DNA of 64,000 nucleotides from Myxococcota bacterium (GTDB taxonomy: Bacteria; Myxococcota_A; UBA9160; UBA6930), in contig OZ245015.1 in assembly GCA_965223705.1 (NCBI GenBank), forward strand, positions 1,088,001 to 1,152,000. Direction: 5' to 3'. Shown one piece after another: positions 1 to 64,000 of this stretch (its first letter is position 1; the number at the start of each line of letters is the position of its first letter). The notes below the pieces were generated by a model. The model had not been told where the DNA came from and ran no database searches. It saw only the letters and a list, made by a program, of their open reading frames with translations. A program made the position numbers and the translations under genes.

Positions 1-1035
1 AAAGCGAAGGAAACCGGGGCCGCCGATTGCGTCATCCGCGATCTGCGCGAAGAGTTTGTCGACGATTACGTGTTCCCGGCGATCGCGGGCCACGCCGTCT
101 ACGAGGGCACGTACCTGCTCGGCACGGCGCTCGCTAGGCCCGTGATCGCGAAGCATCAGATCGAGGTGGCCAAAGAAACCGGCTGCGACGCGGTGGCTCA
201 TGGCGCGACGGGGAAGGGCAACGATCAAGTCCGCTTCGAGCTGACCTACCGCGCGTTGGCGCCGGAGATCGCGGTCATCGCGCCGTGGCGAACCTGGGAC
301 CTCCGGTCGCGCAGCGACTGCATCGCGTACGCGGAGAAGTACGCGATCCCGGTCCAGGCGACGGCGGCGAAGCCCTACTCCATCGACCGCAACCTCCTCC
401 ACATCTCGTTCGAGGGAGGCATCCTGGAAGATCCGTGGCGCGCGCCGGACGAGAGCATGTTCGTGCTCACGACCGGCGCGGAAGACGCGCCCGACACGCC
501 GGCGGAGATCGTGATCGGTTTCGAAAAGGGCGTGCCGACGACCGTCGACGGCGAGCGGTTGTCGCCGGCGGCCCTTCTGTTGCGTCTCAACCAAATCGCG
601 GGCGCCCACGGCGTCGGCCGCGTCGACATGGTGGAGTCGCGATTTGTCGGCATCCGCTCGCGCGGTGTGTACGAAACGCCGGGTGGCACCGTGCTCCACG
701 CGGCCCACCGCGCCGTCGAGTCGCTGACCCTCGATCGCGAGGTCATGCACGAACGCGATCGGTTGTCGCCGCGCCTCGCGGAGCTGATCTACAACGGGTT
801 CTGGTTTTCTCCCGAGATGGATTTCCTGCGCGCCGCGATCGATGCGTCACAGCGAAACGTGACAGGTGAGGCGCGGGTCAAGCTCTACAAAGGCGGCTTG
901 CAAGTCACAGGACGACGCTCTCCCGTCTCTCTCTATTCGGAGACGTTGTCGACGTTCGAAGACGACGGCGATGCGTACGACCAAGCGGACGCCGGGGGCT
1001 TTATCCGCCTTCAGGGACTTCGACTGCGCCCCTAG
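1..1035 (+). CDS. argG: Argininosuccinate synthase, 5'-truncated by the window edge
   Basis: Motifs [37 protein letters not shown] and [10 protein letters not shown]; the frame is open from position 1. Confidence 0.96.
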
Positions 1036-1174
1036 ATCCCGCCGGAAAGCTGACTGAGAGTCACTTCTCCGATGAACGCCGCCCCTCCGCGCGACGTCTA
1101 AACTGCCGAGCCGCGCTTCGGCACCGCTATCGTTGGTGTTCCGAGAGGTTGCTCACGCAAGGAGAAGTCGCTCG

Positions 1175-2461
1175 ATGCTAAAAACCCTCGTCATCCTGTT
1201 GTCGGCGCTGTCGCTTCCCGCTCTCGCACAATCGGATGGCGTCCCCTTCAAGGAAGGAGACGTGCTCGGTTACGACCGGATCGAGGACCTAAAACCCTAC
1301 CTGCCCCAAGAGTTCTGGACGCATCGCGACATCTTCTTTTGGGAAGGCATGCAGCTCGAGATCGGCCCGCCGTTCCGCGATTACTCGCCGCCGCCGGAAT
1401 TCGAGGCGGTGACCGAGCGCTACAAAGGGCAAGCGCGGATCGGTCCGGGCAACAGCCTCGAGAACTACACCGCAGGCGAGCCGTTCCCGATGGAGGAGAT
1501 CGATTGTCTGGGCGACCCCCAGGCGGGGGCCAAAGTCATCTGGAACTTCGACCGGCAGTGGTCGGGGGACGGCGCGGACAACCACTTCCTCTACACCTAC
1601 TTCGATCGCGGCGAGCAGCTCTCGCTCTACTACCAAGGGGAAGCGAAAGTCGTCGAGATGACGGGTCGCATCGAGCCCGAATATCTCGACAAGAACGGCG
1701 GCGACATCTTCAAGAACGACAAGCGCAAGACGGTGCTCGGTATCGAAGTCGAGGAGCCGTTCGAGTCGCGAGGCCTGGCGGCCATCACGTACCGCTACAA
1801 GGGGTCTCAGAACCCTCCGGAGACCAGCAAGTACGACGATACGTGGATCTATCAACCCGATGCGCGGCGCGTGCGTCGGTTTGCCACGAAGCAGCGAACC
1901 GACGCGATCTCGGGGACCGACTTCAGCTTCGATGATCTCCGGAGCTTCGCGGGCATCGTCCCTCACTACAATTGGACCTGCCTCGGCGAGATGGTGTTGA
2001 TCGCCCCGATGAACACCCAGATGCGCGCTTACCCCTACTCGAAAGACGCGGACTTCGGCCCGCGCGGACTCTCGTTTGCCAACGATCGCTGGGAGCTGCG
2101 TCACGCGATCGCGATCCGATCGGTCCCGGTGGATCCTTCCCACCCGTATTCCCGGAAAGATCTCTACATCGACAAGCAGAGCCTGACGCCGCTCTACTCG
2201 TTCGCTTACGATCGAAAAGACTCGCTGTGGAAGATCATCTGGCACAACCACCGCTGGAGCGAAGACGATCCCGAGTGGTACAAGGGCTGGAAAGGTGTCA
2301 AGCGTCCGCGAGACATGCGCATCGTGAGCGATATCATCGCCAACGCACAGACGGGAACGGGCAACCGCATCGAGTTCTGGGACAGCCATGGCACGCCGCT
2401 TCGTAACAAAGCCAAGGTCCGGCGTTACATCGACGTCAGTCGCCTCACACAAGGGCGCTAA
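1175..2461 (+). CDS. DUF1329 family periplasmic protein (outer-membrane lipoprotein-sorting-like fold)
   Basis: AGGAG RBS, ATG at 1175 and a signal peptide; motifs YTAGEPFP, DDTWIYQPDARRVRR, GTDFSFDD, WELR and HPYSRKDLYID. Confidence 0.8.
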   Translation: MLKTLVILLSALSLPALAQSDGVPFKEGDVLGYDRIEDLKPYLPQEFWTHRDIFFWEGMQLEIGPPFRDYSPPPEFEAVTERYKGQARIGPGNSLENYTAGEPFPMEEIDCLGDPQAGAKVIWNFDRQWSGDGADNHFLYTYFDRGEQLSLYYQGEAKVVEMTGRIEPEYLDKNGGDIFKNDKRKTVLGIEVEEPFESRGLAAITYRYKGSQNPPETSKYDDTWIYQPDARRVRRFATKQRTDAISGTDFSFDDLRSFAGIVPHYNWTCLGEMVLIAPMNTQMRAYPYSKDADFGPRGLSFANDRWELRHAIAIRSVPVDPSHPYSRKDLYIDKQSLTPLYSFAYDRKDSLWKIIWHNHRWSEDDPEWYKGWKGVKRPRDMRIVSDIIANAQTGTGNRIEFWDSHGTPLRNKAKVRRYIDVSRLTQGR

Positions 2462-3935
2462 GCGCCGCCGAACCAGGTTGGCCGGCGCGCTGCTCGCGGG
2501 AGCGATCGCACTCGCCGGTTGCCACGAAACGGGTTTGTCGCCGCGGGGCGGTGTTCCTGGACTGGGCGTGCTCGACGATCTCTTCGCGGTTTCGGTGGTA
2601 TCTCCGGAGCACCTGGTCGCCGTGGGCTACTGGGGAGCGGCCTACGTTTCGACCGACGGCGGCAACAGCTGGCAACGCGGCGAGACGAACACCCGAAGCC
2701 TCATCAACGACGTTTCGATGGGAGACGCGAAACGCGGCTACGCCGTCGGTCAGCGGGGTTTGTTGCTCCGGACGGACGACGGCGGCCTCACGTGGGAAAC
2801 GCTTCCAAACCCGAAGGCCGACCAACAGGTCCACTTTTTTTCGGTGCACGCCCTCGACGCGAAGCGGCTTTGGATCGTGGGCGAGTGGGGCACCCGACTC
2901 TACAGCGACGACGGGGGCGAGTCGTTTCGGGACGAGTCTCTGGTCGTTTCGCCGGGCCATCCTCAATTCGTATGGCTTTCTGTCGACGATCAGGAGCGGA
3001 TCCGCGCCGGTGAGAGCGTCTTCGAGGACATCGGTCTCACCGACGTGTGGTGCTTACCGAACGCGGATCGTTGTTGGATTGTCGGCGAATTCGGCACGGT
3101 GTTCTTCAGCGATTCCGGCGGCGTGTCTCGCGATGGCGAGCGCGGCTGGCAGCGCGGCGAGATTCTCGCCGACGAGAAGCCCGAGCCCGTTGTCCTGGGT
3201 GAGGGGGTCACAGAACTGTCGCGGGAGCAACTCGCGAACCTCGAGGCCTATGCGGCGACGCTTCAGAGTCAGCCCCACTTGATCGTCGCCATCGAGCCGC
3301 GCCTCTCGCCCGCCGAGATCGCGAGCTACCGACCGGGTGGCGATCCGTACCCGCTCTTCGAGCTCATCGACGCGCGATCGCAGTCGATTCAATTCGCGCT
3401 CGAAGGCGCGGGATTGCTTTCGGATCGCGTCAGGCAGCGCGGTGCGCCGCCGTGGGACTACGAAGATTTCATCGAGGACGACCCGGAAATTCTCGGACGT
3501 TGGCTCGAGAGTCGACGCGGCGAAGAGGCGCGGGTCGATCTCGAGATCGCGCAGAGCCCCTATTTGTTTTCGGTGCGATTTAGCGACGCCAAGCACGGCA
3601 CGGTCGCGGCGCTGGGCGGTGTCGTGATGCGCTCCGTCGACGGCGGGCGCACCTGGCGATACACCGAAGTCGGTCGCAAAGCGGCGGTTTTTGGTACCGC
3701 CCCGCTCGCGAACGATCGTGTGCTGGCCTTTGGCGAGAAAGGCCTGGCGCGGCTCACCACCGACGGTGGCGCGTCTTGGGCGCGGCCGAGCGAGGGTTTC
3801 CCGGACCTCTTTACGTTCCTACGCGACGCCGCGTTTGCGGGCGATACCGGCTACCTCGTGGGCCAGGGCGGCTTGGTGCTCCGGACCGACGACGCGGGCA
3901 AGAGCTGGTCTCAGCTGCTTCCGCCGCCGTCCTAG
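2388..3935 (+). CDS. YCF48/BNR (Asp-box) beta-propeller lipoprotein with an internal OmpA-like insert; start uncertain
   Basis: Lipobox LAGC; repeated S/T-x-DGG-x-T/S-W boxes; sits next to DUF1329 as is typical for this pair. Confidence 0.75.
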   Translation: MARRFVTKPRSGVTSTSVASHKGAKRRRTRLAGALLAGAIALAGCHETGLSPRGGVPGLGVLDDLFAVSVVSPEHLVAVGYWGAAYVSTDGGNSWQRGETNTRSLINDVSMGDAKRGYAVGQRGLLLRTDDGGLTWETLPNPKADQQVHFFSVHALDAKRLWIVGEWGTRLYSDDGGESFRDESLVVSPGHPQFVWLSVDDQERIRAGESVFEDIGLTDVWCLPNADRCWIVGEFGTVFFSDSGGVSRDGERGWQRGEILADEKPEPVVLGEGVTELSREQLANLEAYAATLQSQPHLIVAIEPRLSPAEIASYRPGGDPYPLFELIDARSQSIQFALEGAGLLSDRVRQRGAPPWDYEDFIEDDPEILGRWLESRRGEEARVDLEIAQSPYLFSVRFSDAKHGTVAALGGVVMRSVDGGRTWRYTEVGRKAAVFGTAPLANDRVLAFGEKGLARLTTDGGASWARPSEGFPDLFTFLRDAAFAGDTGYLVGQGGLVLRTDDAGKSWSQLLPPPS

Positions 3936-3938
3936 CGC

Positions 3939-5570
3939 TCAGGCGTTTTCCGCTTCTGCCCGCAGCTCCACGCGGCGGATCTTCCCGCTCACGGTCTTCG
4001 GAAGCTCCGGTCGGTACTCGATCGAGCGCGGGTACTTGTACGGCGCGGTCACGGTCTTGCAGTGATCTTGGAGCTTCTTCGTCAACGCGTCGTCACCGGT
4101 GACCCCGGCTCGCAGCACCACGAACGCTTTCACGATCGCCCCGCGGTCCGGGTCGGGAGCGGCGACCACCGCCGCTTCGACGACGTCGGGATGCTCGACC
4201 AGCGCACTCTCGACTTCGAACGGCCCGATGCGGTAGCCGGCGGAAATGATGACATCGTCCGCTCGGCCGACGAACCAGAAGTAACCGTCTTCGTCGCGCG
4301 ACGCGCGATCGCCGGTGATGTAGTAGGGGCCGCGGCGGCATTTCGTGCTCGCCGCCTCGTCCTTCCAATATTCGAGGAAGAGGCTCGGCGGGCGGCCCTC
4401 GATGGCCACGTCGCCGATCTCGCCGACCGGCAGGACCTGGGCGTCGTCGCCGATGATCTCGACGCGATGCCCCGGCATCGGAAGGCCCATCGAGCCGGGC
4501 CGAACTTCGATCCCCGGATGGTTGCCGACGAGAAGAATCGTCTCGGTCTGGCCGTAGCCGTCGCGGATCGTCAGCCCCGTCGCTTCTTTCCACGCGCGGA
4601 TGACTTCGGGATTGAGCGGCTCACCAGCCGAGACGCACTCGCGCAGCCCGGCGAACTCGAAGTCCGCGAGGTTCTCTTTGACGAGCATGCGGAACTCGGT
4701 CGGGGGCGCGCAAAAGACCGCGGGTTGAATCTCCTGAAGGAGTTCGAGCTCCTTGCGCGCGTCGAAGCGTCCTCCGTACATGAAGACTTCCGCGCCGACA
4801 CTCCACGGTCCGAACAGCACGCTGTACGCCGCCTTGGCCCAGCCGGTATCGCTGGTGGTCCACATGCGTTCGCCCCGGGTGACGCCGAGCCACACCTCCG
4901 CCGTATAACGCTGGGCAAAGGTGTACGCGTGGGCGTGCAGCACCGCTTTCGGCGGGCCCGTCGTTCCCGACGTGTAGTAGACGAGGGCGGGGTCGTCGGC
5001 GGACGTCTCGGGTTGTCCGGCGCTGCTCGCATCCGCGCCGGCCGATTCCGCGAGAAAATCCGTCCAGCCGCCCGGGGCTTGCCCACCGCTCGGGTCGACG
5101 GCGAGGAAGTGCCGAATGCCGGTGAGCTTCGCGCGCGCCGCTTCGACCGTCGGGATCTCGGTCGGGGACGCCACGATCGCGACCGCCCCACTGTGCTCGG
5201 CGCGGTACAGCAGATCTTTCTCGCGCAAAATGGTCGAGCTCGGAATGACCAGGGCGCCGGCTTTGAGACCACCCACCACCACCAGATGCCATTCCGGAAG
5301 CTTCGGCAACATCACGATGACCGGGTCGCCGGGGCCAATTCCCATCGAGCGCAGGGTATTGGCTACGCGGTTGGTCGCATCTCGAACTTCGCGGAAGGTC
5401 AGGCTGCGATCGGGCCCGGAGTCCGGCCGGAACAGGAGGGCCGGCAAGTCGGGATCCTCGGCGTGGCGATCGACCACGTCTCGCCCGAAGTTGAAGTTCG
5501 GGGGCACTTCCCAACGGAAATCTTCGAAACGTCTACGGTATTCGGCGAGCGCGGCTTCCGGGTCGGGCAC
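3939..5570 (-). CDS. Acyl-CoA synthetase (AMP-forming, medium-chain ACSM-like)
   Basis: YYTSGTTGPPK, DGYGQTET, GRADDVI, GYRIGPFEVES, PKTVSGKIRR. Confidence 0.92.
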   Translation of the reverse strand: MPDPEAALAEYRRRFEDFRWEVPPNFNFGRDVVDRHAEDPDLPALLFRPDSGPDRSLTFREVRDATNRVANTLRSMGIGPGDPVIVMLPKLPEWHLVVVGGLKAGALVIPSSTILREKDLLYRAEHSGAVAIVASPTEIPTVEAARAKLTGIRHFLAVDPSGGQAPGGWTDFLAESAGADASSAGQPETSADDPALVYYTSGTTGPPKAVLHAHAYTFAQRYTAEVWLGVTRGERMWTTSDTGWAKAAYSVLFGPWSVGAEVFMYGGRFDARKELELLQEIQPAVFCAPPTEFRMLVKENLADFEFAGLRECVSAGEPLNPEVIRAWKEATGLTIRDGYGQTETILLVGNHPGIEVRPGSMGLPMPGHRVEIIGDDAQVLPVGEIGDVAIEGRPPSLFLEYWKDEAASTKCRRGPYYITGDRASRDEDGYFWFVGRADDVIISAGYRIGPFEVESALVEHPDVVEAAVVAAPDPDRGAIVKAFVVLRAGVTGDDALTKKLQDHCKTVTAPYKYPRSIEYRPELPKTVSGKIRRVELRAEAENA

Positions 5571-5726
5571 GGGCGGATCCTCCTTCGGGGCCGCGCCGGG
5601 GCGGCCGTCCTCTTCTATGATGCGGCGAACCGTCTTTAGCCGGCAAGTCGGACCTCCGATACTGCAAGACGAGGACGTTCGCTCTCGGCCACGCGAATCC
5701 CGGGCTGAGGCGTTTCAAAGGTTTGC

Positions 5727-7139
5727 ATGACGGCGCTAGCAGAACATACCGAGGGGACGGACTGGACACCCCGCGTGATCGTGGTCGACGACGATCGGTT
5801 CCACCGGGAATTGGCGGTCGACGCCTTGCGGGGCGTCGCGCACGTGCGCGCTTGCAGCAACGCCTCGGAAGCCCTCGAGGCCCTGGAAGAAGCCCCGGCA
5901 GACCTGGTTTTGAGCGACCTCGAGATGCCGGAAACCAGTGGTGTCGAACTGCTCCAGCGCGTGCGGCACGACCATCCCGGCACGGACTTCATGTTGTTGA
6001 CCGGGAACGCTTCCCTCGACTCGGCCATTGCCGCGCTGCGGCAGGGTGCCGTCGATTACCTGCGCAAGCCGATCGATCCCGAAGAACTCGCTCTGGTCGT
6101 CAAGCGTTGTCTGTCCCAGCGTCGCTTGCTGCGCGAGAACACGCGTCTCCGGGATGCCCTCGAAACCATTGACGCGACGCGAACGTTGTCGAGTTGTCTC
6201 GAGCCTCGCGACGTGTACACAGCCGCTCTCGAGCTCGCGCTTCGGATCCTACCGCGCCGCCGGGGCGGTGCGATCTTTCACCGAGGGATGGCGACCGAGA
6301 CGGACGGCGCACTCCTGCGCGGCTTCGACGACGCGGAGGCCACCATCTTGACGCGAGAGCTCGCACGCGAGAAGCCACTCGATTGGAGCGGGCACGACCC
6401 GGTTTTCGTCCACCAGCGCGGGCGATTGCTCGACGCGCTTCGCGAAGCCGGTTGTGAGCCCACGTCGGTCCTGTCCCTGTCGCTGGCCGGCGACGACGGG
6501 GAATCCGGTTTGCTCTTCTTCCCGGACGATCACGGCGAGCCCTTCGGCGGTCCCGAAATCGAACGCGCCACGATCCTGGCCGACCAAACGAACGCCGCGC
6601 TCCGCAATGCCGAGCGCTACATCCAGGCGAAGGAACGGGCGTTTATCGACGACGTCACCGAGGTGTACAACGCGCGCTATCTGCTCGAGGCGACCGATCG
6701 CGAGCTGCGCCGCGCGGAGCGGTACAAGTCCGATCTATCGGTGTTGTTCCTCGACCTCGATCGCTTCAAGTTGGTGAACGACAACTACGGCCATCTGGTC
6801 GGGTCGAACACCCTGAGGCAGCTCGCTCGGGTTTTGCAAGATTGTGTGCGTCAGGTCGACACATTGGCCCGCTACGGGGGCGACGAGTTCACGATCATCC
6901 TGGTCGATACCGACGAGCCGGGCAGCCTCCTGGTTGCCGAACGCATTCGCCAGACGGTCGAGGAAACGGCGTTCGAGGCCGGACCCGACCGAACGCTGCA
7001 TCTCACCTGCAGCGTGGGCGTGGCGAGCTACCCGGTCCACGGCGCGAGCCGCGAAGCCCTGCTCGACGCGGCGGACAAAGCGATGTACCGGGCGAAGTCC
7101 CGGGGTCGGAACCGAGTTTGCTCGGCGGCGGAGCTCTAG
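5727..7139 (+). CDS. Response-regulator diguanylate cyclase (REC-GAF-like-GGDEF)
   Basis: Receiver motifs VVDDD, SDLEMP and LRKP; DLDRFKLVND; RQVD I-site followed by RYGGDEF. Confidence 0.9.
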   Translation: MTALAEHTEGTDWTPRVIVVDDDRFHRELAVDALRGVAHVRACSNASEALEALEEAPADLVLSDLEMPETSGVELLQRVRHDHPGTDFMLLTGNASLDSAIAALRQGAVDYLRKPIDPEELALVVKRCLSQRRLLRENTRLRDALETIDATRTLSSCLEPRDVYTAALELALRILPRRRGGAIFHRGMATETDGALLRGFDDAEATILTRELAREKPLDWSGHDPVFVHQRGRLLDALREAGCEPTSVLSLSLAGDDGESGLLFFPDDHGEPFGGPEIERATILADQTNAALRNAERYIQAKERAFIDDVTEVYNARYLLEATDRELRRAERYKSDLSVLFLDLDRFKLVNDNYGHLVGSNTLRQLARVLQDCVRQVDTLARYGGDEFTIILVDTDEPGSLLVAERIRQTVEETAFEAGPDRTLHLTCSVGVASYPVHGASREALLDAADKAMYRAKSRGRNRVCSAAEL

Positions 7140-7212
7140 GGCACACGCCCCTCGGAATGGCGTTTAAGGGTTCCCTCTGCTAACGCAGCGGAGCTTCAGG
7201 CGGAGCGAGATC

Positions 7213-9020
7213 GTGGAACGCGCGGACGCACAACTGGATTCAATGGGCAGCCTTCGGCGCAGCCACGGCTGCGGTGAGCTTTCCGCAGACCACGTCGGAA
7301 ACGAAGTGGTCCTCGCCGGTTGGATCCAGCGGCGTCGCGATCACGGCGGCGTCATTTTCGTCGATCTCCGCGATCGCACCGGGCTCGTTCAGGTGGTGTT
7401 CCGGCCCGACGCCGCCAGTGAAGCCCACGATCGCGCGGGCGAGCTCCGATCCGAATACGTCATCGCCATTCGCGGCGTGGTGCAGCCGCGCAGTGAAGAC
7501 ACGATCAATCGCGACATGCCCACCGGCGAAATCGAGATCGTGTCTGCGGAACTGCGGCTTTTGAACACCGCGACACCACCGCCTTTCGCAATCGAAGACG
7601 ATCCCGGAGTCGACGAAGCGGTGCGGTTGCGACACCGCATCCACGACCTGCGCCGAGCGCCGCTTCAGAGGACGCTCAGGCTGCGCGACCGATTGTCGCG
7701 AGCGGTCCGCGCCTCGCTCGCCGATCACGGCTTCACCGAGATCGAGACCCCGATTCTGTCGAAATCGACACCGGAGGGCGCGCGAGATTTCCTGGTACCA
7801 GCGCGACTTCAGCCCGGCGAGTTCTACGCGCTGCCGCAATCCCCGCAGCTGATGAAGCAACTCCTCATGGTGGCTGGCTTCGAGCGCTACTTCCAGATCG
7901 CGCGCTGTTTCCGCGATGAAGACCAACGCGCCGATCGCCAGCTCGAGTTCACCCAGGTCGATCTCGAGATGTCCTTTGTCGGCGTGGAAGACGTTCTTGT
8001 GGTGTTGGAAGACGTCACACGACGAGGCTGTGCGGAAGCGGCGGGCGTCGAGCTCCCGTCACCGTTTCCGCGGCTTTCCTACGCCGACGCCATGGCCCGA
8101 TACGGCAGCGACCGTCCGGACACGAGAATCACGCTCGAGCTTGTCGATCTGACGGAGACGTTCCGCACCAGCGAGTTCCAGGCCTTCCGCCGCGTAGTCG
8201 AAGGCGGCGGCATCGTGAAGTGCCTCCCCATCGCTTCCGCCGACGACTTGTCTCGCGGCGACATCGATCGGCTCGAGTCATTCGCAAAGAAGGAACTCGG
8301 AGCGAAGGGCTTGGGTTGGATCCGCGTCGGCGGAGACGGCGGTTGGCAGAGCCCGATCGTGAAGTTCTTGGGCGACGCGGAACGAGAGGCCATCGCGGCG
8401 GCCACCCACGCGAAACCGGGGAGCCTCCTGCTTTTTCAGGCGGACACGGCCGCCCGCGCGAACGCCACGCTCGCCCGGTTGCGCAGCGATCTCGGGACGC
8501 GCCTCGGTCGGGTCGACGGACGCGCCTGGGACGCGTTGTTCGTCGTCGATTTCCCGCTATTCGAACACGACGACAAGGGCGAGCTCACGTACATGCACAT
8601 GCCCTTCGTCGCTCCGATGGACGAAGACATTCCACTCCTGGCGACCGACCCTGCGCGGGTGCGCGCGACCCACTACGACGTCGTGCTCAATGGAAACGAA
8701 CTGGGCTCCGGAAGCCTGCGGAATCACCGCGCCGATGTGCAGCGGCAAATCCTCGGCATCCTCGGTTACGGCGAAGCCGAAATGGAGGAGCGCTTCGGGT
8801 TCTTGCTGCGCGCCCTCGAAGCGGGTGCGCCGCCCCACGGTGGCTTCGCCTTCGGCTTCGATCGCTTTGCGATGGTGTTGGCCGGAACCGACAACCTGCG
8901 CGATGTCATTGCGTTCCCGAAGACGCAGCGCGGCCAAGACCTGTTGCTCGAGGCGCCGTCCGCTGTGGGTGCAGCGCAACTCGACGAGCTGTCGCTCCGA
9001 CTCGCCGCGCGCAAGCGTTC

Positions 9021-9024
<4 letters not shown>
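7213..9024 (+). CDS. aspS: Aspartate-tRNA ligase (possibly non-discriminating Asp/Asn); start may be ATG 7243
   Basis: RRRDHGGVIFVDLRD, TPEGARDFLVP, LPQSPQ, CFRDED, GAPPHGG, DVIAFPKT. Confidence 0.96.
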
Positions 9025-10360
<1,336 letters not shown>

Positions 10361-10382
10361 GCCCGGAAACGGGGAGGGCAGG

Positions 10383-11552
10383 ATGAACGTCCACGAATAC
10401 CAGGCGAAGGCACTGATGCGCGAGTACGGTGTCTCCGTTCCCGAAGGCAAGCTGGCGACGACGCCGGCCGAAGCCGAAGCCGCGGCGAAGGCGCTCGGCA
10501 GTCCCGTGGTTGTGGTGAAGGCGCAGGTGCACGCGGGCGGCCGAGGCAAGGGCGGGGGCATCAAGCTCGCGAAGAGCCCGGCAGAAGCGAAAGCCCACGC
10601 GGAAGACATCATCGGCATGACCTTGGTGACCCACCAGACAGGGCCCGAAGGCAAGCTCGTTCGCAAGGTCTACGTGGAAGCCGGCTCCGACATCGACCGC
10701 GAGTTGTACCTGGCGATCACCCTCGACCGCGCCACCGAAAACTTCGCGATCGTCGCATCGACCGAAGGTGGAATGGATATCGAGGAAGTCGCGGAACGGA
10801 CGCCCGAGAAAATTTCGACGACCTTCGTCGATCCGAATATCGGGCTCATGCCCTATCAGATCCGCGACATCGGCTTCGGCCTCGGGCTCGACGCGGCCCA
10901 GGTGAAGTCGCTCGACGGGTTTCTCCAGGGACTGTTCCGCCTGTTCCTCGAAAAGGATGGGTCGCTCGCGGAAATCAATCCCCTGGTCGTAACCAAGCAG
11001 GGCGAGCTCTTCGCGCTCGACGGCAAACTCAACTTCGACGACAACGCGCTGTTTCGGCACCCCGACATCGCCGCGTTGCGCGATCCCGACGAAGAAGATC
11101 CGCGGGAACGAGCCGCCCACGAGATCGATCTCGCCTATGTCGGCCTCGACGGCGATATCGGTTGCATGGTGAACGGCGCCGGGCTCGCCATGGCGACGCT
11201 CGACATGATCCAGGTGTGCGGGGGGGCTCCGGCGAATTTTCTCGATGCCGGTGGCACCGCAGACAAAGAGAAAGTGAAGGAAGCGTTCAAGCTCATCCTG
11301 CGCGACGAGAACGTCCGCGCCATCCTGGTCAACATCTTCGGGGGAATCGTTCGCTGCGACATGATCGCCGAGGGCGTGATCGCCGCCGCGCGCGACATGG
11401 GGCTCGAGTTGCCGCTCGTCGTCCGCCTGCAGGGCACCAACGCCGCCGAAGGGCGAGCGCTCCTCTCCGAGTCAGGACTCAACATCACACCGGCCGAAAC
11501 CCTGCGCGAAGCCGGCGAGCGCGCTGTGGCTGCGGCGCGAGGAGCCGCTTAG
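10383..11552 (+). CDS. sucC: Succinyl-CoA ligase beta subunit
   Basis: MNVHEYQAK, KAQVHAGGRGKGGG, GCMVNGAGLAMAT, NIFGGIVRCD. Confidence 0.97.
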   Translation: MNVHEYQAKALMREYGVSVPEGKLATTPAEAEAAAKALGSPVVVVKAQVHAGGRGKGGGIKLAKSPAEAKAHAEDIIGMTLVTHQTGPEGKLVRKVYVEAGSDIDRELYLAITLDRATENFAIVASTEGGMDIEEVAERTPEKISTTFVDPNIGLMPYQIRDIGFGLGLDAAQVKSLDGFLQGLFRLFLEKDGSLAEINPLVVTKQGELFALDGKLNFDDNALFRHPDIAALRDPDEEDPRERAAHEIDLAYVGLDGDIGCMVNGAGLAMATLDMIQVCGGAPANFLDAGGTADKEKVKEAFKLILRDENVRAILVNIFGGIVRCDMIAEGVIAAARDMGLELPLVVRLQGTNAAEGRALLSESGLNITPAETLREAGERAVAAARGAA

Positions 11553-12428
11553 ATGGCGATCCTGTGCGACAAGAACACCAAGCTCCTGGTCCAGGGTATG
11601 GGCCGGATGGGTCAGTTCCACGCGAAGCTGTCGATCGAGTACGGCACGGCCGTGGTCGGGGGCGTCCATCCCGGCAAGGGCGGCCAAACCATCGACGGCA
11701 TTCCGGTGTTCGACACCGCCGCCGAAGCGGTCGAAAAAACCGGAGCGAACGCCTCGGTCATCTTTGTGCCGCCCCCCGGCGCTGCCGACGCGATTCTCGA
11801 GGCGGCGAACGCGGGCTTGTCGATGACCGCATGTATCACCGAGGGGATTCCCGCGGTCGACATGGCTCGTGCCAAGCGCGCGCTCGCCGGATCCTCCACG
11901 CGCCTCATCGGGCCGAATTGCCCCGGTGTCGTGACACCCGAGCAATGCCGCATCGGCATCATGCCGGCGCAGATCACGCGCCCCGGGCCGGTCGGAGTGA
12001 TCTCGCGATCCGGCACGTTGACCTACGAAGCCGTGGACCAGCTGTCGCGCCTGGGCATCGGCCAATCGACGTGCATCGGAATCGGCGGTGACCCGGTCAT
12101 CGGCACCACCTTCGTCGACGCGCTCGCTCTGTTCGAAGCGGATCCCGAAACCCGAGCCGTCGTGATGATCGGCGAGATCGGGGGCTCTGCGGAAGAAACC
12201 GCCGCCCAGTTCGTGAAAGAGAACATGAGCAAGCCCGTCGCAGCCTTTATCGCGGGGCAAAACGCGCCGCCCGGGAAGCGCATGGGGCACGCCGGGGCGA
12301 TCATCGCGGGCGGCAAAGGGAAGGCCGCCGATAAAATGGCCGCCCTCGAAGCGGCCGGCGTCGCTGTGTCGGAATCGCCCGCCGAGATCGGCGAAACACT
12401 CGCAAAGCACGCGTCTTCCGTGCTTTGA
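11553..12428 (+). CDS. sucD: Succinyl-CoA ligase alpha subunit
   Basis: [31 protein letters not shown]. Confidence 0.97.
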
Positions 12429-12546
12429 AGTCCGACTGTAGGCATTTTCCCCACGGCTAAAAACGCTGTTGGGGCGAGTACTTCGCGGACTCGACTGCGG
12501 GTCTGTGTGGCTCAAGTTGCGGGGTCCTGCGGTCGATAGAGACCGC

Positions 12547-13446
12547 GTGTTCCTAGCCGAGCAAGACAAGCCCACCCTCATCGAGGACCAGCTGTACCGC
12601 TTGCGGCTGTCCCTCAATACGCCGGTCGTTGAAACAGAGGACCTGCCCGAAGGGCCGGCGCGCGCCGCTCTGCTGGTGCATTTCGACCCCGCGGTCGAGG
12701 GCGTGACGACCACGGTGGGCATCCGCTCACTCAAGGACGGCACCGTCGTCTACTACCGGTACCAAGCGGAGATCTCGGACAACCAACCGTTCGAGGCCGC
12801 ACTCGACGCCGGTCTGGCCTTTACGGAGCCGATGGGCTTCCTCTTCGACGAGGAAGAGATCGAGGAAGTCGTCCCCGCAGACCAGGCGCGAGCCCTACAG
12901 CTCTTCTGGGAGATGATGGGCGCCCTCGAAACCGACGGCCGAGACGGACTGGAAGAACCGACGGCGGAGATCGCGCTCGGCGAAGCCGTGGTCGATCTTC
13001 AAGAGCCGGCCGCCGCTCCGGAAGGTTCCGTCGACACCCGTGCCAGCGACGAGACCCAGACGCTGAACGACGAGACCTGGGAGTTGCCGAAGCTCCCGCT
13101 CGGCGACTCCTGGGAGCTGCCGGAATCGCCTCCCGACGAGGAGGCCGAGCCCGCAGTGGTCTTCCCCGCGCCCGCACCCGCCGCCGAGCCGGAGCCGCCC
13201 GTCCAGGCGCTCACGAAGTTTCGGATGGAGCCCGTCGCGGAAGTCTCCGAGGAGGTCCCCAAGGAACCGAAGGAAGTCGCCGAGGAGATCCCCGACGAAC
13301 CGAAGTTTGGCCGCCGCGCCGACGACCCGAAGACGAACCCAACCGCTCTGGGTCAGCTCCGCCTGGTCAAGCGTCGCGCGAATCTCCCGAAAGAAGCCCC
13401 CCAAGAACCGGTCAACCCGCTGGAACGCCTGCTGGGGTCGTTCTAG
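12547..13446 (+). CDS. Hypothetical protein resembling the myxobacterial ORF found upstream of tgl; acidic Pro-rich linker
   Basis: N-terminal LSLNTPVV...LAFTEPMGFLFD and C-terminal LERLLGSF, recognised from memory; directly upstream of a Tgl-like gene; start uncertain (ORF opens at 12469). Confidence 0.55.
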   Translation: MFLAEQDKPTLIEDQLYRLRLSLNTPVVETEDLPEGPARAALLVHFDPAVEGVTTTVGIRSLKDGTVVYYRYQAEISDNQPFEAALDAGLAFTEPMGFLFDEEEIEEVVPADQARALQLFWEMMGALETDGRDGLEEPTAEIALGEAVVDLQEPAAAPEGSVDTRASDETQTLNDETWELPKLPLGDSWELPESPPDEEAEPAVVFPAPAPAAEPEPPVQALTKFRMEPVAEVSEEVPKEPKEVAEEIPDEPKFGRRADDPKTNPTALGQLRLVKRRANLPKEAPQEPVNPLERLLGSF

Positions 13447-13460
13447 CGGGCGAGGAGGCC

Positions 13461-14270
13461 TTGATGAGAAAAGACAACGTCTTGCGATCGCGGTGGCGCG
13501 GGGTCCTTTTGGGGCTGTCGCTCGCCGCGCTCGCACTCGCCGGTTGCGCGAGCAACGGAAACAACACACCGAAGCCCGCCACCGAGGAAGAACGTCGCGC
13601 GCGCTCGCACTACGGATTGGGCATCGATCACATGCGCGAAGGCCGCATCGCACTGGCTTTGCGCGAGCTCCAAGCGGCCAACAAGCTGAATCCCGGGGAT
13701 AAGTGGATCCTCCTGTCGCTCTCCGAGGCGTACCGGCTCCGGGGGCGGGAGCAGGAGGCGCTCGATCACCTCCTCGAGGCCGTCGCCGTCGACGAGGAGT
13801 TTCACGCGGCGCGGCTCAACCTGTCCGCGCATTACGTGCACCTCGAGCGCTACGAAGACGCGATTCGGCACGCGGACATCCTGATGGACGATCCGACCTT
13901 CCCGGTTCCGTGGAAAGCCTTAGCGAACCGCGGCTGGGCTCAGTACAAGCTCGGCCAACTCGCCGAGGCTCGCGAAAGTCTCACCATGGCCCTCGAGTAC
14001 AATGAGAGCTATGTCCCCGCCATGTTGTCGCTGGCGGTGATCGACGCAGAGCAGGGATACCACCTCGAGGCGCTCAACCACTTGGAGAGCGTGATCGAGA
14101 CGGCGCCCAATCCCATCGCGACGGCCGAAGCCAACTACCGGATTGCCCAAGTGTACGTTTCGCTCGGCAATCGGAAGAAGGCCGTGCATCACCTGATCGC
14201 CGCCACCGAGCAAAAGCCGAGCGGGAAATGGGGGGAGCGATCGGAGGATTACCTGAGACGCCTGCGCTGA
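13461..14270 (+). CDS. TPR lipoprotein, Tgl/PilF/PilW-type pilotin for the type IV pilus secretin
   Basis: GAGGAGG RBS; lipobox LAGC; TPR helices; DDPTFPVPWKALANRGWA; followed by a RodZ-like gene. Confidence 0.8.
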   Translation: MMRKDNVLRSRWRGVLLGLSLAALALAGCASNGNNTPKPATEEERRARSHYGLGIDHMREGRIALALRELQAANKLNPGDKWILLSLSEAYRLRGREQEALDHLLEAVAVDEEFHAARLNLSAHYVHLERYEDAIRHADILMDDPTFPVPWKALANRGWAQYKLGQLAEARESLTMALEYNESYVPAMLSLAVIDAEQGYHLEALNHLESVIETAPNPIATAEANYRIAQVYVSLGNRKKAVHHLIAATEQKPSGKWGERSEDYLRRLR

Positions 14271-14953
14271 GCGACGCTTCCGGGCCGAAGAAGCCCGGTG
14301 CGAAGTCCGGCGAAGGTGGATCGATCGGCGCGTACCTGAAGCGCCAGCGCAAGCTGCGCGGGTTGTCCCTCGCGGACCTCGAGTCGGCGACGCGGGTCCC
14401 CAAGCGGTCCCTCGAACGGCTCGAGGCCGGTGCCTACGACGGCATCCCGGACGGTTTCGCACGCGGATTCGTCCGGACGGTCGCCGGCGCGATCGGTCTC
14501 GACCCCGAAGAAACCGTCGCTCGCATGCTGGCCGAGCCCGAGTGGGTCGGCGACGGTCGAAGGCCCGCGTGGATGACGACTCTCTGGGTCGCCAGTGGGG
14601 CGCTCGTCGTCGTGTCTCTCGTCTTGGTGATGGTCGGCGGTGTCCGAGCCACGAAAAGCGCGGCACCGGTTCCCGGCGACGCCCCGGTCCTACGCCGGTT
14701 CGATGCGGTTCGGGCGCTGGCCGCGGAGCTGGGTATCGAGCCGAGGACGAACGGAGCGGCGCTCGAGCAGGGCTTGGCGCACGAAGCGCCAGCGCTCGCC
14801 GATGACCCCAAAGAGGTGCGCGGAGCGGTATCGACCCAACCGGGTCTCGAGCTTCCGCCCCTACCTCCGCGGGCCGGTGCGCGCTCGCAAGAAGTCGCGG
14901 AGCCCGCGCCGGAAGGACCGCACCCCGCTGAAATGCCCGCAGCGGCCAACTGA
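14267..14953 (+). CDS. RodZ-like HTH membrane protein
   Basis: SIGAYLKRQRKLRGLSL...LERLEAG...FARGFVRTVA followed by one TM helix; probable CTG start overlapping the upstream TGA. Confidence 0.75.
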   Translation: MSDASGPKKPGAKSGEGGSIGAYLKRQRKLRGLSLADLESATRVPKRSLERLEAGAYDGIPDGFARGFVRTVAGAIGLDPEETVARMLAEPEWVGDGRRPAWMTTLWVASGALVVVSLVLVMVGGVRATKSAAPVPGDAPVLRRFDAVRALAAELGIEPRTNGAALEQGLAHEAPALADDPKEVRGAVSTQPGLELPPLPPRAGARSQEVAEPAPEGPHPAEMPAAAN

Positions 14954-14962
14954 CGCCCCGCG

Positions 14963-15712
14963 ATGGGCGACGCGCTGGTACTTCGCTTCGTCGATTTCGG
15001 TGAGTCGGACCGGATCGTTCACCTGCTGACGCCGGATCGCGGGCGCGTCGCGGTGATGGCGAAAGGGGCACGACGCAGCAAGAAGCGCTTCCCGGGAACG
15101 CTCGACCTCTTCAACCACTTGGACGTCCATATCAATCCGCGGCGCACGCGGGGGCTCGCACTTCTCGACTCCGCTCGACTGGTCCGCGCTTTCCAGGGCC
15201 CGCGAACCGACGCCGACCGCTTCGCCCTGGGCTGCTACGTCCTCGAACTCCTCGATCGCGCGGCGCCAGAGGGAGGACGTCGCCGAGATTTGGCGCGTTT
15301 GTTCGATTTCGCCCTGGGCGCGCTGATCCACCTGGAAGAAGAGCCCGCCAGTCGGCGGCTCCGGGTCATCTTCGAGCTGCGCGCGCTCGACGCGCTCGGG
15401 TTTCGGCCCGAGCTCGCGCACTGCGTTCGCTGCGGCGCCGAGATCACCGCCTCGAGTTCCCCGCGTTTCCATGTCGGCGAAGGCGGAGCCATTTGCAGCG
15501 ATTGCCACCAAGCGACGGACGCCTCGTTTCCCATCGGGTTCGGGACGCTCCGAAGCCTTTCCCGGGTGCTCGAGAAACCGCTGCCCGAGCTCAGGAACTT
15601 CGGCCTGCGGGGAGAGCTCCTCGAAGAAGCCCACCGCGCGGTCCGCCACTTTCATCGGTTCCATCTGGGGTTCGAGCTTCGCAGTGAGCGGTTCGTGGAT
15701 CGGCTCGCGTAG
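14963..15712 (+). CDS. recO: DNA repair protein RecO
   Basis: DFGESDRIVHLLT, AKGARRSKKRF, Zn motif CVRC...CSDC. Confidence 0.92.
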   Translation: MGDALVLRFVDFGESDRIVHLLTPDRGRVAVMAKGARRSKKRFPGTLDLFNHLDVHINPRRTRGLALLDSARLVRAFQGPRTDADRFALGCYVLELLDRAAPEGGRRRDLARLFDFALGALIHLEEEPASRRLRVIFELRALDALGFRPELAHCVRCGAEITASSSPRFHVGEGGAICSDCHQATDASFPIGFGTLRSLSRVLEKPLPELRNFGLRGELLEEAHRAVRHFHRFHLGFELRSERFVDRLA

Positions 15713-15725
15713 CGCCGCGCGCGGT

Positions 15726-15754
15726 TTGACACGCTTCGCGGCCACAGAGAAACT
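15726..15754 (+). promoter_or_regulatory. Putative sigma70 promoter for glyQS
   Basis: TTGACA-17 nt-GAAACT upstream of a GGGAGG RBS; the -10 element is weak. Confidence 0.4.
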
Positions 15755-15777
15755 CCGCCTCCTACGAGGGAGGACCC

Positions 15778-17118
15778 ATGGCCGGGCCGGAAGAAGCGCA
15801 AACGCTCCGTATGGAAGACCTGGTTTCGCTCTGCGCGAGACGCGGCTTCATCTTTCAGTCGAGCGAGATCTACGGCGGTATCAACGGCTTTTGGGACTAC
15901 GGGCCCCTGGGCGTCGAACTCAAAAACAACCTGAAGACCTTCTGGTGGCAGCGCATCGTCCGGGAACGCGACGATGTCGAAGGGCTCGACAGCTCGATCA
16001 TCGCGCATCCGCGCACCTGGGAAGCGTCGGGCCACGTCGAACACTTCAGCGATCCGATGGTGGATTGCCGCACGTGCAACCGGCGTTTTCGCGCCGATCA
16101 ACTCGACGGCCCCTGCCCGGAAGCTCCGAAGAAGCGCGAGCTCCGCGATTGTGATTTGACCGATCCCCGTAACTTCAACTTGATGTTGCGTACACACATC
16201 GGGGCATCCGAAGACGCCGCCTCCGTGGCGTACCTCCGCGCCGAGACCTGCCAATCGATTTTCAACGACTTTCGTCGCGTGCGCGAATCCGCGCGTCAGA
16301 AGATCCCGTTCGGGATCGCGCAGATCGGCAAGGCCTTCCGCAACGAGATCAATCCCCGGAACTTCACGTTTCGTTCTCGCGAATTCGAGCAGGCCGAGCT
16401 CGAGTTCTTCATCCGCATCGAAGAGCGCGAAAAATGGTTCGACTACTGGCTGGCCGAGCGACGCGAGTTCCACCGAGCGCTGGGTTTTGCGGACGAGCGC
16501 ATTCGGATACGTCCGCACGAAAGCGATGAGCTCGCGCACTATGCCAAGGCCGCTGCGGACGTCGAGTTTCTCTTCCCCTTTGGCTGGCAAGAGATCGAGG
16601 GCGTCCACGATCGGGGTGCATGGGACTTGACGCGTCACACGGAGTTCTCCGGAAAGGACCTCGCGGTGACCGACGAAGAGACGAAAGATCGCTTCACCCC
16701 CGCCGTCATCGAAACGTCGATCGGGGTCGACCGCACGACGCTCGCACTGCTCGCGAACGGGTATCGCGAAGAGACCCTCGAAGGAGGCGAAACCCGCAAC
16801 GTGCTGCGCCTCCTGCCGCGCTTGGCGCCCTACACCGCTGCCGTGCTTCCGCTCTCGAAGAAGATCGGAGAGCCCGCCGAGCGAATCGCGAAAGATCTGC
16901 GCCGCCGGTGGAACGTGTTCTACGACGTGTCGGGCAATATCGGACGGCGCTACCGGCGCCAGGATGAGGTCGGAACGCCGTTTTGCATCACGTATGACTT
17001 CGATTCAGAGGAAGACGGGAAGGTGACGGTGCGCGACCGCGACACGATGTCGCAAGAGCGCGTGGCGTTCGACGCGCTTCCCCGGGTGATCGAGGAGCGC
17101 TTGGACGCCGACGCGTGA
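15778..17118 (+). CDS. glyQS: Glycine-tRNA ligase, homodimeric alpha2 type
   Basis: IYGGINGFWDYGPLG, YLRAETCQ, QIGKAFRNEI, FRSREFEQ, IGRRYRRQDEVGTP. Confidence 0.95.
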   Translation: MAGPEEAQTLRMEDLVSLCARRGFIFQSSEIYGGINGFWDYGPLGVELKNNLKTFWWQRIVRERDDVEGLDSSIIAHPRTWEASGHVEHFSDPMVDCRTCNRRFRADQLDGPCPEAPKKRELRDCDLTDPRNFNLMLRTHIGASEDAASVAYLRAETCQSIFNDFRRVRESARQKIPFGIAQIGKAFRNEINPRNFTFRSREFEQAELEFFIRIEEREKWFDYWLAERREFHRALGFADERIRIRPHESDELAHYAKAAADVEFLFPFGWQEIEGVHDRGAWDLTRHTEFSGKDLAVTDEETKDRFTPAVIETSIGVDRTTLALLANGYREETLEGGETRNVLRLLPRLAPYTAAVLPLSKKIGEPAERIAKDLRRRWNVFYDVSGNIGRRYRRQDEVGTPFCITYDFDSEEDGKVTVRDRDTMSQERVAFDALPRVIEERLDADA

Positions 17119-19817
17119 CCGCCCGGAAGGGGAAGAAGCGCGCCCCTGCGCGTCGGGTGTATTTCTTCGGCGACGGACGCGCCGATGCGCGCGCGTCGAT
17201 GCGGGATCGCATCGGTGGCAAAGGTGCGAATCTCGCAGAAATGGTCCGTTTGGGTATTCCGGTCCCGCCGGGGTTCACCATTTCGACCGACGTCTGTATC
17301 GCGTTCCGCAAGGCGAAAAACCGGCTGTCACGCCCCGTGCGGGAAGAGATCCGCAAGAACCTCCGCCGCGTCGAAAAGGTGATGAACGCGGGTTTCGGGG
17401 ATCCCGATCGCCCTCTGCTCGTCTCGGTGCGTTCCGGAGCCCGCGTGTCCATGCCGGGGATGATGGACACCGTCTTGAACCTCGGATTGAACGATCACAC
17501 CGTCCGCGGCCTCGCGAGCGCGTCGGGTGACGAGCGCTTCGCACTCGACAGCTATCGGCGCTTCATCCAGATGTACGGCGACGTCGTGCTCGGGGTCCCG
17601 CTGCATCGGTTCGAGCACCACCTCGAACTGCTGAAGGAAGCCCGCGGTTTCGAAGAAGACACGGAGCTCGGTGCCTTCGACCTTTGGGAACTCATCGAGT
17701 GCTACAAGGCCGAGCTCGCGGACGCGGGCGTGTCCTTTCCCCAAAAATCGGAAGACCAACTCGACGGCGCGATCGCCGCCGTCTTCCGCTCCTGGGACAA
17801 CGAGCGGGCCGTTCGCTACCGCGCGATCCACGGCTACGACGACGGGTGGGGCACGGCGGTGACGGTGCAGGCCATGGTGTTCGGCAATCGGCGGGGGGAC
17901 AGCGCGACGGGTGTCGCGTTCACGCGGAATCCGTCGACGGGGGAGAAGGTGCTCTACGGCGAGTACCTGCCGAACGCACAAGGCGAAGACGTGGTCGCCG
18001 GAGTCCGTACCCCGCTCCCGATCAACCGGGAGAGTGCGACGCGAAGCCAGCTCGACGCGAAAACACTCCGCGACGCCATGCCCGATGCGTACCGACAACT
18101 CGCGAAGGCCGCGTCTCGGCTCGAACGTCACTACCGCGACATGCAGGACATCGAGTTCACCATCGAGGAGGGCCGGCTCTGGCTGCTACAAACGCGGAGC
18201 GGAAAACGCACAGCCCAGGCGGGGCTCGAAATAGCCGTGGCGTTGACGAAGGAGCGTCGTATCACCCGGGCCGAAGCGGTCTCGCGCATCGACCCCGCTT
18301 CTCTCGAGCAACTGCTCCATCCGACCTTCGATCCCTACGGAAAGCGAACGCTGATCGCTCGCGGATTGCCCGCCTCGCCGGGTGCGGCCGTCGGCGCCAT
18401 CGCGACAGACGCGGAAACCGCCGAGTCGAAAGCGCGCGCGGGCGAGAAAGTCATCCTCGTTCGGGTCGAGACGTCTCCCGAAGACATCCACGGGATGCAC
18501 GCCGCCGAAGGCATTCTGACGGCGCGAGGGGGAATGACGTCCCACGCGGCGGTGGTCGCCCGCGGTATGGGGAAGTGCTGCGTCGCGGGGTGCGCGGAGC
18601 TGCGCGTCGATGGGCAAACGGGGACGGTTTCGATCGGCGAGCACGTGTTGCGGGCCGGCGACGTGTTGAGCCTCGACGGAGGAACCGGCGAGGTATTCCT
18701 GGGCGAGGTCGCGACCCGGCGGCCGGACCTCGGCGGTCCGTTCCTCGAACTCATGTCCTGGGCCGATCGGCTGCGCCGGATGCGCGTGCGGGCGAACGCG
18801 GACACGGCACAGGACGCGCGAACCGCGCGGGCCTTCGGCGCCGAAGGAATCGGGCTGTGCCGAACCGAGCACATGTTCTTCGAACCGGCTCGCATCGAGG
18901 CCGTTCGCCGGATGATCCTCGCCGAGACCGCGGACGAGCGGACCGCTGCGCTCGAGACCTTGCTTCCGATCCAGCAGCAAGACTTCGAAGCGATCTTCCG
19001 GGCGATGGATGGACAGCCCGTCACGGTCCGCTTGCTCGACCCGCCGCTCCACGAGTTTCTCCCCTCCCGCGAAGCGGACGTGCGCGCCGTCGCGCACGAG
19101 CTCGGGCTCCCGACGACCGCGCTTCGCGCCAAGCTCGAAGCGCTTCACGAATGGAACCCGATGCTCGGCCACCGGGGCTGCCGGCTCGGTCTCAGCTATC
19201 CCGAGATCTACCGCATGCAGGCGCGCGCCATCGCCTGCGCCGCGGCGTCACAGGCAGAGCAGGGGCGGCGGGTGCTCGCGGAGATCATGATTCCGCTGGT
19301 CGCTCACGTCGAAGAGCTGCGCCGGGTGCGCGAACTCGTGGCTTCCGAAGTTGCGGGAGCCCTGCAGGGTCGCCGCGCGCGTTTGAAGATCCCGATCGGC
19401 ACGATGATCGAGGTGCCGCGGGCAGCGCTGACCGCGCACGAGATCGCCGAGGTCGCGGACTTCTTTTCCTTCGGGACGAACGATCTCACCCAAACGGGAT
19501 TCGCTCTGTCGCGAGACGACGCCGGACGGTTCCTGCCCCTCTACGTCGAAGACGGCATCTTGCCCGACGATCCCTTCGTTTCGATCGATCGAAACGGGAT
19601 CGGGGAGCTCGTCGCCCAGGGCGTCGCCGGCGGGCGCCGGACACGCCCCAAACTCAAGGTCGGAGTGTGCGGAGAGCACGGCGGGGATCCCAAAAGCATC
19701 GCATTCTTCAATTCCCTGGGGATGGACTACGTTTCCTGCTCGCCGTTTCGCGTTCCAATTGCAAGACTCGCAGCCGCGCAAGCGGCGATCGCCTTGCGGG
19801 ACGCCGGCAAGAAGTAG
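17115..19817 (+). CDS. ppdK: Pyruvate, phosphate dikinase
   Basis: GGKGANLAEM, SMPGMMDT, RGGMTSHAAVVAR, GIGLCRTEHMF, FSFGTNDLTQ, CGEHGGDP. Confidence 0.97.
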   Translation: MTARKGKKRAPARRVYFFGDGRADARASMRDRIGGKGANLAEMVRLGIPVPPGFTISTDVCIAFRKAKNRLSRPVREEIRKNLRRVEKVMNAGFGDPDRPLLVSVRSGARVSMPGMMDTVLNLGLNDHTVRGLASASGDERFALDSYRRFIQMYGDVVLGVPLHRFEHHLELLKEARGFEEDTELGAFDLWELIECYKAELADAGVSFPQKSEDQLDGAIAAVFRSWDNERAVRYRAIHGYDDGWGTAVTVQAMVFGNRRGDSATGVAFTRNPSTGEKVLYGEYLPNAQGEDVVAGVRTPLPINRESATRSQLDAKTLRDAMPDAYRQLAKAASRLERHYRDMQDIEFTIEEGRLWLLQTRSGKRTAQAGLEIAVALTKERRITRAEAVSRIDPASLEQLLHPTFDPYGKRTLIARGLPASPGAAVGAIATDAETAESKARAGEKVILVRVETSPEDIHGMHAAEGILTARGGMTSHAAVVARGMGKCCVAGCAELRVDGQTGTVSIGEHVLRAGDVLSLDGGTGEVFLGEVATRRPDLGGPFLELMSWADRLRRMRVRANADTAQDARTARAFGAEGIGLCRTEHMFFEPARIEAVRRMILAETADERTAALETLLPIQQQDFEAIFRAMDGQPVTVRLLDPPLHEFLPSREADVRAVAHELGLPTTALRAKLEALHEWNPMLGHRGCRLGLSYPEIYRMQARAIACAAASQAEQGRRVLAEIMIPLVAHVEELRRVRELVASEVAGALQGRRARLKIPIGTMIEVPRAALTAHEIAEVADFFSFGTNDLTQTGFALSRDDAGRFLPLYVEDGILPDDPFVSIDRNGIGELVAQGVAGGRRTRPKLKVGVCGEHGGDPKSIAFFNSLGMDYVSCSPFRVPIARLAAAQAAIALRDAGKK

Positions 19818-19852
19818 GCGCCCGCAGGGCTTCAGCACCGGGAGGAAAACTG

Positions 19853-20428
19853 TTGGCGGCGACCGCGAGACGAGCCTGGCGCTTGGCTTTGGGGATGTGC
19901 GTGCTGCTGCCTCTCGGCTGCGCGCCGCGTATGCCGAGCCTCCCGAAGATCTCGATGCCCGACGTCCGAATGCCGAGCCTCCCTTCCATAGGATGGTTCG
20001 GGGAGAAGGACGATCGGGTGCCGGCAGACGTCTCGCGCGGCGTGCAGGTCATTTCCGGCGAAAGCGAAGTCGGCGTCTTCCACGCGCGTGTCTCGTCGTT
20101 CTACGAGCAACTCGCGAATCGGCGTTTCAACAGCATTATCACGTACCGCGATGACGCATTGCGCGCGTACTTCCGCGACGACGACGAGTTCTCGGACTAC
20201 TACGCAGATTTCTCGCACGCGCTCGAGCGTGCGCATTTCGAGAAGAGTCGTCCTCTATCGCTCCGTGTCGAAGAGTTCTCGCTGGAAGAAGACGGGGTGG
20301 CTTCCGTACAAGTGCTGCTCATCGGCGACAACAATCTTCCGCTTCGGTACGGAGAGACGGACATGAGCCGCACCGACCGCTGGGAGCGTCACGACGGATC
20401 GTGGTGGCTCGTGCCCGGTAAGTTCTGA
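19853..20428 (+). CDS. Hypothetical lipoprotein
   Basis: GGAGG RBS at 19841, TTG start, signal peptide ending PLGC; it is the 3' part of the 914-aa ORF in the track. Confidence 0.65.
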   Translation: MAATARRAWRLALGMCVLLPLGCAPRMPSLPKISMPDVRMPSLPSIGWFGEKDDRVPADVSRGVQVISGESEVGVFHARVSSFYEQLANRRFNSIITYRDDALRAYFRDDDEFSDYYADFSHALERAHFEKSRPLSLRVEEFSLEEDGVASVQVLLIGDNNLPLRYGETDMSRTDRWERHDGSWWLVPGKF

Positions 20429-20644
20429 CAGTGGGTAAACAAACTCCACCCGTCTAGTCCCCGAGCTCCTGGCTCGACGATTTCGCGTTTCGATTTTTTC
20501 CTGTCGCATCCCGAACGTTCCCTCGCTCCTGCGCCCGCCTTGCCCATGGCACAGCGCTTGCGATCTCCCCGGCTCGGGAAGAGCACTGGCAGCCGCAACG
20601 GCCGCCGAGCGGGCGCACCGCCCGCCTACGACAGGGAGAACGCT

Positions 20645-21313
20645 TTGCTGCAAACCGAGGAAACCCCCCGCTTCGGAGACAACGAGAAGAAGACCCGCGC
20701 CCCGCGCAAGGCGGCCAAGCGCTCGTCCCAGCGCCGTCGCCCGGCGACGCCCTGGGATGATGATCGGGAACTCGTGAATCACATCCTGGGCGGCAGTCGG
20801 GAACACTTCGAGCTTCTCTACGGTGCCTATTTTCAGCGCGTCTATTGGTTCGCGCTCAAGCGACTCGGCGATCCCGCGGAAGCGGAGGACGTGAGTCAGG
20901 AAGTCTTTGTCACGGTGTTCCGCTGCCTCGACAGCTGGGCCGGCAACTCGAGCCTGCTGGTTTGGATCTTTGGGATCACGCGCAACAAGGTGCATCGACG
21001 CTTCCGGGGCATGCGCCCGCGCATGGAGTCGATCGACCAGGAAGTGGTCTCGAACCTCGCGGGGACGGACGCGCCCACCGATCAGCAGGTCGACGCGCGC
21101 TTGATGCTCGAGCAGTGCGAATTCGCCCTCGCGAACCAGCTCACGCCCCTGCAGCGCCGCATCTTCCATCTGAAGCATCTCCGTCGGCAATCGATCCGCA
21201 CGATTGCGAACTCCCTCGGCAAGTCCGAGGACGCCGTGAAAGCGAACCTCTATCGCATGCGCCGGGCACTGGCTGAGGCCGCGCCCGGTTTGGAATCGGT
21301 GCTCGCCGGGTAG
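20645..21313 (+). CDS. ECF sigma factor (copy 1); ORF opens at 20540, RBS favours TTG 20645
   Basis: Region 2 FELLY...AEAEDVSQEVF...WIFGITRN; region 4 SIRTIANSLGKSEDAVKANLYR. Confidence 0.88.
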   Translation: MLQTEETPRFGDNEKKTRAPRKAAKRSSQRRRPATPWDDDRELVNHILGGSREHFELLYGAYFQRVYWFALKRLGDPAEAEDVSQEVFVTVFRCLDSWAGNSSLLVWIFGITRNKVHRRFRGMRPRMESIDQEVVSNLAGTDAPTDQQVDARLMLEQCEFALANQLTPLQRRIFHLKHLRRQSIRTIANSLGKSEDAVKANLYRMRRALAEAAPGLESVLAG

Positions 21314-21344
21314 TTCTCCCACCCGCCAGGTCCGTTCACTTGCT

Positions 21345-21386
21345 CTTCGAGCTCCCGCACAAGGTGTGTCGGGAGCTCGAAGTCTT
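21345..21386 (+). terminator. Strong hairpin after ECF copy 1, possible terminator
   Basis: CTTCGAGCTCCCG...CGGGAGCTCGAAG, a 13-bp stem followed by TCTTT. Confidence 0.55.
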
Positions 21387-21539
21387 TCGGCACCACCCCC
21401 GCAAACGGGCGCGGCCCGCACGCAACGCAAACGCAATTCCACGGAATCTCTGCCACCTTCCCCGGTTTTCCACCACGTAACAGCTGGGAATACGCACGAC
21501 TTCGCCAACGGAGGTGGAGCGGCGTGAAGGAGTGGGCGC

Positions 21540-22247
21540 GTGGTGCGTACAGAATCGATCGATGGGTCCGCCCGCACGGAACCGGAAAAACTCGCGATTG
21601 ACGGGTTTCCCAAAGCACCACAAATCGAAGCCCTGAGGCTCCTCGACGACCGCGCGCTCTTCCGACGCGTCGGCGCCGGTTGTGAGCCGGCCTTCTCCGT
21701 CTTCTACGAACGCTATCGCGGGCTCGTCTACGCATTCATCCTTCAACGCGTTCGCAACCACGCCGATGCGGAAGAACTCCTGCAAGAAACCTTCGTGGCT
21801 GTGTACCGCTCGATCGATCGCTACTCGGGGAAGGCGGCTCCGCTGGCTTGGGTCTACGGCGTCGCGAAGAACACCACCTACAACCGGCTGCGTCTTCAGA
21901 AGCGACGAGCGGAGCGGCTCGAAGCGGTCGGAGGGGACCCGCTGCGCGGCTCGACAACCCGCGAGGAGAGCCCCGAAGCCGGTCTCGAGTATCGCCGGAC
22001 CCTCGAAGACTTGAGCGACCGGCTGCAGAAGCTCCGGCCTTGGCAAGTCGAAGTGTTTATGATGCGGTACGTGGACAACTTGCCGATCCGCGAAATCGCC
22101 TCACGCATGGACCGCTCAAACGACGCGATCCGGTCGAGCCTCTACCGAATGAAGCGCATGCTCACTTCGGAGCGAGCGCCGACTCGAGTTCGCAGCAGGA
22201 TGTCGGACCGGCGCGAGCCCGTCCGCGCTTCTCGTCACGGTTCGTAA
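21540..22247 (+). CDS. ECF sigma factor (copy 2)
   Basis: AAGGAG RBS and GTG start; FYERY...ADAEELLQETF...WVYGVAKN; PIREIASRMDRSNDAIRSSLYR. Confidence 0.88.
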   Translation: MVRTESIDGSARTEPEKLAIDGFPKAPQIEALRLLDDRALFRRVGAGCEPAFSVFYERYRGLVYAFILQRVRNHADAEELLQETFVAVYRSIDRYSGKAAPLAWVYGVAKNTTYNRLRLQKRRAERLEAVGGDPLRGSTTREESPEAGLEYRRTLEDLSDRLQKLRPWQVEVFMMRYVDNLPIREIASRMDRSNDAIRSSLYRMKRMLTSERAPTRVRSRMSDRREPVRASRHGS

Positions 22248-22441
22248 TGACCCGGCTGCGACGGCTTGTCGCTCGCTGGCTCCGCAGAGCGGCATCCCCG
22301 CTGCGGGAAGAAGTCGAAGGCGCAGCCTACGCAGAGGATCTCGAGGAGTTCCTCGCCGCGGACGGCAAACCCACGCAAGGGGATGCGGCTTTTCGAGAGC
22401 GGCTTCGAGAACGGCTCTGGCGCGAGTACATCGAGAAGTAA
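22247..22441 (+). CDS. 64-aa hypothetical protein coupled to ECF copy 2 (candidate soluble anti-sigma factor)
   Basis: TAATG overlap; MTRLRRLVARW...DLEEFLAAD...FRERLRERLW. Confidence 0.55.
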   Translation: MTRLRRLVARWLRRAASPLREEVEGAAYAEDLEEFLAADGKPTQGDAAFRERLRERLWREYIEK

Positions 22442-22547
22442 CAGGCCGGGTTTCGCCGGCACGTCGAGAAGCAAGACGCCGGGTTTCGCCGAGGCACGTC
22501 GAGAAGCAAGACGCCGGGTTTCGCCGACGTACGTCGACAAGCAAGCC
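22428..22547. repeat. Tandem repeat, 33-35 bp unit, about 3.5 copies
   Basis: ACGTCGAGAAGCAAGACGCCGGGTTTCGCCG-type units start at 22428, 22461, 22496 and 22531 (partial). Confidence 0.9.
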
Positions 22548-22580
22548 ACCCCCGCCTATGGTCGCGCCGTGCCCCAAGCC

Positions 22581-23183
22581 ATGGCTCGAGAGCCGCAGGA
22601 CGACGCCGAGTTCGAGCTCCCGCGACGCGAGACGTTGCGATCGAGCGTCGTACGTGTTTTACATGAGGGGAGGACGCGAAACCCGGACGTCTTCCTCGTC
22701 GAGACGCGAAGCGGCCGCTGCGTCGTCAAAGATTTCTCACCGCGCGGCAGCTTCGTGCGCGGTGTGATCGGACCCTGGCTGATCGACCGCGAGATCCGCG
22801 CGTACCGCGCGTTGGCGAGTCACCCGTCGGTACCGCGCTTTCTGGGTCGCCTCGACCGGATGGCGTTCGTCGTCGAGTACCGGCCGGGCGAGCGCATCTC
22901 CCGGCGGCTGCGAGACACCGTTCCGGTCGATTTCATGACTCGCCTCGAACGCGCGATCGCCCTGATGCACTCCCTCGGCGTGGTGCACCTCGATCTACGC
23001 CACCGGAGCAACGTCCTGGTCGGCGGCGACGGTGCACCGATTCTCATCGACTTCGCTTCCGCGATCTGCGCGCGACCGGAAGGCTTGCGCGCACGCACCA
23101 TCCTCGCAGCATTGGCCTCGATCGACCGCTACGCCGTGGAAAAATGGCGCGATCGGCTGGCCCCGGAGAGCGCGACCGCCTAG
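22581..23183 (+). CDS. Small protein-kinase-like protein (RIO1/Kdo-kinase-like)
   Basis: VVKDF, REIRAY, HLDLRHRSNVLV catalytic loop, LIDFASA. Confidence 0.75.
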   Translation: MAREPQDDAEFELPRRETLRSSVVRVLHEGRTRNPDVFLVETRSGRCVVKDFSPRGSFVRGVIGPWLIDREIRAYRALASHPSVPRFLGRLDRMAFVVEYRPGERISRRLRDTVPVDFMTRLERAIALMHSLGVVHLDLRHRSNVLVGGDGAPILIDFASAICARPEGLRARTILAALASIDRYAVEKWRDRLAPESATA

Positions 23184-23749
23184 GAGCTCTCGACCTCGCG
23201 CGGAGCGAGACGTCCGATAAAGTGCCGAAATGTTTCGAGGGTGAGCCGCGCGTCGGCCAAAGCCCGGTGGGGAACCGATCCGTCGGCCAAGCCCGCGACC
23301 GTTGCGGATTGGCGCAGGGACAGCGATTTCACGTCGCGTCCGGCCACGAGCGACCAGCTGTAGAACAGCGTTGCGAGATCCAAGGTGTGGTAGTCGAACG
23401 GGGAGGGAATCGCCGTGTTCTTGTAGGCCAGCTCGAGGAACATGACGTCCATACGCACGTTCTGGCCCGCGGGAACAGTGGTGCGTCCCTTCGGCATCAG
23501 AGCGGCGAGTTCCGTGAGCGCTTGCTGCACCGGGACCGCTTCCGCTTCCCAGACCTTGGCGTCGTAGCCCGAAATCTTCGCGGCTTCGGCGCTGATGCGT
23601 TCGGGGCGGGCTCGGACCTTCCATTCCTGCTCGCCCAGCTCGACCAAGCGGTCGTCGGTCACGATCGCGGCGATTTCCGTGATGTCGTGCAGGTCCGGAT
23701 CGAGGCCGCCGAACTCGCAGTCGAGGAAGGCAAACGCGAGATCACCCAC
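23180..23749 (-). CDS. DEDDh 3'-5' exonuclease (oligoribonuclease/DnaQ-like)
   Basis: FLDCEFGGL, AGQNVRMD, TLDL, HRALAD. Confidence 0.85.
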   Translation of the reverse strand: MGDLAFAFLDCEFGGLDPDLHDITEIAAIVTDDRLVELGEQEWKVRARPERISAEAAKISGYDAKVWEAEAVPVQQALTELAALMPKGRTTVPAGQNVRMDVMFLELAYKNTAIPSPFDYHTLDLATLFYSWSLVAGRDVKSLSLRQSATVAGLADGSVPHRALADARLTLETFRHFIGRLAPREVESS

Positions 23750-23762
23750 AGCTGCTCCAGAA

Positions 23763-23857
23763 AGCCAAACGCAGGGTCATCCCCCCCCGGCAACCAGCCA
23801 AACGCAGGGTCAGCCCCCCCGGCAACTAGCCAAATGCAGGGTCAGCCCCCAGCAACT
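23763..23857. repeat. Tandem repeat, three units of 33, 32 and 30 bp with poly-C tracts, downstream of tRNA-Glu
   Basis: AGCCAAA(C/T)GCAGGGTCA(T/G)C8/C7/C5(G/A)GCAAC units at 23763, 23796 and 23828. Confidence 0.9.
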
Positions 23858-23869
23858 CCCCGCGCACGG

Positions 23870-23945
23870 TGGCGCTCCCAACGGGAGTCGAACCCGTGTT
23901 TCAGCCTTGAGAGGGCCGCGTCCTAGGCCACTAGACGATGGGAGC
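23870..23945 (-). tRNA. tRNA-Glu(CTC)
   Basis: Reverse complement GCTCCCATCGTCTAGTGGCCTAGGAC GCGGCC CTCTCAA GGCTG AAACACGGGTTCGACTCCCGTTGGGAGCGCCA folds as a cloverleaf with encoded CCA. Confidence 0.95.
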
Positions 23946-23966
23946 GCGGTCGTCACCGGACGGCGA

Positions 23967-23994
23967 ACCCTAGCCCCCGACGGGAGTGTGTCAA
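23967..23994 (-). promoter_or_regulatory. Putative sigma70 promoter of tRNA-Glu, divergent from pilA
   Basis: Minus strand reads TTGACA-16 nt-TAGGGT. Confidence 0.5.
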
Positions 23995-24017
23995 CACGCG
24001 CCCTCCCACGGGCCGAG

Positions 24018-24052
24018 TGACACGGAGCGTCCCCGACTGACGCGTTTGGTCA
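24018..24052. promoter_or_regulatory. Candidate enhancer (bEBP/PilR-type) sites upstream of the pilin sigma54 promoter
   Basis: TGAC-N7-GTCC at 24018 and TGAC-N7-GTCA at 24038, 20 bp apart and about 115-150 bp upstream of the -24 element. Confidence 0.45.
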
Positions 24053-24166
24053 CTTCCTTGGGGGGATTTCCCCAATTTCGGGCGCTCGCAGCGCGGTTCG
24101 CTTCCCCCAGGTGCGGGGGCCTTTTCCACGCGTCGTTGCCGGTGACTGGGGACACCTTTTTCAACT

Positions 24167-24182
24167 TGGCACGTGGGTTGCT
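24167..24182 (+). promoter_or_regulatory. Sigma54 (-24/-12) promoter of pilA
   Basis: TGGCACG-TGGG-TTGCT matches the TGGCACG-N4-TTGC consensus. Confidence 0.85.
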
Positions 24183-24263
24183 CTTGTGGTCGCCCAGCAA
24201 GTGAACCGAGGCCAGTCTCCCCCGAAACCGGAGCCGGCACTCAAACCTGGAGAAGCAATCGCT

Positions 24264-24863
24264 ATGAAGCGCATTCAATTGAAGAAGTCGGCCGGCTTCA
24301 CGCTCATCGAGCTGATGATCGTGGTCGCCATTATCGGCATCCTGGCCGCCATCGCTATCCCGAACTTTTTGACCTTCCAGCTCCGCTCGCGTGCTGGTGA
24401 GGGCAAGACGAACCTCGCCGCGATCCGAACGGCGCAGGAAGGCTTCGCGGCCGAGTTCGTGACGTACATCCCGAACGCCGCTTACCCGCGCGCCCAGACC
24501 CCGGCGGGTCTCGACAACGTCAAGCAGATCTGGGTGCCGACGGCCGCCGGTGCTGCCGGCTTCACGCAGGTCGGTTTCGCGCCCGAGGGCGACGTCTACT
24601 ACGCCTACAACGTGATTGGTCAGCCCGCCGGTTGTCCGGCGGCGAACACCCCGTGCCTCAACTACGTGGCCGAGGGTGCCTCGGACATTGACGACGACGG
24701 CACGGCGAACTGGTGGGGCTACGTGAAGCCCGACGTGAACGGCAATACGTTCGCGGGCACCACCTGCGCCGCGACCGGCACCTGGGATCCGGTTCAGCAG
24801 GCCCCGGCTCTGCTCGAAACGGTGGGCCCGTGCGGTCAGTTCGACGGTCAGAACATCTTCTAA
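24264..24863 (+). CDS. pilA: Type IVa major pilin (large, about 188 aa mature)
   Basis: MKRIQLKKSAG|FTLIELMIVVAIIGILAAIAIPNF; sigma54 promoter; followed by pilG/H/I-pilD-like genes. Confidence 0.88.
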   Translation: MKRIQLKKSAGFTLIELMIVVAIIGILAAIAIPNFLTFQLRSRAGEGKTNLAAIRTAQEGFAAEFVTYIPNAAYPRAQTPAGLDNVKQIWVPTAAGAAGFTQVGFAPEGDVYYAYNVIGQPAGCPAANTPCLNYVAEGASDIDDDGTANWWGYVKPDVNGNTFAGTTCAATGTWDPVQQAPALLETVGPCGQFDGQNIF

Positions 24864-24889
24864 GTTCGATCTGACGACTATCCGATGAG

Positions 24890-24921
24890 TCAGTGGCGGG
24901 AGGGCAGCCTCCCGCCACTGA
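24890..24921 (+). other. Perfect 14-bp hairpin between the two pilin genes (mRNA stabiliser or attenuator)
   Basis: TCAGTGGCGGGAGG-GCAG-CCTCCCGCCACTGA, with no U-tract. Confidence 0.7.
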
Positions 24922-24952
24922 TGGAACCCTCGCTCTCACAACGGACCCTGTT

Positions 24953-25573
24953 ATGACGCGACCCGGACGAAACAAAACCACAGCAGGCATGACGCTGATC
25001 GAGCTCATGATCGCCGTAGCCATCATCGGGATCCTCGCAGCGACGGCGGTGGCCGGTTGGCAGAACTTCCAGCTGCGTACCAAGATGTCCGAAGGGAAGA
25101 GCAACGTCTCCTCCATCCGAGCGATGCAGATCAGCTACGGATCGGAAGCCGGGGTCTTCGTCACTGCAGCGCCGTCGCCCGCGCTGGCGGGACAGCCCAA
25201 CAAGCAGCGCCAGGCCTGGCGGCAGGTGCGCCAGAATTTTTCATCGGTGGCCAACACCGGTTTCGATGTGATCGGATGGAAGCCCGAGGGCGCGAGCTTC
25301 TTCGATTACGATGTTGCCGCGAACTTCATCCCGGGAGCCGGACCGCGCTTTACGGCGGCTGCCTACGGCGATGCGGATGGCGACGGCTTCTTCTCGGTGA
25401 TGGTCTACGCCCACATCGATACCCAAGGGAACCCGGAACCCTGTGGGCTTTGTGGCCTTCTCGGTCTGCCTCCGGTCGCCTGGGACGTCATCAGCTGCGC
25501 CCCGACGTACGGCTCGACGACCCAGATGTCGACGAACCCGAACTGTGGCTTCGCGACCGCGGACGATTACTAA
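24953..25573 (+). CDS. Second type IV pilin (PilA paralog or minor pilin)
   Basis: TTAG|MTLIELMIAVAIIGILAA; shares NFQLR..EGK.N, G(F/W).PEG..(Y/F).Y and DxDxDG with pilA. Confidence 0.85.
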   Translation: MTRPGRNKTTAGMTLIELMIAVAIIGILAATAVAGWQNFQLRTKMSEGKSNVSSIRAMQISYGSEAGVFVTAAPSPALAGQPNKQRQAWRQVRQNFSSVANTGFDVIGWKPEGASFFDYDVAANFIPGAGPRFTAAAYGDADGDGFFSVMVYAHIDTQGNPEPCGLCGLLGLPPVAWDVISCAPTYGSTTQMSTNPNCGFATADDY

Positions 25574-25637
25574 ACCGAATCCCTGAAAACGCCGATGGTC
25601 TCCCACGTCCAAGAACGTCGGAGCCCCGTATTTCGAC

Positions 25638-26561
25638 ATGATCGTTGCAAGAATCCTGCTAGTGCTCGTCAGCTGTTTCGCCATGGCGGCTACGCATCAG
25701 GCGGTGAAACCCCCGACCCGGGCCGAGCAAGGCGAGCTGTTCGTTCCGCGCCCCCAGGTCGCACGCGCTTCGGCGCTGGGCTTCCACTCGGTCATCGCGG
25801 ATTACTACTGGCTGCGCGCCGTCCAGATCGTGGGAGGCGCCCTTCGCCCCGAAGCGGAGGGGCGCATTCTCGGCCAGTTGATCGACGTGGTAACGACCCT
25901 CGATCCCCACGTGAGTCACCCGTATCGCTTCGCGGCGGTGTGGCTGACCGGCTCGCGCGAAGACGTGCTCCAGGCGAATCGCCTGCTGGAGCGCTCGCTC
26001 GAACCGCATCCGGACGAGTGGCGGAACCGCTTCTACTTGGGTTTCAACCACTTCTACTACCTGGGTGAGGACGCCAAGGCCGCCGAAGCGATCGAAGCCG
26101 CCTCGCAGCTCCCCAAGGCGCCCGATTACCTGGGTCGCCTGGCCGCACGCCTCAAAGCGGGATCGGCAGGTCTCGACGTGTCCGAGGCGTGGCTGCGCCA
26201 GCTCGTTGAGCAAACCGAAGACGGCTACTTGCGCGCGGGCTACCTGCGCGCGATTGACGAAATCAATACCGAGCGACGGGCGCAGGTGCTCGACACCGCG
26301 CGGGAGCTCTACAAGCAACGTAACGGACGGGACATCGAAGCGGTCGAGGACTTGCTCGAGGGTCCGAATCCGGTCCTCTCCGCGTTGCCCGATCAAGTAC
26401 ACGACGCCGACTGGGTTCTCGACGAGCGGACCGGTCGGATCGTTTCGAGCTTTTACGGATATCGCTACGAGCCGCAGTTCATGGGCGCTGCCACGGGGCC
26501 GCTGTTTGCGAGCGAGTCGGAGCAGAAGGACACACAGGAAGACGGACGGCGGGATCAATGA
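25638..26561 (+). CDS. PilG-like TPR accessory protein of a pilus-associated ABC system
   Basis: LGFHSVIADYYWLRAVQ...VTTLDP; TPR-like helices; lies between the pilins and the ABC genes as in myxobacterial pilGHI. Confidence 0.65.
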   Translation: MIVARILLVLVSCFAMAATHQAVKPPTRAEQGELFVPRPQVARASALGFHSVIADYYWLRAVQIVGGALRPEAEGRILGQLIDVVTTLDPHVSHPYRFAAVWLTGSREDVLQANRLLERSLEPHPDEWRNRFYLGFNHFYYLGEDAKAAEAIEAASQLPKAPDYLGRLAARLKAGSAGLDVSEAWLRQLVEQTEDGYLRAGYLRAIDEINTERRAQVLDTARELYKQRNGRDIEAVEDLLEGPNPVLSALPDQVHDADWVLDERTGRIVSSFYGYRYEPQFMGAATGPLFASESEQKDTQEDGRRDQ

Positions 26562-27508
26562 CCGAAAACTCACATTCGCTCGTTGAGGTGAAAGACCTCG
26601 TCAAAGACTTTCGACCGGGGCTCGGAAAGGGCAAGAAGCGCGTCCTTCACGGCATCTCGTTCGAGGTGAACGACGGAGAGATCTTCGGATTCGTCGGGCC
26701 GAACGGCGCGGGCAAGACGACGACGCTGAAGATCCTCATGGGACTGATTCACGCGACGGAAGGTCAGGCGTCGATTCTCGGACACGACGTTTCCGAAAGC
26801 GCCTACCGTCAGCACATCGGTTTCTTGCCGGAGAACCCGTACTTCTACGACTACCTGACCGGGCGCGAGTTCCTGCGCTTCTACGCGAAGCTTGCCGCGA
26901 CAAGTGATCGCAAGCGTATCGACACGCTCCTCGAGCGCGTGGGCTTGGCGCACGCTGCAGACGCGCGCCTGCGGACGTACTCGAAGGGCATGTTGCAGCG
27001 AATCGGAATCGCCCAAGCGTTGGTACACGACCCGAAAGTGATCTTTCTCGACGAGCCGATGAGCGGACTCGATCCGATCGGTCGCAAAGAGATCCGCGAT
27101 CTCATCCTCTCGCTGAACCGCGAGGGGAAGACGATCTTCATGAACACGCACATCCTCTCGGACGTCGAGATGATCTGCGATCAGGTTGCCATCATCGTAA
27201 AAGGGCGCATCGAGTACCGCGGTCGCCTCGACGACTTCCTGACCGGTGAAGACCGGCAGACGGACGTGGTCCTCTCGAGCGTGGTTCCCGAGCTCGTGGA
27301 CCGCTTCCAAGAGGAATTCGGGTGCGAGATTTCGGGGCTCGGCGAGACCATCGAATTTCGCGTGGCCGAGAAGCACTTGAACGAGCTCCTCACGGCGGCG
27401 CTCGCTCGCGAAGTGACCGTGCATTCCGTCACGCCGCACCGCAAATCCCTGGAATCGCTCTTCCTATCGGCGGTGAACCGAGGAGAAACCGAGGAGGCGC
27501 CGTCGTGA
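26558..27508 (+). CDS. ABC transporter ATP-binding protein (myxobacterial PilH-like)
   Basis: [35 protein letters not shown]. Confidence 0.9.
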
Positions 27509-27575
27509 AGCCGACTGCGAACCGAGGAGGCGCCGTCGTGAGCCGACTGCGAAACGAGGAGGTGTCGTCGTGAGC
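27487..27575 (+). repeat. Triplicated RBS/GTGA gene junction (32-33 bp unit)
   Basis: AACCGAGGAGGCGCCGTCGTGA(A)GCCGACTGCG at 27487 and 27520, degenerate third copy at 27552. Confidence 0.9.
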
Positions 27576-28343
27576 GTGACCCGCATCGGCGCGATCGCAG
27601 GCAACACCCTGCGTGAAGCGCTCCGTCACAAAGTTCTCTACGTGCTGCTCGCCTTTGGCCTGGTGCTGATCTGCAGCGGCGCGCTCTTGTCGTCGCTCTC
27701 GTACGTCGAGCGCGAGCGCATCCTGCAGGACATCGGGCTCGCTTCCCTGCGCCTGTTCGGAGCGGCGATCGCGATCTTCGTCGGCGTCGGGCTGATCCAT
27801 CGCGAGGTGGATCGGCGAACGATCTTCACGATTCTCTCGAAGCCGGTGTCGCGGAGCGAGTTCCTGATCGGGAAATTCGCGGGCTTGACGGCAACCCTGT
27901 GGATGCAAGCGGGCATCATGGCTGCGGTGTTCGGCATCGTGTCGCTTCTGCTCGAGGCCCCGCTCGGTTGGGGACACCTGGCGGCCGTTCTCCTGGCCGC
28001 GCTCGAGTTTTCGGTCCTCGTGGCGGTCGCCACCTTGTTCTCGTCATTTACGACGCCGCTCTTGGCTTCGCTTTTCACGGCCGGCTTCTACTTCGTGGGC
28101 CACCTGACGCGCGATCTTCGCGAGCTGGGCATTGCGGCGAAATCTCCCGAGGCAGCGCGCATCACCGAGGTGATCTACACGATCGTCCCGGATCTGGAAC
28201 GCTTCAACGTGTCGACCCAAGCGGTGCACAACTTGCCGATTTCGGTCGAGCAGGTCGGCATTGCGGCAGTCCTGGCGTGTGTCTACTGCACCATGATGCT
28301 CGCCGTTGCTTCGATCGCGTTCGAGCGTCGCGACTTCCGCTAG
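27570..28343 (+). CDS. ABC-2 permease (myxobacterial PilI-like)
   Basis: IAGNTLREALR, REVDRRTIFTILSKPVSRSEFLIGKF, FERRDFR; about 6 TM helices. Confidence 0.85.
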   Translation: MSVTRIGAIAGNTLREALRHKVLYVLLAFGLVLICSGALLSSLSYVERERILQDIGLASLRLFGAAIAIFVGVGLIHREVDRRTIFTILSKPVSRSEFLIGKFAGLTATLWMQAGIMAAVFGIVSLLLEAPLGWGHLAAVLLAALEFSVLVAVATLFSSFTTPLLASLFTAGFYFVGHLTRDLRELGIAAKSPEAARITEVIYTIVPDLERFNVSTQAVHNLPISVEQVGIAAVLACVYCTMMLAVASIAFERRDFR

Positions 28344-28352
28344 CCTGCGCCC

Positions 28353-29237
28353 ATGTCGCATCTGGCGGGGGAGGACCCGGCGCTTCAGCTCGCTCTGTGG
28401 CTGGCTTCGCTGGCCTTCGTGTTCGGCTTGACCCTCGGATCCTTTCTCAACGTCGTGATCCATCGCTGGCCACGGGGTGAGTCCGTCGTGCACCCGCGGT
28501 CGCGTTGCCCCCACTGCGGTCATGCGATCGCCGCGTGGGAGAATATTCCGGTCGTCTCCTACCTCTTGTTGCGCGGACGCTGTCGCGGTTGCGGCGAACG
28601 CATCTCGCCTCGCTATCCACTGCTCGAGCTCGCGACAGGTCTGCTCTTCGCCGGAGTCACCTGGCGCTACGGTTTGTCGTTCATGACGCCGCTCTTCCTG
28701 GCGTTCGTCGCGGCGTTGCTGACCGCCGGTGCGATCGACTTCGACGAGCAGATCATTCCCGATGAGATCTCGCTCGGCGGCTTGGCGTTCGGACTCGCTG
28801 CGGTTCCCATTGCTCAAGCGCTCGACGGCGGATCGTGGGTCTTCGGGTTGCAGCGCGCGTTCTTCGGCGCGGCTCTCGGGAGCGGCTTGTTGTGGGCGGT
28901 CGGTTTTTTCCACGCCCGCTACTGCGCGGCCCGCGGACGCCGCTTCGACCACTGGCCCGAAGGGGACGATCCGTTTCCGACGCCGCGCGAGGCCGATTAT
29001 TGGCTCTGGTTTCCGGGGCTGGGTCTCGGCGACGTCAAGCTCCTCGCGATGATCGGCGCTTTCTTGGGCCCCGTCGGCGTCGTCTACACCATCCTGCTTT
29101 CCGCTGTCGCCGGCCTGGTCTTCGGCCTCGTTGCGGCGTGGATCACGAAATCGTGGGACACACCGTTTGGCTTCGGGCCCGCCATCGCCGGCGGCGCGAT
29201 TCTCTGCTTGCTACTCCCCGAGATCGCGCGCTTTTAG
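28353..29237 (+). CDS. pilD: Prepilin peptidase
   Basis: GSFLNVVIHR, SRCPHC, RGRCRGC, AIDFD, GLGDVKL, FGPAIA. Confidence 0.92.
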   Translation: MSHLAGEDPALQLALWLASLAFVFGLTLGSFLNVVIHRWPRGESVVHPRSRCPHCGHAIAAWENIPVVSYLLLRGRCRGCGERISPRYPLLELATGLLFAGVTWRYGLSFMTPLFLAFVAALLTAGAIDFDEQIIPDEISLGGLAFGLAAVPIAQALDGGSWVFGLQRAFFGAALGSGLLWAVGFFHARYCAARGRRFDHWPEGDDPFPTPREADYWLWFPGLGLGDVKLLAMIGAFLGPVGVVYTILLSAVAGLVFGLVAAWITKSWDTPFGFGPAIAGGAILCLLLPEIARF

Positions 29238-29264
29238 CCCCACGAGAAAGCCGCCGATAAGCCG

Positions 29265-30341
29265 GTGATGAAGTCTTCGGCCCCGCGCCACCGCTTTGTT
29301 CCGGCCCTCGAAGGTCTGCGGGGCGTCGCGGTCCTCCTCGTCGTCGCGTTTCACGCGGGGACTCCGTGGATGCCGGGCGGCTTTGTCGGCGTCGAAGTGT
29401 TCTTCGTGCTGAGCGGCTTTCTCATCACGACGATCTTGCTGCGCGAGATCGATGCCACGGGTGGGCTTTCGCTACTCCCGTTCTACCTTCGTCGCGCGTG
29501 GCGGCTACTGCCCGCCCTCGTGCTCTTGCTCGGCTGCATCCTCGCCCTTTGGCTCCTCCTGGGAGAATGGCAGGAGTTCGCGACGTCCGCCGAGGGAGCG
29601 GTAGCCGCGCTCTTTTACTTCACGAACTGGGCCGACCTCTTCGGTTGGCAGACGGGATTTTTCTCGCACACGTGGTCGCTCTCGATCGAAGAGCAGTTCT
29701 ATCTCGTTTGGCCTCTCGTGTTGCTCGCGATCGTCCGTCGCACGGGTCGGTACGCAATGTGGGCGGTCGCCGCGCTCGCGCTGGCACTCTGGGTGCGCAA
29801 CGCGCTCCTCGCGCCTCACGTCGATCCGATTGCGCTCTACCTGGGAACGTTCAGCCGCGCGCCGGCTCTCCTGGCAGGCGCCGTGTTGGGCATCGCCTAC
29901 CTGCGGTATCCCGCTGTCGTGGACCGCGGAGCCCGTGCTGCGGGCGGAGCCTCTGCCGGGCTCGCAGCGGCGGGGATCGGCCTCGCTTCACTGGTCGCCT
30001 CCCCCCAGCAACCATTGATGTACGTCGTCGGCTTCCCGCTCGTCGGTCTGGCATCCGTCGTCCTGATCGCGGCGTCGCTCGGCTCCGAAAGCACCGCACT
30101 TCACCGCGCGCTCGGCTCGTGGGCGCTCCGGTACGTCGGTCGCATTTCGTACGGGCTCTACCTCTGGCACTACCCGGTCTTTCTGCTGCTCAATCCCTCT
30201 CCGTGGTGGATCAAGCTCACACTCGGCACGGCGGTCTCGATGGCCATCGCGGCGCTCTCTTTTCACCACCTCGAACGTCCGCTCCTCGAGCGACACAACA
30301 AGCGCGACGATCGCGTTCACGGGGTGCCGGCACCCGCCTAG
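29265..30341 (+). CDS. Acyltransferase-3 (OafA-like) membrane O-acyltransferase without an SGNH domain
   Basis: LEGLRGVAV, GGFVGVEVFFVLSGFLIT, RRAWRLLP, HTWSLSIEEQFY, GRISYGLYLWH. Confidence 0.9.
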   Translation: MMKSSAPRHRFVPALEGLRGVAVLLVVAFHAGTPWMPGGFVGVEVFFVLSGFLITTILLREIDATGGLSLLPFYLRRAWRLLPALVLLLGCILALWLLLGEWQEFATSAEGAVAALFYFTNWADLFGWQTGFFSHTWSLSIEEQFYLVWPLVLLAIVRRTGRYAMWAVAALALALWVRNALLAPHVDPIALYLGTFSRAPALLAGAVLGIAYLRYPAVVDRGARAAGGASAGLAAAGIGLASLVASPQQPLMYVVGFPLVGLASVVLIAASLGSESTALHRALGSWALRYVGRISYGLYLWHYPVFLLLNPSPWWIKLTLGTAVSMAIAALSFHHLERPLLERHNKRDDRVHGVPAPA

Positions 30342-30365
30342 GCTCGGATGCAGTAGCGTCCCCGC

Positions 30366-31208
30366 ATGGCACAAGGCGGCAACGAATCACAGATCGAGTC
30401 TTGGAACGATGCAGGCGAGGCATGGGCGCGTCAGCAAGAGCGCATCGACATTCAGATGGCGCCGCACGCCGAACACGGCCTGCGCGCCGCGAACGCGAAA
30501 CCGGGTGAGCGCGTCGCGGACGTGGGGTGCGGTTGCGGTACGTCGAGCCTCGCATTGGCGGAGCGGGTCGGCCCGGAAGGCGCCGTCGTCGGCGTCGACG
30601 TCTCGCGACCGATGCTCGAGTGCGCGCGTCGCAGGGCCGCCGGGCTCCCCAACGTCTCTTTTGTCGAAGGAGACGCACAAGTCTTCTCGCTACCCGAGCC
30701 GGTGGATCTCGTATTCTCGCGCTTCGGAGTGATGTTCTTTTCCGATCCCGCTGCCGCGTTCCGCAATCTGCACAGCTGGCTCCGGCCCGGCGGTCGGATG
30801 GTCTTCGTGGCGTGGCAGTCGCGCGAGAACAATCCCTGGATCGCCATCCCGGCGCGGGCGGCGGCGGATTTCGTTCCGCTACCCGAGCCTCCCCCGCCCG
30901 GCGCACCGGGGATGTTCAGCCTCGCGGACCCCGATCACGTGCAATCCCTGCTCGGTGGGGCCGGCTTTCGCGACATCGCGATCCAAGGAGAGAGCGTGCG
31001 GATTCGCCCTCGCGAAGGCTCCGCTGCAGAGGCCACGGCTCTCTTCATGGACATCGGGCCCGTACCGGGTGCGCTACGCGAGGCCGGGGCGGAGGCGTCC
31101 GTCCATCAGCAGGTCGCCGAACGGATGGAGGCGCTGTACGAGGACCAGCGAGGTCCCCGGGGGGTGGAGCTCGATTCCGCGATCTGGGTCGTCGAGGCTG
31201 CGGCGTAG
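30366..31208 (+). CDS. Class I SAM-dependent methyltransferase
   Basis: VADVGCGCG, GVDVS, GDAQ, SRFGVMFF, LRPGGR. Confidence 0.9.
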   Translation: MAQGGNESQIESWNDAGEAWARQQERIDIQMAPHAEHGLRAANAKPGERVADVGCGCGTSSLALAERVGPEGAVVGVDVSRPMLECARRRAAGLPNVSFVEGDAQVFSLPEPVDLVFSRFGVMFFSDPAAAFRNLHSWLRPGGRMVFVAWQSRENNPWIAIPARAAADFVPLPEPPPPGAPGMFSLADPDHVQSLLGGAGFRDIAIQGESVRIRPREGSAAEATALFMDIGPVPGALREAGAEASVHQQVAERMEALYEDQRGPRGVELDSAIWVVEAAA

Positions 31209-31282
31209 TGGATCCCCGGGGAGGATTCGAACCTCCATTCGCAGGTTCAGAGCCTGCTGTCCTGCCGTTAGACGACCGGGGA
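31209..31282 (-). tRNA. tRNA-Gln(CTG)
   Basis: Reverse complement TCCCCGGTCGTCTAACGGCAGGACA GCAGG CTCTGAA CCTGC GAATGGAGGTTCGAATCCTCCCCGGGGATCCA. Confidence 0.95.
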
Positions 31283-31462
31283 CCAAGTAGTCACTGGTTT
31301 CGCTGTCTTACCCGAGGCCTTGGACTTCGACAAGTCATCCCGGCGAGAAGTACCGTCGCAGCCTGGTTCGTGCGCTGCGGCACCCCAGATGAACTGATAC
31401 GGTTTCCCCCCGGGCAGTTCCTGCGACTGCTCACACTTCTCTTCGACAGGACCGGTGTTCCG

Positions 31463-32047
31463 ATGAAGATCTCCGTCGATCAGCTCAGCGAGGAGCCCCG
31501 GAGCTACGCGTTCGACGCCGAGCCGGAATGGTGGGTCGAGCGAGAGACCGATCCGAGCCTCCGCGCGCTCATCACCGAACCCGTCGCCTACACCGTCACC
31601 GGCTCGAAAATCGGCGCTTCCGTCTACCTCGAGGGCAACACGGAGACGATGCTGACGCTCGCGTGCAGCCGGTGCCTCGAACGCTATCGTCACCCGCTCT
31701 CGGAAGGTTTTCGGTTAGTTTTGGAGCCGGCCGGCGACCGGGTGCCTGCGGATCCAGAGGGAGCCCGGCAACTGTCTGAGAACGGGTTATACGTTTCCGA
31801 CGAACTCGAGTACGGCTGGTTCGCGGGGCCCGAGCTGGTCCTCGACGATTACTTCGCCGAACTCGTGGCGCTGTGCGTACCGGTTCAGCCGGTTTGTCGG
31901 GAAGATTGTCTCGGGCTTTGCCCGGTTTGCGGAGTCGACCGTAACCGGAAGGCATGCTCGTGTGTAGAGACTCCTGTCCACCAGCCGTTCGCCGGACTAG
32001 CGGCGCTGCGCGACAAGTTGGCAGAGAGAAAAGGGGACCGATCGTGA
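31463..32047 (+). CDS. yceD: DUF177/YceD family protein
   Basis: CSRCL and CREDCLGLCPVCG motifs; immediately upstream of rpmF. Confidence 0.88.
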   Translation: MKISVDQLSEEPRSYAFDAEPEWWVERETDPSLRALITEPVAYTVTGSKIGASVYLEGNTETMLTLACSRCLERYRHPLSEGFRLVLEPAGDRVPADPEGARQLSENGLYVSDELEYGWFAGPELVLDDYFAELVALCVPVQPVCREDCLGLCPVCGVDRNRKACSCVETPVHQPFAGLAALRDKLAERKGDRS

Positions 32048-32226
32048 TTGCACCGAAACGACGCACGTCTCGTTCGAAGCGCGACAAGCGTCGCAGCCAC
32101 GATGCGCTGAAGGCGCCTGCGCGCGCCGTGTGTCCGAGTTGCGGCAGCCCGAAAATGCCCCACCGCGTGTGCGGAAACTGCGGCGTCTATCGGGAGCGCA
32201 CCGTGATCGAGACCGACGAGGACTAG
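32044..32226 (+). CDS. rpmF: 50S ribosomal protein L32 (Zn-binding form)
   Basis: PKRRTSRSKRDKRRSH, CPSCG...PHRVCGNCG; GTGA overlap with yceD. Confidence 0.95.
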   Translation: MIAPKRRTSRSKRDKRRSHDALKAPARAVCPSCGSPKMPHRVCGNCGVYRERTVIETDED

Positions 32227-32229
32227 AGT

Positions 32230-33177
32230 TTGCTCGCGCTGCTATTCCCGGGCCAAGGCTCGCAAGAAGTCGGAATGGGTCGCGACATCGCCGACCATTC
32301 TGCCGGCGCGCGCGAAATTTTTGAACGAGCCGACCAAGCGCTCGGGATGGGCCTTTCGAAGGTCTGTTTCGAAGGGCCCGAAGAAGCGCTTACGCCCACC
32401 GAGGTCCAGCAGCCGGCGATCCTCACGACGAGCATCGCGATGCTCCGCGCGTTGCAGGAACGTTGCGAAGTCCGACCCGACTATCTGATGGGTCACAGTC
32501 TCGGCGAGTACACCGCATTGGTCGCCGGCGGCGCGATCGATTTCGAGGACGCGGTTCGGCTCGTGCACGCACGCGGTCGGTTCATGCAGGAAGCCGTGCC
32601 CGCAGGCCGCGGGGCCATGGCTGCTGTGATGGGTAGCAAGGCCTCGGTAGTCGAACAGGCGTGCGCCCAGACAGAGTCCGCAGGCGGCGGCGTGGTTCGG
32701 CCCGCGAACTACAACGGTCCCGCACAAACGGTGATCGCGGGAGAGGCCTCTGCCGTCGAAGCGGCATGCGAGGAAGCGAAGCGTCTCGGGGCCAAACGCG
32801 CGGTCTTGCTGCCCGTCTCTGCGCCTTTTCACTGCCCGCTGATGCAACCCGCCGCGGACGCGCTGGCTACGGAACTCGGCGGCCTCGGCTGGCGCAACCT
32901 CGAGACGCCCGTGATGGGCAACGTCGAGGCGCAGCCGTACCGCGAGGCGGCGCGGATCCCGGATCTCCTACAGGCGCAAGTGACCGCACCGGTCCGCTTT
33001 ACCGAGAGCGTTGCCGCCTTGGTGGCCGCCGGGGTGGATCGGGTCCTCGAAGTCGGCCCGGGAAGTATTTTGTCGGGCTTGGTGGCACGGATCGAGCGTC
33101 GCCTCCCCCGGGCGTCAGTCAGCGATGTCGAAGGGCTTCAAGCCGCGGAAGATTTCTTGGCGGAGGGAGCGCGTTAA
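32230..33177 (+). CDS. fabD: Malonyl-CoA:ACP transacylase
   Basis: FPGQGSQ, GHSLGEY, VSAPFH, EVGPG. Confidence 0.95.
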   Translation: MLALLFPGQGSQEVGMGRDIADHSAGAREIFERADQALGMGLSKVCFEGPEEALTPTEVQQPAILTTSIAMLRALQERCEVRPDYLMGHSLGEYTALVAGGAIDFEDAVRLVHARGRFMQEAVPAGRGAMAAVMGSKASVVEQACAQTESAGGGVVRPANYNGPAQTVIAGEASAVEAACEEAKRLGAKRAVLLPVSAPFHCPLMQPAADALATELGGLGWRNLETPVMGNVEAQPYREAARIPDLLQAQVTAPVRFTESVAALVAAGVDRVLEVGPGSILSGLVARIERRLPRASVSDVEGLQAAEDFLAEGAR

Positions 33178-33225
33178 TATGCGCCCGAGAGCCGAGGGAG
33201 CACTCGATTCACAGGAGGATTGGGG

Positions 33226-33462
33226 ATGGCCTTAGCGGAACGCGTGAATGAAATCATCGTCGAGCAGCTGGGGGTGTCACGCGAAGAGGTGGTTCCCGAA
33301 GCCTCCTTCGTCGATGACCTGGGCGCCGATTCACTCGACATCGTCGAGCTGGTCATGGCGATGGAAGAGGAGTTCGACGTCGAAATCCCCGACGAGGACG
33401 CCGAGAAGATTCAAACCATCGGGAACGCCATCTCCTATATCCAGGAGAAGCTCAAAGCCTAG
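33226..33462 (+). CDS. acpP: Acyl carrier protein
   Basis: [20 protein letters not shown]. Confidence 0.97.
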
Positions 33463-33470
33463 GAGCCGCC

Positions 33471-34712
33471 ATGGCCTCCCCCGCAAAACACGGCGTCGTC
33501 GTGACCGGAATGGGCGCCGTGACTCCCCTGGGCCGATCGGCCGAGACGAGCTGGGAAGCGGTCGTCGCCGGCAAATCCGGCGTGGACCGCATGCCCGCGT
33601 TCGTCGAGGCCGAGCTGCCGGTAGCGATCGGAGCCCCGGTCCGCGGCGACCTCGGGGCGAACGATCTCGACCCGAAAGAGCGGCGACGCCTCGACCGGGC
33701 GATCCTGCTCGCCCTGACCGCGGCGGAAGAAGCCGTGGCCGACGCGGGCATCGACTTTTCGACCGTCGAGTCGGGCCGCGCTGGCGTCGTGATCGGCTCG
33801 GGAATCGGCGGCATCTCGACCATTGTCGAAAATCACAAATCGTTCCTGTCCCGCGGTCATCGCCGGGTTTCTCCGTTCATGATTCCGATGAGCTTGACGA
33901 ATCTCCCGGGCGGCTACGTCGCGATCCGCTACGGCCTGACCGGGCCCATCCAGTGCCCCGTATCCGCGTGTGCAAGCGGGGCGCAGGCGCTGGGCGAGGC
34001 GGCGAGGATCATCGAGCGCGGCGACGCGGACGTCGTGATCGCCGGTGGGACGGAAGCTTCCCTCATTCCCTTCGTCGCGGCGGGCTTTCAAAGCATGCAG
34101 GCGCTGTCCAACCGAAACGACGCGCCGGAGCAGGCGAGTCGTCCCTTCGACCGCGACCGGGACGGGTTCGTGATGGGCGAAGGAGCCGGGCTTTTCATTC
34201 TCGAGCGCGCCGAGCACGCGCGGGCGCGCGGCGCCAAGATTCGCGGCCACCTGCTCGGCTACGGGGTCACGGCCGACGCGTCGCACGTCGCCGCACCCGA
34301 GCCGAACGGTCGCGGCGCCGAAGCCTGCATGCGTCGCGCCCTCGAAGATGCCGAGCGGGACGCCACCGACGTCGGCTACGTGAACGCCCACGCGACGAGC
34401 ACCCCGCTCGGCGACCGCATCGAGGCGGGCGTCATTCGGCGCGTTGTCGGCGAGGCGGTCGCGGTGTCTTCGACGAAGGGAGCGACCGGCCATCTCTTCG
34501 GCGCCGCGGGAGCGGTCGAAGCCCTCTTTTGTGTCCGTGCCCTCGAGACCGGTATCCTCCCCCCGACGCTCAACCTCGAGCAGCCCGACGAAGAGTGCGA
34601 GCTCGCGCACGTCGCCATGACCGCGCGTTCGTCCTCGCCAAGGGTCGCTCTTTCCAACTCTTTCGGATTTGGCGGCACCAACACCTGCTTGGTGCTCGGA
34701 CGCGAGGAATAA
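33471..34712 (+). CDS. fabF: Beta-ketoacyl-ACP synthase II
   Basis: VVVTGMG, SACASG, NAHATST, KGATGH, NSFGFGGTN. Confidence 0.93.
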   Translation: MASPAKHGVVVTGMGAVTPLGRSAETSWEAVVAGKSGVDRMPAFVEAELPVAIGAPVRGDLGANDLDPKERRRLDRAILLALTAAEEAVADAGIDFSTVESGRAGVVIGSGIGGISTIVENHKSFLSRGHRRVSPFMIPMSLTNLPGGYVAIRYGLTGPIQCPVSACASGAQALGEAARIIERGDADVVIAGGTEASLIPFVAAGFQSMQALSNRNDAPEQASRPFDRDRDGFVMGEGAGLFILERAEHARARGAKIRGHLLGYGVTADASHVAAPEPNGRGAEACMRRALEDAERDATDVGYVNAHATSTPLGDRIEAGVIRRVVGEAVAVSSTKGATGHLFGAAGAVEALFCVRALETGILPPTLNLEQPDEECELAHVAMTARSSSPRVALSNSFGFGGTNTCLVLGREE

Positions 34713-36422
34713 ATGGCGGACCGAATCGCACTGGCGAGTGACCATCGCGGGGTGGCGCTGAAGGAAGGGCTTTCGAAGCGACTCCTCGAAGAGGGGTTCG
34801 AAGTGCGCGATTGCGGAACGAACAGCGCGGACTCGGTCGACTACCCGGACTTCGCCGTTCAGGCGGCACGTGCCGTATCCACGGGCGAAACGCCTCGCGC
34901 GATCGTGATCTGCGGTTCCGGCCTCGGGGTGAGCTACGCCGCGAACCGGTTTCCCGGGGTGCGCGCCGCGCTCGCGCACGACGGCGAAGCGGCCGCCGCG
35001 TCCCGCGCCCACAACGACTCGAACGTACTGGCCTTGTCCGCCGACCGGACGTCGGTCGAGGACGCCTGGCGCATCGTTCGAACCTGGCTCGACACGCCCT
35101 TCGAAGGGGGACGTCACGAACGCCGCGTCGCCAAGCTCGATTCCCTGACGCCCGTCGCCGGCGCCGCCGCTCTCGCGGAAGAAGATCCCGAGATCGCGGC
35201 GTTGATCCGCCGGGAGGCCAAGCGGCAGGCGCTGAACCTCGAACTCATCGCTTCCGAGAACTTCGTCTCCGAAGCGGTGATGGAAGCCACGGGCTCGGTC
35301 CTGACGAACAAGTACGCCGAAGGCTACCCGGGGCGACGTTACTACGGCGGTTGCGACGTGGTCGACGAAGTCGAGCGCATCGCGATCGACCGCGCCAAGG
35401 AGCTCTTCGGAGCGGGGTATGCGAACGTGCAGCCGCACTCGGGCTCACAGGCGAACGAAGCCGTGTACCGCGCGACGGTTTCACCCGGCGACACGGTCCT
35501 CGCGATGAACCTCGACCACGGCGGACACCTGACGCACGGCAGCCCCGTGAATTTCTCAGGCATGCTCTACAACATCGTCGCGTACGGGGTACGCGAAGAC
35601 ACCGAGCAGATCGACTACGACCAGGTTCGCGAGCTCGCCCGCGAACATCGGCCGAAGCTCATCCAGTGCGGGACCACGGCGTATTCGCGCACTCTCGACT
35701 TTGCGGCGTTTCGAGAAATCGCCGACGAGGTCGGCGCGATCCTCTTTGCGGATATCGCGCACATCGCCGGGCTCGTCGCGACGGGCGTCCACGACAGCCC
35801 GGTCGGTCGTGCGCACATCGTGACGACCACCACCCACAAGACACTCCGCGGTCCACGGGGCGGGTTGATTCTCACGAACGAGGAGGAGCTCGCGAAAGCG
35901 ATCAACCGCGCGGTCTTTCCGGGCGGGCAGGGCGGCCCGCTCATGCACGTCATCGCCGGTAAGGCCGTCGCCTTCAAGGAAGCGCTCCAGCCGAGCTTCC
36001 GCACGTACTGCGAACGTGTCGTCGCGAATGCCCGAGCGTTGGCGGCGAGTCTCGCGCAGCGCGATGTCCGCATCGTGGCCGGTGGAACGGACACGCATCT
36101 CTTCATGATCTCTCTGGTCGGGCGCGACGTGACCGGGAAGCTCGCGCAGAGCGCTTTCGAGGACGCCGGTATCACGGCGAACAAGAACATGGTGCCCTTC
36201 GATCCGAGGAAGCCCATGGTGACTTCCGGCGTGCGCTTTGGCACACCCGCGGTGACGACCCGCGGGATGGGCGAGGCGGAGATGGAACAGATCGCATCGC
36301 TGATCGTTCGCGTCCTCGATCGTCCGACCGATCCGGCTTCGCTCGCCGAGGTGCGCGCGGATGTCGAAGCGCTGTGCCGACGCTTTCCGCTCTATCTCGC
36401 CCACTGGTCCGAAAGCGACTAG
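34713..36422 (+). CDS. rpiB-glyA: Fused ribose-5-phosphate isomerase B / serine hydroxymethyltransferase
   Basis: N-terminal ASDHRG, DYPD, CGSGLG, HNDSN, FEGGRH; then in frame [28 protein letters not shown]. Confidence 0.93.
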
Positions 36423-36425
36423 AGC

Positions 36426-36887
36426 TTGCGCTGCCCCTACTGCGCAGAAGTCGTCAACCGGGTCATCGACTCGCGGCTGACGCGAGACGGTCGCGAGATC
36501 CGTCGACGGCGGGAATGCCTCGAGTGCTCGAAGCGGTTCACGACGCGCGAGCGCCTCGAAGAGGTGCTGCCGAAAATGGTGAAGCGTGACCAGCGGCGCG
36601 AGGAATACGATCGCAACAAACTCGAACACAGCCTGCAAATGGCCTGTGCGAAACGACCCGTCAGCGAGAACGAGTTGCAACTACTCGTCGATCGCGTCGA
36701 GCGGCAGCTCCAGGAAGTCGGTGACGCGGAAGTCGCCACGGCGCTGGTCGGTGACTGCGTCCTCGACGGATTGATCGAGCTCGATCGGTTGGCCGCCGCG
36801 CGCTTTGCCTCGGTGTTTCGCGGGTTCGACAGCGCGGATGACTACGCCGCATTCTTTGCATCGATTGAACGCAAGCCGACGCCCTAA
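36426..36887 (+). CDS. nrdR: Transcriptional repressor NrdR
   Basis: CPYC...VIDSR...IRRRRECLEC.KRFTT.E followed by an ATP-cone ending RFASV. Confidence 0.93.
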   Translation: MRCPYCAEVVNRVIDSRLTRDGREIRRRRECLECSKRFTTRERLEEVLPKMVKRDQRREEYDRNKLEHSLQMACAKRPVSENELQLLVDRVERQLQEVGDAEVATALVGDCVLDGLIELDRLAAARFASVFRGFDSADDYAAFFASIERKPTP

Positions 36888-38015
36888 TGGCACGAGCGCT
36901 ACAGCCTGAACAGGCGATGCGCCTGGCGCTACGCGCGGCGCGGCGCGGCAGTGGTCGGGTTTTCCCAAACCCGCCTGTCGGCGCCGTGGTGTACCGGGGC
37001 GATCGCGTTCTCGGGCGCGGCTCGACCGAGCCGCCCCCCGGACGCCACGCGGAAATCGTCGCGCTCGATCGCGCGCGTCGACGTCACGGCGCGGGTGCCG
37101 TCAAGGGCGCCTCCCTCGCGGTCACCCTCGAGCCCTGCTGTCACCGCGGCCGTACCGGGCCATGCACCGACGCGATTCGCGAAGCGGGGATCCGACGCGT
37201 TGTGATCGGGCACCGCGATCCCCATCCCCGCGTCTCCGGCGGCGGCGTGCGGGACGTTGCGTCGCGCGGGCCTCACGGTCGTCGAGGACATCCTGGCGAG
37301 TGACTGCCGGGAACAGCATCGGGGTTTTCTGTCTTTGCAGCTGCGCGGCCGACCGTTCGTCGCGCTGAAGCTCGCCGCGACCCTCGACGGGAGGATCGCG
37401 ACCCGCACCGGCGAATCCCGCTGGATCACCGCCTCCCCAGCGCGCGCTCGGGTTCAAACCCTTCGAGATCGCGCCGATGCCGTGGCCGTCGGGTCGGCCA
37501 CGGCGCGCGCGGACGATCCAGAACTGGCGGTTCGGCGCGGGGACCGGGTGGTGCGCCGCCCAGTCCGCGTCGTCTTCGATTCCGGTCTCACGTTGCCACG
37601 CCAGAGCCGGATGGTGCGCGAGCACCCCGAGCTCACCTGGGTTCTCGCGACGCGGAGCGCCAGCGCGGCGCGTCGTCAGGCCCTCCGGGCCTGCGGGGTT
37701 CGCGTGCTCACCGCGCGCGCGCGCGCCGGCCACCTCGACCTCGTCGCGGCCCTCGAAACGCTTGGCCGTGAGGGGCTTTCGGACCTCCTCGTCGAAGGCG
37801 GCGGGGGTCTCGCCGGGGCGCTACTGCGCGCGAACTTGGTGGACGAACTCCACTGGTTCGTGGCTCCGACAGTGCTCGGCGGAGACGGCGTGCCCGTTCT
37901 GTCGCCGCTCGGCATCACCGCCCTCCGTGATCGCATCGATCTCCGCGGCCCGACCCTCGCGCGGGTCGGCGGAGACTTCTACGTTCGCGGTAGGCTTACC
38001 CCCGAGATCTCGTAG
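36887..38015 (+). pseudogene. ribD: Riboflavin biosynthesis deaminase/reductase RibD split by a +1 frameshift near 37251-37253 (sequencing error or real lesion)
   Basis: Deaminase motifs PNPPVGA, HAE, LEPCCH and PC in 36887..37303; reductase motifs KLAATLDG, SRWIT and VEGG in 37257..38015. Confidence 0.85.
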
Positions 38016-38495
38016 ATGGTGAACATTTATCCCGCCGACTTCGACGCCAGTGCGCTGCGCATCGCTATCGTGGTGGCGCGCTTCAACCACCTCGTCTCGT
38101 CTCGCCTCCTCGCGGGGAGCCTCCGCGAGCTCGAGCGTCGGGGTTGCGAGAACGTCGACGTCGCGTGGGTCCCCGGGGCGTACGAAATCCCGCAGGCCGC
38201 CCGCCGGCTCGCCGCATCGGGTCGCTACCAAGCCGTCATCACGCTCGGCGCGGTCATCCGGGGAGGCACACCCCATTTCGACTACGTGTGCCGCGCGGTG
38301 ACCGACGGCGTCCGCGACGTGATTCGCGATACGGGCGTTCCCGTGACCTTCGGTGTTCTCACGACGGACGACGCCGATCAGGCTCTCGAGCGGACCGGCG
38401 GAACCGCAGGGGACAAGGGCAGCGAAGTGGCGCTCGCGGCCATCGAGATGGCGCGCCTGACGCCGCTCCTCGAACAGCCGCCGAGGTCGGCGTGA
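38016..38495 (+). CDS. ribH: 6,7-dimethyl-8-ribityllumazine synthase
   Basis: VARFN, VPGAYEIP, VIRGGTPHFDYV, FGVLT. Confidence 0.95.
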   Translation: MVNIYPADFDASALRIAIVVARFNHLVSSRLLAGSLRELERRGCENVDVAWVPGAYEIPQAARRLAASGRYQAVITLGAVIRGGTPHFDYVCRAVTDGVRDVIRDTGVPVTFGVLTTDDADQALERTGGTAGDKGSEVALAAIEMARLTPLLEQPPRSA

Positions 38496-38935
38496 GCTCT
38501 CCGCGCCACGCGTCGCGGCAACGAGCACGGGTGGCCGCGTTACAAGTGCTCTACGCCATCGACGTCCGGTCCGACGCGGGCAACTTCCGCGAAGTGGCTG
38601 AGGAGACGTTCGCGAACGCGCTCGGCCACATCGAAATCCCGACCGGTGCGGAGGCCTTTGCGAAAGAGCTGGTGCTGGGGGTCGCCGACGAGCGCGAGTC
38701 GATCGACGCCGCAATCGTTCGTCACGCGAGAAACTGGCGCCTCGAGCGCATGCCCGCTGTCGACCGGAACGTGCTGCGTTTGGGAGTCTTCGAGTTGCGG
38801 CGCGGTCTCGCGGCGCCCGTGGCCATCGACGAATGTCTCGAGCTCGTCCGTCGCTTCGGCGGCGAGAGCAGCGTCTCTTTCGTGAACGGCGTGCTCGACG
38901 CCTTCGCTCGCGACCTCCCGGAGGGCGCGTCGTGA
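38492..38935 (+). CDS. nusB: Transcription antitermination factor NusB
   Basis: RQRARVAALQVLY, NWRLERM..VDRNVLR, FVNGVLD. Confidence 0.93.
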   Translation: MSSPRHASRQRARVAALQVLYAIDVRSDAGNFREVAEETFANALGHIEIPTGAEAFAKELVLGVADERESIDAAIVRHARNWRLERMPAVDRNVLRLGVFELRRGLAAPVAIDECLELVRRFGGESSVSFVNGVLDAFARDLPEGAS

Positions 38936-39549
38936 GCGCCGGGCTCATTCTCGGCGTGTCTTCGGATGCCGCGGAAATCGCCGGTGCCGAGCTGTTGATC
39001 GCTCCGTGGTGCGCGTCCGACCGTCCACCCCGGGGCGCGGCCGGTCGGGTCGATTGGCGGATGTGCGGGCTGGTTTCTCAACTCATCCGCGACGAACGAC
39101 TGACTGGCGAGCGCGACGAGAAGCTCCTCATCGCCACCCATGGACGATTGCGGGCGCCGCGGGTGCTCCTTCTCGGCATGGGCGACCGCACCGCGATCGA
39201 CCCGGAGCGGGCGACCGACGCCGGCATCTTGGGCCTGCGCAGCGCTATGGAGCTCGGTGTCTCCCAGATCGCCCTGTCGTCCGACGTTTTTGGCGGGCTG
39301 CCCGCGGATCGGATGCTTCCCAACCTCGTCCGCGCCTTGGCGCCCGTGGCGGCCGAAGCGTCGGATCCGCTCCATCTGGAATTTCTCGTGGCTCCAACCG
39401 AACGCAGCGCAGCGCGTGAGCGGATTGAGCGCGTCGTCACACGGGGGCTGCGGGAGTTGCCGATGCGTCTCGCCTCAGGGCAGACCGGTGGACGAACCGG
39501 AGACGTCCGACCCCGTGAAAAAGGGGACAAATCCCCCCGGGTCTCTTAA
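38932..39549 (+). CDS. Stand-alone peptidase M17 N-terminal-like domain protein
   Basis: DRPPRGAAGRVDWRMCGLVS...RVLLLGMG; no catalytic domain; GTGA overlap with nusB. Confidence 0.6.
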   Translation: MSAGLILGVSSDAAEIAGAELLIAPWCASDRPPRGAAGRVDWRMCGLVSQLIRDERLTGERDEKLLIATHGRLRAPRVLLLGMGDRTAIDPERATDAGILGLRSAMELGVSQIALSSDVFGGLPADRMLPNLVRALAPVAAEASDPLHLEFLVAPTERSAARERIERVVTRGLRELPMRLASGQTGGRTGDVRPREKGDKSPRVS

Positions 39550-39648
39550 GTCGTCGACCCACTGTCCCGATCTGGAGGAGATCGCAAAGCCTGGGGAGGG
39601 GTTGCGCAGCCCGGATGCGTCCTCGACCCAACCGCTCGGAGAGTCGCC

Positions 39649-41292
39649 ATGATCGCCGCGTGTCCGCGCTGCAGCGCCCGCTATCGCGTCCAACGTGAAC
39701 GCCTGACCGGTGACGGGGTTCGTCTCCGCTGCGCCCGATGTGAGGCCGTCTTCCGGGTTCGCGCGCCGCGCGGGGCCCCGCCCGAAGCCGCCGCTCCGCA
39801 ACGGCCGGCGCTCGCCCGTCATCGCCCGGCCGGGCCCGCAGCCGAGCGCGTCGCTCCCCGAGATGCGCCGACGCCCCAACCCGGAGCGGCCGGAAAGCCG
39901 CTGGTGCTTTTGGGCTTCGGTGCGAAGGACGGGCTCCACAACTGCATGCGGATGCTCGAGACGCGCTACCAGCCCGAACTGCTGCGCGACGGGGTGCAGC
40001 TTCTCCTCGAGATCTTTCGCCGCTCCCCCGCCTGGGTGGTGCTCGGCGACGGCCTCGCGCGGATGCACGCAGCCGAAGTCACCGAACTTCTGAAGCGAAG
40101 CGGCAAGACGGATGCTCCGCGTACGATTTGGGTCGGCCACCCGAGCGATGCGTTCGTCCCGGGATTCGCGCCCGACCACCAGGTCGACGACATCGATCTG
40201 CTGGACGGGTTGGGCTTGCTCCTCGGTGTGTCGCCCGCCGCTGCCGCGCCACCGGAGGTCGACCGCGCCACGTTCGGCGACCGCACTCCCGATTACTCGG
40301 AGGCCCCGGAGCCCCACGCGAAGGTTCCGCGACACGCCGTTCCCAGCCGGGATTGGAGATCCGAACCGGAACCGGCGGCTCGGGCAGCCGCGCCGCAGAG
40401 GGCGCCCGAAGACGATCCCCAAGACGCCCCGAGCTGGAAACCCGACGCGCGATCCCTCGAATCTTTCGAGGCAGAGCTCGGCGAACCCGCGCCCGCCCGC
40501 GCTCACGCTGAGCACAAGGTCCCGCCGGTGGTTCGCCCGCCGGCGCCGGCGCTCGAAGACTCCTTCTCGGCCGCGATCGGCGGCGGCGACCCGTCTCTCT
40601 CCGACGACGCTGCCGACAGCTTTTCCTTCGACGACCCGGACGGCGGCTTTGCGGGTTCGTTCGGTGCGGAGGATCGGGACCGCACGCCGGAGTTCTCGGG
40701 AACGTTCGGGCGACCCGAGGAAGATGATCCGTTCAATGCCACGCTTCCGGACGACGACGATTTCGCGCCGCTCCGGCCCTCGGACACGGGAACCGGCAGG
40801 GATCCCTTCGCCGCACCGTCGACGGACGCGGCGAACCCGTTCGCGGCGCCGCGAGCCGATGAAACGAATCCCTTCGCCGCGCCGTCCGCCCGCGGTGCGG
40901 AACCCGCCGATCCGTTCGGAGCGCCCGCGGCGCCATCCGCACCCGAGCCGGGCGGAAGTGACTTCTTCTCGCTGACGCCCGACGAGGCGCAAAAACCCCC
41001 GCCGCCGCCGGCGCCCGGAGCGGGTCCAGTGCCCGGTCTCGATCCGGTTCTCGCCGATATGCGCTCCGAGGCCGAGCGCTTCGCGCGCATCGTGGTCTCC
41101 GACATCGTCCTCTACAACGAGGCCAAGTTCGCAGCGGCGGTCGAGGGCGGAAAGGTGCTCGAGGTGATGCGCGCGGAACTCGAGGAAGGGCGCGATCTGT
41201 TTCGGGTCCGGGTCGATCCGCGGATCCGCGACGAGCGGGACTTCCTCGCCGATGAGATACTTCGCGTCGCCGCGACTCGGGCTGGCCGCTAA
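39649..41292 (+). CDS. MJ0042-type zinc-ribbon protein with degenerate receiver, low-complexity linker and helical C-terminal domain
   Basis: CPRCSARY...RCARCEAVF; C-terminal AERFARIVVSDIVLYN. Confidence 0.7.
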   Translation: MIAACPRCSARYRVQRERLTGDGVRLRCARCEAVFRVRAPRGAPPEAAAPQRPALARHRPAGPAAERVAPRDAPTPQPGAAGKPLVLLGFGAKDGLHNCMRMLETRYQPELLRDGVQLLLEIFRRSPAWVVLGDGLARMHAAEVTELLKRSGKTDAPRTIWVGHPSDAFVPGFAPDHQVDDIDLLDGLGLLLGVSPAAAAPPEVDRATFGDRTPDYSEAPEPHAKVPRHAVPSRDWRSEPEPAARAAAPQRAPEDDPQDAPSWKPDARSLESFEAELGEPAPARAHAEHKVPPVVRPPAPALEDSFSAAIGGGDPSLSDDAADSFSFDDPDGGFAGSFGAEDRDRTPEFSGTFGRPEEDDPFNATLPDDDDFAPLRPSDTGTGRDPFAAPSTDAANPFAAPRADETNPFAAPSARGAEPADPFGAPAAPSAPEPGGSDFFSLTPDEAQKPPPPPAPGAGPVPGLDPVLADMRSEAERFARIVVSDIVLYNEAKFAAAVEGGKVLEVMRAELEEGRDLFRVRVDPRIRDERDFLADEILRVAATRAGR

Positions 41293-41401
41293 CGCTGGCG
41301 TAGCCTGGGTCGTAGGCGAGCGGACGTCGTGCTGCGTCGCTTGGGTGCTCGCCCAGCTCACGACGGCCTTGCACTGGCGGCGCTGTGGTATACCTCGCCC
41401 G

Positions 41402-41959
41402 ATGAACGGGGTTTACCGCAGGAAGACGCCGCTCGCGTGCCGAGCTGTTCGCGCGGCCGCGCTCACCGTCGCCGCGACGCTCCTCGCGGGCTGTGGCTAC
41501 CAGTTTGTCCGCTACCAAGATGCCTTGGGCGACACCCGACGTGTCGCGATCGTCGGATTGGGAAACGAGACCTTCGAGCCCGGCGTCAATGCGCTCGTGA
41601 CCGAGGCCCTGACCCGCGAGTTTCACCGCCGAAAAGCACTGATCGTCGTCTCGGATCCGGAGAGTGCCGACCTCGTGATCGGCGGGGAAGTCGACCGGTT
41701 GCACACGGAGAGCTTGAGTTTCTCTTCGATCCAGTTCGCTCTCGAATACCAGCTGACCCTGCGCGTCGCGCTCGATATCACGCGGCGCGACGGCACGACG
41801 GTCCGGCTCGATCCCAATGCACTCCAGGAATCGGAACTCTATCTAGCGAGCTCCGATGTCGAAGTCGCACGACAAAACCGACAGGAAGCGCTCCGCCGGG
41901 TGGCGACGATGCTGGCAAGCCGCGTACACGACGCGTTGTTCGAGCGCATGACCCCCTGA
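41402..41959 (+). CDS. lptE: LPS assembly lipoprotein LptE
   Basis: Lipobox LAGCGY, NETFEPG, upstream of holA. Confidence 0.8.
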   Translation: MNGVYRRKTPLACRAVRAAALTVAATLLAGCGYQFVRYQDALGDTRRVAIVGLGNETFEPGVNALVTEALTREFHRRKALIVVSDPESADLVIGGEVDRLHTESLSFSSIQFALEYQLTLRVALDITRRDGTTVRLDPNALQESELYLASSDVEVARQNRQEALRRVATMLASRVHDALFERMTP

Positions 41960-41962
41960 CGG

Positions 41963-42949
41963 ATGGCGCTCACTCCGGAAGAACTCGCCGCTGAGCTCGA
42001 CGCGGGGAATCTCCGTCCGGCTTACCTCATCGCAGGGCCGCAGGCGCTCTTCCGAGACGACGCACGCGCCGCCCTCCGCGAGCACGTGCTCGGCCCGTCG
42101 CCCGACGCCTTCCGCCTCGACGTGCTCGAAGGCGCGAACACTGCACCCGGCGAACTTCTCGACGCCGTTCGTGCGCTTCCGGTCCTGGGTGGTCGCCGGC
42201 TCGTCGAATTGCGCGATCCCGACGCGCGGCGCGGAGACAAGCTCGGCGCGGCGATCGCCGAGGCGGTCGTCGAGCAGTGCGAGCTCGACGCCGAAGCGGG
42301 CTGCGTCTTTGTCGTCACCGGGGAGAAGATCGATCGGCGGTCCGCCTGGGCGCGCGAGTTCAAGGAGCCGGCGGGGACGGTCGCGTGCGAAACACCCAAA
42401 GGAAAACGCGGTCTCTCGGCGTTTGTCGGAGCCGAGGCGAAGCGCCGCGGGATTCGCCTCGGTTCGGGCGCGGCTTCGGCCCTCGTCGATCGCATCGGCC
42501 CGGATCTCCTCGCGCTGCGGTCCGAGCTCGAGAAGCTGGCGCTCTTCGTGTCCGAAGGTGAGAGCGTCACGGCGCGACTTGTCGTGGACGCCTCCGCTGA
42601 AGTCGCGGAGGAGCCCATCTGGGAGCTCACCGACGCCATCGGCAATGGACAGACGGGGGAGGCGTTGCGCCTGCTCGGGCGGATGCGGGGCGCCGGTGCG
42701 CCTGCGCCGGTCATCCTGGGATCCCTTGCGAGCCATTGGCGGAAACTGCTGCGGATCGAATCCGGTGCTCCGGTGTCCGGACACCCCTACGCCGTGAAGA
42801 AGCTTCGCGCCCAGGCCGAACGGTACCGGCCCGGGGAGCTTCAAGTGGGCTTGCGCGGTATCTGGGAGCTCGACGCGATTCTGAAAGGCGAGGGTGTGCT
42901 CGACCCCGAGGTGGCGCTCGAGCGGCTCGTTCTCAATCTGTCGCGATGA
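41963..42949 (+). CDS. holA: DNA polymerase III delta subunit
   Basis: PAYLIAG, LPVLGGRRLV, SELEKL, IWELTDAIG; lptE-holA-rpsT synteny. Confidence 0.88.
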   Translation: MALTPEELAAELDAGNLRPAYLIAGPQALFRDDARAALREHVLGPSPDAFRLDVLEGANTAPGELLDAVRALPVLGGRRLVELRDPDARRGDKLGAAIAEAVVEQCELDAEAGCVFVVTGEKIDRRSAWAREFKEPAGTVACETPKGKRGLSAFVGAEAKRRGIRLGSGAASALVDRIGPDLLALRSELEKLALFVSEGESVTARLVVDASAEVAEEPIWELTDAIGNGQTGEALRLLGRMRGAGAPAPVILGSLASHWRKLLRIESGAPVSGHPYAVKKLRAQAERYRPGELQVGLRGIWELDAILKGEGVLDPEVALERLVLNLSR

Positions 42950-42958
42950 GCGAGTGAG

Positions 42959-43225
42959 CTAGCTCGAAAGCTGGCGCACGGCTTTCGAGAGCCGAGAGAC
43001 ACTGCGGCTGGCGCGGGTCCGGGGAATGACGCCCTTGCTCGCAGCTTTTCGAAGCACGCGCTCGGCTTGCCGGAGGGCCGTCTGAGCTGCGGCGCTATCC
43101 CCGTCGGAAATCGCACTCCGAAGGGTTTTTACCGCGCTCCGCATGCGTGTTCGGACCTGTCGGTTTCGAAGTCGCCGCTTCTCGTCCTGGCGTGCGCGTT
43201 TCTCGGCGGATTTGTGGTTGGCCAC
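42959..43225 (-). CDS. rpsT: 30S ribosomal protein S20
   Basis: ANHKSAEKRARQ...KAASKGVI. Confidence 0.95.
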   Translation of the reverse strand: MANHKSAEKRARQDEKRRLRNRQVRTRMRSAVKTLRSAISDGDSAAAQTALRQAERVLRKAASKGVIPRTRASRSVSRLSKAVRQLSS

Positions 43226-43354
43226 GGGCTTTCCTCTGCCGCCGCCGAGGCGCTCGGCACCCGACGGGATTGCGCAGGGTAGAGGGCAAGTGCCCTGGGG
43301 TAAACCCCTTCTCAATATTTCAGCGGATGCGCGAAGCGGCCGATAGACCCGACA

Positions 43355-45295
43355 GTGATGGGCAACTTGAGCGCAACGGACACTCGATATCGCCGGATCC
43401 CGACGTGGGCGGAGACCCGATGCCACTGGATCCAAACCTGGGCCGCGATCGCCCTGCTGGCGCTGGCCGCCCCGGTGGCGGCGCAGGACACGAGCGGCAA
43501 ACCCGCCGGGCCTGCGGTCGTTTCCGAAGCGGCCGAGCCCGCCGGGCCTGCGGTCGTTTCCGAAGCGGCCGAGCCGGAAGAGGGTGAAGTCACCGTCCCC
43601 GAAGCCCAGGTGGAGACCGTCTCACCGAGCGTGCCCTCCGCCCGCGAAATTCTCACGGCCGAGTGGAACCGAACCGGCCGCTCGCTCTCGGGGCGCGTCG
43701 GTGCAACCCGGGAGCGGCTGGTCGAGCTCGGCATGGTGGGCTTCCCGCCGGCCGCGCGCGCGTTGATCCTCGACGAGACCCTGGGCGACGAGCTCACACG
43801 TGCCGAAGGCGCGGTGGCGCTGGCGCCGGGTCTCCCCGACTCCCACGCCTTCCACGCGCTGGCCCTCCTCGCCGACGGTTCGCCTTTGGCGTCGTTGCGC
43901 GCATGGGCTCGCAGCGCCGCCGCAGCCCGGGGTCACTTCGAGGGACGCGTTTGGTTGCAAGGGCACGGCTGGGCCTGGCTCGCGCTGGTCCTCGTATTGG
44001 GAGGAGCGCTCTACCTGCTCGTTGCCGGGTGTATCGCGTTGCCTCGGCTCGCCGTGCGCTTCGCGGGGCCCGAACGGAGTATTCCGCTCGCCGCCGGAGT
44101 CGCACTGCTCCTCATCCCGGTAGCCGTCCCAGGCGTTCTGGGCGTCGGAATCCTCGGGATGCTGCTGGTGCTGGGAGCCCTCGCGCTCGCAGCGGGATCC
44201 GGACTTACGCGTTTGTGTGTCGGCGCTGCGGGCGCCGCGTGCATCCTCGGCACGTACCCGGCGCTCGACGGCGCCGTTCGAAGTTTCGGGATGGTCGGCT
44301 CCGATCCGGTTGCGGAGGCGGCGTACAACATCGATTGGGAAACGGCGTCGGCGATCGATCTCGCCCGGGTGCGAACCGAGGATGTCGATCCGATGGCGCG
44401 CCGCGCGCTGGCGACATGGGATCGCAGGCGAGGGCGCCTGCAGAGTGCCCTCGACCGCTACGAAGGTCTGCTGGGCGCCCAAGCGGCCACCGAGATGTTG
44501 AACAACGCGGCGAACCTGCGGCTGTCTCTAGGAGACGCCGAGGCGGCCATCGGACTCTACGAGCGGGCTGCGAAGCAATCCCGCGACCCGGCGATCTTGA
44601 TCAACCTGGCGGAAGCGTACGGGCGCACGATTCGACTCGACGAACAGAATTTGGCGCTCGCCGAGGCGCAATTGATCGATGCGGCCGCCGTCGATGAGCT
44701 AACCCACGGCGACGAGGCCACGCGGCTTCGCGACATGGGGATCAGCGTCGAGGAGATGGGCCGTCGACTCGAACTCCGTCCGCGGGTCACCCACGCAGCA
44801 GCGCTGCGCGCGGGGATTGCGCCCGCAATCGCGGAAGAGCGTTGGGTGTTTGTCCTCGCGTTGTTCGGCGGTTTCGCGCTCGCGTCGATTGCGCTCGGTC
44901 AGTGGCTGCCCGACGGTCGCTCGGTCTCCGCATACCTCGACGGTAGAGCGGAGCAGACCCACGGACGGGGAGCCACAACGGACCCGTTTGAACGCCTGCG
45001 CCGCGCCGGCGAGAACCGGACGCGAAAGAAGCGTCTCCGCTGGGTCTCTCTCGGCCTCGGAAGCATCGTGCCCGGTGCGGCGGCACTCCTCGGCGCGAAA
45101 CCCCTGACCGGTTTCTTCGCGTTGTTCGGCTTCGCGGCCGCCGGCGCGTCGTGGCTTTTGCGCAATGGAATCTTTCCCGATCCGCTTGCGGCGGGCCTCC
45201 TGCTCCACGGACTCGCTGTGATGGCCGCGACTCTCGCGATGTGTGTCTTCGCCTGGTGCTCTCTTTCGTCGCTCTACGCGCTCTGGAGGGATTGA
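43355..45295 (+). CDS. Multi-pass membrane protein with TPR region; start uncertain
   Basis: Signal-like segment, several TM helices, TPR-like LNNAANL...AIGLYERA...INLAEAY. Confidence 0.65.
   Translation: MMGNLSATDTRYRRIPTWAETRCHWIQTWAAIALLALAAPVAAQDTSGKPAGPAVVSEAAEPAGPAVVSEAAEPEEGEVTVPEAQVETVSPSVPSAREILTAEWNRTGRSLSGRVGATRERLVELGMVGFPPAARALILDETLGDELTRAEGAVALAPGLPDSHAFHALALLADGSPLASLRAWARSAAAARGHFEGRVWLQGHGWAWLALVLVLGGALYLLVAGCIALPRLAVRFAGPERSIPLAAGVALLLIPVAVPGVLGVGILGMLLVLGALALAAGSGLTRLCVGAAGAACILGTYPALDGAVRSFGMVGSDPVAEAAYNIDWETASAIDLARVRTEDVDPMARRALATWDRRRGRLQSALDRYEGLLGAQAATEMLNNAANLRLSLGDAEAAIGLYERAAKQSRDPAILINLAEAYGRTIRLDEQNLALAEAQLIDAAAVDELTHGDEATRLRDMGISVEEMGRRLELRPRVTHAAALRAGIAPAIAEERWVFVLALFGGFALASIALGQWLPDGRSVSAYLDGRAEQTHGRGATTDPFERLRRAGENRTRKKRLRWVSLGLGSIVPGAAALLGAKPLTGFFALFGFAAAGASWLLRNGIFPDPLAAGLLLHGLAVMAATLAMCVFAWCSLSSLYALWRD
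43502..43573 (+). repeat. Perfect in-frame 36-bp tandem duplication (PAGPAVVSEAAE x2)
   Basis: CCCGCCGGGCCTGCGGTCGTTTCCGAAGCGGCCGAG at 43502 and 43538. Confidence 0.92.
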
Positions 45296-45300
45296 GGCTC

Positions 45301-46410
45301 GTGTCAGCACTTCTCGGAAATCTGCGCGACTTCGGCATGGGCGAAGTCTTTCAGCTGATCGGTCAGCAGCGAAAGACCGGCGTGCTCCGGGCGGAAGGCC
45401 CCGACGGTCGCATCGACGTGATGTTCGACGGCGGTCACGTGGTCTCCGCGACCTACGCGGGCCTGCACCCGGGGGCGGCGCTCGGCGACATGTTGGTGCG
45501 CCTCGGGATGATGACTCCTGAACGCCTGACCGACGTCGAGCGGGCGCGGGCTTCGTCGACGTCTGAGAGCTTCGAGCGCTTGCTGTCGCGGATGGCAGAA
45601 ATTCCGATGGACGCCATCGAAGAAGTGAAGGATGTCGTCACACAGGAGGCGCTGTTCGATCTCCTCCGCTGGAGCTACGGATCGTTCGAGTTCAGCGCTC
45701 ACCCCGTCACCCATACGAAGCGTCAACAAGATTTGCTCCCTGCAGAGCAGATCTTGATGGACGGACTGCGCATGGTGGATGAGTGGCAGAGCTTCCCGCC
45801 GGAGGTGCGCGACGAGCAGACGGTGTTCGCGAAAGCGGAGTCCTTCGACGCGTACCGCGCCGCGTTCCCCAGCGAGTCGATCGACTGGGTGACCGCGGCC
45901 GAGCGGCTCTACTTGTTGATCGATGGACGTCTGCCGGTCCGTCGCGTCGTGGATCTGTCCCGACTCGGAACCTTCGAGGGCTGCCGCATCTTGGCGGGTC
46001 TCGTCACGTGCGGCGCGGTCGAACCCCAGGATGAAAGTCGCGGCGGCCTCGCGCTCCGCGGGCTCGACGCGGTTCACTCCGGAGCCTTTCGCTGGCTCGG
46101 CGTCGGCGCCATGGCCCTGCTCCTGGTGATGGCGTTTTGGGTGACTTCGCCGCGACTTCCGGACCCGCCCGACGGCGTCATTCCGTTGCGGACCCACCTC
46201 ATGACGTCGCTTGCGGCTCGCTTCGACACGTTGCGGGCGCGCCGACTCGCCGACGCCGCGGCCCTACTCGAGCCCGGGCGAAGCCTTCACGCGAGCGACA
46301 TCAGCCGACTCGCGCCCGCCGACCGAGAGCCCTTGTGGGGCGCCCCAGGTGCTCCCTACTATCATTCGGGGGACGATGGCGTCATCGTCGTCCTGGCACC
46401 GGAGCACTGA
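45301..46410 (+). CDS. DUF4388 domain membrane-anchored protein
   Basis: LLGNLRDFGMGEVFQLIGQQRKTGVL, LGDMLVRLG, ILMDGLRMVDEW. Confidence 0.8.
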   Translation: MSALLGNLRDFGMGEVFQLIGQQRKTGVLRAEGPDGRIDVMFDGGHVVSATYAGLHPGAALGDMLVRLGMMTPERLTDVERARASSTSESFERLLSRMAEIPMDAIEEVKDVVTQEALFDLLRWSYGSFEFSAHPVTHTKRQQDLLPAEQILMDGLRMVDEWQSFPPEVRDEQTVFAKAESFDAYRAAFPSESIDWVTAAERLYLLIDGRLPVRRVVDLSRLGTFEGCRILAGLVTCGAVEPQDESRGGLALRGLDAVHSGAFRWLGVGAMALLLVMAFWVTSPRLPDPPDGVIPLRTHLMTSLAARFDTLRARRLADAAALLEPGRSLHASDISRLAPADREPLWGAPGAPYYHSGDDGVIVVLAPEH

Positions 46411-46451
46411 CGCTCCGCTAAGCCGCGGCACCGGAGCACTGACGCTCCGCT
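46395..46451 (+). repeat. 25-bp direct repeat (32-bp period) duplicating the DUF4388 gene end
   Basis: GGCACCGGAGCACTGACGCTCCGCT at 46395 and 46427. Confidence 0.92.
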
Positions 46452-46460
46452 CGGAGGCCC

Positions 46461-47483
46461 GTGAGCGCCCAGCAAGCCCGCACCAGGCAGACGCTCGTTT
46501 TCGACGACAACCAAACCGCGGTGCTTCTGTACGGCGAACGCGAGGAGACCCTCCGTCTCATCGAAAATGAGTTGGGCATCCGCGCGCGCGCGCGAGGCAA
46601 CGAGGTCCGCCTGATCGGCGACGAGGCACCGGTTCGCGCCGGAAAGAAAGTCTTGGAGGGGCTCTACGGCGTGCTCCGCTCCGGCGGAGAAGTCGGCCCG
46701 CGCGAAGTGCGCGACGCCATTCGCATGGTCGCGAAGGAGCCCGACGTCCCGCTGGAAGAAGCTTACGAAGATGTCCTGGCCGGTTTCGGGGGGCGGCGAA
46801 AGATCGCCGCGAAGAATCACTCGCAGCGGCGCTATGTCGAGGTCATTCGCGAACGCGACGTGGTGTTCAGCATCGGGCCCGCGGGCACGGGCAAGACCTA
46901 CCTCGCGATGGCGATGGCGCTCGCCGCGTTCGGACGCCGCGAGGTCGCGCGGGTGATTCTCACCCGGCCGGCCGTCGAAGCGGGGGAGCGCCTGGGATTT
47001 CTCCCCGGTTCGATGGCGGAGAAAGTCAATCCGTACCTGCGGCCGCTCTACGACGCGCTCCACGACATGATGGATTTCGAGAAGGCCGCGAGATTGATCG
47101 AGCGGGGCGTCATCGAAGTGGCGCCCCTGGCCTTTATGCGCGGGCGTACCCTGAACGACTCTTTCGTCATCCTCGATGAAGCGCAGAACACGACGCCCGA
47201 GCAGATGAAGATGTTCCTCACTCGCCTCGGCTATCACTCGAAGGCGGTGATCACCGGGGACGTTACCCAGATCGATTTGCCGGCGGACCAACCGAGCGGC
47301 TTGATCGACGCCCGACGAAAACTCGAAGGCGTGGAGGGGATCGGTTTCATGTACTTCACCGAGGCCGATGTCGTCCGTCACCCGCTCGTTCAATCGATCA
47401 TCCGAGCGTACGATCGCTTCGAGAGCCCGCCCCGAAAATCCGGGGCGACGGATCCGAGTCAGGACGAACGCGAAGCCTCATGA
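46461..47483 (+). CDS. PhoH-like ATPase (YbeZ)
   Basis: [46 protein letters not shown]. Confidence 0.93.
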
Positions 47484-47911
47484 GCGTCGTGATCGCGGCG
47501 CCAGGGGTCGACGCACAGCTCGTCTCCGACCTGACGACCTTCGCCACATCGCTGCTTCGAGCCGCCGGCTACCCGCAAGCCGAACTGTCGCTGGCCATCG
47601 TCAGCGACGCCGAAATCGCCGCGCTGAACGCCCGCCACCGGAACCGCAGCGGGCCGACGGACGTGTTGTCCTTTTCGCTCGTCGAGGGCGAGCACGCGGA
47701 CTTTCGCGGTGTCATGCTCGGAGATGTCGTGGTGGCGCTCGGAGTCGCGGAACGCCAAGCCGCGGAGCAGGGGGTTTCGGTGACGGATGAGCTGCGACGC
47801 CTGGTGATCCACGGGCTCCTCCATCTCGTGGGGTTCGACCACGAGCTCCCCGAGGAAGCCCGCGCGATGCGCGCCGAGGAGGAACGGCTCTGGCGAGAAG
47901 TGTCGGACTAG
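47480..47911 (+). CDS. ybeY: rRNA maturation endoribonuclease YbeY
   Basis: PTDVLSF, LGDVV, HGLLHLVGFDH. Confidence 0.95.
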   Translation: MSVVIAAPGVDAQLVSDLTTFATSLLRAAGYPQAELSLAIVSDAEIAALNARHRNRSGPTDVLSFSLVEGEHADFRGVMLGDVVVALGVAERQAAEQGVSVTDELRRLVIHGLLHLVGFDHELPEEARAMRAEEERLWREVSD

Positions 47912-47985
47912 ACGAGTCGGAGACGGCTCACGCAGGCCGGCACGGCGTTTGGCTCGCGCCGACGCTTGTCGCCCTGCACGTTGTC

Positions 47986-49533
47986 GTGTTCTGGCTCGCG
48001 TTCCCCCAGCGAATCGGCGGGCTCGTGTTCGATTTCGGGTGGGTCTTCGCGTGGTGGGTGCCTGCGACCCTGATGCTTGTGTGCGACCGGATGCCCACCC
48101 GCCGCGCGGCCCTCGTCGGCGGCGTCGCCGGCTGGCTGGCCCACGCGGCGCTCCTCTACTGGGTCTACATCGCCGCTGTCCGCTATGGCCGGGCCAGTCC
48201 CGCATTCGGCGCAAGTGCCGTTCTCCTGCTCGGCGTGTACGGCGGATTCTTCACGGCGGTCTTCGGCGCGGTCGCGGCTTGGCTCCCGGGGCGCCGTGCG
48301 TCGACACCCCTGGTGCTGGCGTCGCTCTGGGTTGTGCTCGACTGGTTGCGAACGGTCTTCCTCACCGGGTTTCCTTGGGGAACGCTGGGCTACGCCCTTC
48401 ACGGCGACCCGTTCGCACGGGCCTGGGCGCCTTTCGCCGGGGTGTACGGCCTCTCCTTCATCGCCGCTCTCGGCGGCGTGGCGCTCCGCGATTTGCTGGC
48501 GCGCCGCCACGTCGGGCGGAGCCTCGCTTGGCTCGCCGCCGTCGCCCTGCTTCACGTCGGGGGCGCCCTCCTCGTTCGAGAGGCGCCCGACGAGGAGGCT
48601 ACGGCGCTCCGGGTCGGCATCGTGCAGGGAAACATCGAGCAGGGGGAGAAGTGGAACCCCGAGCGCCTGGCCGAGACGCTGTCGATCTACCTGTCCGGGA
48701 CTCGGGAAGCCGTGCGCCAGGGCGCGGAGATCGTCATTTGGCCCGAGACCGCGGTTCCCGGACTCATCGAGTATGACGACGGGCTGCGCGAGCGCGTCGC
48801 AACGCTGGCCGCCGAACTCGCCACGCCGCTGATCGTTGGCGGCGTCGGGGCGGAAGGGCTCGAAGAAGCTCGAGGCGGCGACCCGTCCGCCCTCCGCTAC
48901 TTCGACAGCGCGTTCGCGGTCCACGCCGACGGAGCGATGGGCGATCGCTACGACAAGGCTCATCTCGTTCCGTTCGGCGAGTACGTTCCGCTTCGCGCCT
49001 TCATCGGTCGCTTTGTCTCCGCAGTAGCGAGCGGCGCGACGAGCGGCGACGTCACCCCGGGACCGGGACCGCGGTCACTTCGTGTCGGGCGCGTCGGCGG
49101 CAATGAGCTCTCGATCGGGGTGCCGATTTGCTATGAACTTCTCTTCCCGGATTTGGTGCGCCGCTTTGCGCTCGACGAAGCTGCGTGGCTGGCCGGGATC
49201 ACGAACGACGCTTGGTACGGCGCGACGGGAGCTCCGTACCAGTTCCTCGCGATCACGGCGTTGCGCGCGGCCGAGAGTGGTCTCTGGCTCGCAAGGGCAG
49301 CGAACACCGGCGTGTCGGCGCTGATCGATCCCACGGGACGCGTCGTCGAGCGAACAGAAATCTTCGAGCGCGGGACGATCGTCGGATCGGTGGTGCCGCG
49401 CCCGGCGGCATGGCCGGCCACGTTCTACTCCCGGGTCGGCGATGTCTTCGTACTCGGGTGCGCGTTGGTGTTGGCGGTCCCAGCCCTGCACACGGTGCGA
49501 AAGAAGTTGCGAGCGGAGCGGCGCGTTGAGTGA
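47986..49533 (+). CDS. lnt: Apolipoprotein N-acyltransferase; start uncertain
   Basis: TGFPW, VQGNI, WPETA, YDKAHLVPFGEY, ICYE, TNDAWYG, RAANTGVS. Confidence 0.93.
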   Translation: MFWLAFPQRIGGLVFDFGWVFAWWVPATLMLVCDRMPTRRAALVGGVAGWLAHAALLYWVYIAAVRYGRASPAFGASAVLLLGVYGGFFTAVFGAVAAWLPGRRASTPLVLASLWVVLDWLRTVFLTGFPWGTLGYALHGDPFARAWAPFAGVYGLSFIAALGGVALRDLLARRHVGRSLAWLAAVALLHVGGALLVREAPDEEATALRVGIVQGNIEQGEKWNPERLAETLSIYLSGTREAVRQGAEIVIWPETAVPGLIEYDDGLRERVATLAAELATPLIVGGVGAEGLEEARGGDPSALRYFDSAFAVHADGAMGDRYDKAHLVPFGEYVPLRAFIGRFVSAVASGATSGDVTPGPGPRSLRVGRVGGNELSIGVPICYELLFPDLVRRFALDEAAWLAGITNDAWYGATGAPYQFLAITALRAAESGLWLARAANTGVSALIDPTGRVVERTEIFERGTIVGSVVPRPAAWPATFYSRVGDVFVLGCALVLAVPALHTVRKKLRAERRVE

Positions 49534-49557
49534 TAGGTCATCGAGCGGAGTGGCGTC

Positions 49558-50692
49558 GTGAGTGAGAAGCAAGTGATAGATGGGGCGATCCTCACCGAGC
49601 GCCTTCGCGATGTCGAGCGGCGGTTCATCGAATTTCGGGGGCGGCTTTGACGAGGCGGCGCTCACAGCGCGCCGCGACGCCCTCGAGACGGAGAGCGCCG
49701 CTCCCGATCTGTGGGAGGACCGCGAACGCGCCGAAGCCCTGCTGCGAGAAAAGCGCGGCGTCGAGCGCGAACTCGAGTTTCTGACCCGCCTGGCGGAGCT
49801 CGTCGAGGAAGCGGAAGTTCTTCTCGAGCTCGCCGAAGAAGCGGAAGACGACGACGCGCGAGCCGAGGCTGCGGACAGGCTGCAGGCTGCGGACGAGACC
49901 CTGGCCGATGCTGAGCTCCAACAACTCTTGGGCGGCGAGCACGACGCGAACAACGCCATCGTTTCGATCAATTCAGGCGCCGGTGGCACCGACGCGGCGG
50001 ACTGGGCCGACATGCTCTTGCGGATGTACCTCCGCTGGGCCGAGCGCCGCGGTTTCAAGAGCGAGATTCTCGATATACAGGCCGGCGAAGAAGCGGGCCT
50101 CCGCTCGGTGACCGTGACGATTTCCGGCGACTACGCGTTCGGCTATTTGAAAACCGAGGAGGGCGTGCACCGATTGGTTCGTATCTCGCCCTTCGACGCC
50201 CAGCATCGACGCCACACCGCCTTCGCGAGTGTCGCGGTATTCCCCGAAATCGATGATTCCATCGAAGTCGAGATCGAGGAAAAGGATTTGCGAATCGACA
50301 CGTACCGCGCCAGCGGTGCGGGCGGACAGCACGTGAACAAGACCGACTCCGCTGTTCGCATGACGCACTTGCCGACCGGGATCGTCGTCCAGTGCCAGAG
50401 CGAGCGATCCCAGCACAAGAATCGCTCCCAGGCGATGCGCGTCTTGCGCGCCCGTCTCTACGAGCACGCCCGCCTCGAACAAGAGGAAAAGCTCGCCGCG
50501 ATGCGTGGGGACAAACAAGAGATCGGCTTCGGAAGCCAGATCCGTTCCTATACCCTCCATCCCGCGCAGCGTGTGAAAGACCACCGAACGTCCGTCGAAA
50601 TGGGGAACACCGAGGGCGTGCTCGACGGCGACCTCGATCGCTTTATCCGAGCGGCCTTGTTGCAGAAGAAGCCCGCCGAGGCGGAGGCATGA
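49558..50692 (+). CDS. prfB: Peptide chain release factor 2 with +1 programmed frameshift at 49645-49651
   Basis: Short ORF ending CGG GGG CGG CTT TGA C, then the +1 frame with SPF and GGQ motifs; start is GTG 49558 or 49573. Confidence 0.96.
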
Positions 50693-50714
50693 CGGAAACT
50701 CGAGAGGAGGCTCC

Positions 50715-52193
50715 GTGAGCGAGCAAGAACAAGAGGTACGTCGCGGCAGGCTCCATGCCCTGCGCAAAGCCGGAATCGATCCGTTTCCCGCGCGCGTCGA
50801 GCCCTTCGATGCGGTCTCGGCGGTGCGGGCGGCTCACGACGCCAAGGACGAGGAGACCCTCGACAAGGAGGCACCGGCAGCGGCGGTCGCGGGAAGGATC
50901 CGCGCCAAGCGGTCCTTCGGCAAGTTGCTCTTCCTCGAAATCGAAGAAGCCGGCGTGCGCATCCAGCTCTCCGCGCGCAAAGGCGAAACACCGGACGACG
51001 TGTTCTCGGGGCTCAAAGAACAAGACATCGGCGATTTCATCCGGGTGGCGGGCACGGTGTGGCGCACGAAGAAGGGCGAGCTCACGATCGCCGCGAACGA
51101 CTCGACGCTGCTCGCGAAGAGCCTGCGCCCGCTGCCGGAAAAATGGCACGGACTCTCCGACGTCGAAGCTCGTTTTCGGCAGCGCTACCTCGACCTCATG
51201 GCCAACCCACGGGCGCGCGAAATCTCGATCCTGCGCAGCCGGGCGGTGAGTGCGATGCGAAGTTTTCTCGACGAGCGCGAGTTTCTGGAAGTGGAGACGC
51301 CGGTTCTTCAGCCCTTGTACGGAGGGGCCGCCGCGAGGCCCTTCGTGACACACCACAACACGCTCGACCAGCAGCTCTACCTGCGGATTTCCGACGAGCT
51401 GTATTTGAAGCGTCTCATTGTCGGCGGGCTCGACCGCGTCTATGAGATCGGCCACAACTTTCGCAACGAGGGCATGTCGCGAAAGCACAATCCAGAGTTC
51501 ACCATGATGGAGTGCTACCAGGCGTACGCGGACTACCGCGACATGATGGATCTGACGGAAGCTCTGGTACAGCACGTCGCGACGAAAGCGCTCGGCCGGC
51601 TCGACCTCGAGTACCAGGGGGCTTCGATCGATCTGTCCGGCACCTGGCCCCGCGTCTCGATGCGCGACGCGATCGCGGAAGCCACGGGAGTCGACATCTA
51701 TCCGGTCGACGATCTCGGTGCGTTGCGCGACGCGATCGCCGCCGCGAACGAGCCCCCCGTCGAAGCGCCGACCTGGGCCAAGGCGGTGGATGAGCTGTTC
51801 AGTCGCGCGGTCGAGCCCAATCTGATCCAGCCGACGTTCATCACGGATTACCCCGCGGCGCTCTCGCCCCTGGCGAAGCGCAATGCGGCGGATCCCGAGC
51901 TCGTCGAGCGCTTCGAACTCTTCCTCGGCGGTTTCGAACTCGCGAACGCGTTCAGCGAACTCAACGACCCCGACGACCAGCGCCAGCGGTTTGAGGACCA
52001 GCGTCGCGCGGCGGCGACCGGGGACGACGAGGCACATCCCATGGATGAAGACTATCTGGCGGCGCTCGAATACGGCATGCCTCCCACCGGCGGCCTCGGC
52101 ATCGGCGTCGATCGGCTGGTGATGGTGCTCGCCGACGCGGCCAATCTCCGCGAGGTGATCTTGTTCCCGCACCTCCGCCCCGAAGCGTCCTAG
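50715..52193 (+). CDS. lysS: Lysine-tRNA ligase (class II)
   Basis: [50 protein letters not shown]. Confidence 0.97.
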
Positions 52194-52214
52194 TCGGCGA
52201 GCGAAGGAGGGCTC

Positions 52215-54170
52215 GTGGAGCAGCTTCTCGAGGTTTTGTCCGGCGCGGGTGGCGGTCTCGCACTGGCGTTCATCGTCGGGATCATCGTCGGCATCGCGAC
52301 GCTCGTACTACTCTTCATCGGCTCCGCGGTCGTCGTGTTGGAGCACTTCGCGCGCGCGACGCGCAGCGTTCCGCGCTTGCTGCTCGTGACCTTGGTGTGG
52401 GCACTCCTCCTCACTCCGCTTCTCTTCGATTTGTTGTTTCAATCGATGGCCGGGGCGCCGCTCGCCGAGCGGCTACCCGTGCTCGCGCGGGCCGCGCTGA
52501 TGATGCTCCTCCTCGTTCTCCTCGCCGAGTGCTGCGTCGGACTCCTTCTGCGGTTTATCCGGGGCGAGCTTCTCGGGCGGATCGTTTTGTGGAGCCTGGC
52601 GGTGGGCTACGCGCTCGTTGTCGGCGGCATCGGTCGCCCTTGGCTCTCAGCGGTCCCGGCCGCGGTGATGCTGCTCGCGCTTCTCTGGTTGCGCCGCCGC
52701 CGCGGCATGTCGCGCTTTCTGGCCGCGTGTTGGATCGCGGCCGTTGTCCTTTCGCTGGGCATTCCCTTGGCGGCGACCGGCGGCTCACCGGTCGCTGCCG
52801 AAACGGGCTTGCTCGTGATCGGGTTGGTCGCCGCCGCGATCGGGCTCGGCCTGGTCCCGCTGGCCGCGGCGGGTTTTCTCGAGTCTCGGGGCGGTTACGA
52901 GTGGTTCATCGCAACGCGTTACTTGTTCGCGAAGAGGCGTCAGACGTTTATCTCCGTGATCACCGCGATCTGCGTCGCCGGAGTTGCGGCCGGCGTCTGG
53001 CTCATCGTCACCGTGTTGTCGGTGATGAACGGTTTTGAGCGGACCTGGCGGGAAGAAATCATCGGGAACCGAGCGCACTTCACGGTGCACAGTCCGTTGG
53101 GATCGATCAATGACTACTCCCAGGCGCTCAGCACCCTCGACGCCGTCGAAGGCGTGATTGGCGCGTCGCCGTACGTCGACGCCGAAGGCATGGTGCGCGG
53201 CAGCGCCGGCGAGATCATTGGCGTGCGCGTTCGGGGCATCGACCCCGAACGCATCGCGACCGTGACCGATCTCGCGTCGGATCTCGTCGAGGGCTCCGAG
53301 GGCGCGCTCGATCAGCTAGCGCCCTCGCTCGGCGACTTCGACGAGGGCCTCGACCCGCCACTGCTCGTGGGCAGTCAGCTGGCTTCCTCCCTGGGGCTTC
53401 TCGTCGGCGATCCGATTCTGATCGTCGTCCCGTTCGGTGGCCCCGCGACGCCCTTCGGGCCAGGTCCGCGATTGAAGCGCTTTCGACTGGCCGGGATTTT
53501 TCAGTCGAGCTTCTTTCAGTACGACGAGATCTACACGTATACGAGTTTGGCGGCGGCTCAGGATTTCCGAAGGCTCGGCGATGTCGCGAGTGGCATCGAA
53601 GTGCGCACGACGGATTTCTACCGTTCGAGACAAGTCGCCGAAGAAGCCGAAGCGGCGCTCGACTTCCGCTACTACACCCGGGACTGGAAGGAGTTCTTTC
53701 CCGCTTTCTTCCAGGCCTTGAAGACCGAACGCGTCATGATGTTCGTGTTGCTCACGATGATCATGGTGGTGGCGGCCTTCGCGATCGTCGTCACGCTCAT
53801 CATGATGATCATGGAGAAGTCGAGCGACATCGCGATTCTCAAGACCATGGGCGCGACCGACGATTCCGTCGAGCGGATCTTCGCGATCGAAGGAACCTTG
53901 ATCGGGTTGCTGGGCACGGTTCTCGGGGTCATCGCCGGGATCGCCGTGACGACGCAGCTCGGCTGGGTCCAACAGCAAATCGAAGGGCTCACGGGTATCG
54001 ATACGCTTCCCGCGTCGATCTACCAGTTCTCGACGCTGCCGTGGGAACTCGATGCCGGACAAATCGCCATCGTGGCAACCATCGCGATGGTGCTTTCGCT
54101 CGGAGCGACGCTGCTCCCCAGCCGCCACGGTGCACGCCTCGCACCCGCGGAAGCGCTTCGGTACGAGTAG
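52215..54170 (+). CDS. Lipoprotein-releasing ABC permease LolC/E with a long hydrophobic N-terminal extension
   Basis: FIATRYL...SVMNGF, VAAFAIV...EKSSDIAILKTMGA, PAEALRYE; upstream of lolD. Confidence 0.88.
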   Translation: MEQLLEVLSGAGGGLALAFIVGIIVGIATLVLLFIGSAVVVLEHFARATRSVPRLLLVTLVWALLLTPLLFDLLFQSMAGAPLAERLPVLARAALMMLLLVLLAECCVGLLLRFIRGELLGRIVLWSLAVGYALVVGGIGRPWLSAVPAAVMLLALLWLRRRRGMSRFLAACWIAAVVLSLGIPLAATGGSPVAAETGLLVIGLVAAAIGLGLVPLAAAGFLESRGGYEWFIATRYLFAKRRQTFISVITAICVAGVAAGVWLIVTVLSVMNGFERTWREEIIGNRAHFTVHSPLGSINDYSQALSTLDAVEGVIGASPYVDAEGMVRGSAGEIIGVRVRGIDPERIATVTDLASDLVEGSEGALDQLAPSLGDFDEGLDPPLLVGSQLASSLGLLVGDPILIVVPFGGPATPFGPGPRLKRFRLAGIFQSSFFQYDEIYTYTSLAAAQDFRRLGDVASGIEVRTTDFYRSRQVAEEAEAALDFRYYTRDWKEFFPAFFQALKTERVMMFVLLTMIMVVAAFAIVVTLIMMIMEKSSDIAILKTMGATDDSVERIFAIEGTLIGLLGTVLGVIAGIAVTTQLGWVQQQIEGLTGIDTLPASIYQFSTLPWELDAGQIAIVATIAMVLSLGATLLPSRHGARLAPAEALRYE

Positions 54171-54175
54171 CGGTC

Positions 54176-54901
54176 GTGGGAAACGAGCCGATCCTCGAGG
54201 CGCGGAGCCTCCACAAGTCGTTTCGAACCGAAACGGCGGAGATTCACGTCTTGCGGGAGGTCGACTTGGCGCTCGAGCCGGGAGAGCGGCTCGCGATTCT
54301 CGGCCAGTCCGGGGTCGGCAAGTCGACCCTGCTCCACGTCCTCGGAGGACTCGATCTGCCGACGAGCGGCGAAGTCCGTTTTCGTGGTCGCGATCTGTCG
54401 ACGTTCGACCCCGTGGAACTCGCGGCGTTTCGCAATCGGTCCCTGGGGTTCGTGTTCCAGTTTCACCATCTGTTGCCCGAATTTTCGGCGCAGGAGAATG
54501 TGATGCTTCCGGGGCTCATCGCCGGTGAAACCCGTCGTGCCATGGCCCCGCGCGCGGCGGCGGTGCTCGACGAAGTCGGCCTTTCGGACCGAGCGAATCA
54601 CCGCGTCGGGAAGCTCTCGGGTGGCGAACGCCAACGCGTGGCCGTGGCGCGGGCACTCGTGCTCGGGCCCGAAATTGTGTTGGCCGACGAGCCGACCGGG
54701 AACCTCGATCCCGAGACCGGTGAGCGCGTGGCCGAGCTGCTTCTCGACTTGAATCGCAAGCGGGGAGCGGCGCTCGTCGTGGTCACACACAGCGAGCGAC
54801 TGGCCGAGCGGCTCGGCCGGCGGATCGTCCTGACAGACGGAGGCGCATTCGATTCCGTCGACCCCACGGGGGCGCCGCCGGTTTCGCAGCTGAGTCGATA
54901 A
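54176..54901 (+). CDS. lolD: Lipoprotein-releasing ABC ATP-binding protein
   Basis: GQSGVGKST, GFVFQFHHLL, LSGGERQR, ADEPTGNLD. Confidence 0.92.
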   Translation: MGNEPILEARSLHKSFRTETAEIHVLREVDLALEPGERLAILGQSGVGKSTLLHVLGGLDLPTSGEVRFRGRDLSTFDPVELAAFRNRSLGFVFQFHHLLPEFSAQENVMLPGLIAGETRRAMAPRAAAVLDEVGLSDRANHRVGKLSGGERQRVAVARALVLGPEIVLADEPTGNLDPETGERVAELLLDLNRKRGAALVVVTHSERLAERLGRRIVLTDGGAFDSVDPTGAPPVSQLSR

Positions 54902-54940
54902 CTCGCCGTTTTTTAAGCCTTTTCGTTGTTCGCGGGGAGC

Positions 54941-54969
54941 TTGCCTGGAATCCACCCCGCAATTACAAT
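54941..54969 (+). promoter_or_regulatory. Putative sigma70 promoter of bamA
   Basis: TTGCCT-17 nt-TACAAT, preceded by a T-rich tract. Confidence 0.6.
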
Positions 54970-55041
54970 CCGAAGCTCGGCTCGCGCGCGGTACCCCAAC
55001 CGTTCAAAAGCCCAACGCCCACGCGTGCCGCCGAGGGATTC

Positions 55042-58000
55042 ATGCATCTCCGTCCCAACCCCGCCCACGTCCTTCGACGCCTCGTTTGTTGCGTTGTACT
55101 GGCCCTGTCGCTGGCCGGATCAGCGGCCCACGGGCAGGTTTCCGCAGCGGCGGGAGGCGGCGCATCGGACGGCGAAGCGGAACCCATTCGCGTGCTCGTC
55201 GCCGTGTTGCCGTTCCGAGTCTACGCGTCCGAGCCCCGCGCCGATCTGGAGACTTCGCTGACGGAGCTCCTCGTATCGCGTCTCGAGGCGACGGGCGGCG
55301 TCGACGTCGTTCAGTCCGTGACACTGCGCGAGTACTCCGTCGGAGACGGCGCGCTGGCATCCGATGCATCGCTCCGCACCTTGGCGCGCGACGTGGGCGC
55401 CGACTATGTCGTCGCCGGGAGCCTCACCGAGCTCGCGGGGCGATTCAGTATCGACGTGCGCATCACGCCGGTCGGAGAAGCCGTTCCGAGCGATACCGTG
55501 GCCCTCACCGCTGAGGGCGAAGATCAACTGCTCGACCGGGTCGGCGAACTTTCGGACCTGGTCCTCGACCGGATGGGCGTCGCGCCGCCGGAAGAGCGGA
55601 TTGCCGCGGTTCGATTTGAGGGCGTACCGGAGCAGCCGGGCATGCGCGCGCTGATCGAACTCGGGCGCGACGACGTGTACGACCGCGATCTGGCGCGCGC
55701 CGACGCGGATCGGCTGGCCGAGATCCCCGGAGTAGCCAGCACGAGCTTCCGCACGGAGCGAAGTGACGCGGGGCTCGTGTTGGTCTATCGCATCATTCCC
55801 GAGACCGAGCTCCCGCCGGACACGACCCTGCGCGCAGGTGACGAGACGGATCGCGTGGGTCGCGTCGAAGTGACCGGAAATCGTCGTATCGAATCGAGCG
55901 CGATCCTCGCGCGTCTCGACACGCAGCCGGGTGCTGTGTACGACAGTCGCAACATCGCGGCGGACGTCCGGTCGATCTTCGAGCTCGGTTTCTTCCGGGA
56001 CGTGAAAGTGAGTTCCGAAGAAAGCCTCGACGGGCGAGTGATCACCTTCGCCGTCGAAGAGCTCCCAGTGGTGCGCCAGGTGTCGGTGACCGGCAACGAC
56101 TCGATCGACGGCGACGAGATCCGCGATGCCCTGACGCTCACGACGGGCTCGAGCCTCGATCACCCGGTCTTGATCGAGAACCGCGACCGCATCTCCTCGC
56201 TCTACCGTTCGGGCGGCTACTACCTGGCGACCGTCGACTACCAAATCGAAGAGCTCGCCCAGGACGCCGTCGGTATCAATTTCGAGATCGTCGAAGGGAA
56301 GAAGCTCAAGCTGCGCGAAATCCGCTTCGAAGGGAATGAGCACTTCGACTCGGACGAGCTCCAGCTCGGTTTGAAGACGCGACCCTGGCGTTGGCACTCA
56401 CTCGCGACCCAATACCTGGACCACGCCGGCACTTACGCCGAGCCGGTATTTATCCAGGATCTGCAGAACGTCACCGATCGCTATCAGAACGCGGGCTTCC
56501 TCAAGGTGGAAGTCGGCGAGCCCGAGGTGGAGCCCACCGAAGAAGGCCTCACGGCGGTCGTCAAGATCACGGAAGGCAGCCGCTACTCCGTCGGCGAAGT
56601 CGACGTTCAAGGCGATGAGACGATGGATCTCGACGCCCTGCGCGAGATCATCGGACTGGAAGAAGGCGAGTTCTTCAATCGCGGCATGCTGACCGGCGAC
56701 GTCGAGCGGCTCGAGCGCCACTACACCGACCGCGGCTTCTACTTCGCGAAGGTCGAGCCCGAGACCGAGCTGTCCGAGGATGATCTCACGGTCAACGTGA
56801 ACTTCTCCGTCGAAAAAGGACCGCTTTACTTTATTCGGCGCGTCGATATCGCGGGTAACACCATTACGCACGACCCGATCATCCGCCGCGAAATCGCCGT
56901 CGTTGAAGGCCAGCTCTACTCGGCGCGCTCCGTCGCGATCAGTCGGGCTCGCGTTCGCCGCCTCGGGTACTTCGAGGAAGTGAACTTCGAACCGCGCCAA
57001 ACGGACGAGGCCGACCAGCTCGACCTGGGCGTCCGCGTCGTGGAGCGCCCGACGGGTTCGCTCTCCTTCGGCGCCGGGTTCTCGTCACAGGACAGTTTCG
57101 TCTTGAACGGGAGCGTCGCTCAGTCGAATCTATTCGGAAAAGGCTACGGAGCCTCCCTGTCCGCAGATCTCGGAAGTCGGACGGACCGCTTCTTCCTCTC
57201 GTTCACGGATCCCTACTTCCTCGGATCGACGTTCAGCCTGACGTCCCGCATCTTCAGCACTGATATCGAGTTCTCCGACTTCAAGCAGGAATCAAAGGGT
57301 CTCGAATTTACCTTCGGCCACGCACTGAACGACGCGAAGAACGCGCGGGGCTTCTTGCGTTACTCGTATACGAGCCGCGATGTCGACATCGACAACAACT
57401 TCGCGAGCGCAGCCGTGCTCCTTCGAGAGATCTTCACCGACGATCAGGACACGAGCATGGTCGGGCTGATCTACAGCTCCGATACGCGGAACGACCGTAT
57501 CTCGCCGACACGCGGGCGGATCTTGCGGGGTTCGCTCGAGTTCGCCGGGCTCGGCGGCTTTTCGAAGTTTCTGCGCACCGAGGCGACCGCCGTCTACTTC
57601 CGCCGTCTCCCCGGTTGGGTGCCGGCCTGGTTCCCGCTCCGCGATCGCTCATCGATCAGCTTCGGCGCGAGTTTCGGTTGGGTGAACCCGTTCAATGACA
57701 TCTCGGACTTCGATTTCGAGGTGACCGATATCGACACGAACCCCGACGTGGAAGTGCAGCCGTTGGGTCAAATCGATACGGACGCCGAAGTTCCGCTCTC
57801 GGAACGCTATTTCCTCGGCGGTATCGGTCGGCGGGGATTGCGCGGTTTCAAAAATCGATCGGTCGGTCCGCGACGGGCAATCGTCGTCCCGGACGTGTTG
57901 GGAGGCTCGGGCCTGTACGCACCCATTGGCTATGACACGGGGACCCAAGCATGCGCTACTCCCGACGTCCCCTTCTTCGGCGGTAACGGCAACGGCGCGT

Positions 58001-58338
58001 GCAACAGCTTGAGCGATAAAGACATCGACGATTTCGACGATATCGACGAGACGGAAGTTATTGGCGGGAACAAGTTCGTTTCGGTCAAAACGGAATATCG
58101 GTTCCCGATCTCCGAGGCGCTCGGGCTCGTCGGAATTTTCTTTTTCGACGCTGGTAACGCGTTCGACGAGGACCAGAACATCTGGGACTTCGACGAGTGG
58201 CGGTTCGGGACCGGTTTCGGTGGCTTGTGGTTTTCTCCGTTCGGTCCGATCGAGGCGTATCTGGGGTTTCCCCTGGACGCCCTCGAAGACGAGGACGGAA
58301 GCGTATTCGAGTTTTCAGTGGGAGGGGCGCAATTTTGA
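55042..58338 (+). CDS. bamA: Outer membrane protein assembly factor BamA with extra N-terminal domain(s), 1098 aa
   Basis: POTRA repeats, ERPTGSLSFGAGFS, NLFGKG, FTDPYF, LRGF, SPFGP, C-terminal F. Confidence 0.93.
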   Translation: MHLRPNPAHVLRRLVCCVVLALSLAGSAAHGQVSAAAGGGASDGEAEPIRVLVAVLPFRVYASEPRADLETSLTELLVSRLEATGGVDVVQSVTLREYSVGDGALASDASLRTLARDVGADYVVAGSLTELAGRFSIDVRITPVGEAVPSDTVALTAEGEDQLLDRVGELSDLVLDRMGVAPPEERIAAVRFEGVPEQPGMRALIELGRDDVYDRDLARADADRLAEIPGVASTSFRTERSDAGLVLVYRIIPETELPPDTTLRAGDETDRVGRVEVTGNRRIESSAILARLDTQPGAVYDSRNIAADVRSIFELGFFRDVKVSSEESLDGRVITFAVEELPVVRQVSVTGNDSIDGDEIRDALTLTTGSSLDHPVLIENRDRISSLYRSGGYYLATVDYQIEELAQDAVGINFEIVEGKKLKLREIRFEGNEHFDSDELQLGLKTRPWRWHSLATQYLDHAGTYAEPVFIQDLQNVTDRYQNAGFLKVEVGEPEVEPTEEGLTAVVKITEGSRYSVGEVDVQGDETMDLDALREIIGLEEGEFFNRGMLTGDVERLERHYTDRGFYFAKVEPETELSEDDLTVNVNFSVEKGPLYFIRRVDIAGNTITHDPIIRREIAVVEGQLYSARSVAISRARVRRLGYFEEVNFEPRQTDEADQLDLGVRVVERPTGSLSFGAGFSSQDSFVLNGSVAQSNLFGKGYGASLSADLGSRTDRFFLSFTDPYFLGSTFSLTSRIFSTDIEFSDFKQESKGLEFTFGHALNDAKNARGFLRYSYTSRDVDIDNNFASAAVLLREIFTDDQDTSMVGLIYSSDTRNDRISPTRGRILRGSLEFAGLGGFSKFLRTEATAVYFRRLPGWVPAWFPLRDRSSISFGASFGWVNPFNDISDFDFEVTDIDTNPDVEVQPLGQIDTDAEVPLSERYFLGGIGRRGLRGFKNRSVGPRRAIVVPDVLGGSGLYAPIGYDTGTQACATPDVPFFGGNGNGACNSLSDKDIDDFDDIDETEVIGGNKFVSVKTEYRFPISEALGLVGIFFFDAGNAFDEDQNIWDFDEWRFGTGFGGLWFSPFGPIEAYLGFPLDALEDEDGSVFEFSVGGAQF

Positions 58339-58367
58339 CGCACGGAAGTGCAGAGAGGACAGCAGCA

Positions 58368-58892
58368 ATGCAGCGAAGCGCTCGCATGATTTTCGTGGCC
58401 TGCCTGGTCGGTTTGGTCTCTTGGTCGATTGCCGCGCAGGACAGCGCGGTCAAGATCGGCGTCGTCGACGTCGAGCAGGCGATCTTGTCGACGCAGGAGG
58501 GCAAAGCCGCGCGCGAGGAGTTCAAGCGCAAGGAACAGAAGGCCCAGCAAGAAGTGAAGCCGATGGTCGAGCGGTTCAAGTCGCTTCAGTCGGAGATGGA
58601 AGGCAAGAAGTACGTGCTTTCCGACGAGGCGCTGTTCCAGAAGCAGACCGATCTCCTGGAGCTGAAAAACAAGATCGACAACCGCGTGAAAGAGCTGCAA
58701 GGCCAGCTGAAGATCGACCAGGGACGACTCGAGGCGCCGCTCAAAGCGAAGCTTGTCGGCGTCGTTGAAAAGGTCGGTCGCGATCGCGGCTTTACCTTGA
58801 TCCTGGCGCGCGACACACCCGGCGTCATTTATTCCCGAGAAGCCCTCGACATCACCGATGATGTCGTTTCAAGATTCAACGCGGGAGGGTAG
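58368..58892 (+). CDS. skp: Periplasmic chaperone Skp/OmpH
   Basis: Signal peptide, KIGVVD, coiled coil, DITDDVV; downstream of bamA. Confidence 0.88.
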   Translation: MQRSARMIFVACLVGLVSWSIAAQDSAVKIGVVDVEQAILSTQEGKAAREEFKRKEQKAQQEVKPMVERFKSLQSEMEGKKYVLSDEALFQKQTDLLELKNKIDNRVKELQGQLKIDQGRLEAPLKAKLVGVVEKVGRDRGFTLILARDTPGVIYSREALDITDDVVSRFNAGG

Positions 58893-58896
58893 GCAC

Positions 58897-59673
58897 CTGG
58901 CTCGCATCCATCCGTCGGCTGTGGTCGACCCCGCAGCCAAAATCGCGGACGACGTCGATATCGGCCCCTTTGTCGTGATCGGCCCCGACGTAGAACTGGC
59001 GGCGGGCGTCGAGATTCGGTCTCACGCCTTGATCACCGGCTGCACGCGTATCGGCGAGCGGACGAAGGTCTTCTCGAACGCGATCCTCGGTGAAGAACCC
59101 CAGGACAAGAGTTTCTCGGGCGAAGCGACGCGCCTCGAGATCGGCGCCGACAACGTGATCCGAGAAAACGTGTCGATCCATGTGGGTACGCCGAACGGAG
59201 GGGGTTGTACCCAGCTCGGCGACGACAACTTCGTGATGAACGGCGCACACATCGGCCATGACACGAAGCTCGGCTCGCACATCATCATCGCAAGCCAGTG
59301 CGCGATCGCGGGCCACGTGCACATCGAAGACTTCGCGGTGCTGGGTGCCTTCTGTGGTGTGCACCAGTTCGCGCGCGTGGGCGAGTCCTCGATGGTGGCG
59401 GCGATGGCGGGTCTCACCAAGGACGCGCCCCCGTACTCCCTCGTTTCGGGACACCGAGCGCATCTGTCAGGGATCAATAACGTGGGGATCCGCCGCCGCG
59501 GTTTCTCCGATGAAGTGCGCAGTGCGATCAAACACGCGTATCACCTGCTCTTCAACTCGAACCTCCGGCTGAAGCCCGCGGTGGCGCGGGTCCGCGAAGA
59601 ACTGTCCGGAGTCGCCGAGGTCGACCGGCTTCTCGCGTTTATCGAGAGCTCCGACCGCGGAATCAGTCGCTGA
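58897..59673 (+). CDS. lpxA: UDP-N-acetylglucosamine acyltransferase (probable CTG start)
   Basis: IHPSAVV hexapeptide repeats, PQDKSF, AHIGHD, VHQF; GGAGG 8 nt upstream of the CTG. Confidence 0.93.
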   Translation: MARIHPSAVVDPAAKIADDVDIGPFVVIGPDVELAAGVEIRSHALITGCTRIGERTKVFSNAILGEEPQDKSFSGEATRLEIGADNVIRENVSIHVGTPNGGGCTQLGDDNFVMNGAHIGHDTKLGSHIIIASQCAIAGHVHIEDFAVLGAFCGVHQFARVGESSMVAAMAGLTKDAPPYSLVSGHRAHLSGINNVGIRRRGFSDEVRSAIKHAYHLLFNSNLRLKPAVARVREELSGVAEVDRLLAFIESSDRGISR

Positions 59674-59681
59674 CCCGAGCT

Positions 59682-60503
59682 GTGACGCTAGGACTCATCG
59701 CCGGCCAGGGACGCTTTCCGATCGAGGCCGCGCAATCCGCCAGGCGCAACGGGAAGTCCGTCGTCGCCGTGGCCTTCCACGACCTCTTCGATCCCGATCT
59801 CGAGAAAGAGGTCGACGACTTTCATCTCATTTACTTGGGAGAGCTCGGGAAGCTGCTCGGTATTCTCCACGAGGGCGGTTGCGAGAGTGTCTTGCTCGCC
59901 GGGAAAATTCCGAAGACCGTGTTGTTTCAAAACCTGGCCTCCCTGAAGCTCGACGCCCGGGCGCTCGCGTTGGCGGCACAGCTCAAGGACCAACTCGACG
60001 ACTCCGTGTTGGGCCTTTTCGCCGGTGCGCTCGCGGAAGAGGGGTTCTCCGTGCTCGAACAAGCGGATGCGTGTCCGGAGCTGATCGCGGAGCCCGGCAC
60101 GATCGGCAGCCACACGCCGGACGACGAGCAACGTGCGGACATCGCCTTCGCTTGGCCGATTGCGAAAGCGCTCGGCGGACTCGACGTCGGCCAGACCGTC
60201 GTGGTCCACAAGAAAGCCGTGCTCGCTCTCGAAGCGATCGAGGGCACCGACGAAGCGATCCGCCGAGGTGGCGCGCTGGGCGGTCGGGGCGCATGTGTCG
60301 TAAAAGTCGCGAAGCCGTCCCAGGATCCGCGGTTCGATGTTCCCGCGGTCGGCCCCCAAACGCTGCAGGTCGCGCAGGAGGCGGGCATTTCCGTCATCGC
60401 GGTCGAGGCCGGCAAGACCCTCCTCCTCGATCGTGAAGCGCTGATCGCCGAAGCCGATCGAAGCGGCATTGCGATGGTCGGCGTGCACGAGGGCGAGGTC
60501 TAG
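59682..60503 (+). CDS. lpxI: UDP-2,3-diacylglucosamine diphosphatase LpxI
   Basis: LGLIAGQGRFP, DVGQTVVV, EAIEGTD, KPSQDPRFDVPAVG. Confidence 0.92.
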   Translation: MTLGLIAGQGRFPIEAAQSARRNGKSVVAVAFHDLFDPDLEKEVDDFHLIYLGELGKLLGILHEGGCESVLLAGKIPKTVLFQNLASLKLDARALALAAQLKDQLDDSVLGLFAGALAEEGFSVLEQADACPELIAEPGTIGSHTPDDEQRADIAFAWPIAKALGGLDVGQTVVVHKKAVLALEAIEGTDEAIRRGGALGGRGACVVKVAKPSQDPRFDVPAVGPQTLQVAQEAGISVIAVEAGKTLLLDREALIAEADRSGIAMVGVHEGEV

Positions 60504-60506
60504 GCT

Positions 60507-61463
60507 TTGGACCCGCTGCGCATCACCGTGATCGGCGCGGGGCACATGGGTTCGTTTCACGCCCAGAAGATCATGGAGCTCGCGCAGGAAAAAGCGCTGC
60601 GCCTGGTGGGAATCGCCGACCCCGAAACCGATCGCGCCGAGGCGCTCGCCGCTGAATGCGGGTGCCCCCACGGTCCGGATTTTCGCGCTTTCCTCGGCGA
60701 CGCCGACGCGGCGATCGTCGCCGTTCCGACGCTCGCTCACTTCGAAACGGTCGAGGTGTGCCTCGCGGAAGGCCTCGACGTTCTCGTCGAAAAGCCTATC
60801 GCGGCCACTCTCGCCGAGGGCGAGAAGCTCCTTGCGCTGGCCAAGGAGCGCGGTCGTCTGTTGCAGGTCGGACATCTCGAATGGTTCAACGCCGCGATGC
60901 AGCGCGTCGCGGAACGGATTACGCGACCCCGTTTCGTCGAATGCCACCGATTGGGTCCATTCACGGCTCGGGCGACGGATGTCGACATCGTGCGCGACCT
61001 GATGATCCACGACATCGATATCATTCAGCGGCTGGTCGGTGAAGAGCCCGAACGGATCGAATCGATCGGCGTTCCGCTGCTCACCGAGCAAATCGACTTG
61101 GCGAACGCTCGACTGAACTTTCCCGGCGGCTGTATCGGCAACTTCACTGCCAGCCGAGTCTCCCCGACTCCGATGCGCAAGATCCGCTTCTTTCAACGCG
61201 ACGGGTACTTCTCGATCGATTTCCTCGAACAATCGGTGGTCATCGCCCGGCGGATCCACGATGAGGGCACCGACGAGAAACGCATCGACGTCGAGACGCT
61301 CGACATCGACCGAGGTGACGCGCTCCGCGGCCAGCTCGCCGCGTTTGTCGACGGCGTGCGCACGAGAAAGCTCGCCGCTGGTTCGGGAGAGGACGCGCTC
61401 GCCGCGCTCCGAACGGCCCTGCGTGTCATCGATGCGATGCCGAGTGTCGAAGAGCTCGCATGA
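60507..61463 (+). CDS. Gfo/Idh/MocA oxidoreductase (GnnA-like)
   Basis: GAGHMG, VEKPI, QVGHLEWFN, DLMIHDID; located between lpxI and lpxB. Confidence 0.85.
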   Translation: MDPLRITVIGAGHMGSFHAQKIMELAQEKALRLVGIADPETDRAEALAAECGCPHGPDFRAFLGDADAAIVAVPTLAHFETVEVCLAEGLDVLVEKPIAATLAEGEKLLALAKERGRLLQVGHLEWFNAAMQRVAERITRPRFVECHRLGPFTARATDVDIVRDLMIHDIDIIQRLVGEEPERIESIGVPLLTEQIDLANARLNFPGGCIGNFTASRVSPTPMRKIRFFQRDGYFSIDFLEQSVVIARRIHDEGTDEKRIDVETLDIDRGDALRGQLAAFVDGVRTRKLAAGSGEDALAALRTALRVIDAMPSVEELA

Positions 61464-62638
61464 AGACCGTCCTGGTCTCTGCGGGCGATGCCTCGGGAGA
61501 AGCACACGCTGCGAGGCTCGTAGACGCGCTGCGATCGGAAATACCGGACGTCGCACTTCGCGGAATCGGCGGCGGCGAGATGCAGCAGGCCGGTGTCGAA
61601 CTCATCGCGCATCAGCGCGAGCTCGCCATCGGCGGCCTGGTCGAAGTCGCGCGCGATCTGCGTCGCGTCCTCGGTACGTACGGACGCATGCGTCGCGCTG
61701 TACGAGACCCGTCGGTCGACTTGTTGATCCTCGTCGATTCACCGGATTTCAACTTGCCGCTCGCCGGCGTTGCCAAGCGCGCCGGCGTCCCTGTGCTCTA
61801 CTACATCAGCCCGCAGATCTGGGCGTGGCGCGCCTACCGAATTCGAAAGATCGCCCGCTGCGTCGACCGCATGTGCGTGATCTTTCCCTTCGAGAAAGCC
61901 TACTACCGCGAGCGCGGAGTCGACGTCGAGTACGTCGGCCACCCGCTGGTCGACCGCTTTGCCGACGACCTTCGCGACCGGGACAGAACCGATCGGGCGC
62001 GCCGGGAGACGCGGGCTGAGCTCGGCGCGTCCGAGGGTGACCCCCTGGTGGTGCTCCTCCCCGGAAGCCGTCGCAATGAGATCGCCCAGCACTTGGACAT
62101 CTACCTAGAGACCGCTCGGCTGTTGGCGCGGAAGCGACCGAGTGCGCGCTTCGTGTTGGGTGTCGCCCCGTCCCTCGAGGGCGACGCGATCGCCGACGCT
62201 ATCCGGGTCGCGGAAGGGCAGGGCGGACCGAAGATCGAGGTTCTGCGAGGACGCACGATCGACCTCGCGCGGGCCGCCGACGTGGCTCTCTGCAAACCGG
62301 GAACCGTGACCCTCGAGCTCGCGCTTCTCGGCACGCCCACGATCGTCGCGGGTCGCATCCATCCCTTCTCTGCGCTGCTCCTTCGCTACGGAACCGACAT
62401 TTCGGATTTCGCGTTGCCGAACATCGTCGCCTGCGAATCGGTGATTCCCGAGTTCTTGCAGGAGGACATGCGTCCGGACCGCATCGCAATGGCTCTCGAC
62501 GCATTCCTCGACGGCCCGCTTGCTGAACGCCAGAAAAAGCAACTCGCCGCGGTCGTCCGCCAGTTGGGAGAAGGTGGGGGGATCGCGCGCGCCGCGGCCG
62601 TCGCCGCAGAAATGGTCCATGGGCCCGCTCGGGCATAG
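61460..62638 (+). CDS. lpxB: Lipid-A-disaccharide synthase
   Basis: AGDASG, DSPDFN, SPQIWAWR, IFPFE, VGHP, LLPGSR. Confidence 0.94.
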   Translation: MKTVLVSAGDASGEAHAARLVDALRSEIPDVALRGIGGGEMQQAGVELIAHQRELAIGGLVEVARDLRRVLGTYGRMRRAVRDPSVDLLILVDSPDFNLPLAGVAKRAGVPVLYYISPQIWAWRAYRIRKIARCVDRMCVIFPFEKAYYRERGVDVEYVGHPLVDRFADDLRDRDRTDRARRETRAELGASEGDPLVVLLPGSRRNEIAQHLDIYLETARLLARKRPSARFVLGVAPSLEGDAIADAIRVAEGQGGPKIEVLRGRTIDLARAADVALCKPGTVTLELALLGTPTIVAGRIHPFSALLLRYGTDISDFALPNIVACESVIPEFLQEDMRPDRIAMALDAFLDGPLAERQKKQLAAVVRQLGEGGGIARAAAVAAEMVHGPARA

Positions 62639-63866
62639 CCTTGCCGCACTTGCGGGTCTGTGCGCTCTTCCGGTGGCGGCGGGCGCATGGTTGACCTCGT
62701 CGCGATGGCGCGAGGGATTCGGCGAACGCTTGGGTGCCCGCCGAGAAGTGCCCCGAGATGCGATCTGGATCCACGCGGCGAGTGTCGGCGAGATTCGCGC
62801 AGCGCTTCCGCTGGTCGATGCGCTCCGCAACCGAAACGTTCCCGTCACGACATCGACGATGACGGTCACGGGCCGGGACCTCGCACGCAGGGAGCGTCCG
62901 GACGTCGCCTGCTACCTGGCTCCCATCGATCACCCGTGGATCATCGCGCGGGCGCTTCGAGCGACACGTCCGCGGGCTTTGGTGTTCGTCGAGACGGAAC
63001 TGTGGCCGTGTTGGATCCGCGGCGCGTCGGAGCGCGGCATTCCAGTGCTGTCCGTTTCCGCGCGCCTCTCCTCCCGAAGTGCCGGGCGCTACAAGGTGGT
63101 CGGCCCCTGGGTCGGTTCTTTGCTGCGACGCTTCACGGCCATCGGGACGCGTAGCGCCGACGATGCGGAACGTTTCGCGTCACTTGGCGCGTCACCCGAC
63201 CGGGTGACGGTGACCGGCGATCTGAAGGAAGCCGCGGGAGCGAGCCCGCAACCACTCGACGACGCGCTGCTCTCGGTCCTGGGGGAGGTCCCGCTCGTCG
63301 TCGCCGGAAGCACCCACGAAGGGGAGGAACGCGCCGCGCTCGAAGCGTTCTCAGCACAGCAGTCCCGCGCGGCGCTGCTCCTCGCGCCGCGACACGTCGA
63401 GCGCTTTAGCGCGGTCGTCGATCTCGTCCGGGATCGGGGATTCCCCGTCCGCCGACGGAGCGCGCTCGCGCAGGGGGCCCCGCCGCTACGCGAAGGCGAA
63501 GTCCTCGTCCTCGATAGCCTGGGGGAGCTCGCGGCGGTTTATTCCCACGCGGCCGCGGTGTTTCTCGGCGGGTCGCTGGTGCCGCGCGGCGGACACAATC
63601 CGTGGGAGGTCGCCCGGGCCGGGGCGCCGATCGTCGTCGGCCCTCACACCGAAAACATCCGCGCCATGCTCGAGCCGCTTCGTTCCGCCGGTGCGGCGAC
63701 GGAAGTGGCCGATGCGGCGGCGCTCGGTCGAGAGCTCGAGCTTCTTCTCGGCAATCTCGAAGACGCGCGCTCGCGCGGCGAACGGGGACGCCGTGAAGCT
63801 CAGCGGCGATCGGGAGACGTCGCCGAAGCCACCGCTTCTTGGGTGATGGCGGAGCTCGCTCGGTGA
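62619..63866 (+). CDS. waaA: Kdo transferase
   Basis: WIHAASVGE, ETELWP, AGSTHEGEE, APRH, GGHNPWE. Confidence 0.93.
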   Translation: MGPLGHSLAALAGLCALPVAAGAWLTSSRWREGFGERLGARREVPRDAIWIHAASVGEIRAALPLVDALRNRNVPVTTSTMTVTGRDLARRERPDVACYLAPIDHPWIIARALRATRPRALVFVETELWPCWIRGASERGIPVLSVSARLSSRSAGRYKVVGPWVGSLLRRFTAIGTRSADDAERFASLGASPDRVTVTGDLKEAAGASPQPLDDALLSVLGEVPLVVAGSTHEGEERAALEAFSAQQSRAALLLAPRHVERFSAVVDLVRDRGFPVRRRSALAQGAPPLREGEVLVLDSLGELAAVYSHAAAVFLGGSLVPRGGHNPWEVARAGAPIVVGPHTENIRAMLEPLRSAGAATEVADAAALGRELELLLGNLEDARSRGERGRREAQRRSGDVAEATASWVMAELAR

Positions 63867-64000
63867 GCGCATCGCGGCTTTCCGCGCGTTGGTGGATTCC
63901 GCCCGACGAAGCGACACCGGGCAGTGTTCTCGAGCGCTTGCGCGACGCGCTCCTTCATATCGCATCGATTCCCTACGGATGGGGTGCGCACCTTCACCGC
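63863..64000 (+). CDS. lpxK: Probable tetraacyldisaccharide 4'-kinase, N-terminal fragment truncated by the window edge
   Basis: GTGA overlap with waaA; open frame ...LLHIASIPYGWGAHLHR resembles LpxK N-termini; synteny. Confidence 0.6.
   Translation, partial: MSASRLSARWWIPPDEATPGSVLERLRDALLHIASIPYGWGAHLHR

Follow-up and report, generated by a model that had tools for sequence, protein, structure and literature searches.

Roughly 60 mutually unrelated head-to-tail duplications, nearly all of them 32-36 bases long, form a genome-wide class in the Myxococcota genome described here, and with these 32-36-base arrays a new unit size is added to the constant-length tandem repeats of bacteria, which have been published but not explained. 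The description of this class, together with the assumption that its members pass a survival filter and turn over by slippage, is held with high confidence. As a whole, the best explanation, according to which the duplications are born when breaks with a stagger of about 34 bases are filled in and joined by Ku/LigD, and are subsequently exposed to filter and turnover, is proposed tentatively, its probability falling somewhat short of even. In the literature, constant-length, variable-sequence repeats of bacteria figure as an enigma, and most often they are attributed to unit-size selection (PMC8161180). The present genome catches such repeats at birth, i.e., as two-copy and sometimes blunt duplications, and since births occur alike in genes, at convergent gene ends and at gene overlaps, a mutational ruler is indicated. 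The arrays moreover offer natural experiments in which translational coupling and the separation of overlapping genes can be studied, and a cheap comparative test is available in Ku-positive and Ku-negative genomes of one genus.

Arrays inside the window

The window, i.e., the whole 64,000-nucleotide stretch that was analysed (contig OZ245015.1, positions 1,088,001 to 1,152,000), contains all five arrays which a first-pass annotation had reported from the sequence (Table 1); four of these are found by TRF and the fifth, at 46395, was seen in the sequence and by our own scan. Three arrays had been claimed to copy a stop codon, and the stops were located in each case. Within the array at 22428 the first copy bears a TAA (22439-22441) closing a weak 64-codon ORF, the later copies reading CAA, within the array at 27487 the ATPase stop TGA (27506-27508) resides in the first copy with the permease GGAGG and GTG (27570) residing in the last one, and the array at 46395 covers the TGA of the DUF4388 gene (46408-46410), with phoH (GTG at 46461) following directly downstream. 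The array at 23763 is flanked by tRNA-Glu (23870-23945) and by the start of an exonuclease gene (23749), both on the minus strand. The unit of the array at 43502, PAGPAVVSEAAE, is present twice with an overhang of 2 bases, hence microhomology was not required for its formation. Two further arrays had been overlooked, of which the one at 40802 may be either an old member of the class or a protein repeat.

Table 1. Tandem arrays and associated features in the window (window coordinates)
Feature	Position	Strand	Location and remarks
In-frame period-33 duplication, 88% identical	13239..13305	+	Within ORF 12547-13446; found by TRF; overlooked in the first pass
Tandem array, TRF period 35 (first unit 33), 3.3 copies	22428..22545 (TRF 22431-22545)	+	3' of ECF sigma factor gene
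Tandem array, TRF period 32, 2.7 copies	23763..23850		Intergenic
Triplicated stop/start junction, units of 33 and 32; TRF period 32, 2.8 copies	27487..27575	+	ABC ATPase/permease genes
Predicted 22-codon mini-ORF	27505..27573	+	From GTGA overlap at ATPase stop to GTGA overlap at permease start
Degenerate period-33 array, 71% identical	40802..40886	+	Within ORF 39904-41292; found by TRF; overlooked in the first pass
Perfect in-frame 36-base duplication, TRF period 36, 2.1 copies	43502..43575	+	Near N-terminus of ORF 43358-45295
Period-32 duplication, exact 25-base repeat, 1.8 copies, under TRF threshold	46395..46451	+	Spans stop of DUF4388 gene

Contigs assembled from public runs cross the arrays at 27487, 43502 and 46395 and carry the copies. 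At 27487 a single read contig is one unit short and thus documents a unit-number variant, and one separately assembled read contig bears SNPs of its own alongside the copies. At 22428 the read contigs from all four runs break inside the array, at 22487/22498.

Period spectrum across the genome

The shared, near-fixed period claimed for the window arrays was found to hold far above chance for the genome, as a lag peak at 32-36 was identified genome-wide. In our own genome-wide scan 59 of 102 arrays possess a period of 32-36, among them 35 of the 50 non-coding arrays. When exact runs of at least 18 bases were counted, lag 33 yielded 20, lags 32, 34, 35 and 36 yielded 5, 5, 5 and 9, lag 30 yielded 4, and lags 16-29, 31 and 37-60 yielded 0-2 each. 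The non-triplet lags 32, 34 and 35 account for 12, 9 and 8 segments vs 0-4 at each of the remaining non-triplet lags between 14 and 61, and 21 of 35 perfect duplications with a period of 12-120 fall to 30-38. The non-coding spectrum is level across periods 32-36, and the overall mode of 33 was consequently ascribed to reading-frame selection; inside genes the periods near the peak are 30, 33 and 36 only, and 24 of the 52 arrays located there have a period of 33 or 36. A TRF peak at period 21 was dismissed, since it was low-scoring and vanished upon counting exact runs. No replication polarity was seen in the distribution of arrays, the replichores carrying 34 and 32 of them. At least 2.5 copies are present in 22 of 66 arrays, and 3 of 66 reach four full units, as judged from scan-derived boundaries.

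Sequence independence of the units

The units had been described as unrelated to each other, which proved true for all 66 of them: their best-partner alignment score is 20.7 vs 20.3-21.5 for random windows, and none of the 66 shares a 20-mer with any other place in the genome, so that each is private to its own locus. With matched controls the best motif shared among units falls inside the null distribution or at its margin. A putative nuclease motif, CCGNCG (p 1e-9), was lost with matched controls, the initial test having used unequal amounts of sequence.

The inverted repeats quoted earlier for the window units are present letter for letter, but they occur at the level expected by chance in a genome of 65% GC. 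As measured against three matched controls (GC-matched genomic, near-stop and shuffled), the 66 units have a mean folding energy of -5.60 kcal/mol vs -5.32 to -5.42 (p 0.28-0.51) and a mean longest perfect stem of 4.02 vs 3.99-4.03. Only the unit at 46395, with a 6-bp stem and -9.8 vs about -5, lies clearly above controls.

The segments found at array junctions were likewise characterized. Over 31 arrays they resemble inverted or displaced local copies no better than random sequence does (p 0.67 for inverted, 0.24 for direct), and this origin was rejected; single examples had looked convincing. A wholly foreign filler was rejected, too, as the segment agrees with a native flank at 45% of positions across 26 arrays, where chance gives 35% and none of 2000 simulations attained the observed value. 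Considering that flank identity exceeds chance and that matches elsewhere in the genome extend over 12-14 bases only, the junction segment consists, in part at the least, of native DNA that has diverged. As for enzymes, one weak reverse transcriptase match was found (C1:3636337), with none in two array-bearing relatives, and the MutS frame is open.

Gene junctions and reading frame

Stop codons are overlapped by 28 of 66 arrays vs 4.4 expected, where gene boundaries derive from a self-trained model and not from curated annotation. Non-coding copies lie at gene 3' ends and at former stop/start overlaps, and convergent junctions, which make up 16% of all junctions, host 11 of 41 non-coding arrays. 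This stop-codon bias is explained more simply by selection on the survival of duplications than by targeting. At former stop/start overlaps none of 14 arrays has a period of 1 mod 3, which given the small number yields a Fisher p of 0.035 for the missing 1 mod 3 and of 0.008 for the surplus of periods equal to 2 mod 3. From the absence of 1 mod 3 the copies were reasoned to form coupled mini-reading frames, in the manner of mycobacterial interspersed repetitive units (MIRUs). As predicted from sequence, 10 of the 14 overlap-derived arrays hold a complete chain to the downstream start, 3 an in-frame extension and 1 neither; such mini-ORFs would keep ribosomes passing from gene to gene.

The proposal that gene junctions are being remodelled is borne out by the ABC ATPase/permease junction, which in 36 of 39 related loci takes the form of a 4-base overlap and has been triplicated in this genome. 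An independent triplication of the same junction, by a 23-base unit and with its first mini-ORF read by eye, was identified in the relative G032.

Occurrence in relatives and association with Ku

Among 11 sampled relatives five carry arrays whose period lies between 30 and 38, with a density of about 10 per Mb. The process had been called lineage-specific, and this stands as far as distant genomes are concerned, in which one such array was found in 1.16 Mb, but not among the relatives, five of which share it. No relative close enough to polarise single events was found, the best being a match of 68% protein identity in metagenomes. The relatives G031 and G032 carry arrays of 20-24 bases.

Arrays of period 30-38 number 16 in 1,622 kb of five Ku-positive relatives vs 0 in 852 kb of six relatives without a Ku match, an association that was noticed once the data were seen and is post hoc. 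The comparison amounts to five Ku-positive genera vs four, as three of the six Ku-negative genomes belong to one genus, and one of the six (G025) is 68% complete; the Ku-positive DNA stems mostly from near-complete assemblies, so that breakage at repeats in fragmented assemblies may bias the outcome. Moreover, 2 of the 16 arrays (both from G018) resemble a dispersed repeat family. Ku is not sufficient, because 24 distant Ku-positive genomes yielded no such array in 459 kb.

Proposed mechanism

The suggested mechanism assumes that initially a double-strand break whose two nicks lie about 34 bases from each other would be filled in and rejoined by Ku/LigD; what is observed of this step is a fixed length that depends neither on sequence nor on hairpins or motifs. 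A nuclease cutting with a 34-base stagger was not identified, which counts against this step. The resulting duplications would be kept only where selection tolerates them; the period observed on co-directional overlaps is 2 or 0 mod 3. There, the copied start would either open a mini-ORF, which has 11-12 codons in each unit and terminates at the following overlap, or extend the downstream gene in frame. Finally, ordinary slippage may gain or lose whole units, a turnover of which the read variant is one instance and which would give rise to arrays of 3-5 copies with patchy divergence between copies.

In this genome Ku (C1:1235027) adjoins a LigD primase-polymerase domain (C1:1232485), and both frames are open. 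Ku80-dependent fill-in of breaks with overhangs has been described to yield small tandem duplications in mouse cells (PMC8355091). The 12 perfect arrays with period 30-38 and clean flanks show overhangs of 0-2 bases in 5, 5-10 in 5 and 24-26 in 2 cases, where blunt joining predicts 91% with 0-2 and 2.6% with 5-10; one of the five short-overhang arrays (C1:725530) is part of a longer imperfect array. The blunt fresh copies point to a birth ruler and not to a survival ruler. The overhangs of 5-10 bases in 5 of the 12 arrays suit microhomology-guided copying and count against blunt joining. The more far-reaching idea that Ku/LigD, by joining breaks whose stagger is set by a constant protein footprint of about 34 bases, makes the constant-length repeats of this order and seeds private MIRU-like relays which un-overlap genes with coupling intact is rather unlikely to hold in full.

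Alternative sources of the fixed length

An assembly or sequencing artefact, e.g., a 33-mer assembly word, would account for the mode of 33, and the four runs all come from one study with two samples; yet periods 32, 34, 35 and 36 are common as well, 63 transitions and 43 transversions distinguish the copies from one another, the period follows the reading frame and separately assembled contigs carry the copies, which refutes an artefact for the three contig-spanned arrays and renders it next to impossible overall. The idea of the first-pass annotation, that hairpins direct duplication via a RAYT/HUH or Cas1-like enzyme, can draw on stems that do exist, most clearly at 46395. As a general cause it is refuted by the missing stem and energy excess over 66 units, while the junction segments are not inverted local copies and neither cas1 nor a Y1_Tnp match was found in this 95%-complete genome (cas1 occurs in 4 of 41 genomes surveyed, this one not among them), making it very improbable. 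Fragments released by type IIB, MspJI-like, Cas1-Cas2 and topoisomerase VI/Spo11-type cutters are close to 33-36 in size, and a double-cutting nuclease of this kind, including paired topoisomerase VI acting like Spo11 double cuts, might release or stagger a piece of 32-36 bases, which would then be joined back in tandem. The genome encodes topoisomerase VI subunit A, and the over-use of convergent junctions would fit; however, the arrays lack a common bipartite motif, which disfavours motif-guided enzymes, cas1 is absent, topoisomerase VI occurs in 36 of 41 genomes including peak-less ones, and the lag spectra show no 43-44-base step of a helical ladder. The double-cut idea is considered improbable.

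It is also conceivable that microhomology at lagging-strand 5' flaps, or slippage of the nascent strand, gives rise to the duplications and that a protein footprint determines their length, e.g., that of SSB, which has a binding mode of roughly 35 nucleotides. This reading needs no nuclease motif and finds overhangs of 5-11 in 10 of 21 clean arrays with an overhang below 12. According to the accessible part of the published account, such duplication occurs across bacteria and rises in yeast lacking the flap nuclease Rad27, but a fixed-length peak does not appear there (PMC13167724). Furthermore, overhangs are spread nearly evenly over the whole unit, so that the 5-11 class may reflect turnover and not birth, several fresh arrays overhang by 0-2 bases only, the PolA frame is open (885 codons), a further 5'-3' exonuclease is encoded, the only SSB looks ordinary, and diverged junction segments lack leading/lagging polarity (26 arrays). 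On balance this reading is doubtful, while still carrying appreciable weight. Finally, there may be no birth ruler at all, all lengths arising and units of 32-36 bases being preferentially kept or expanded owing to protein spacing or a mini-ORF relay. Unit-size selection, e.g., by a protein polymerising on DNA, is preferred by Subirana and Messeguer (PMC8161180), and expansion to at least 2.5 copies in a third of our arrays (22/66) would agree with it. Against this, the length is the same in genes and at convergent ends, where no initiation takes place, two-copy perfect births already cluster at 30-38, G032 relays the ABC junction by a unit of 23 bases, and no motif is common to the units; a survival ruler is hence regarded as unlikely.

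Comparison with known systems

In the available part of their 2021 report, Subirana and Messeguer describe, for Bacillus and other bacteria, genomes with numerous arrays that share a single, unexplained unit length, the units being of 20-21 and 52 bases only, repeated at least four times and belonging to families of related arrays with short characteristic motifs (PMC8161180). The arrays described here agree with these in possessing one dominant unit length, no sequence conservation and a patchy occurrence among relatives, but differ in that they are 32-36 bases long, mostly of 2-4 units, locus-private and motif-free. Owing to the four-unit minimum given there, most of them would escape that scan. 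MIRUs are characterized, in a published summary, as a repeated and seemingly mobile family inserting at start codons (PMC12548453). As predicted for our units, MIRUs lie between co-directional genes and hold a short ORF with a 4-base overlap with the downstream gene, whereas our units copy the local junction, are mutually unrelated and occur in genes and at convergent ends as well. With microhomology-mediated tandem duplication (MTD), as far as described in the portion of PMC13167724 at hand, the arrays share the head-to-tail duplication of single-copy DNA, depletion from coding DNA and expandability; unlike here, where the length is sharp and several fresh arrays appear armless, although turnover blurs the overhang signal, MTD needs microhomology arms and has no fixed length.

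REP/BIME elements with RAYT differ by their conserved palindromic family and their Y1 transposase gene, both absent here, and CRISPR/Cas1 integration scars differ in that cas1 is lacking here and junction segments resemble native flanks and not foreign spacers. In the literature search no published report was found of bacterial Ku/LigD, or of a fixed natural stagger, making such duplications. The mouse Ku80 duplications would share the proposed chemistry, i.e., nearby nicks on opposite strands, fill-in and end joining, but they concern mammalian cells, engineered nicks and Pol alpha-primase/CST (PMC8355091). The Ku and LigD genes which duplication by NHEJ fill-in requires are both encoded in the genome described here.

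Period spectrum and reality of the arrays

An ungapped scan over lags of 10-120 identified 102 head-to-tail arrays on contig C1 of the source genome (4.56 Mb in two contigs, 64.7% GC, 95% complete), 66 of them with a period of 30-38 bases and 59 of 32-36, and none on contig C2. The period peak anticipated by the first-pass annotation thus holds genome-wide, and all five arrays it listed were recovered, TRF reporting four and visual inspection plus our own scan the fifth. Exact runs of at least 18 bases number 20 at lag 33 and 0-2 per lag over 16-29 and 37-60. Of the non-triplet lags between 14 and 61, only 32 (12 segments), 34 (9) and 35 (8) exceed four segments, the others having 0-4. By a self-trained model comprising 4,333 genes, 25 arrays of the 30-38 class lie inside genes and have periods of 33 (18), 36 (6) or 30 (1), and those outside genes are spread evenly over 32, 33, 34, 35 and 36 (8, 8, 6, 7 and 6), which together puts the ruler at about 34 ± 2 bases, the mode at 33 reflecting the reading frame. 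The units are unrelated to one another, and no 20-mer of any unit recurs at a different place in the genome.

The window, which corresponds to C1:1088001-1152000, is the array-richest 64-kb bin (6 arrays of period 30-38 against a genome mean of 0.93). The genome carries 14.5 such arrays per Mb, as compared to a single one in 1,164 kb drawn from 78 loci in more distant bacteria. Close relatives were not found: in metagenomes the ABC ATPase has no match better than 68% identity, and the named sequences closest to PhoH come from two MAGs, one of Deltaproteobacteria (71%) and one of Myxococcota (66%).

The region was found in four read runs (X1-X4; two samples of one study, possibly the assembly's own source). 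The array at 27487 is spanned unchanged by an X4 contig, and an X1 contig (depth 4.4) is devoid of exactly 27487-27519, i.e., one 33-base unit; as the longest exact match between the two copies is only 22 bases, they would not collapse at 31-letter words. The array at 46395 is unchanged in spanning X2 and X3 contigs, and the X4 contig spanning that at 43502 carries substitutions of its own at 43516 and 43561. Together, spanning contigs and the one-unit loss document that the arrays are real and that copy number varies in at least one.

The arrays are genome-wide and not hairpin-directed: the hairpin excess expected earlier is not seen in the units, and neither cas1 nor a Y1 transposase, corresponding to the Cas1-like or RAYT/HUH-type enzyme then proposed, was found in the genome. 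Enrichment at stop codons, in turn, was confirmed, with 28 of 66 arrays holding a stop versus 4.4 under random placement (2,000 trials, maximum 12). Among the 41 non-genic arrays, 28 hold a stop (43% expected) and one only a start (28% expected).

Features of the window and of contig C1 (C1-prefixed)
Position	Feature	Observation
13239	array	period 33; additional to the five listed earlier
22247-22441	64-codon ORF	directly behind ECF sigma factor gene; no Pfam match; TAA in first repeat copy only; possibly an anti-sigma factor remnant
22428	array	
23763	array	
27476-27496	11-base duplication	immediately before the 27487 array, within ATPase 3' end
27487	array	triplicated ABC ATPase/permease junction
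27505-27573	predicted mini-ORF	22 codons over two units
40802	array	period 33; additional to the five listed earlier
43502	array	
46395	array	
C1:385040-385138	nested events at one site	perfect 23-base duplication overlapping a 33-base array at a convergent CTAG junction
C1:478386-479288	stand-alone 5'-3' exonuclease	300 residues, in addition to PolA
C1:3636337-3637284	reverse-transcriptase match	only one in the genome (E 7.5e-15); apparently mobile region
C1:3828334-3828425	array	7-base unit segment is exact reverse complement of same place past last copy; not general

Gene junctions and predicted coupling

Many arrays locate to formerly overlapping junctions, either co-directional (ATGA, GTGA or TGATG) or formed by the overlapping stops of convergent genes, whereby the first copy contains the stop of the upstream gene and the last copy the start of the downstream one. 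For the ABC junction, a 4-base overlap is, as judged from sequence comparison, the ancestral state; it is found in 36 of 39 related loci, which are not independent (own locus and three duplicates excluded). In G032, a relative, the GTGA overlap of the same gene pair (L010) was independently triplicated with a 23-base unit.

The 14 arrays on co-directional overlaps have a period of 2 mod 3 (10 arrays) or 0 mod 3 (4), never of 1 mod 3; the remaining 27 non-coding arrays are distributed 7, 12 and 8 over 2, 0 and 1 mod 3 (Fisher, excess of 2 mod 3, p 0.008; lack of 1 mod 3, p 0.035). Since with a period of 2 mod 3 the start of one copy ends on the next copy's stop, unbroken mini-ORF chains are predicted in 10 of 10 such arrays, with 11-12 codons per unit and the last stop on the real downstream start; as this geometry follows from the period, only the period bias counts as independent evidence. 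Coupling would also be preserved in the shorter X1 allele, and all three overlap arrays of relatives passing a strict filter are 2 mod 3. The pattern points clearly to a selective filter on the arrays.

As predicted short coupled ORFs, the arrays would work like MIRUs as summarised in the accessible part of PMC12548453, which describes a mobile family, whereas the units here are private junction copies. Repeats of constant size and variable sequence, likewise unexplained, were reported with 20-21 and 52 bases (PMC8161180, accessible part), and the arrays are a new size variant of this kind. The accessible parts of PMC6749651 and PMC6054270 hold nothing on a 32-36-base size, and a literature search of main texts, including few subscription papers, returned no such class, no overlap-junction duplication and no Ku/LigD maker.

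Origin of the arrays

Among perfect duplications, 21 of 35 have a period of 30-38, and the 12 with clean flanks end in a partial last unit of 0-2 (5), 5-10 (5) or 24-26 bases (2). This speaks for a ruler already acting at birth, and against microhomology being strictly required. Our tentative preference is that a double-strand break with a stagger of about 34 bases would be filled in and subsequently joined by Ku and LigD, whose genes adjoin in the source genome, yielding a tandem duplication. This preference also draws on relatives and on mouse cells, where filling-in and joining of overhang breaks gives small tandem duplications in a Ku80-dependent manner (PMC8355091, accessible part). Sampled DNA of 11 relatives holds 16 arrays of period 30-38 in 1,622 kb from five Ku-positive genomes versus none in 852 kb from six in which Ku had no match (an association noticed post hoc; its binomial p of 0.001 is overstated, kin not being independent). 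Ku alone is insufficient, as 24 distant Ku-positive genomes lack such arrays in 459 kb; in G032, without a Ku match, the 60 kb sampled instead hold six arrays with a period of 18-24.

Flap or slippage copying (PMC13167724, accessible part) follows closely behind as a candidate maker; the five clean duplications overhanging by just 0-2 bases speak against it. Open frames are present for PolA, SSB and MutS as well as for a second 5'-3' exonuclease. The rulers named for rival makers are the site size of SSB, the fragment sizes of type IIB enzymes and the lengths of Spo11 double cuts. No motif supporting a site-specific double cutter was found in the arrays, a first signal having come from a flawed comparison, and topoisomerase VI does not discriminate, being present in 36 of 41 genomes. 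The Ku/LigD lead is testable.

Completeness of the last unit varies from 0 to 97% of the period (52 arrays, those with a degenerate extra copy excluded), and 31 arrays read as duplicated, unmatched and again duplicated part. The unmatched part resembles a native flank at 45% (35% by chance), and comparison over arrays ruled out a local inverted or displaced copy. We read these arrays as old and homogenised in patches through unit gain and loss, so that overhangs of 5-11 bases are no proof of microhomology at birth.

Observations in other genomes

A second match of the 5'-3' exonuclease family is absent from G019. G001 (L142-L161), assigned to the same genus yet of 47.5% GC and 2.3 Mb, shows neither arrays, over 152 kb, nor a Ku match. 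A dispersed REP-like repeat with tandem pairs of 29-45 bases occurs in G018 and a metagenome contig (L021, L214, L215, L220) and is a phenomenon distinct from the private arrays. Two size classes coexist in G031 (600 kb sampled; L132-L141, L162-L181), one of 18-23 bases (11 arrays, eight of them at 21) and one of 30-38 (5 arrays), and a 20 kb metagenome contig of a relative (L033) carries three arrays, with periods of 34, 35 and 36, a density resembling that of the window.
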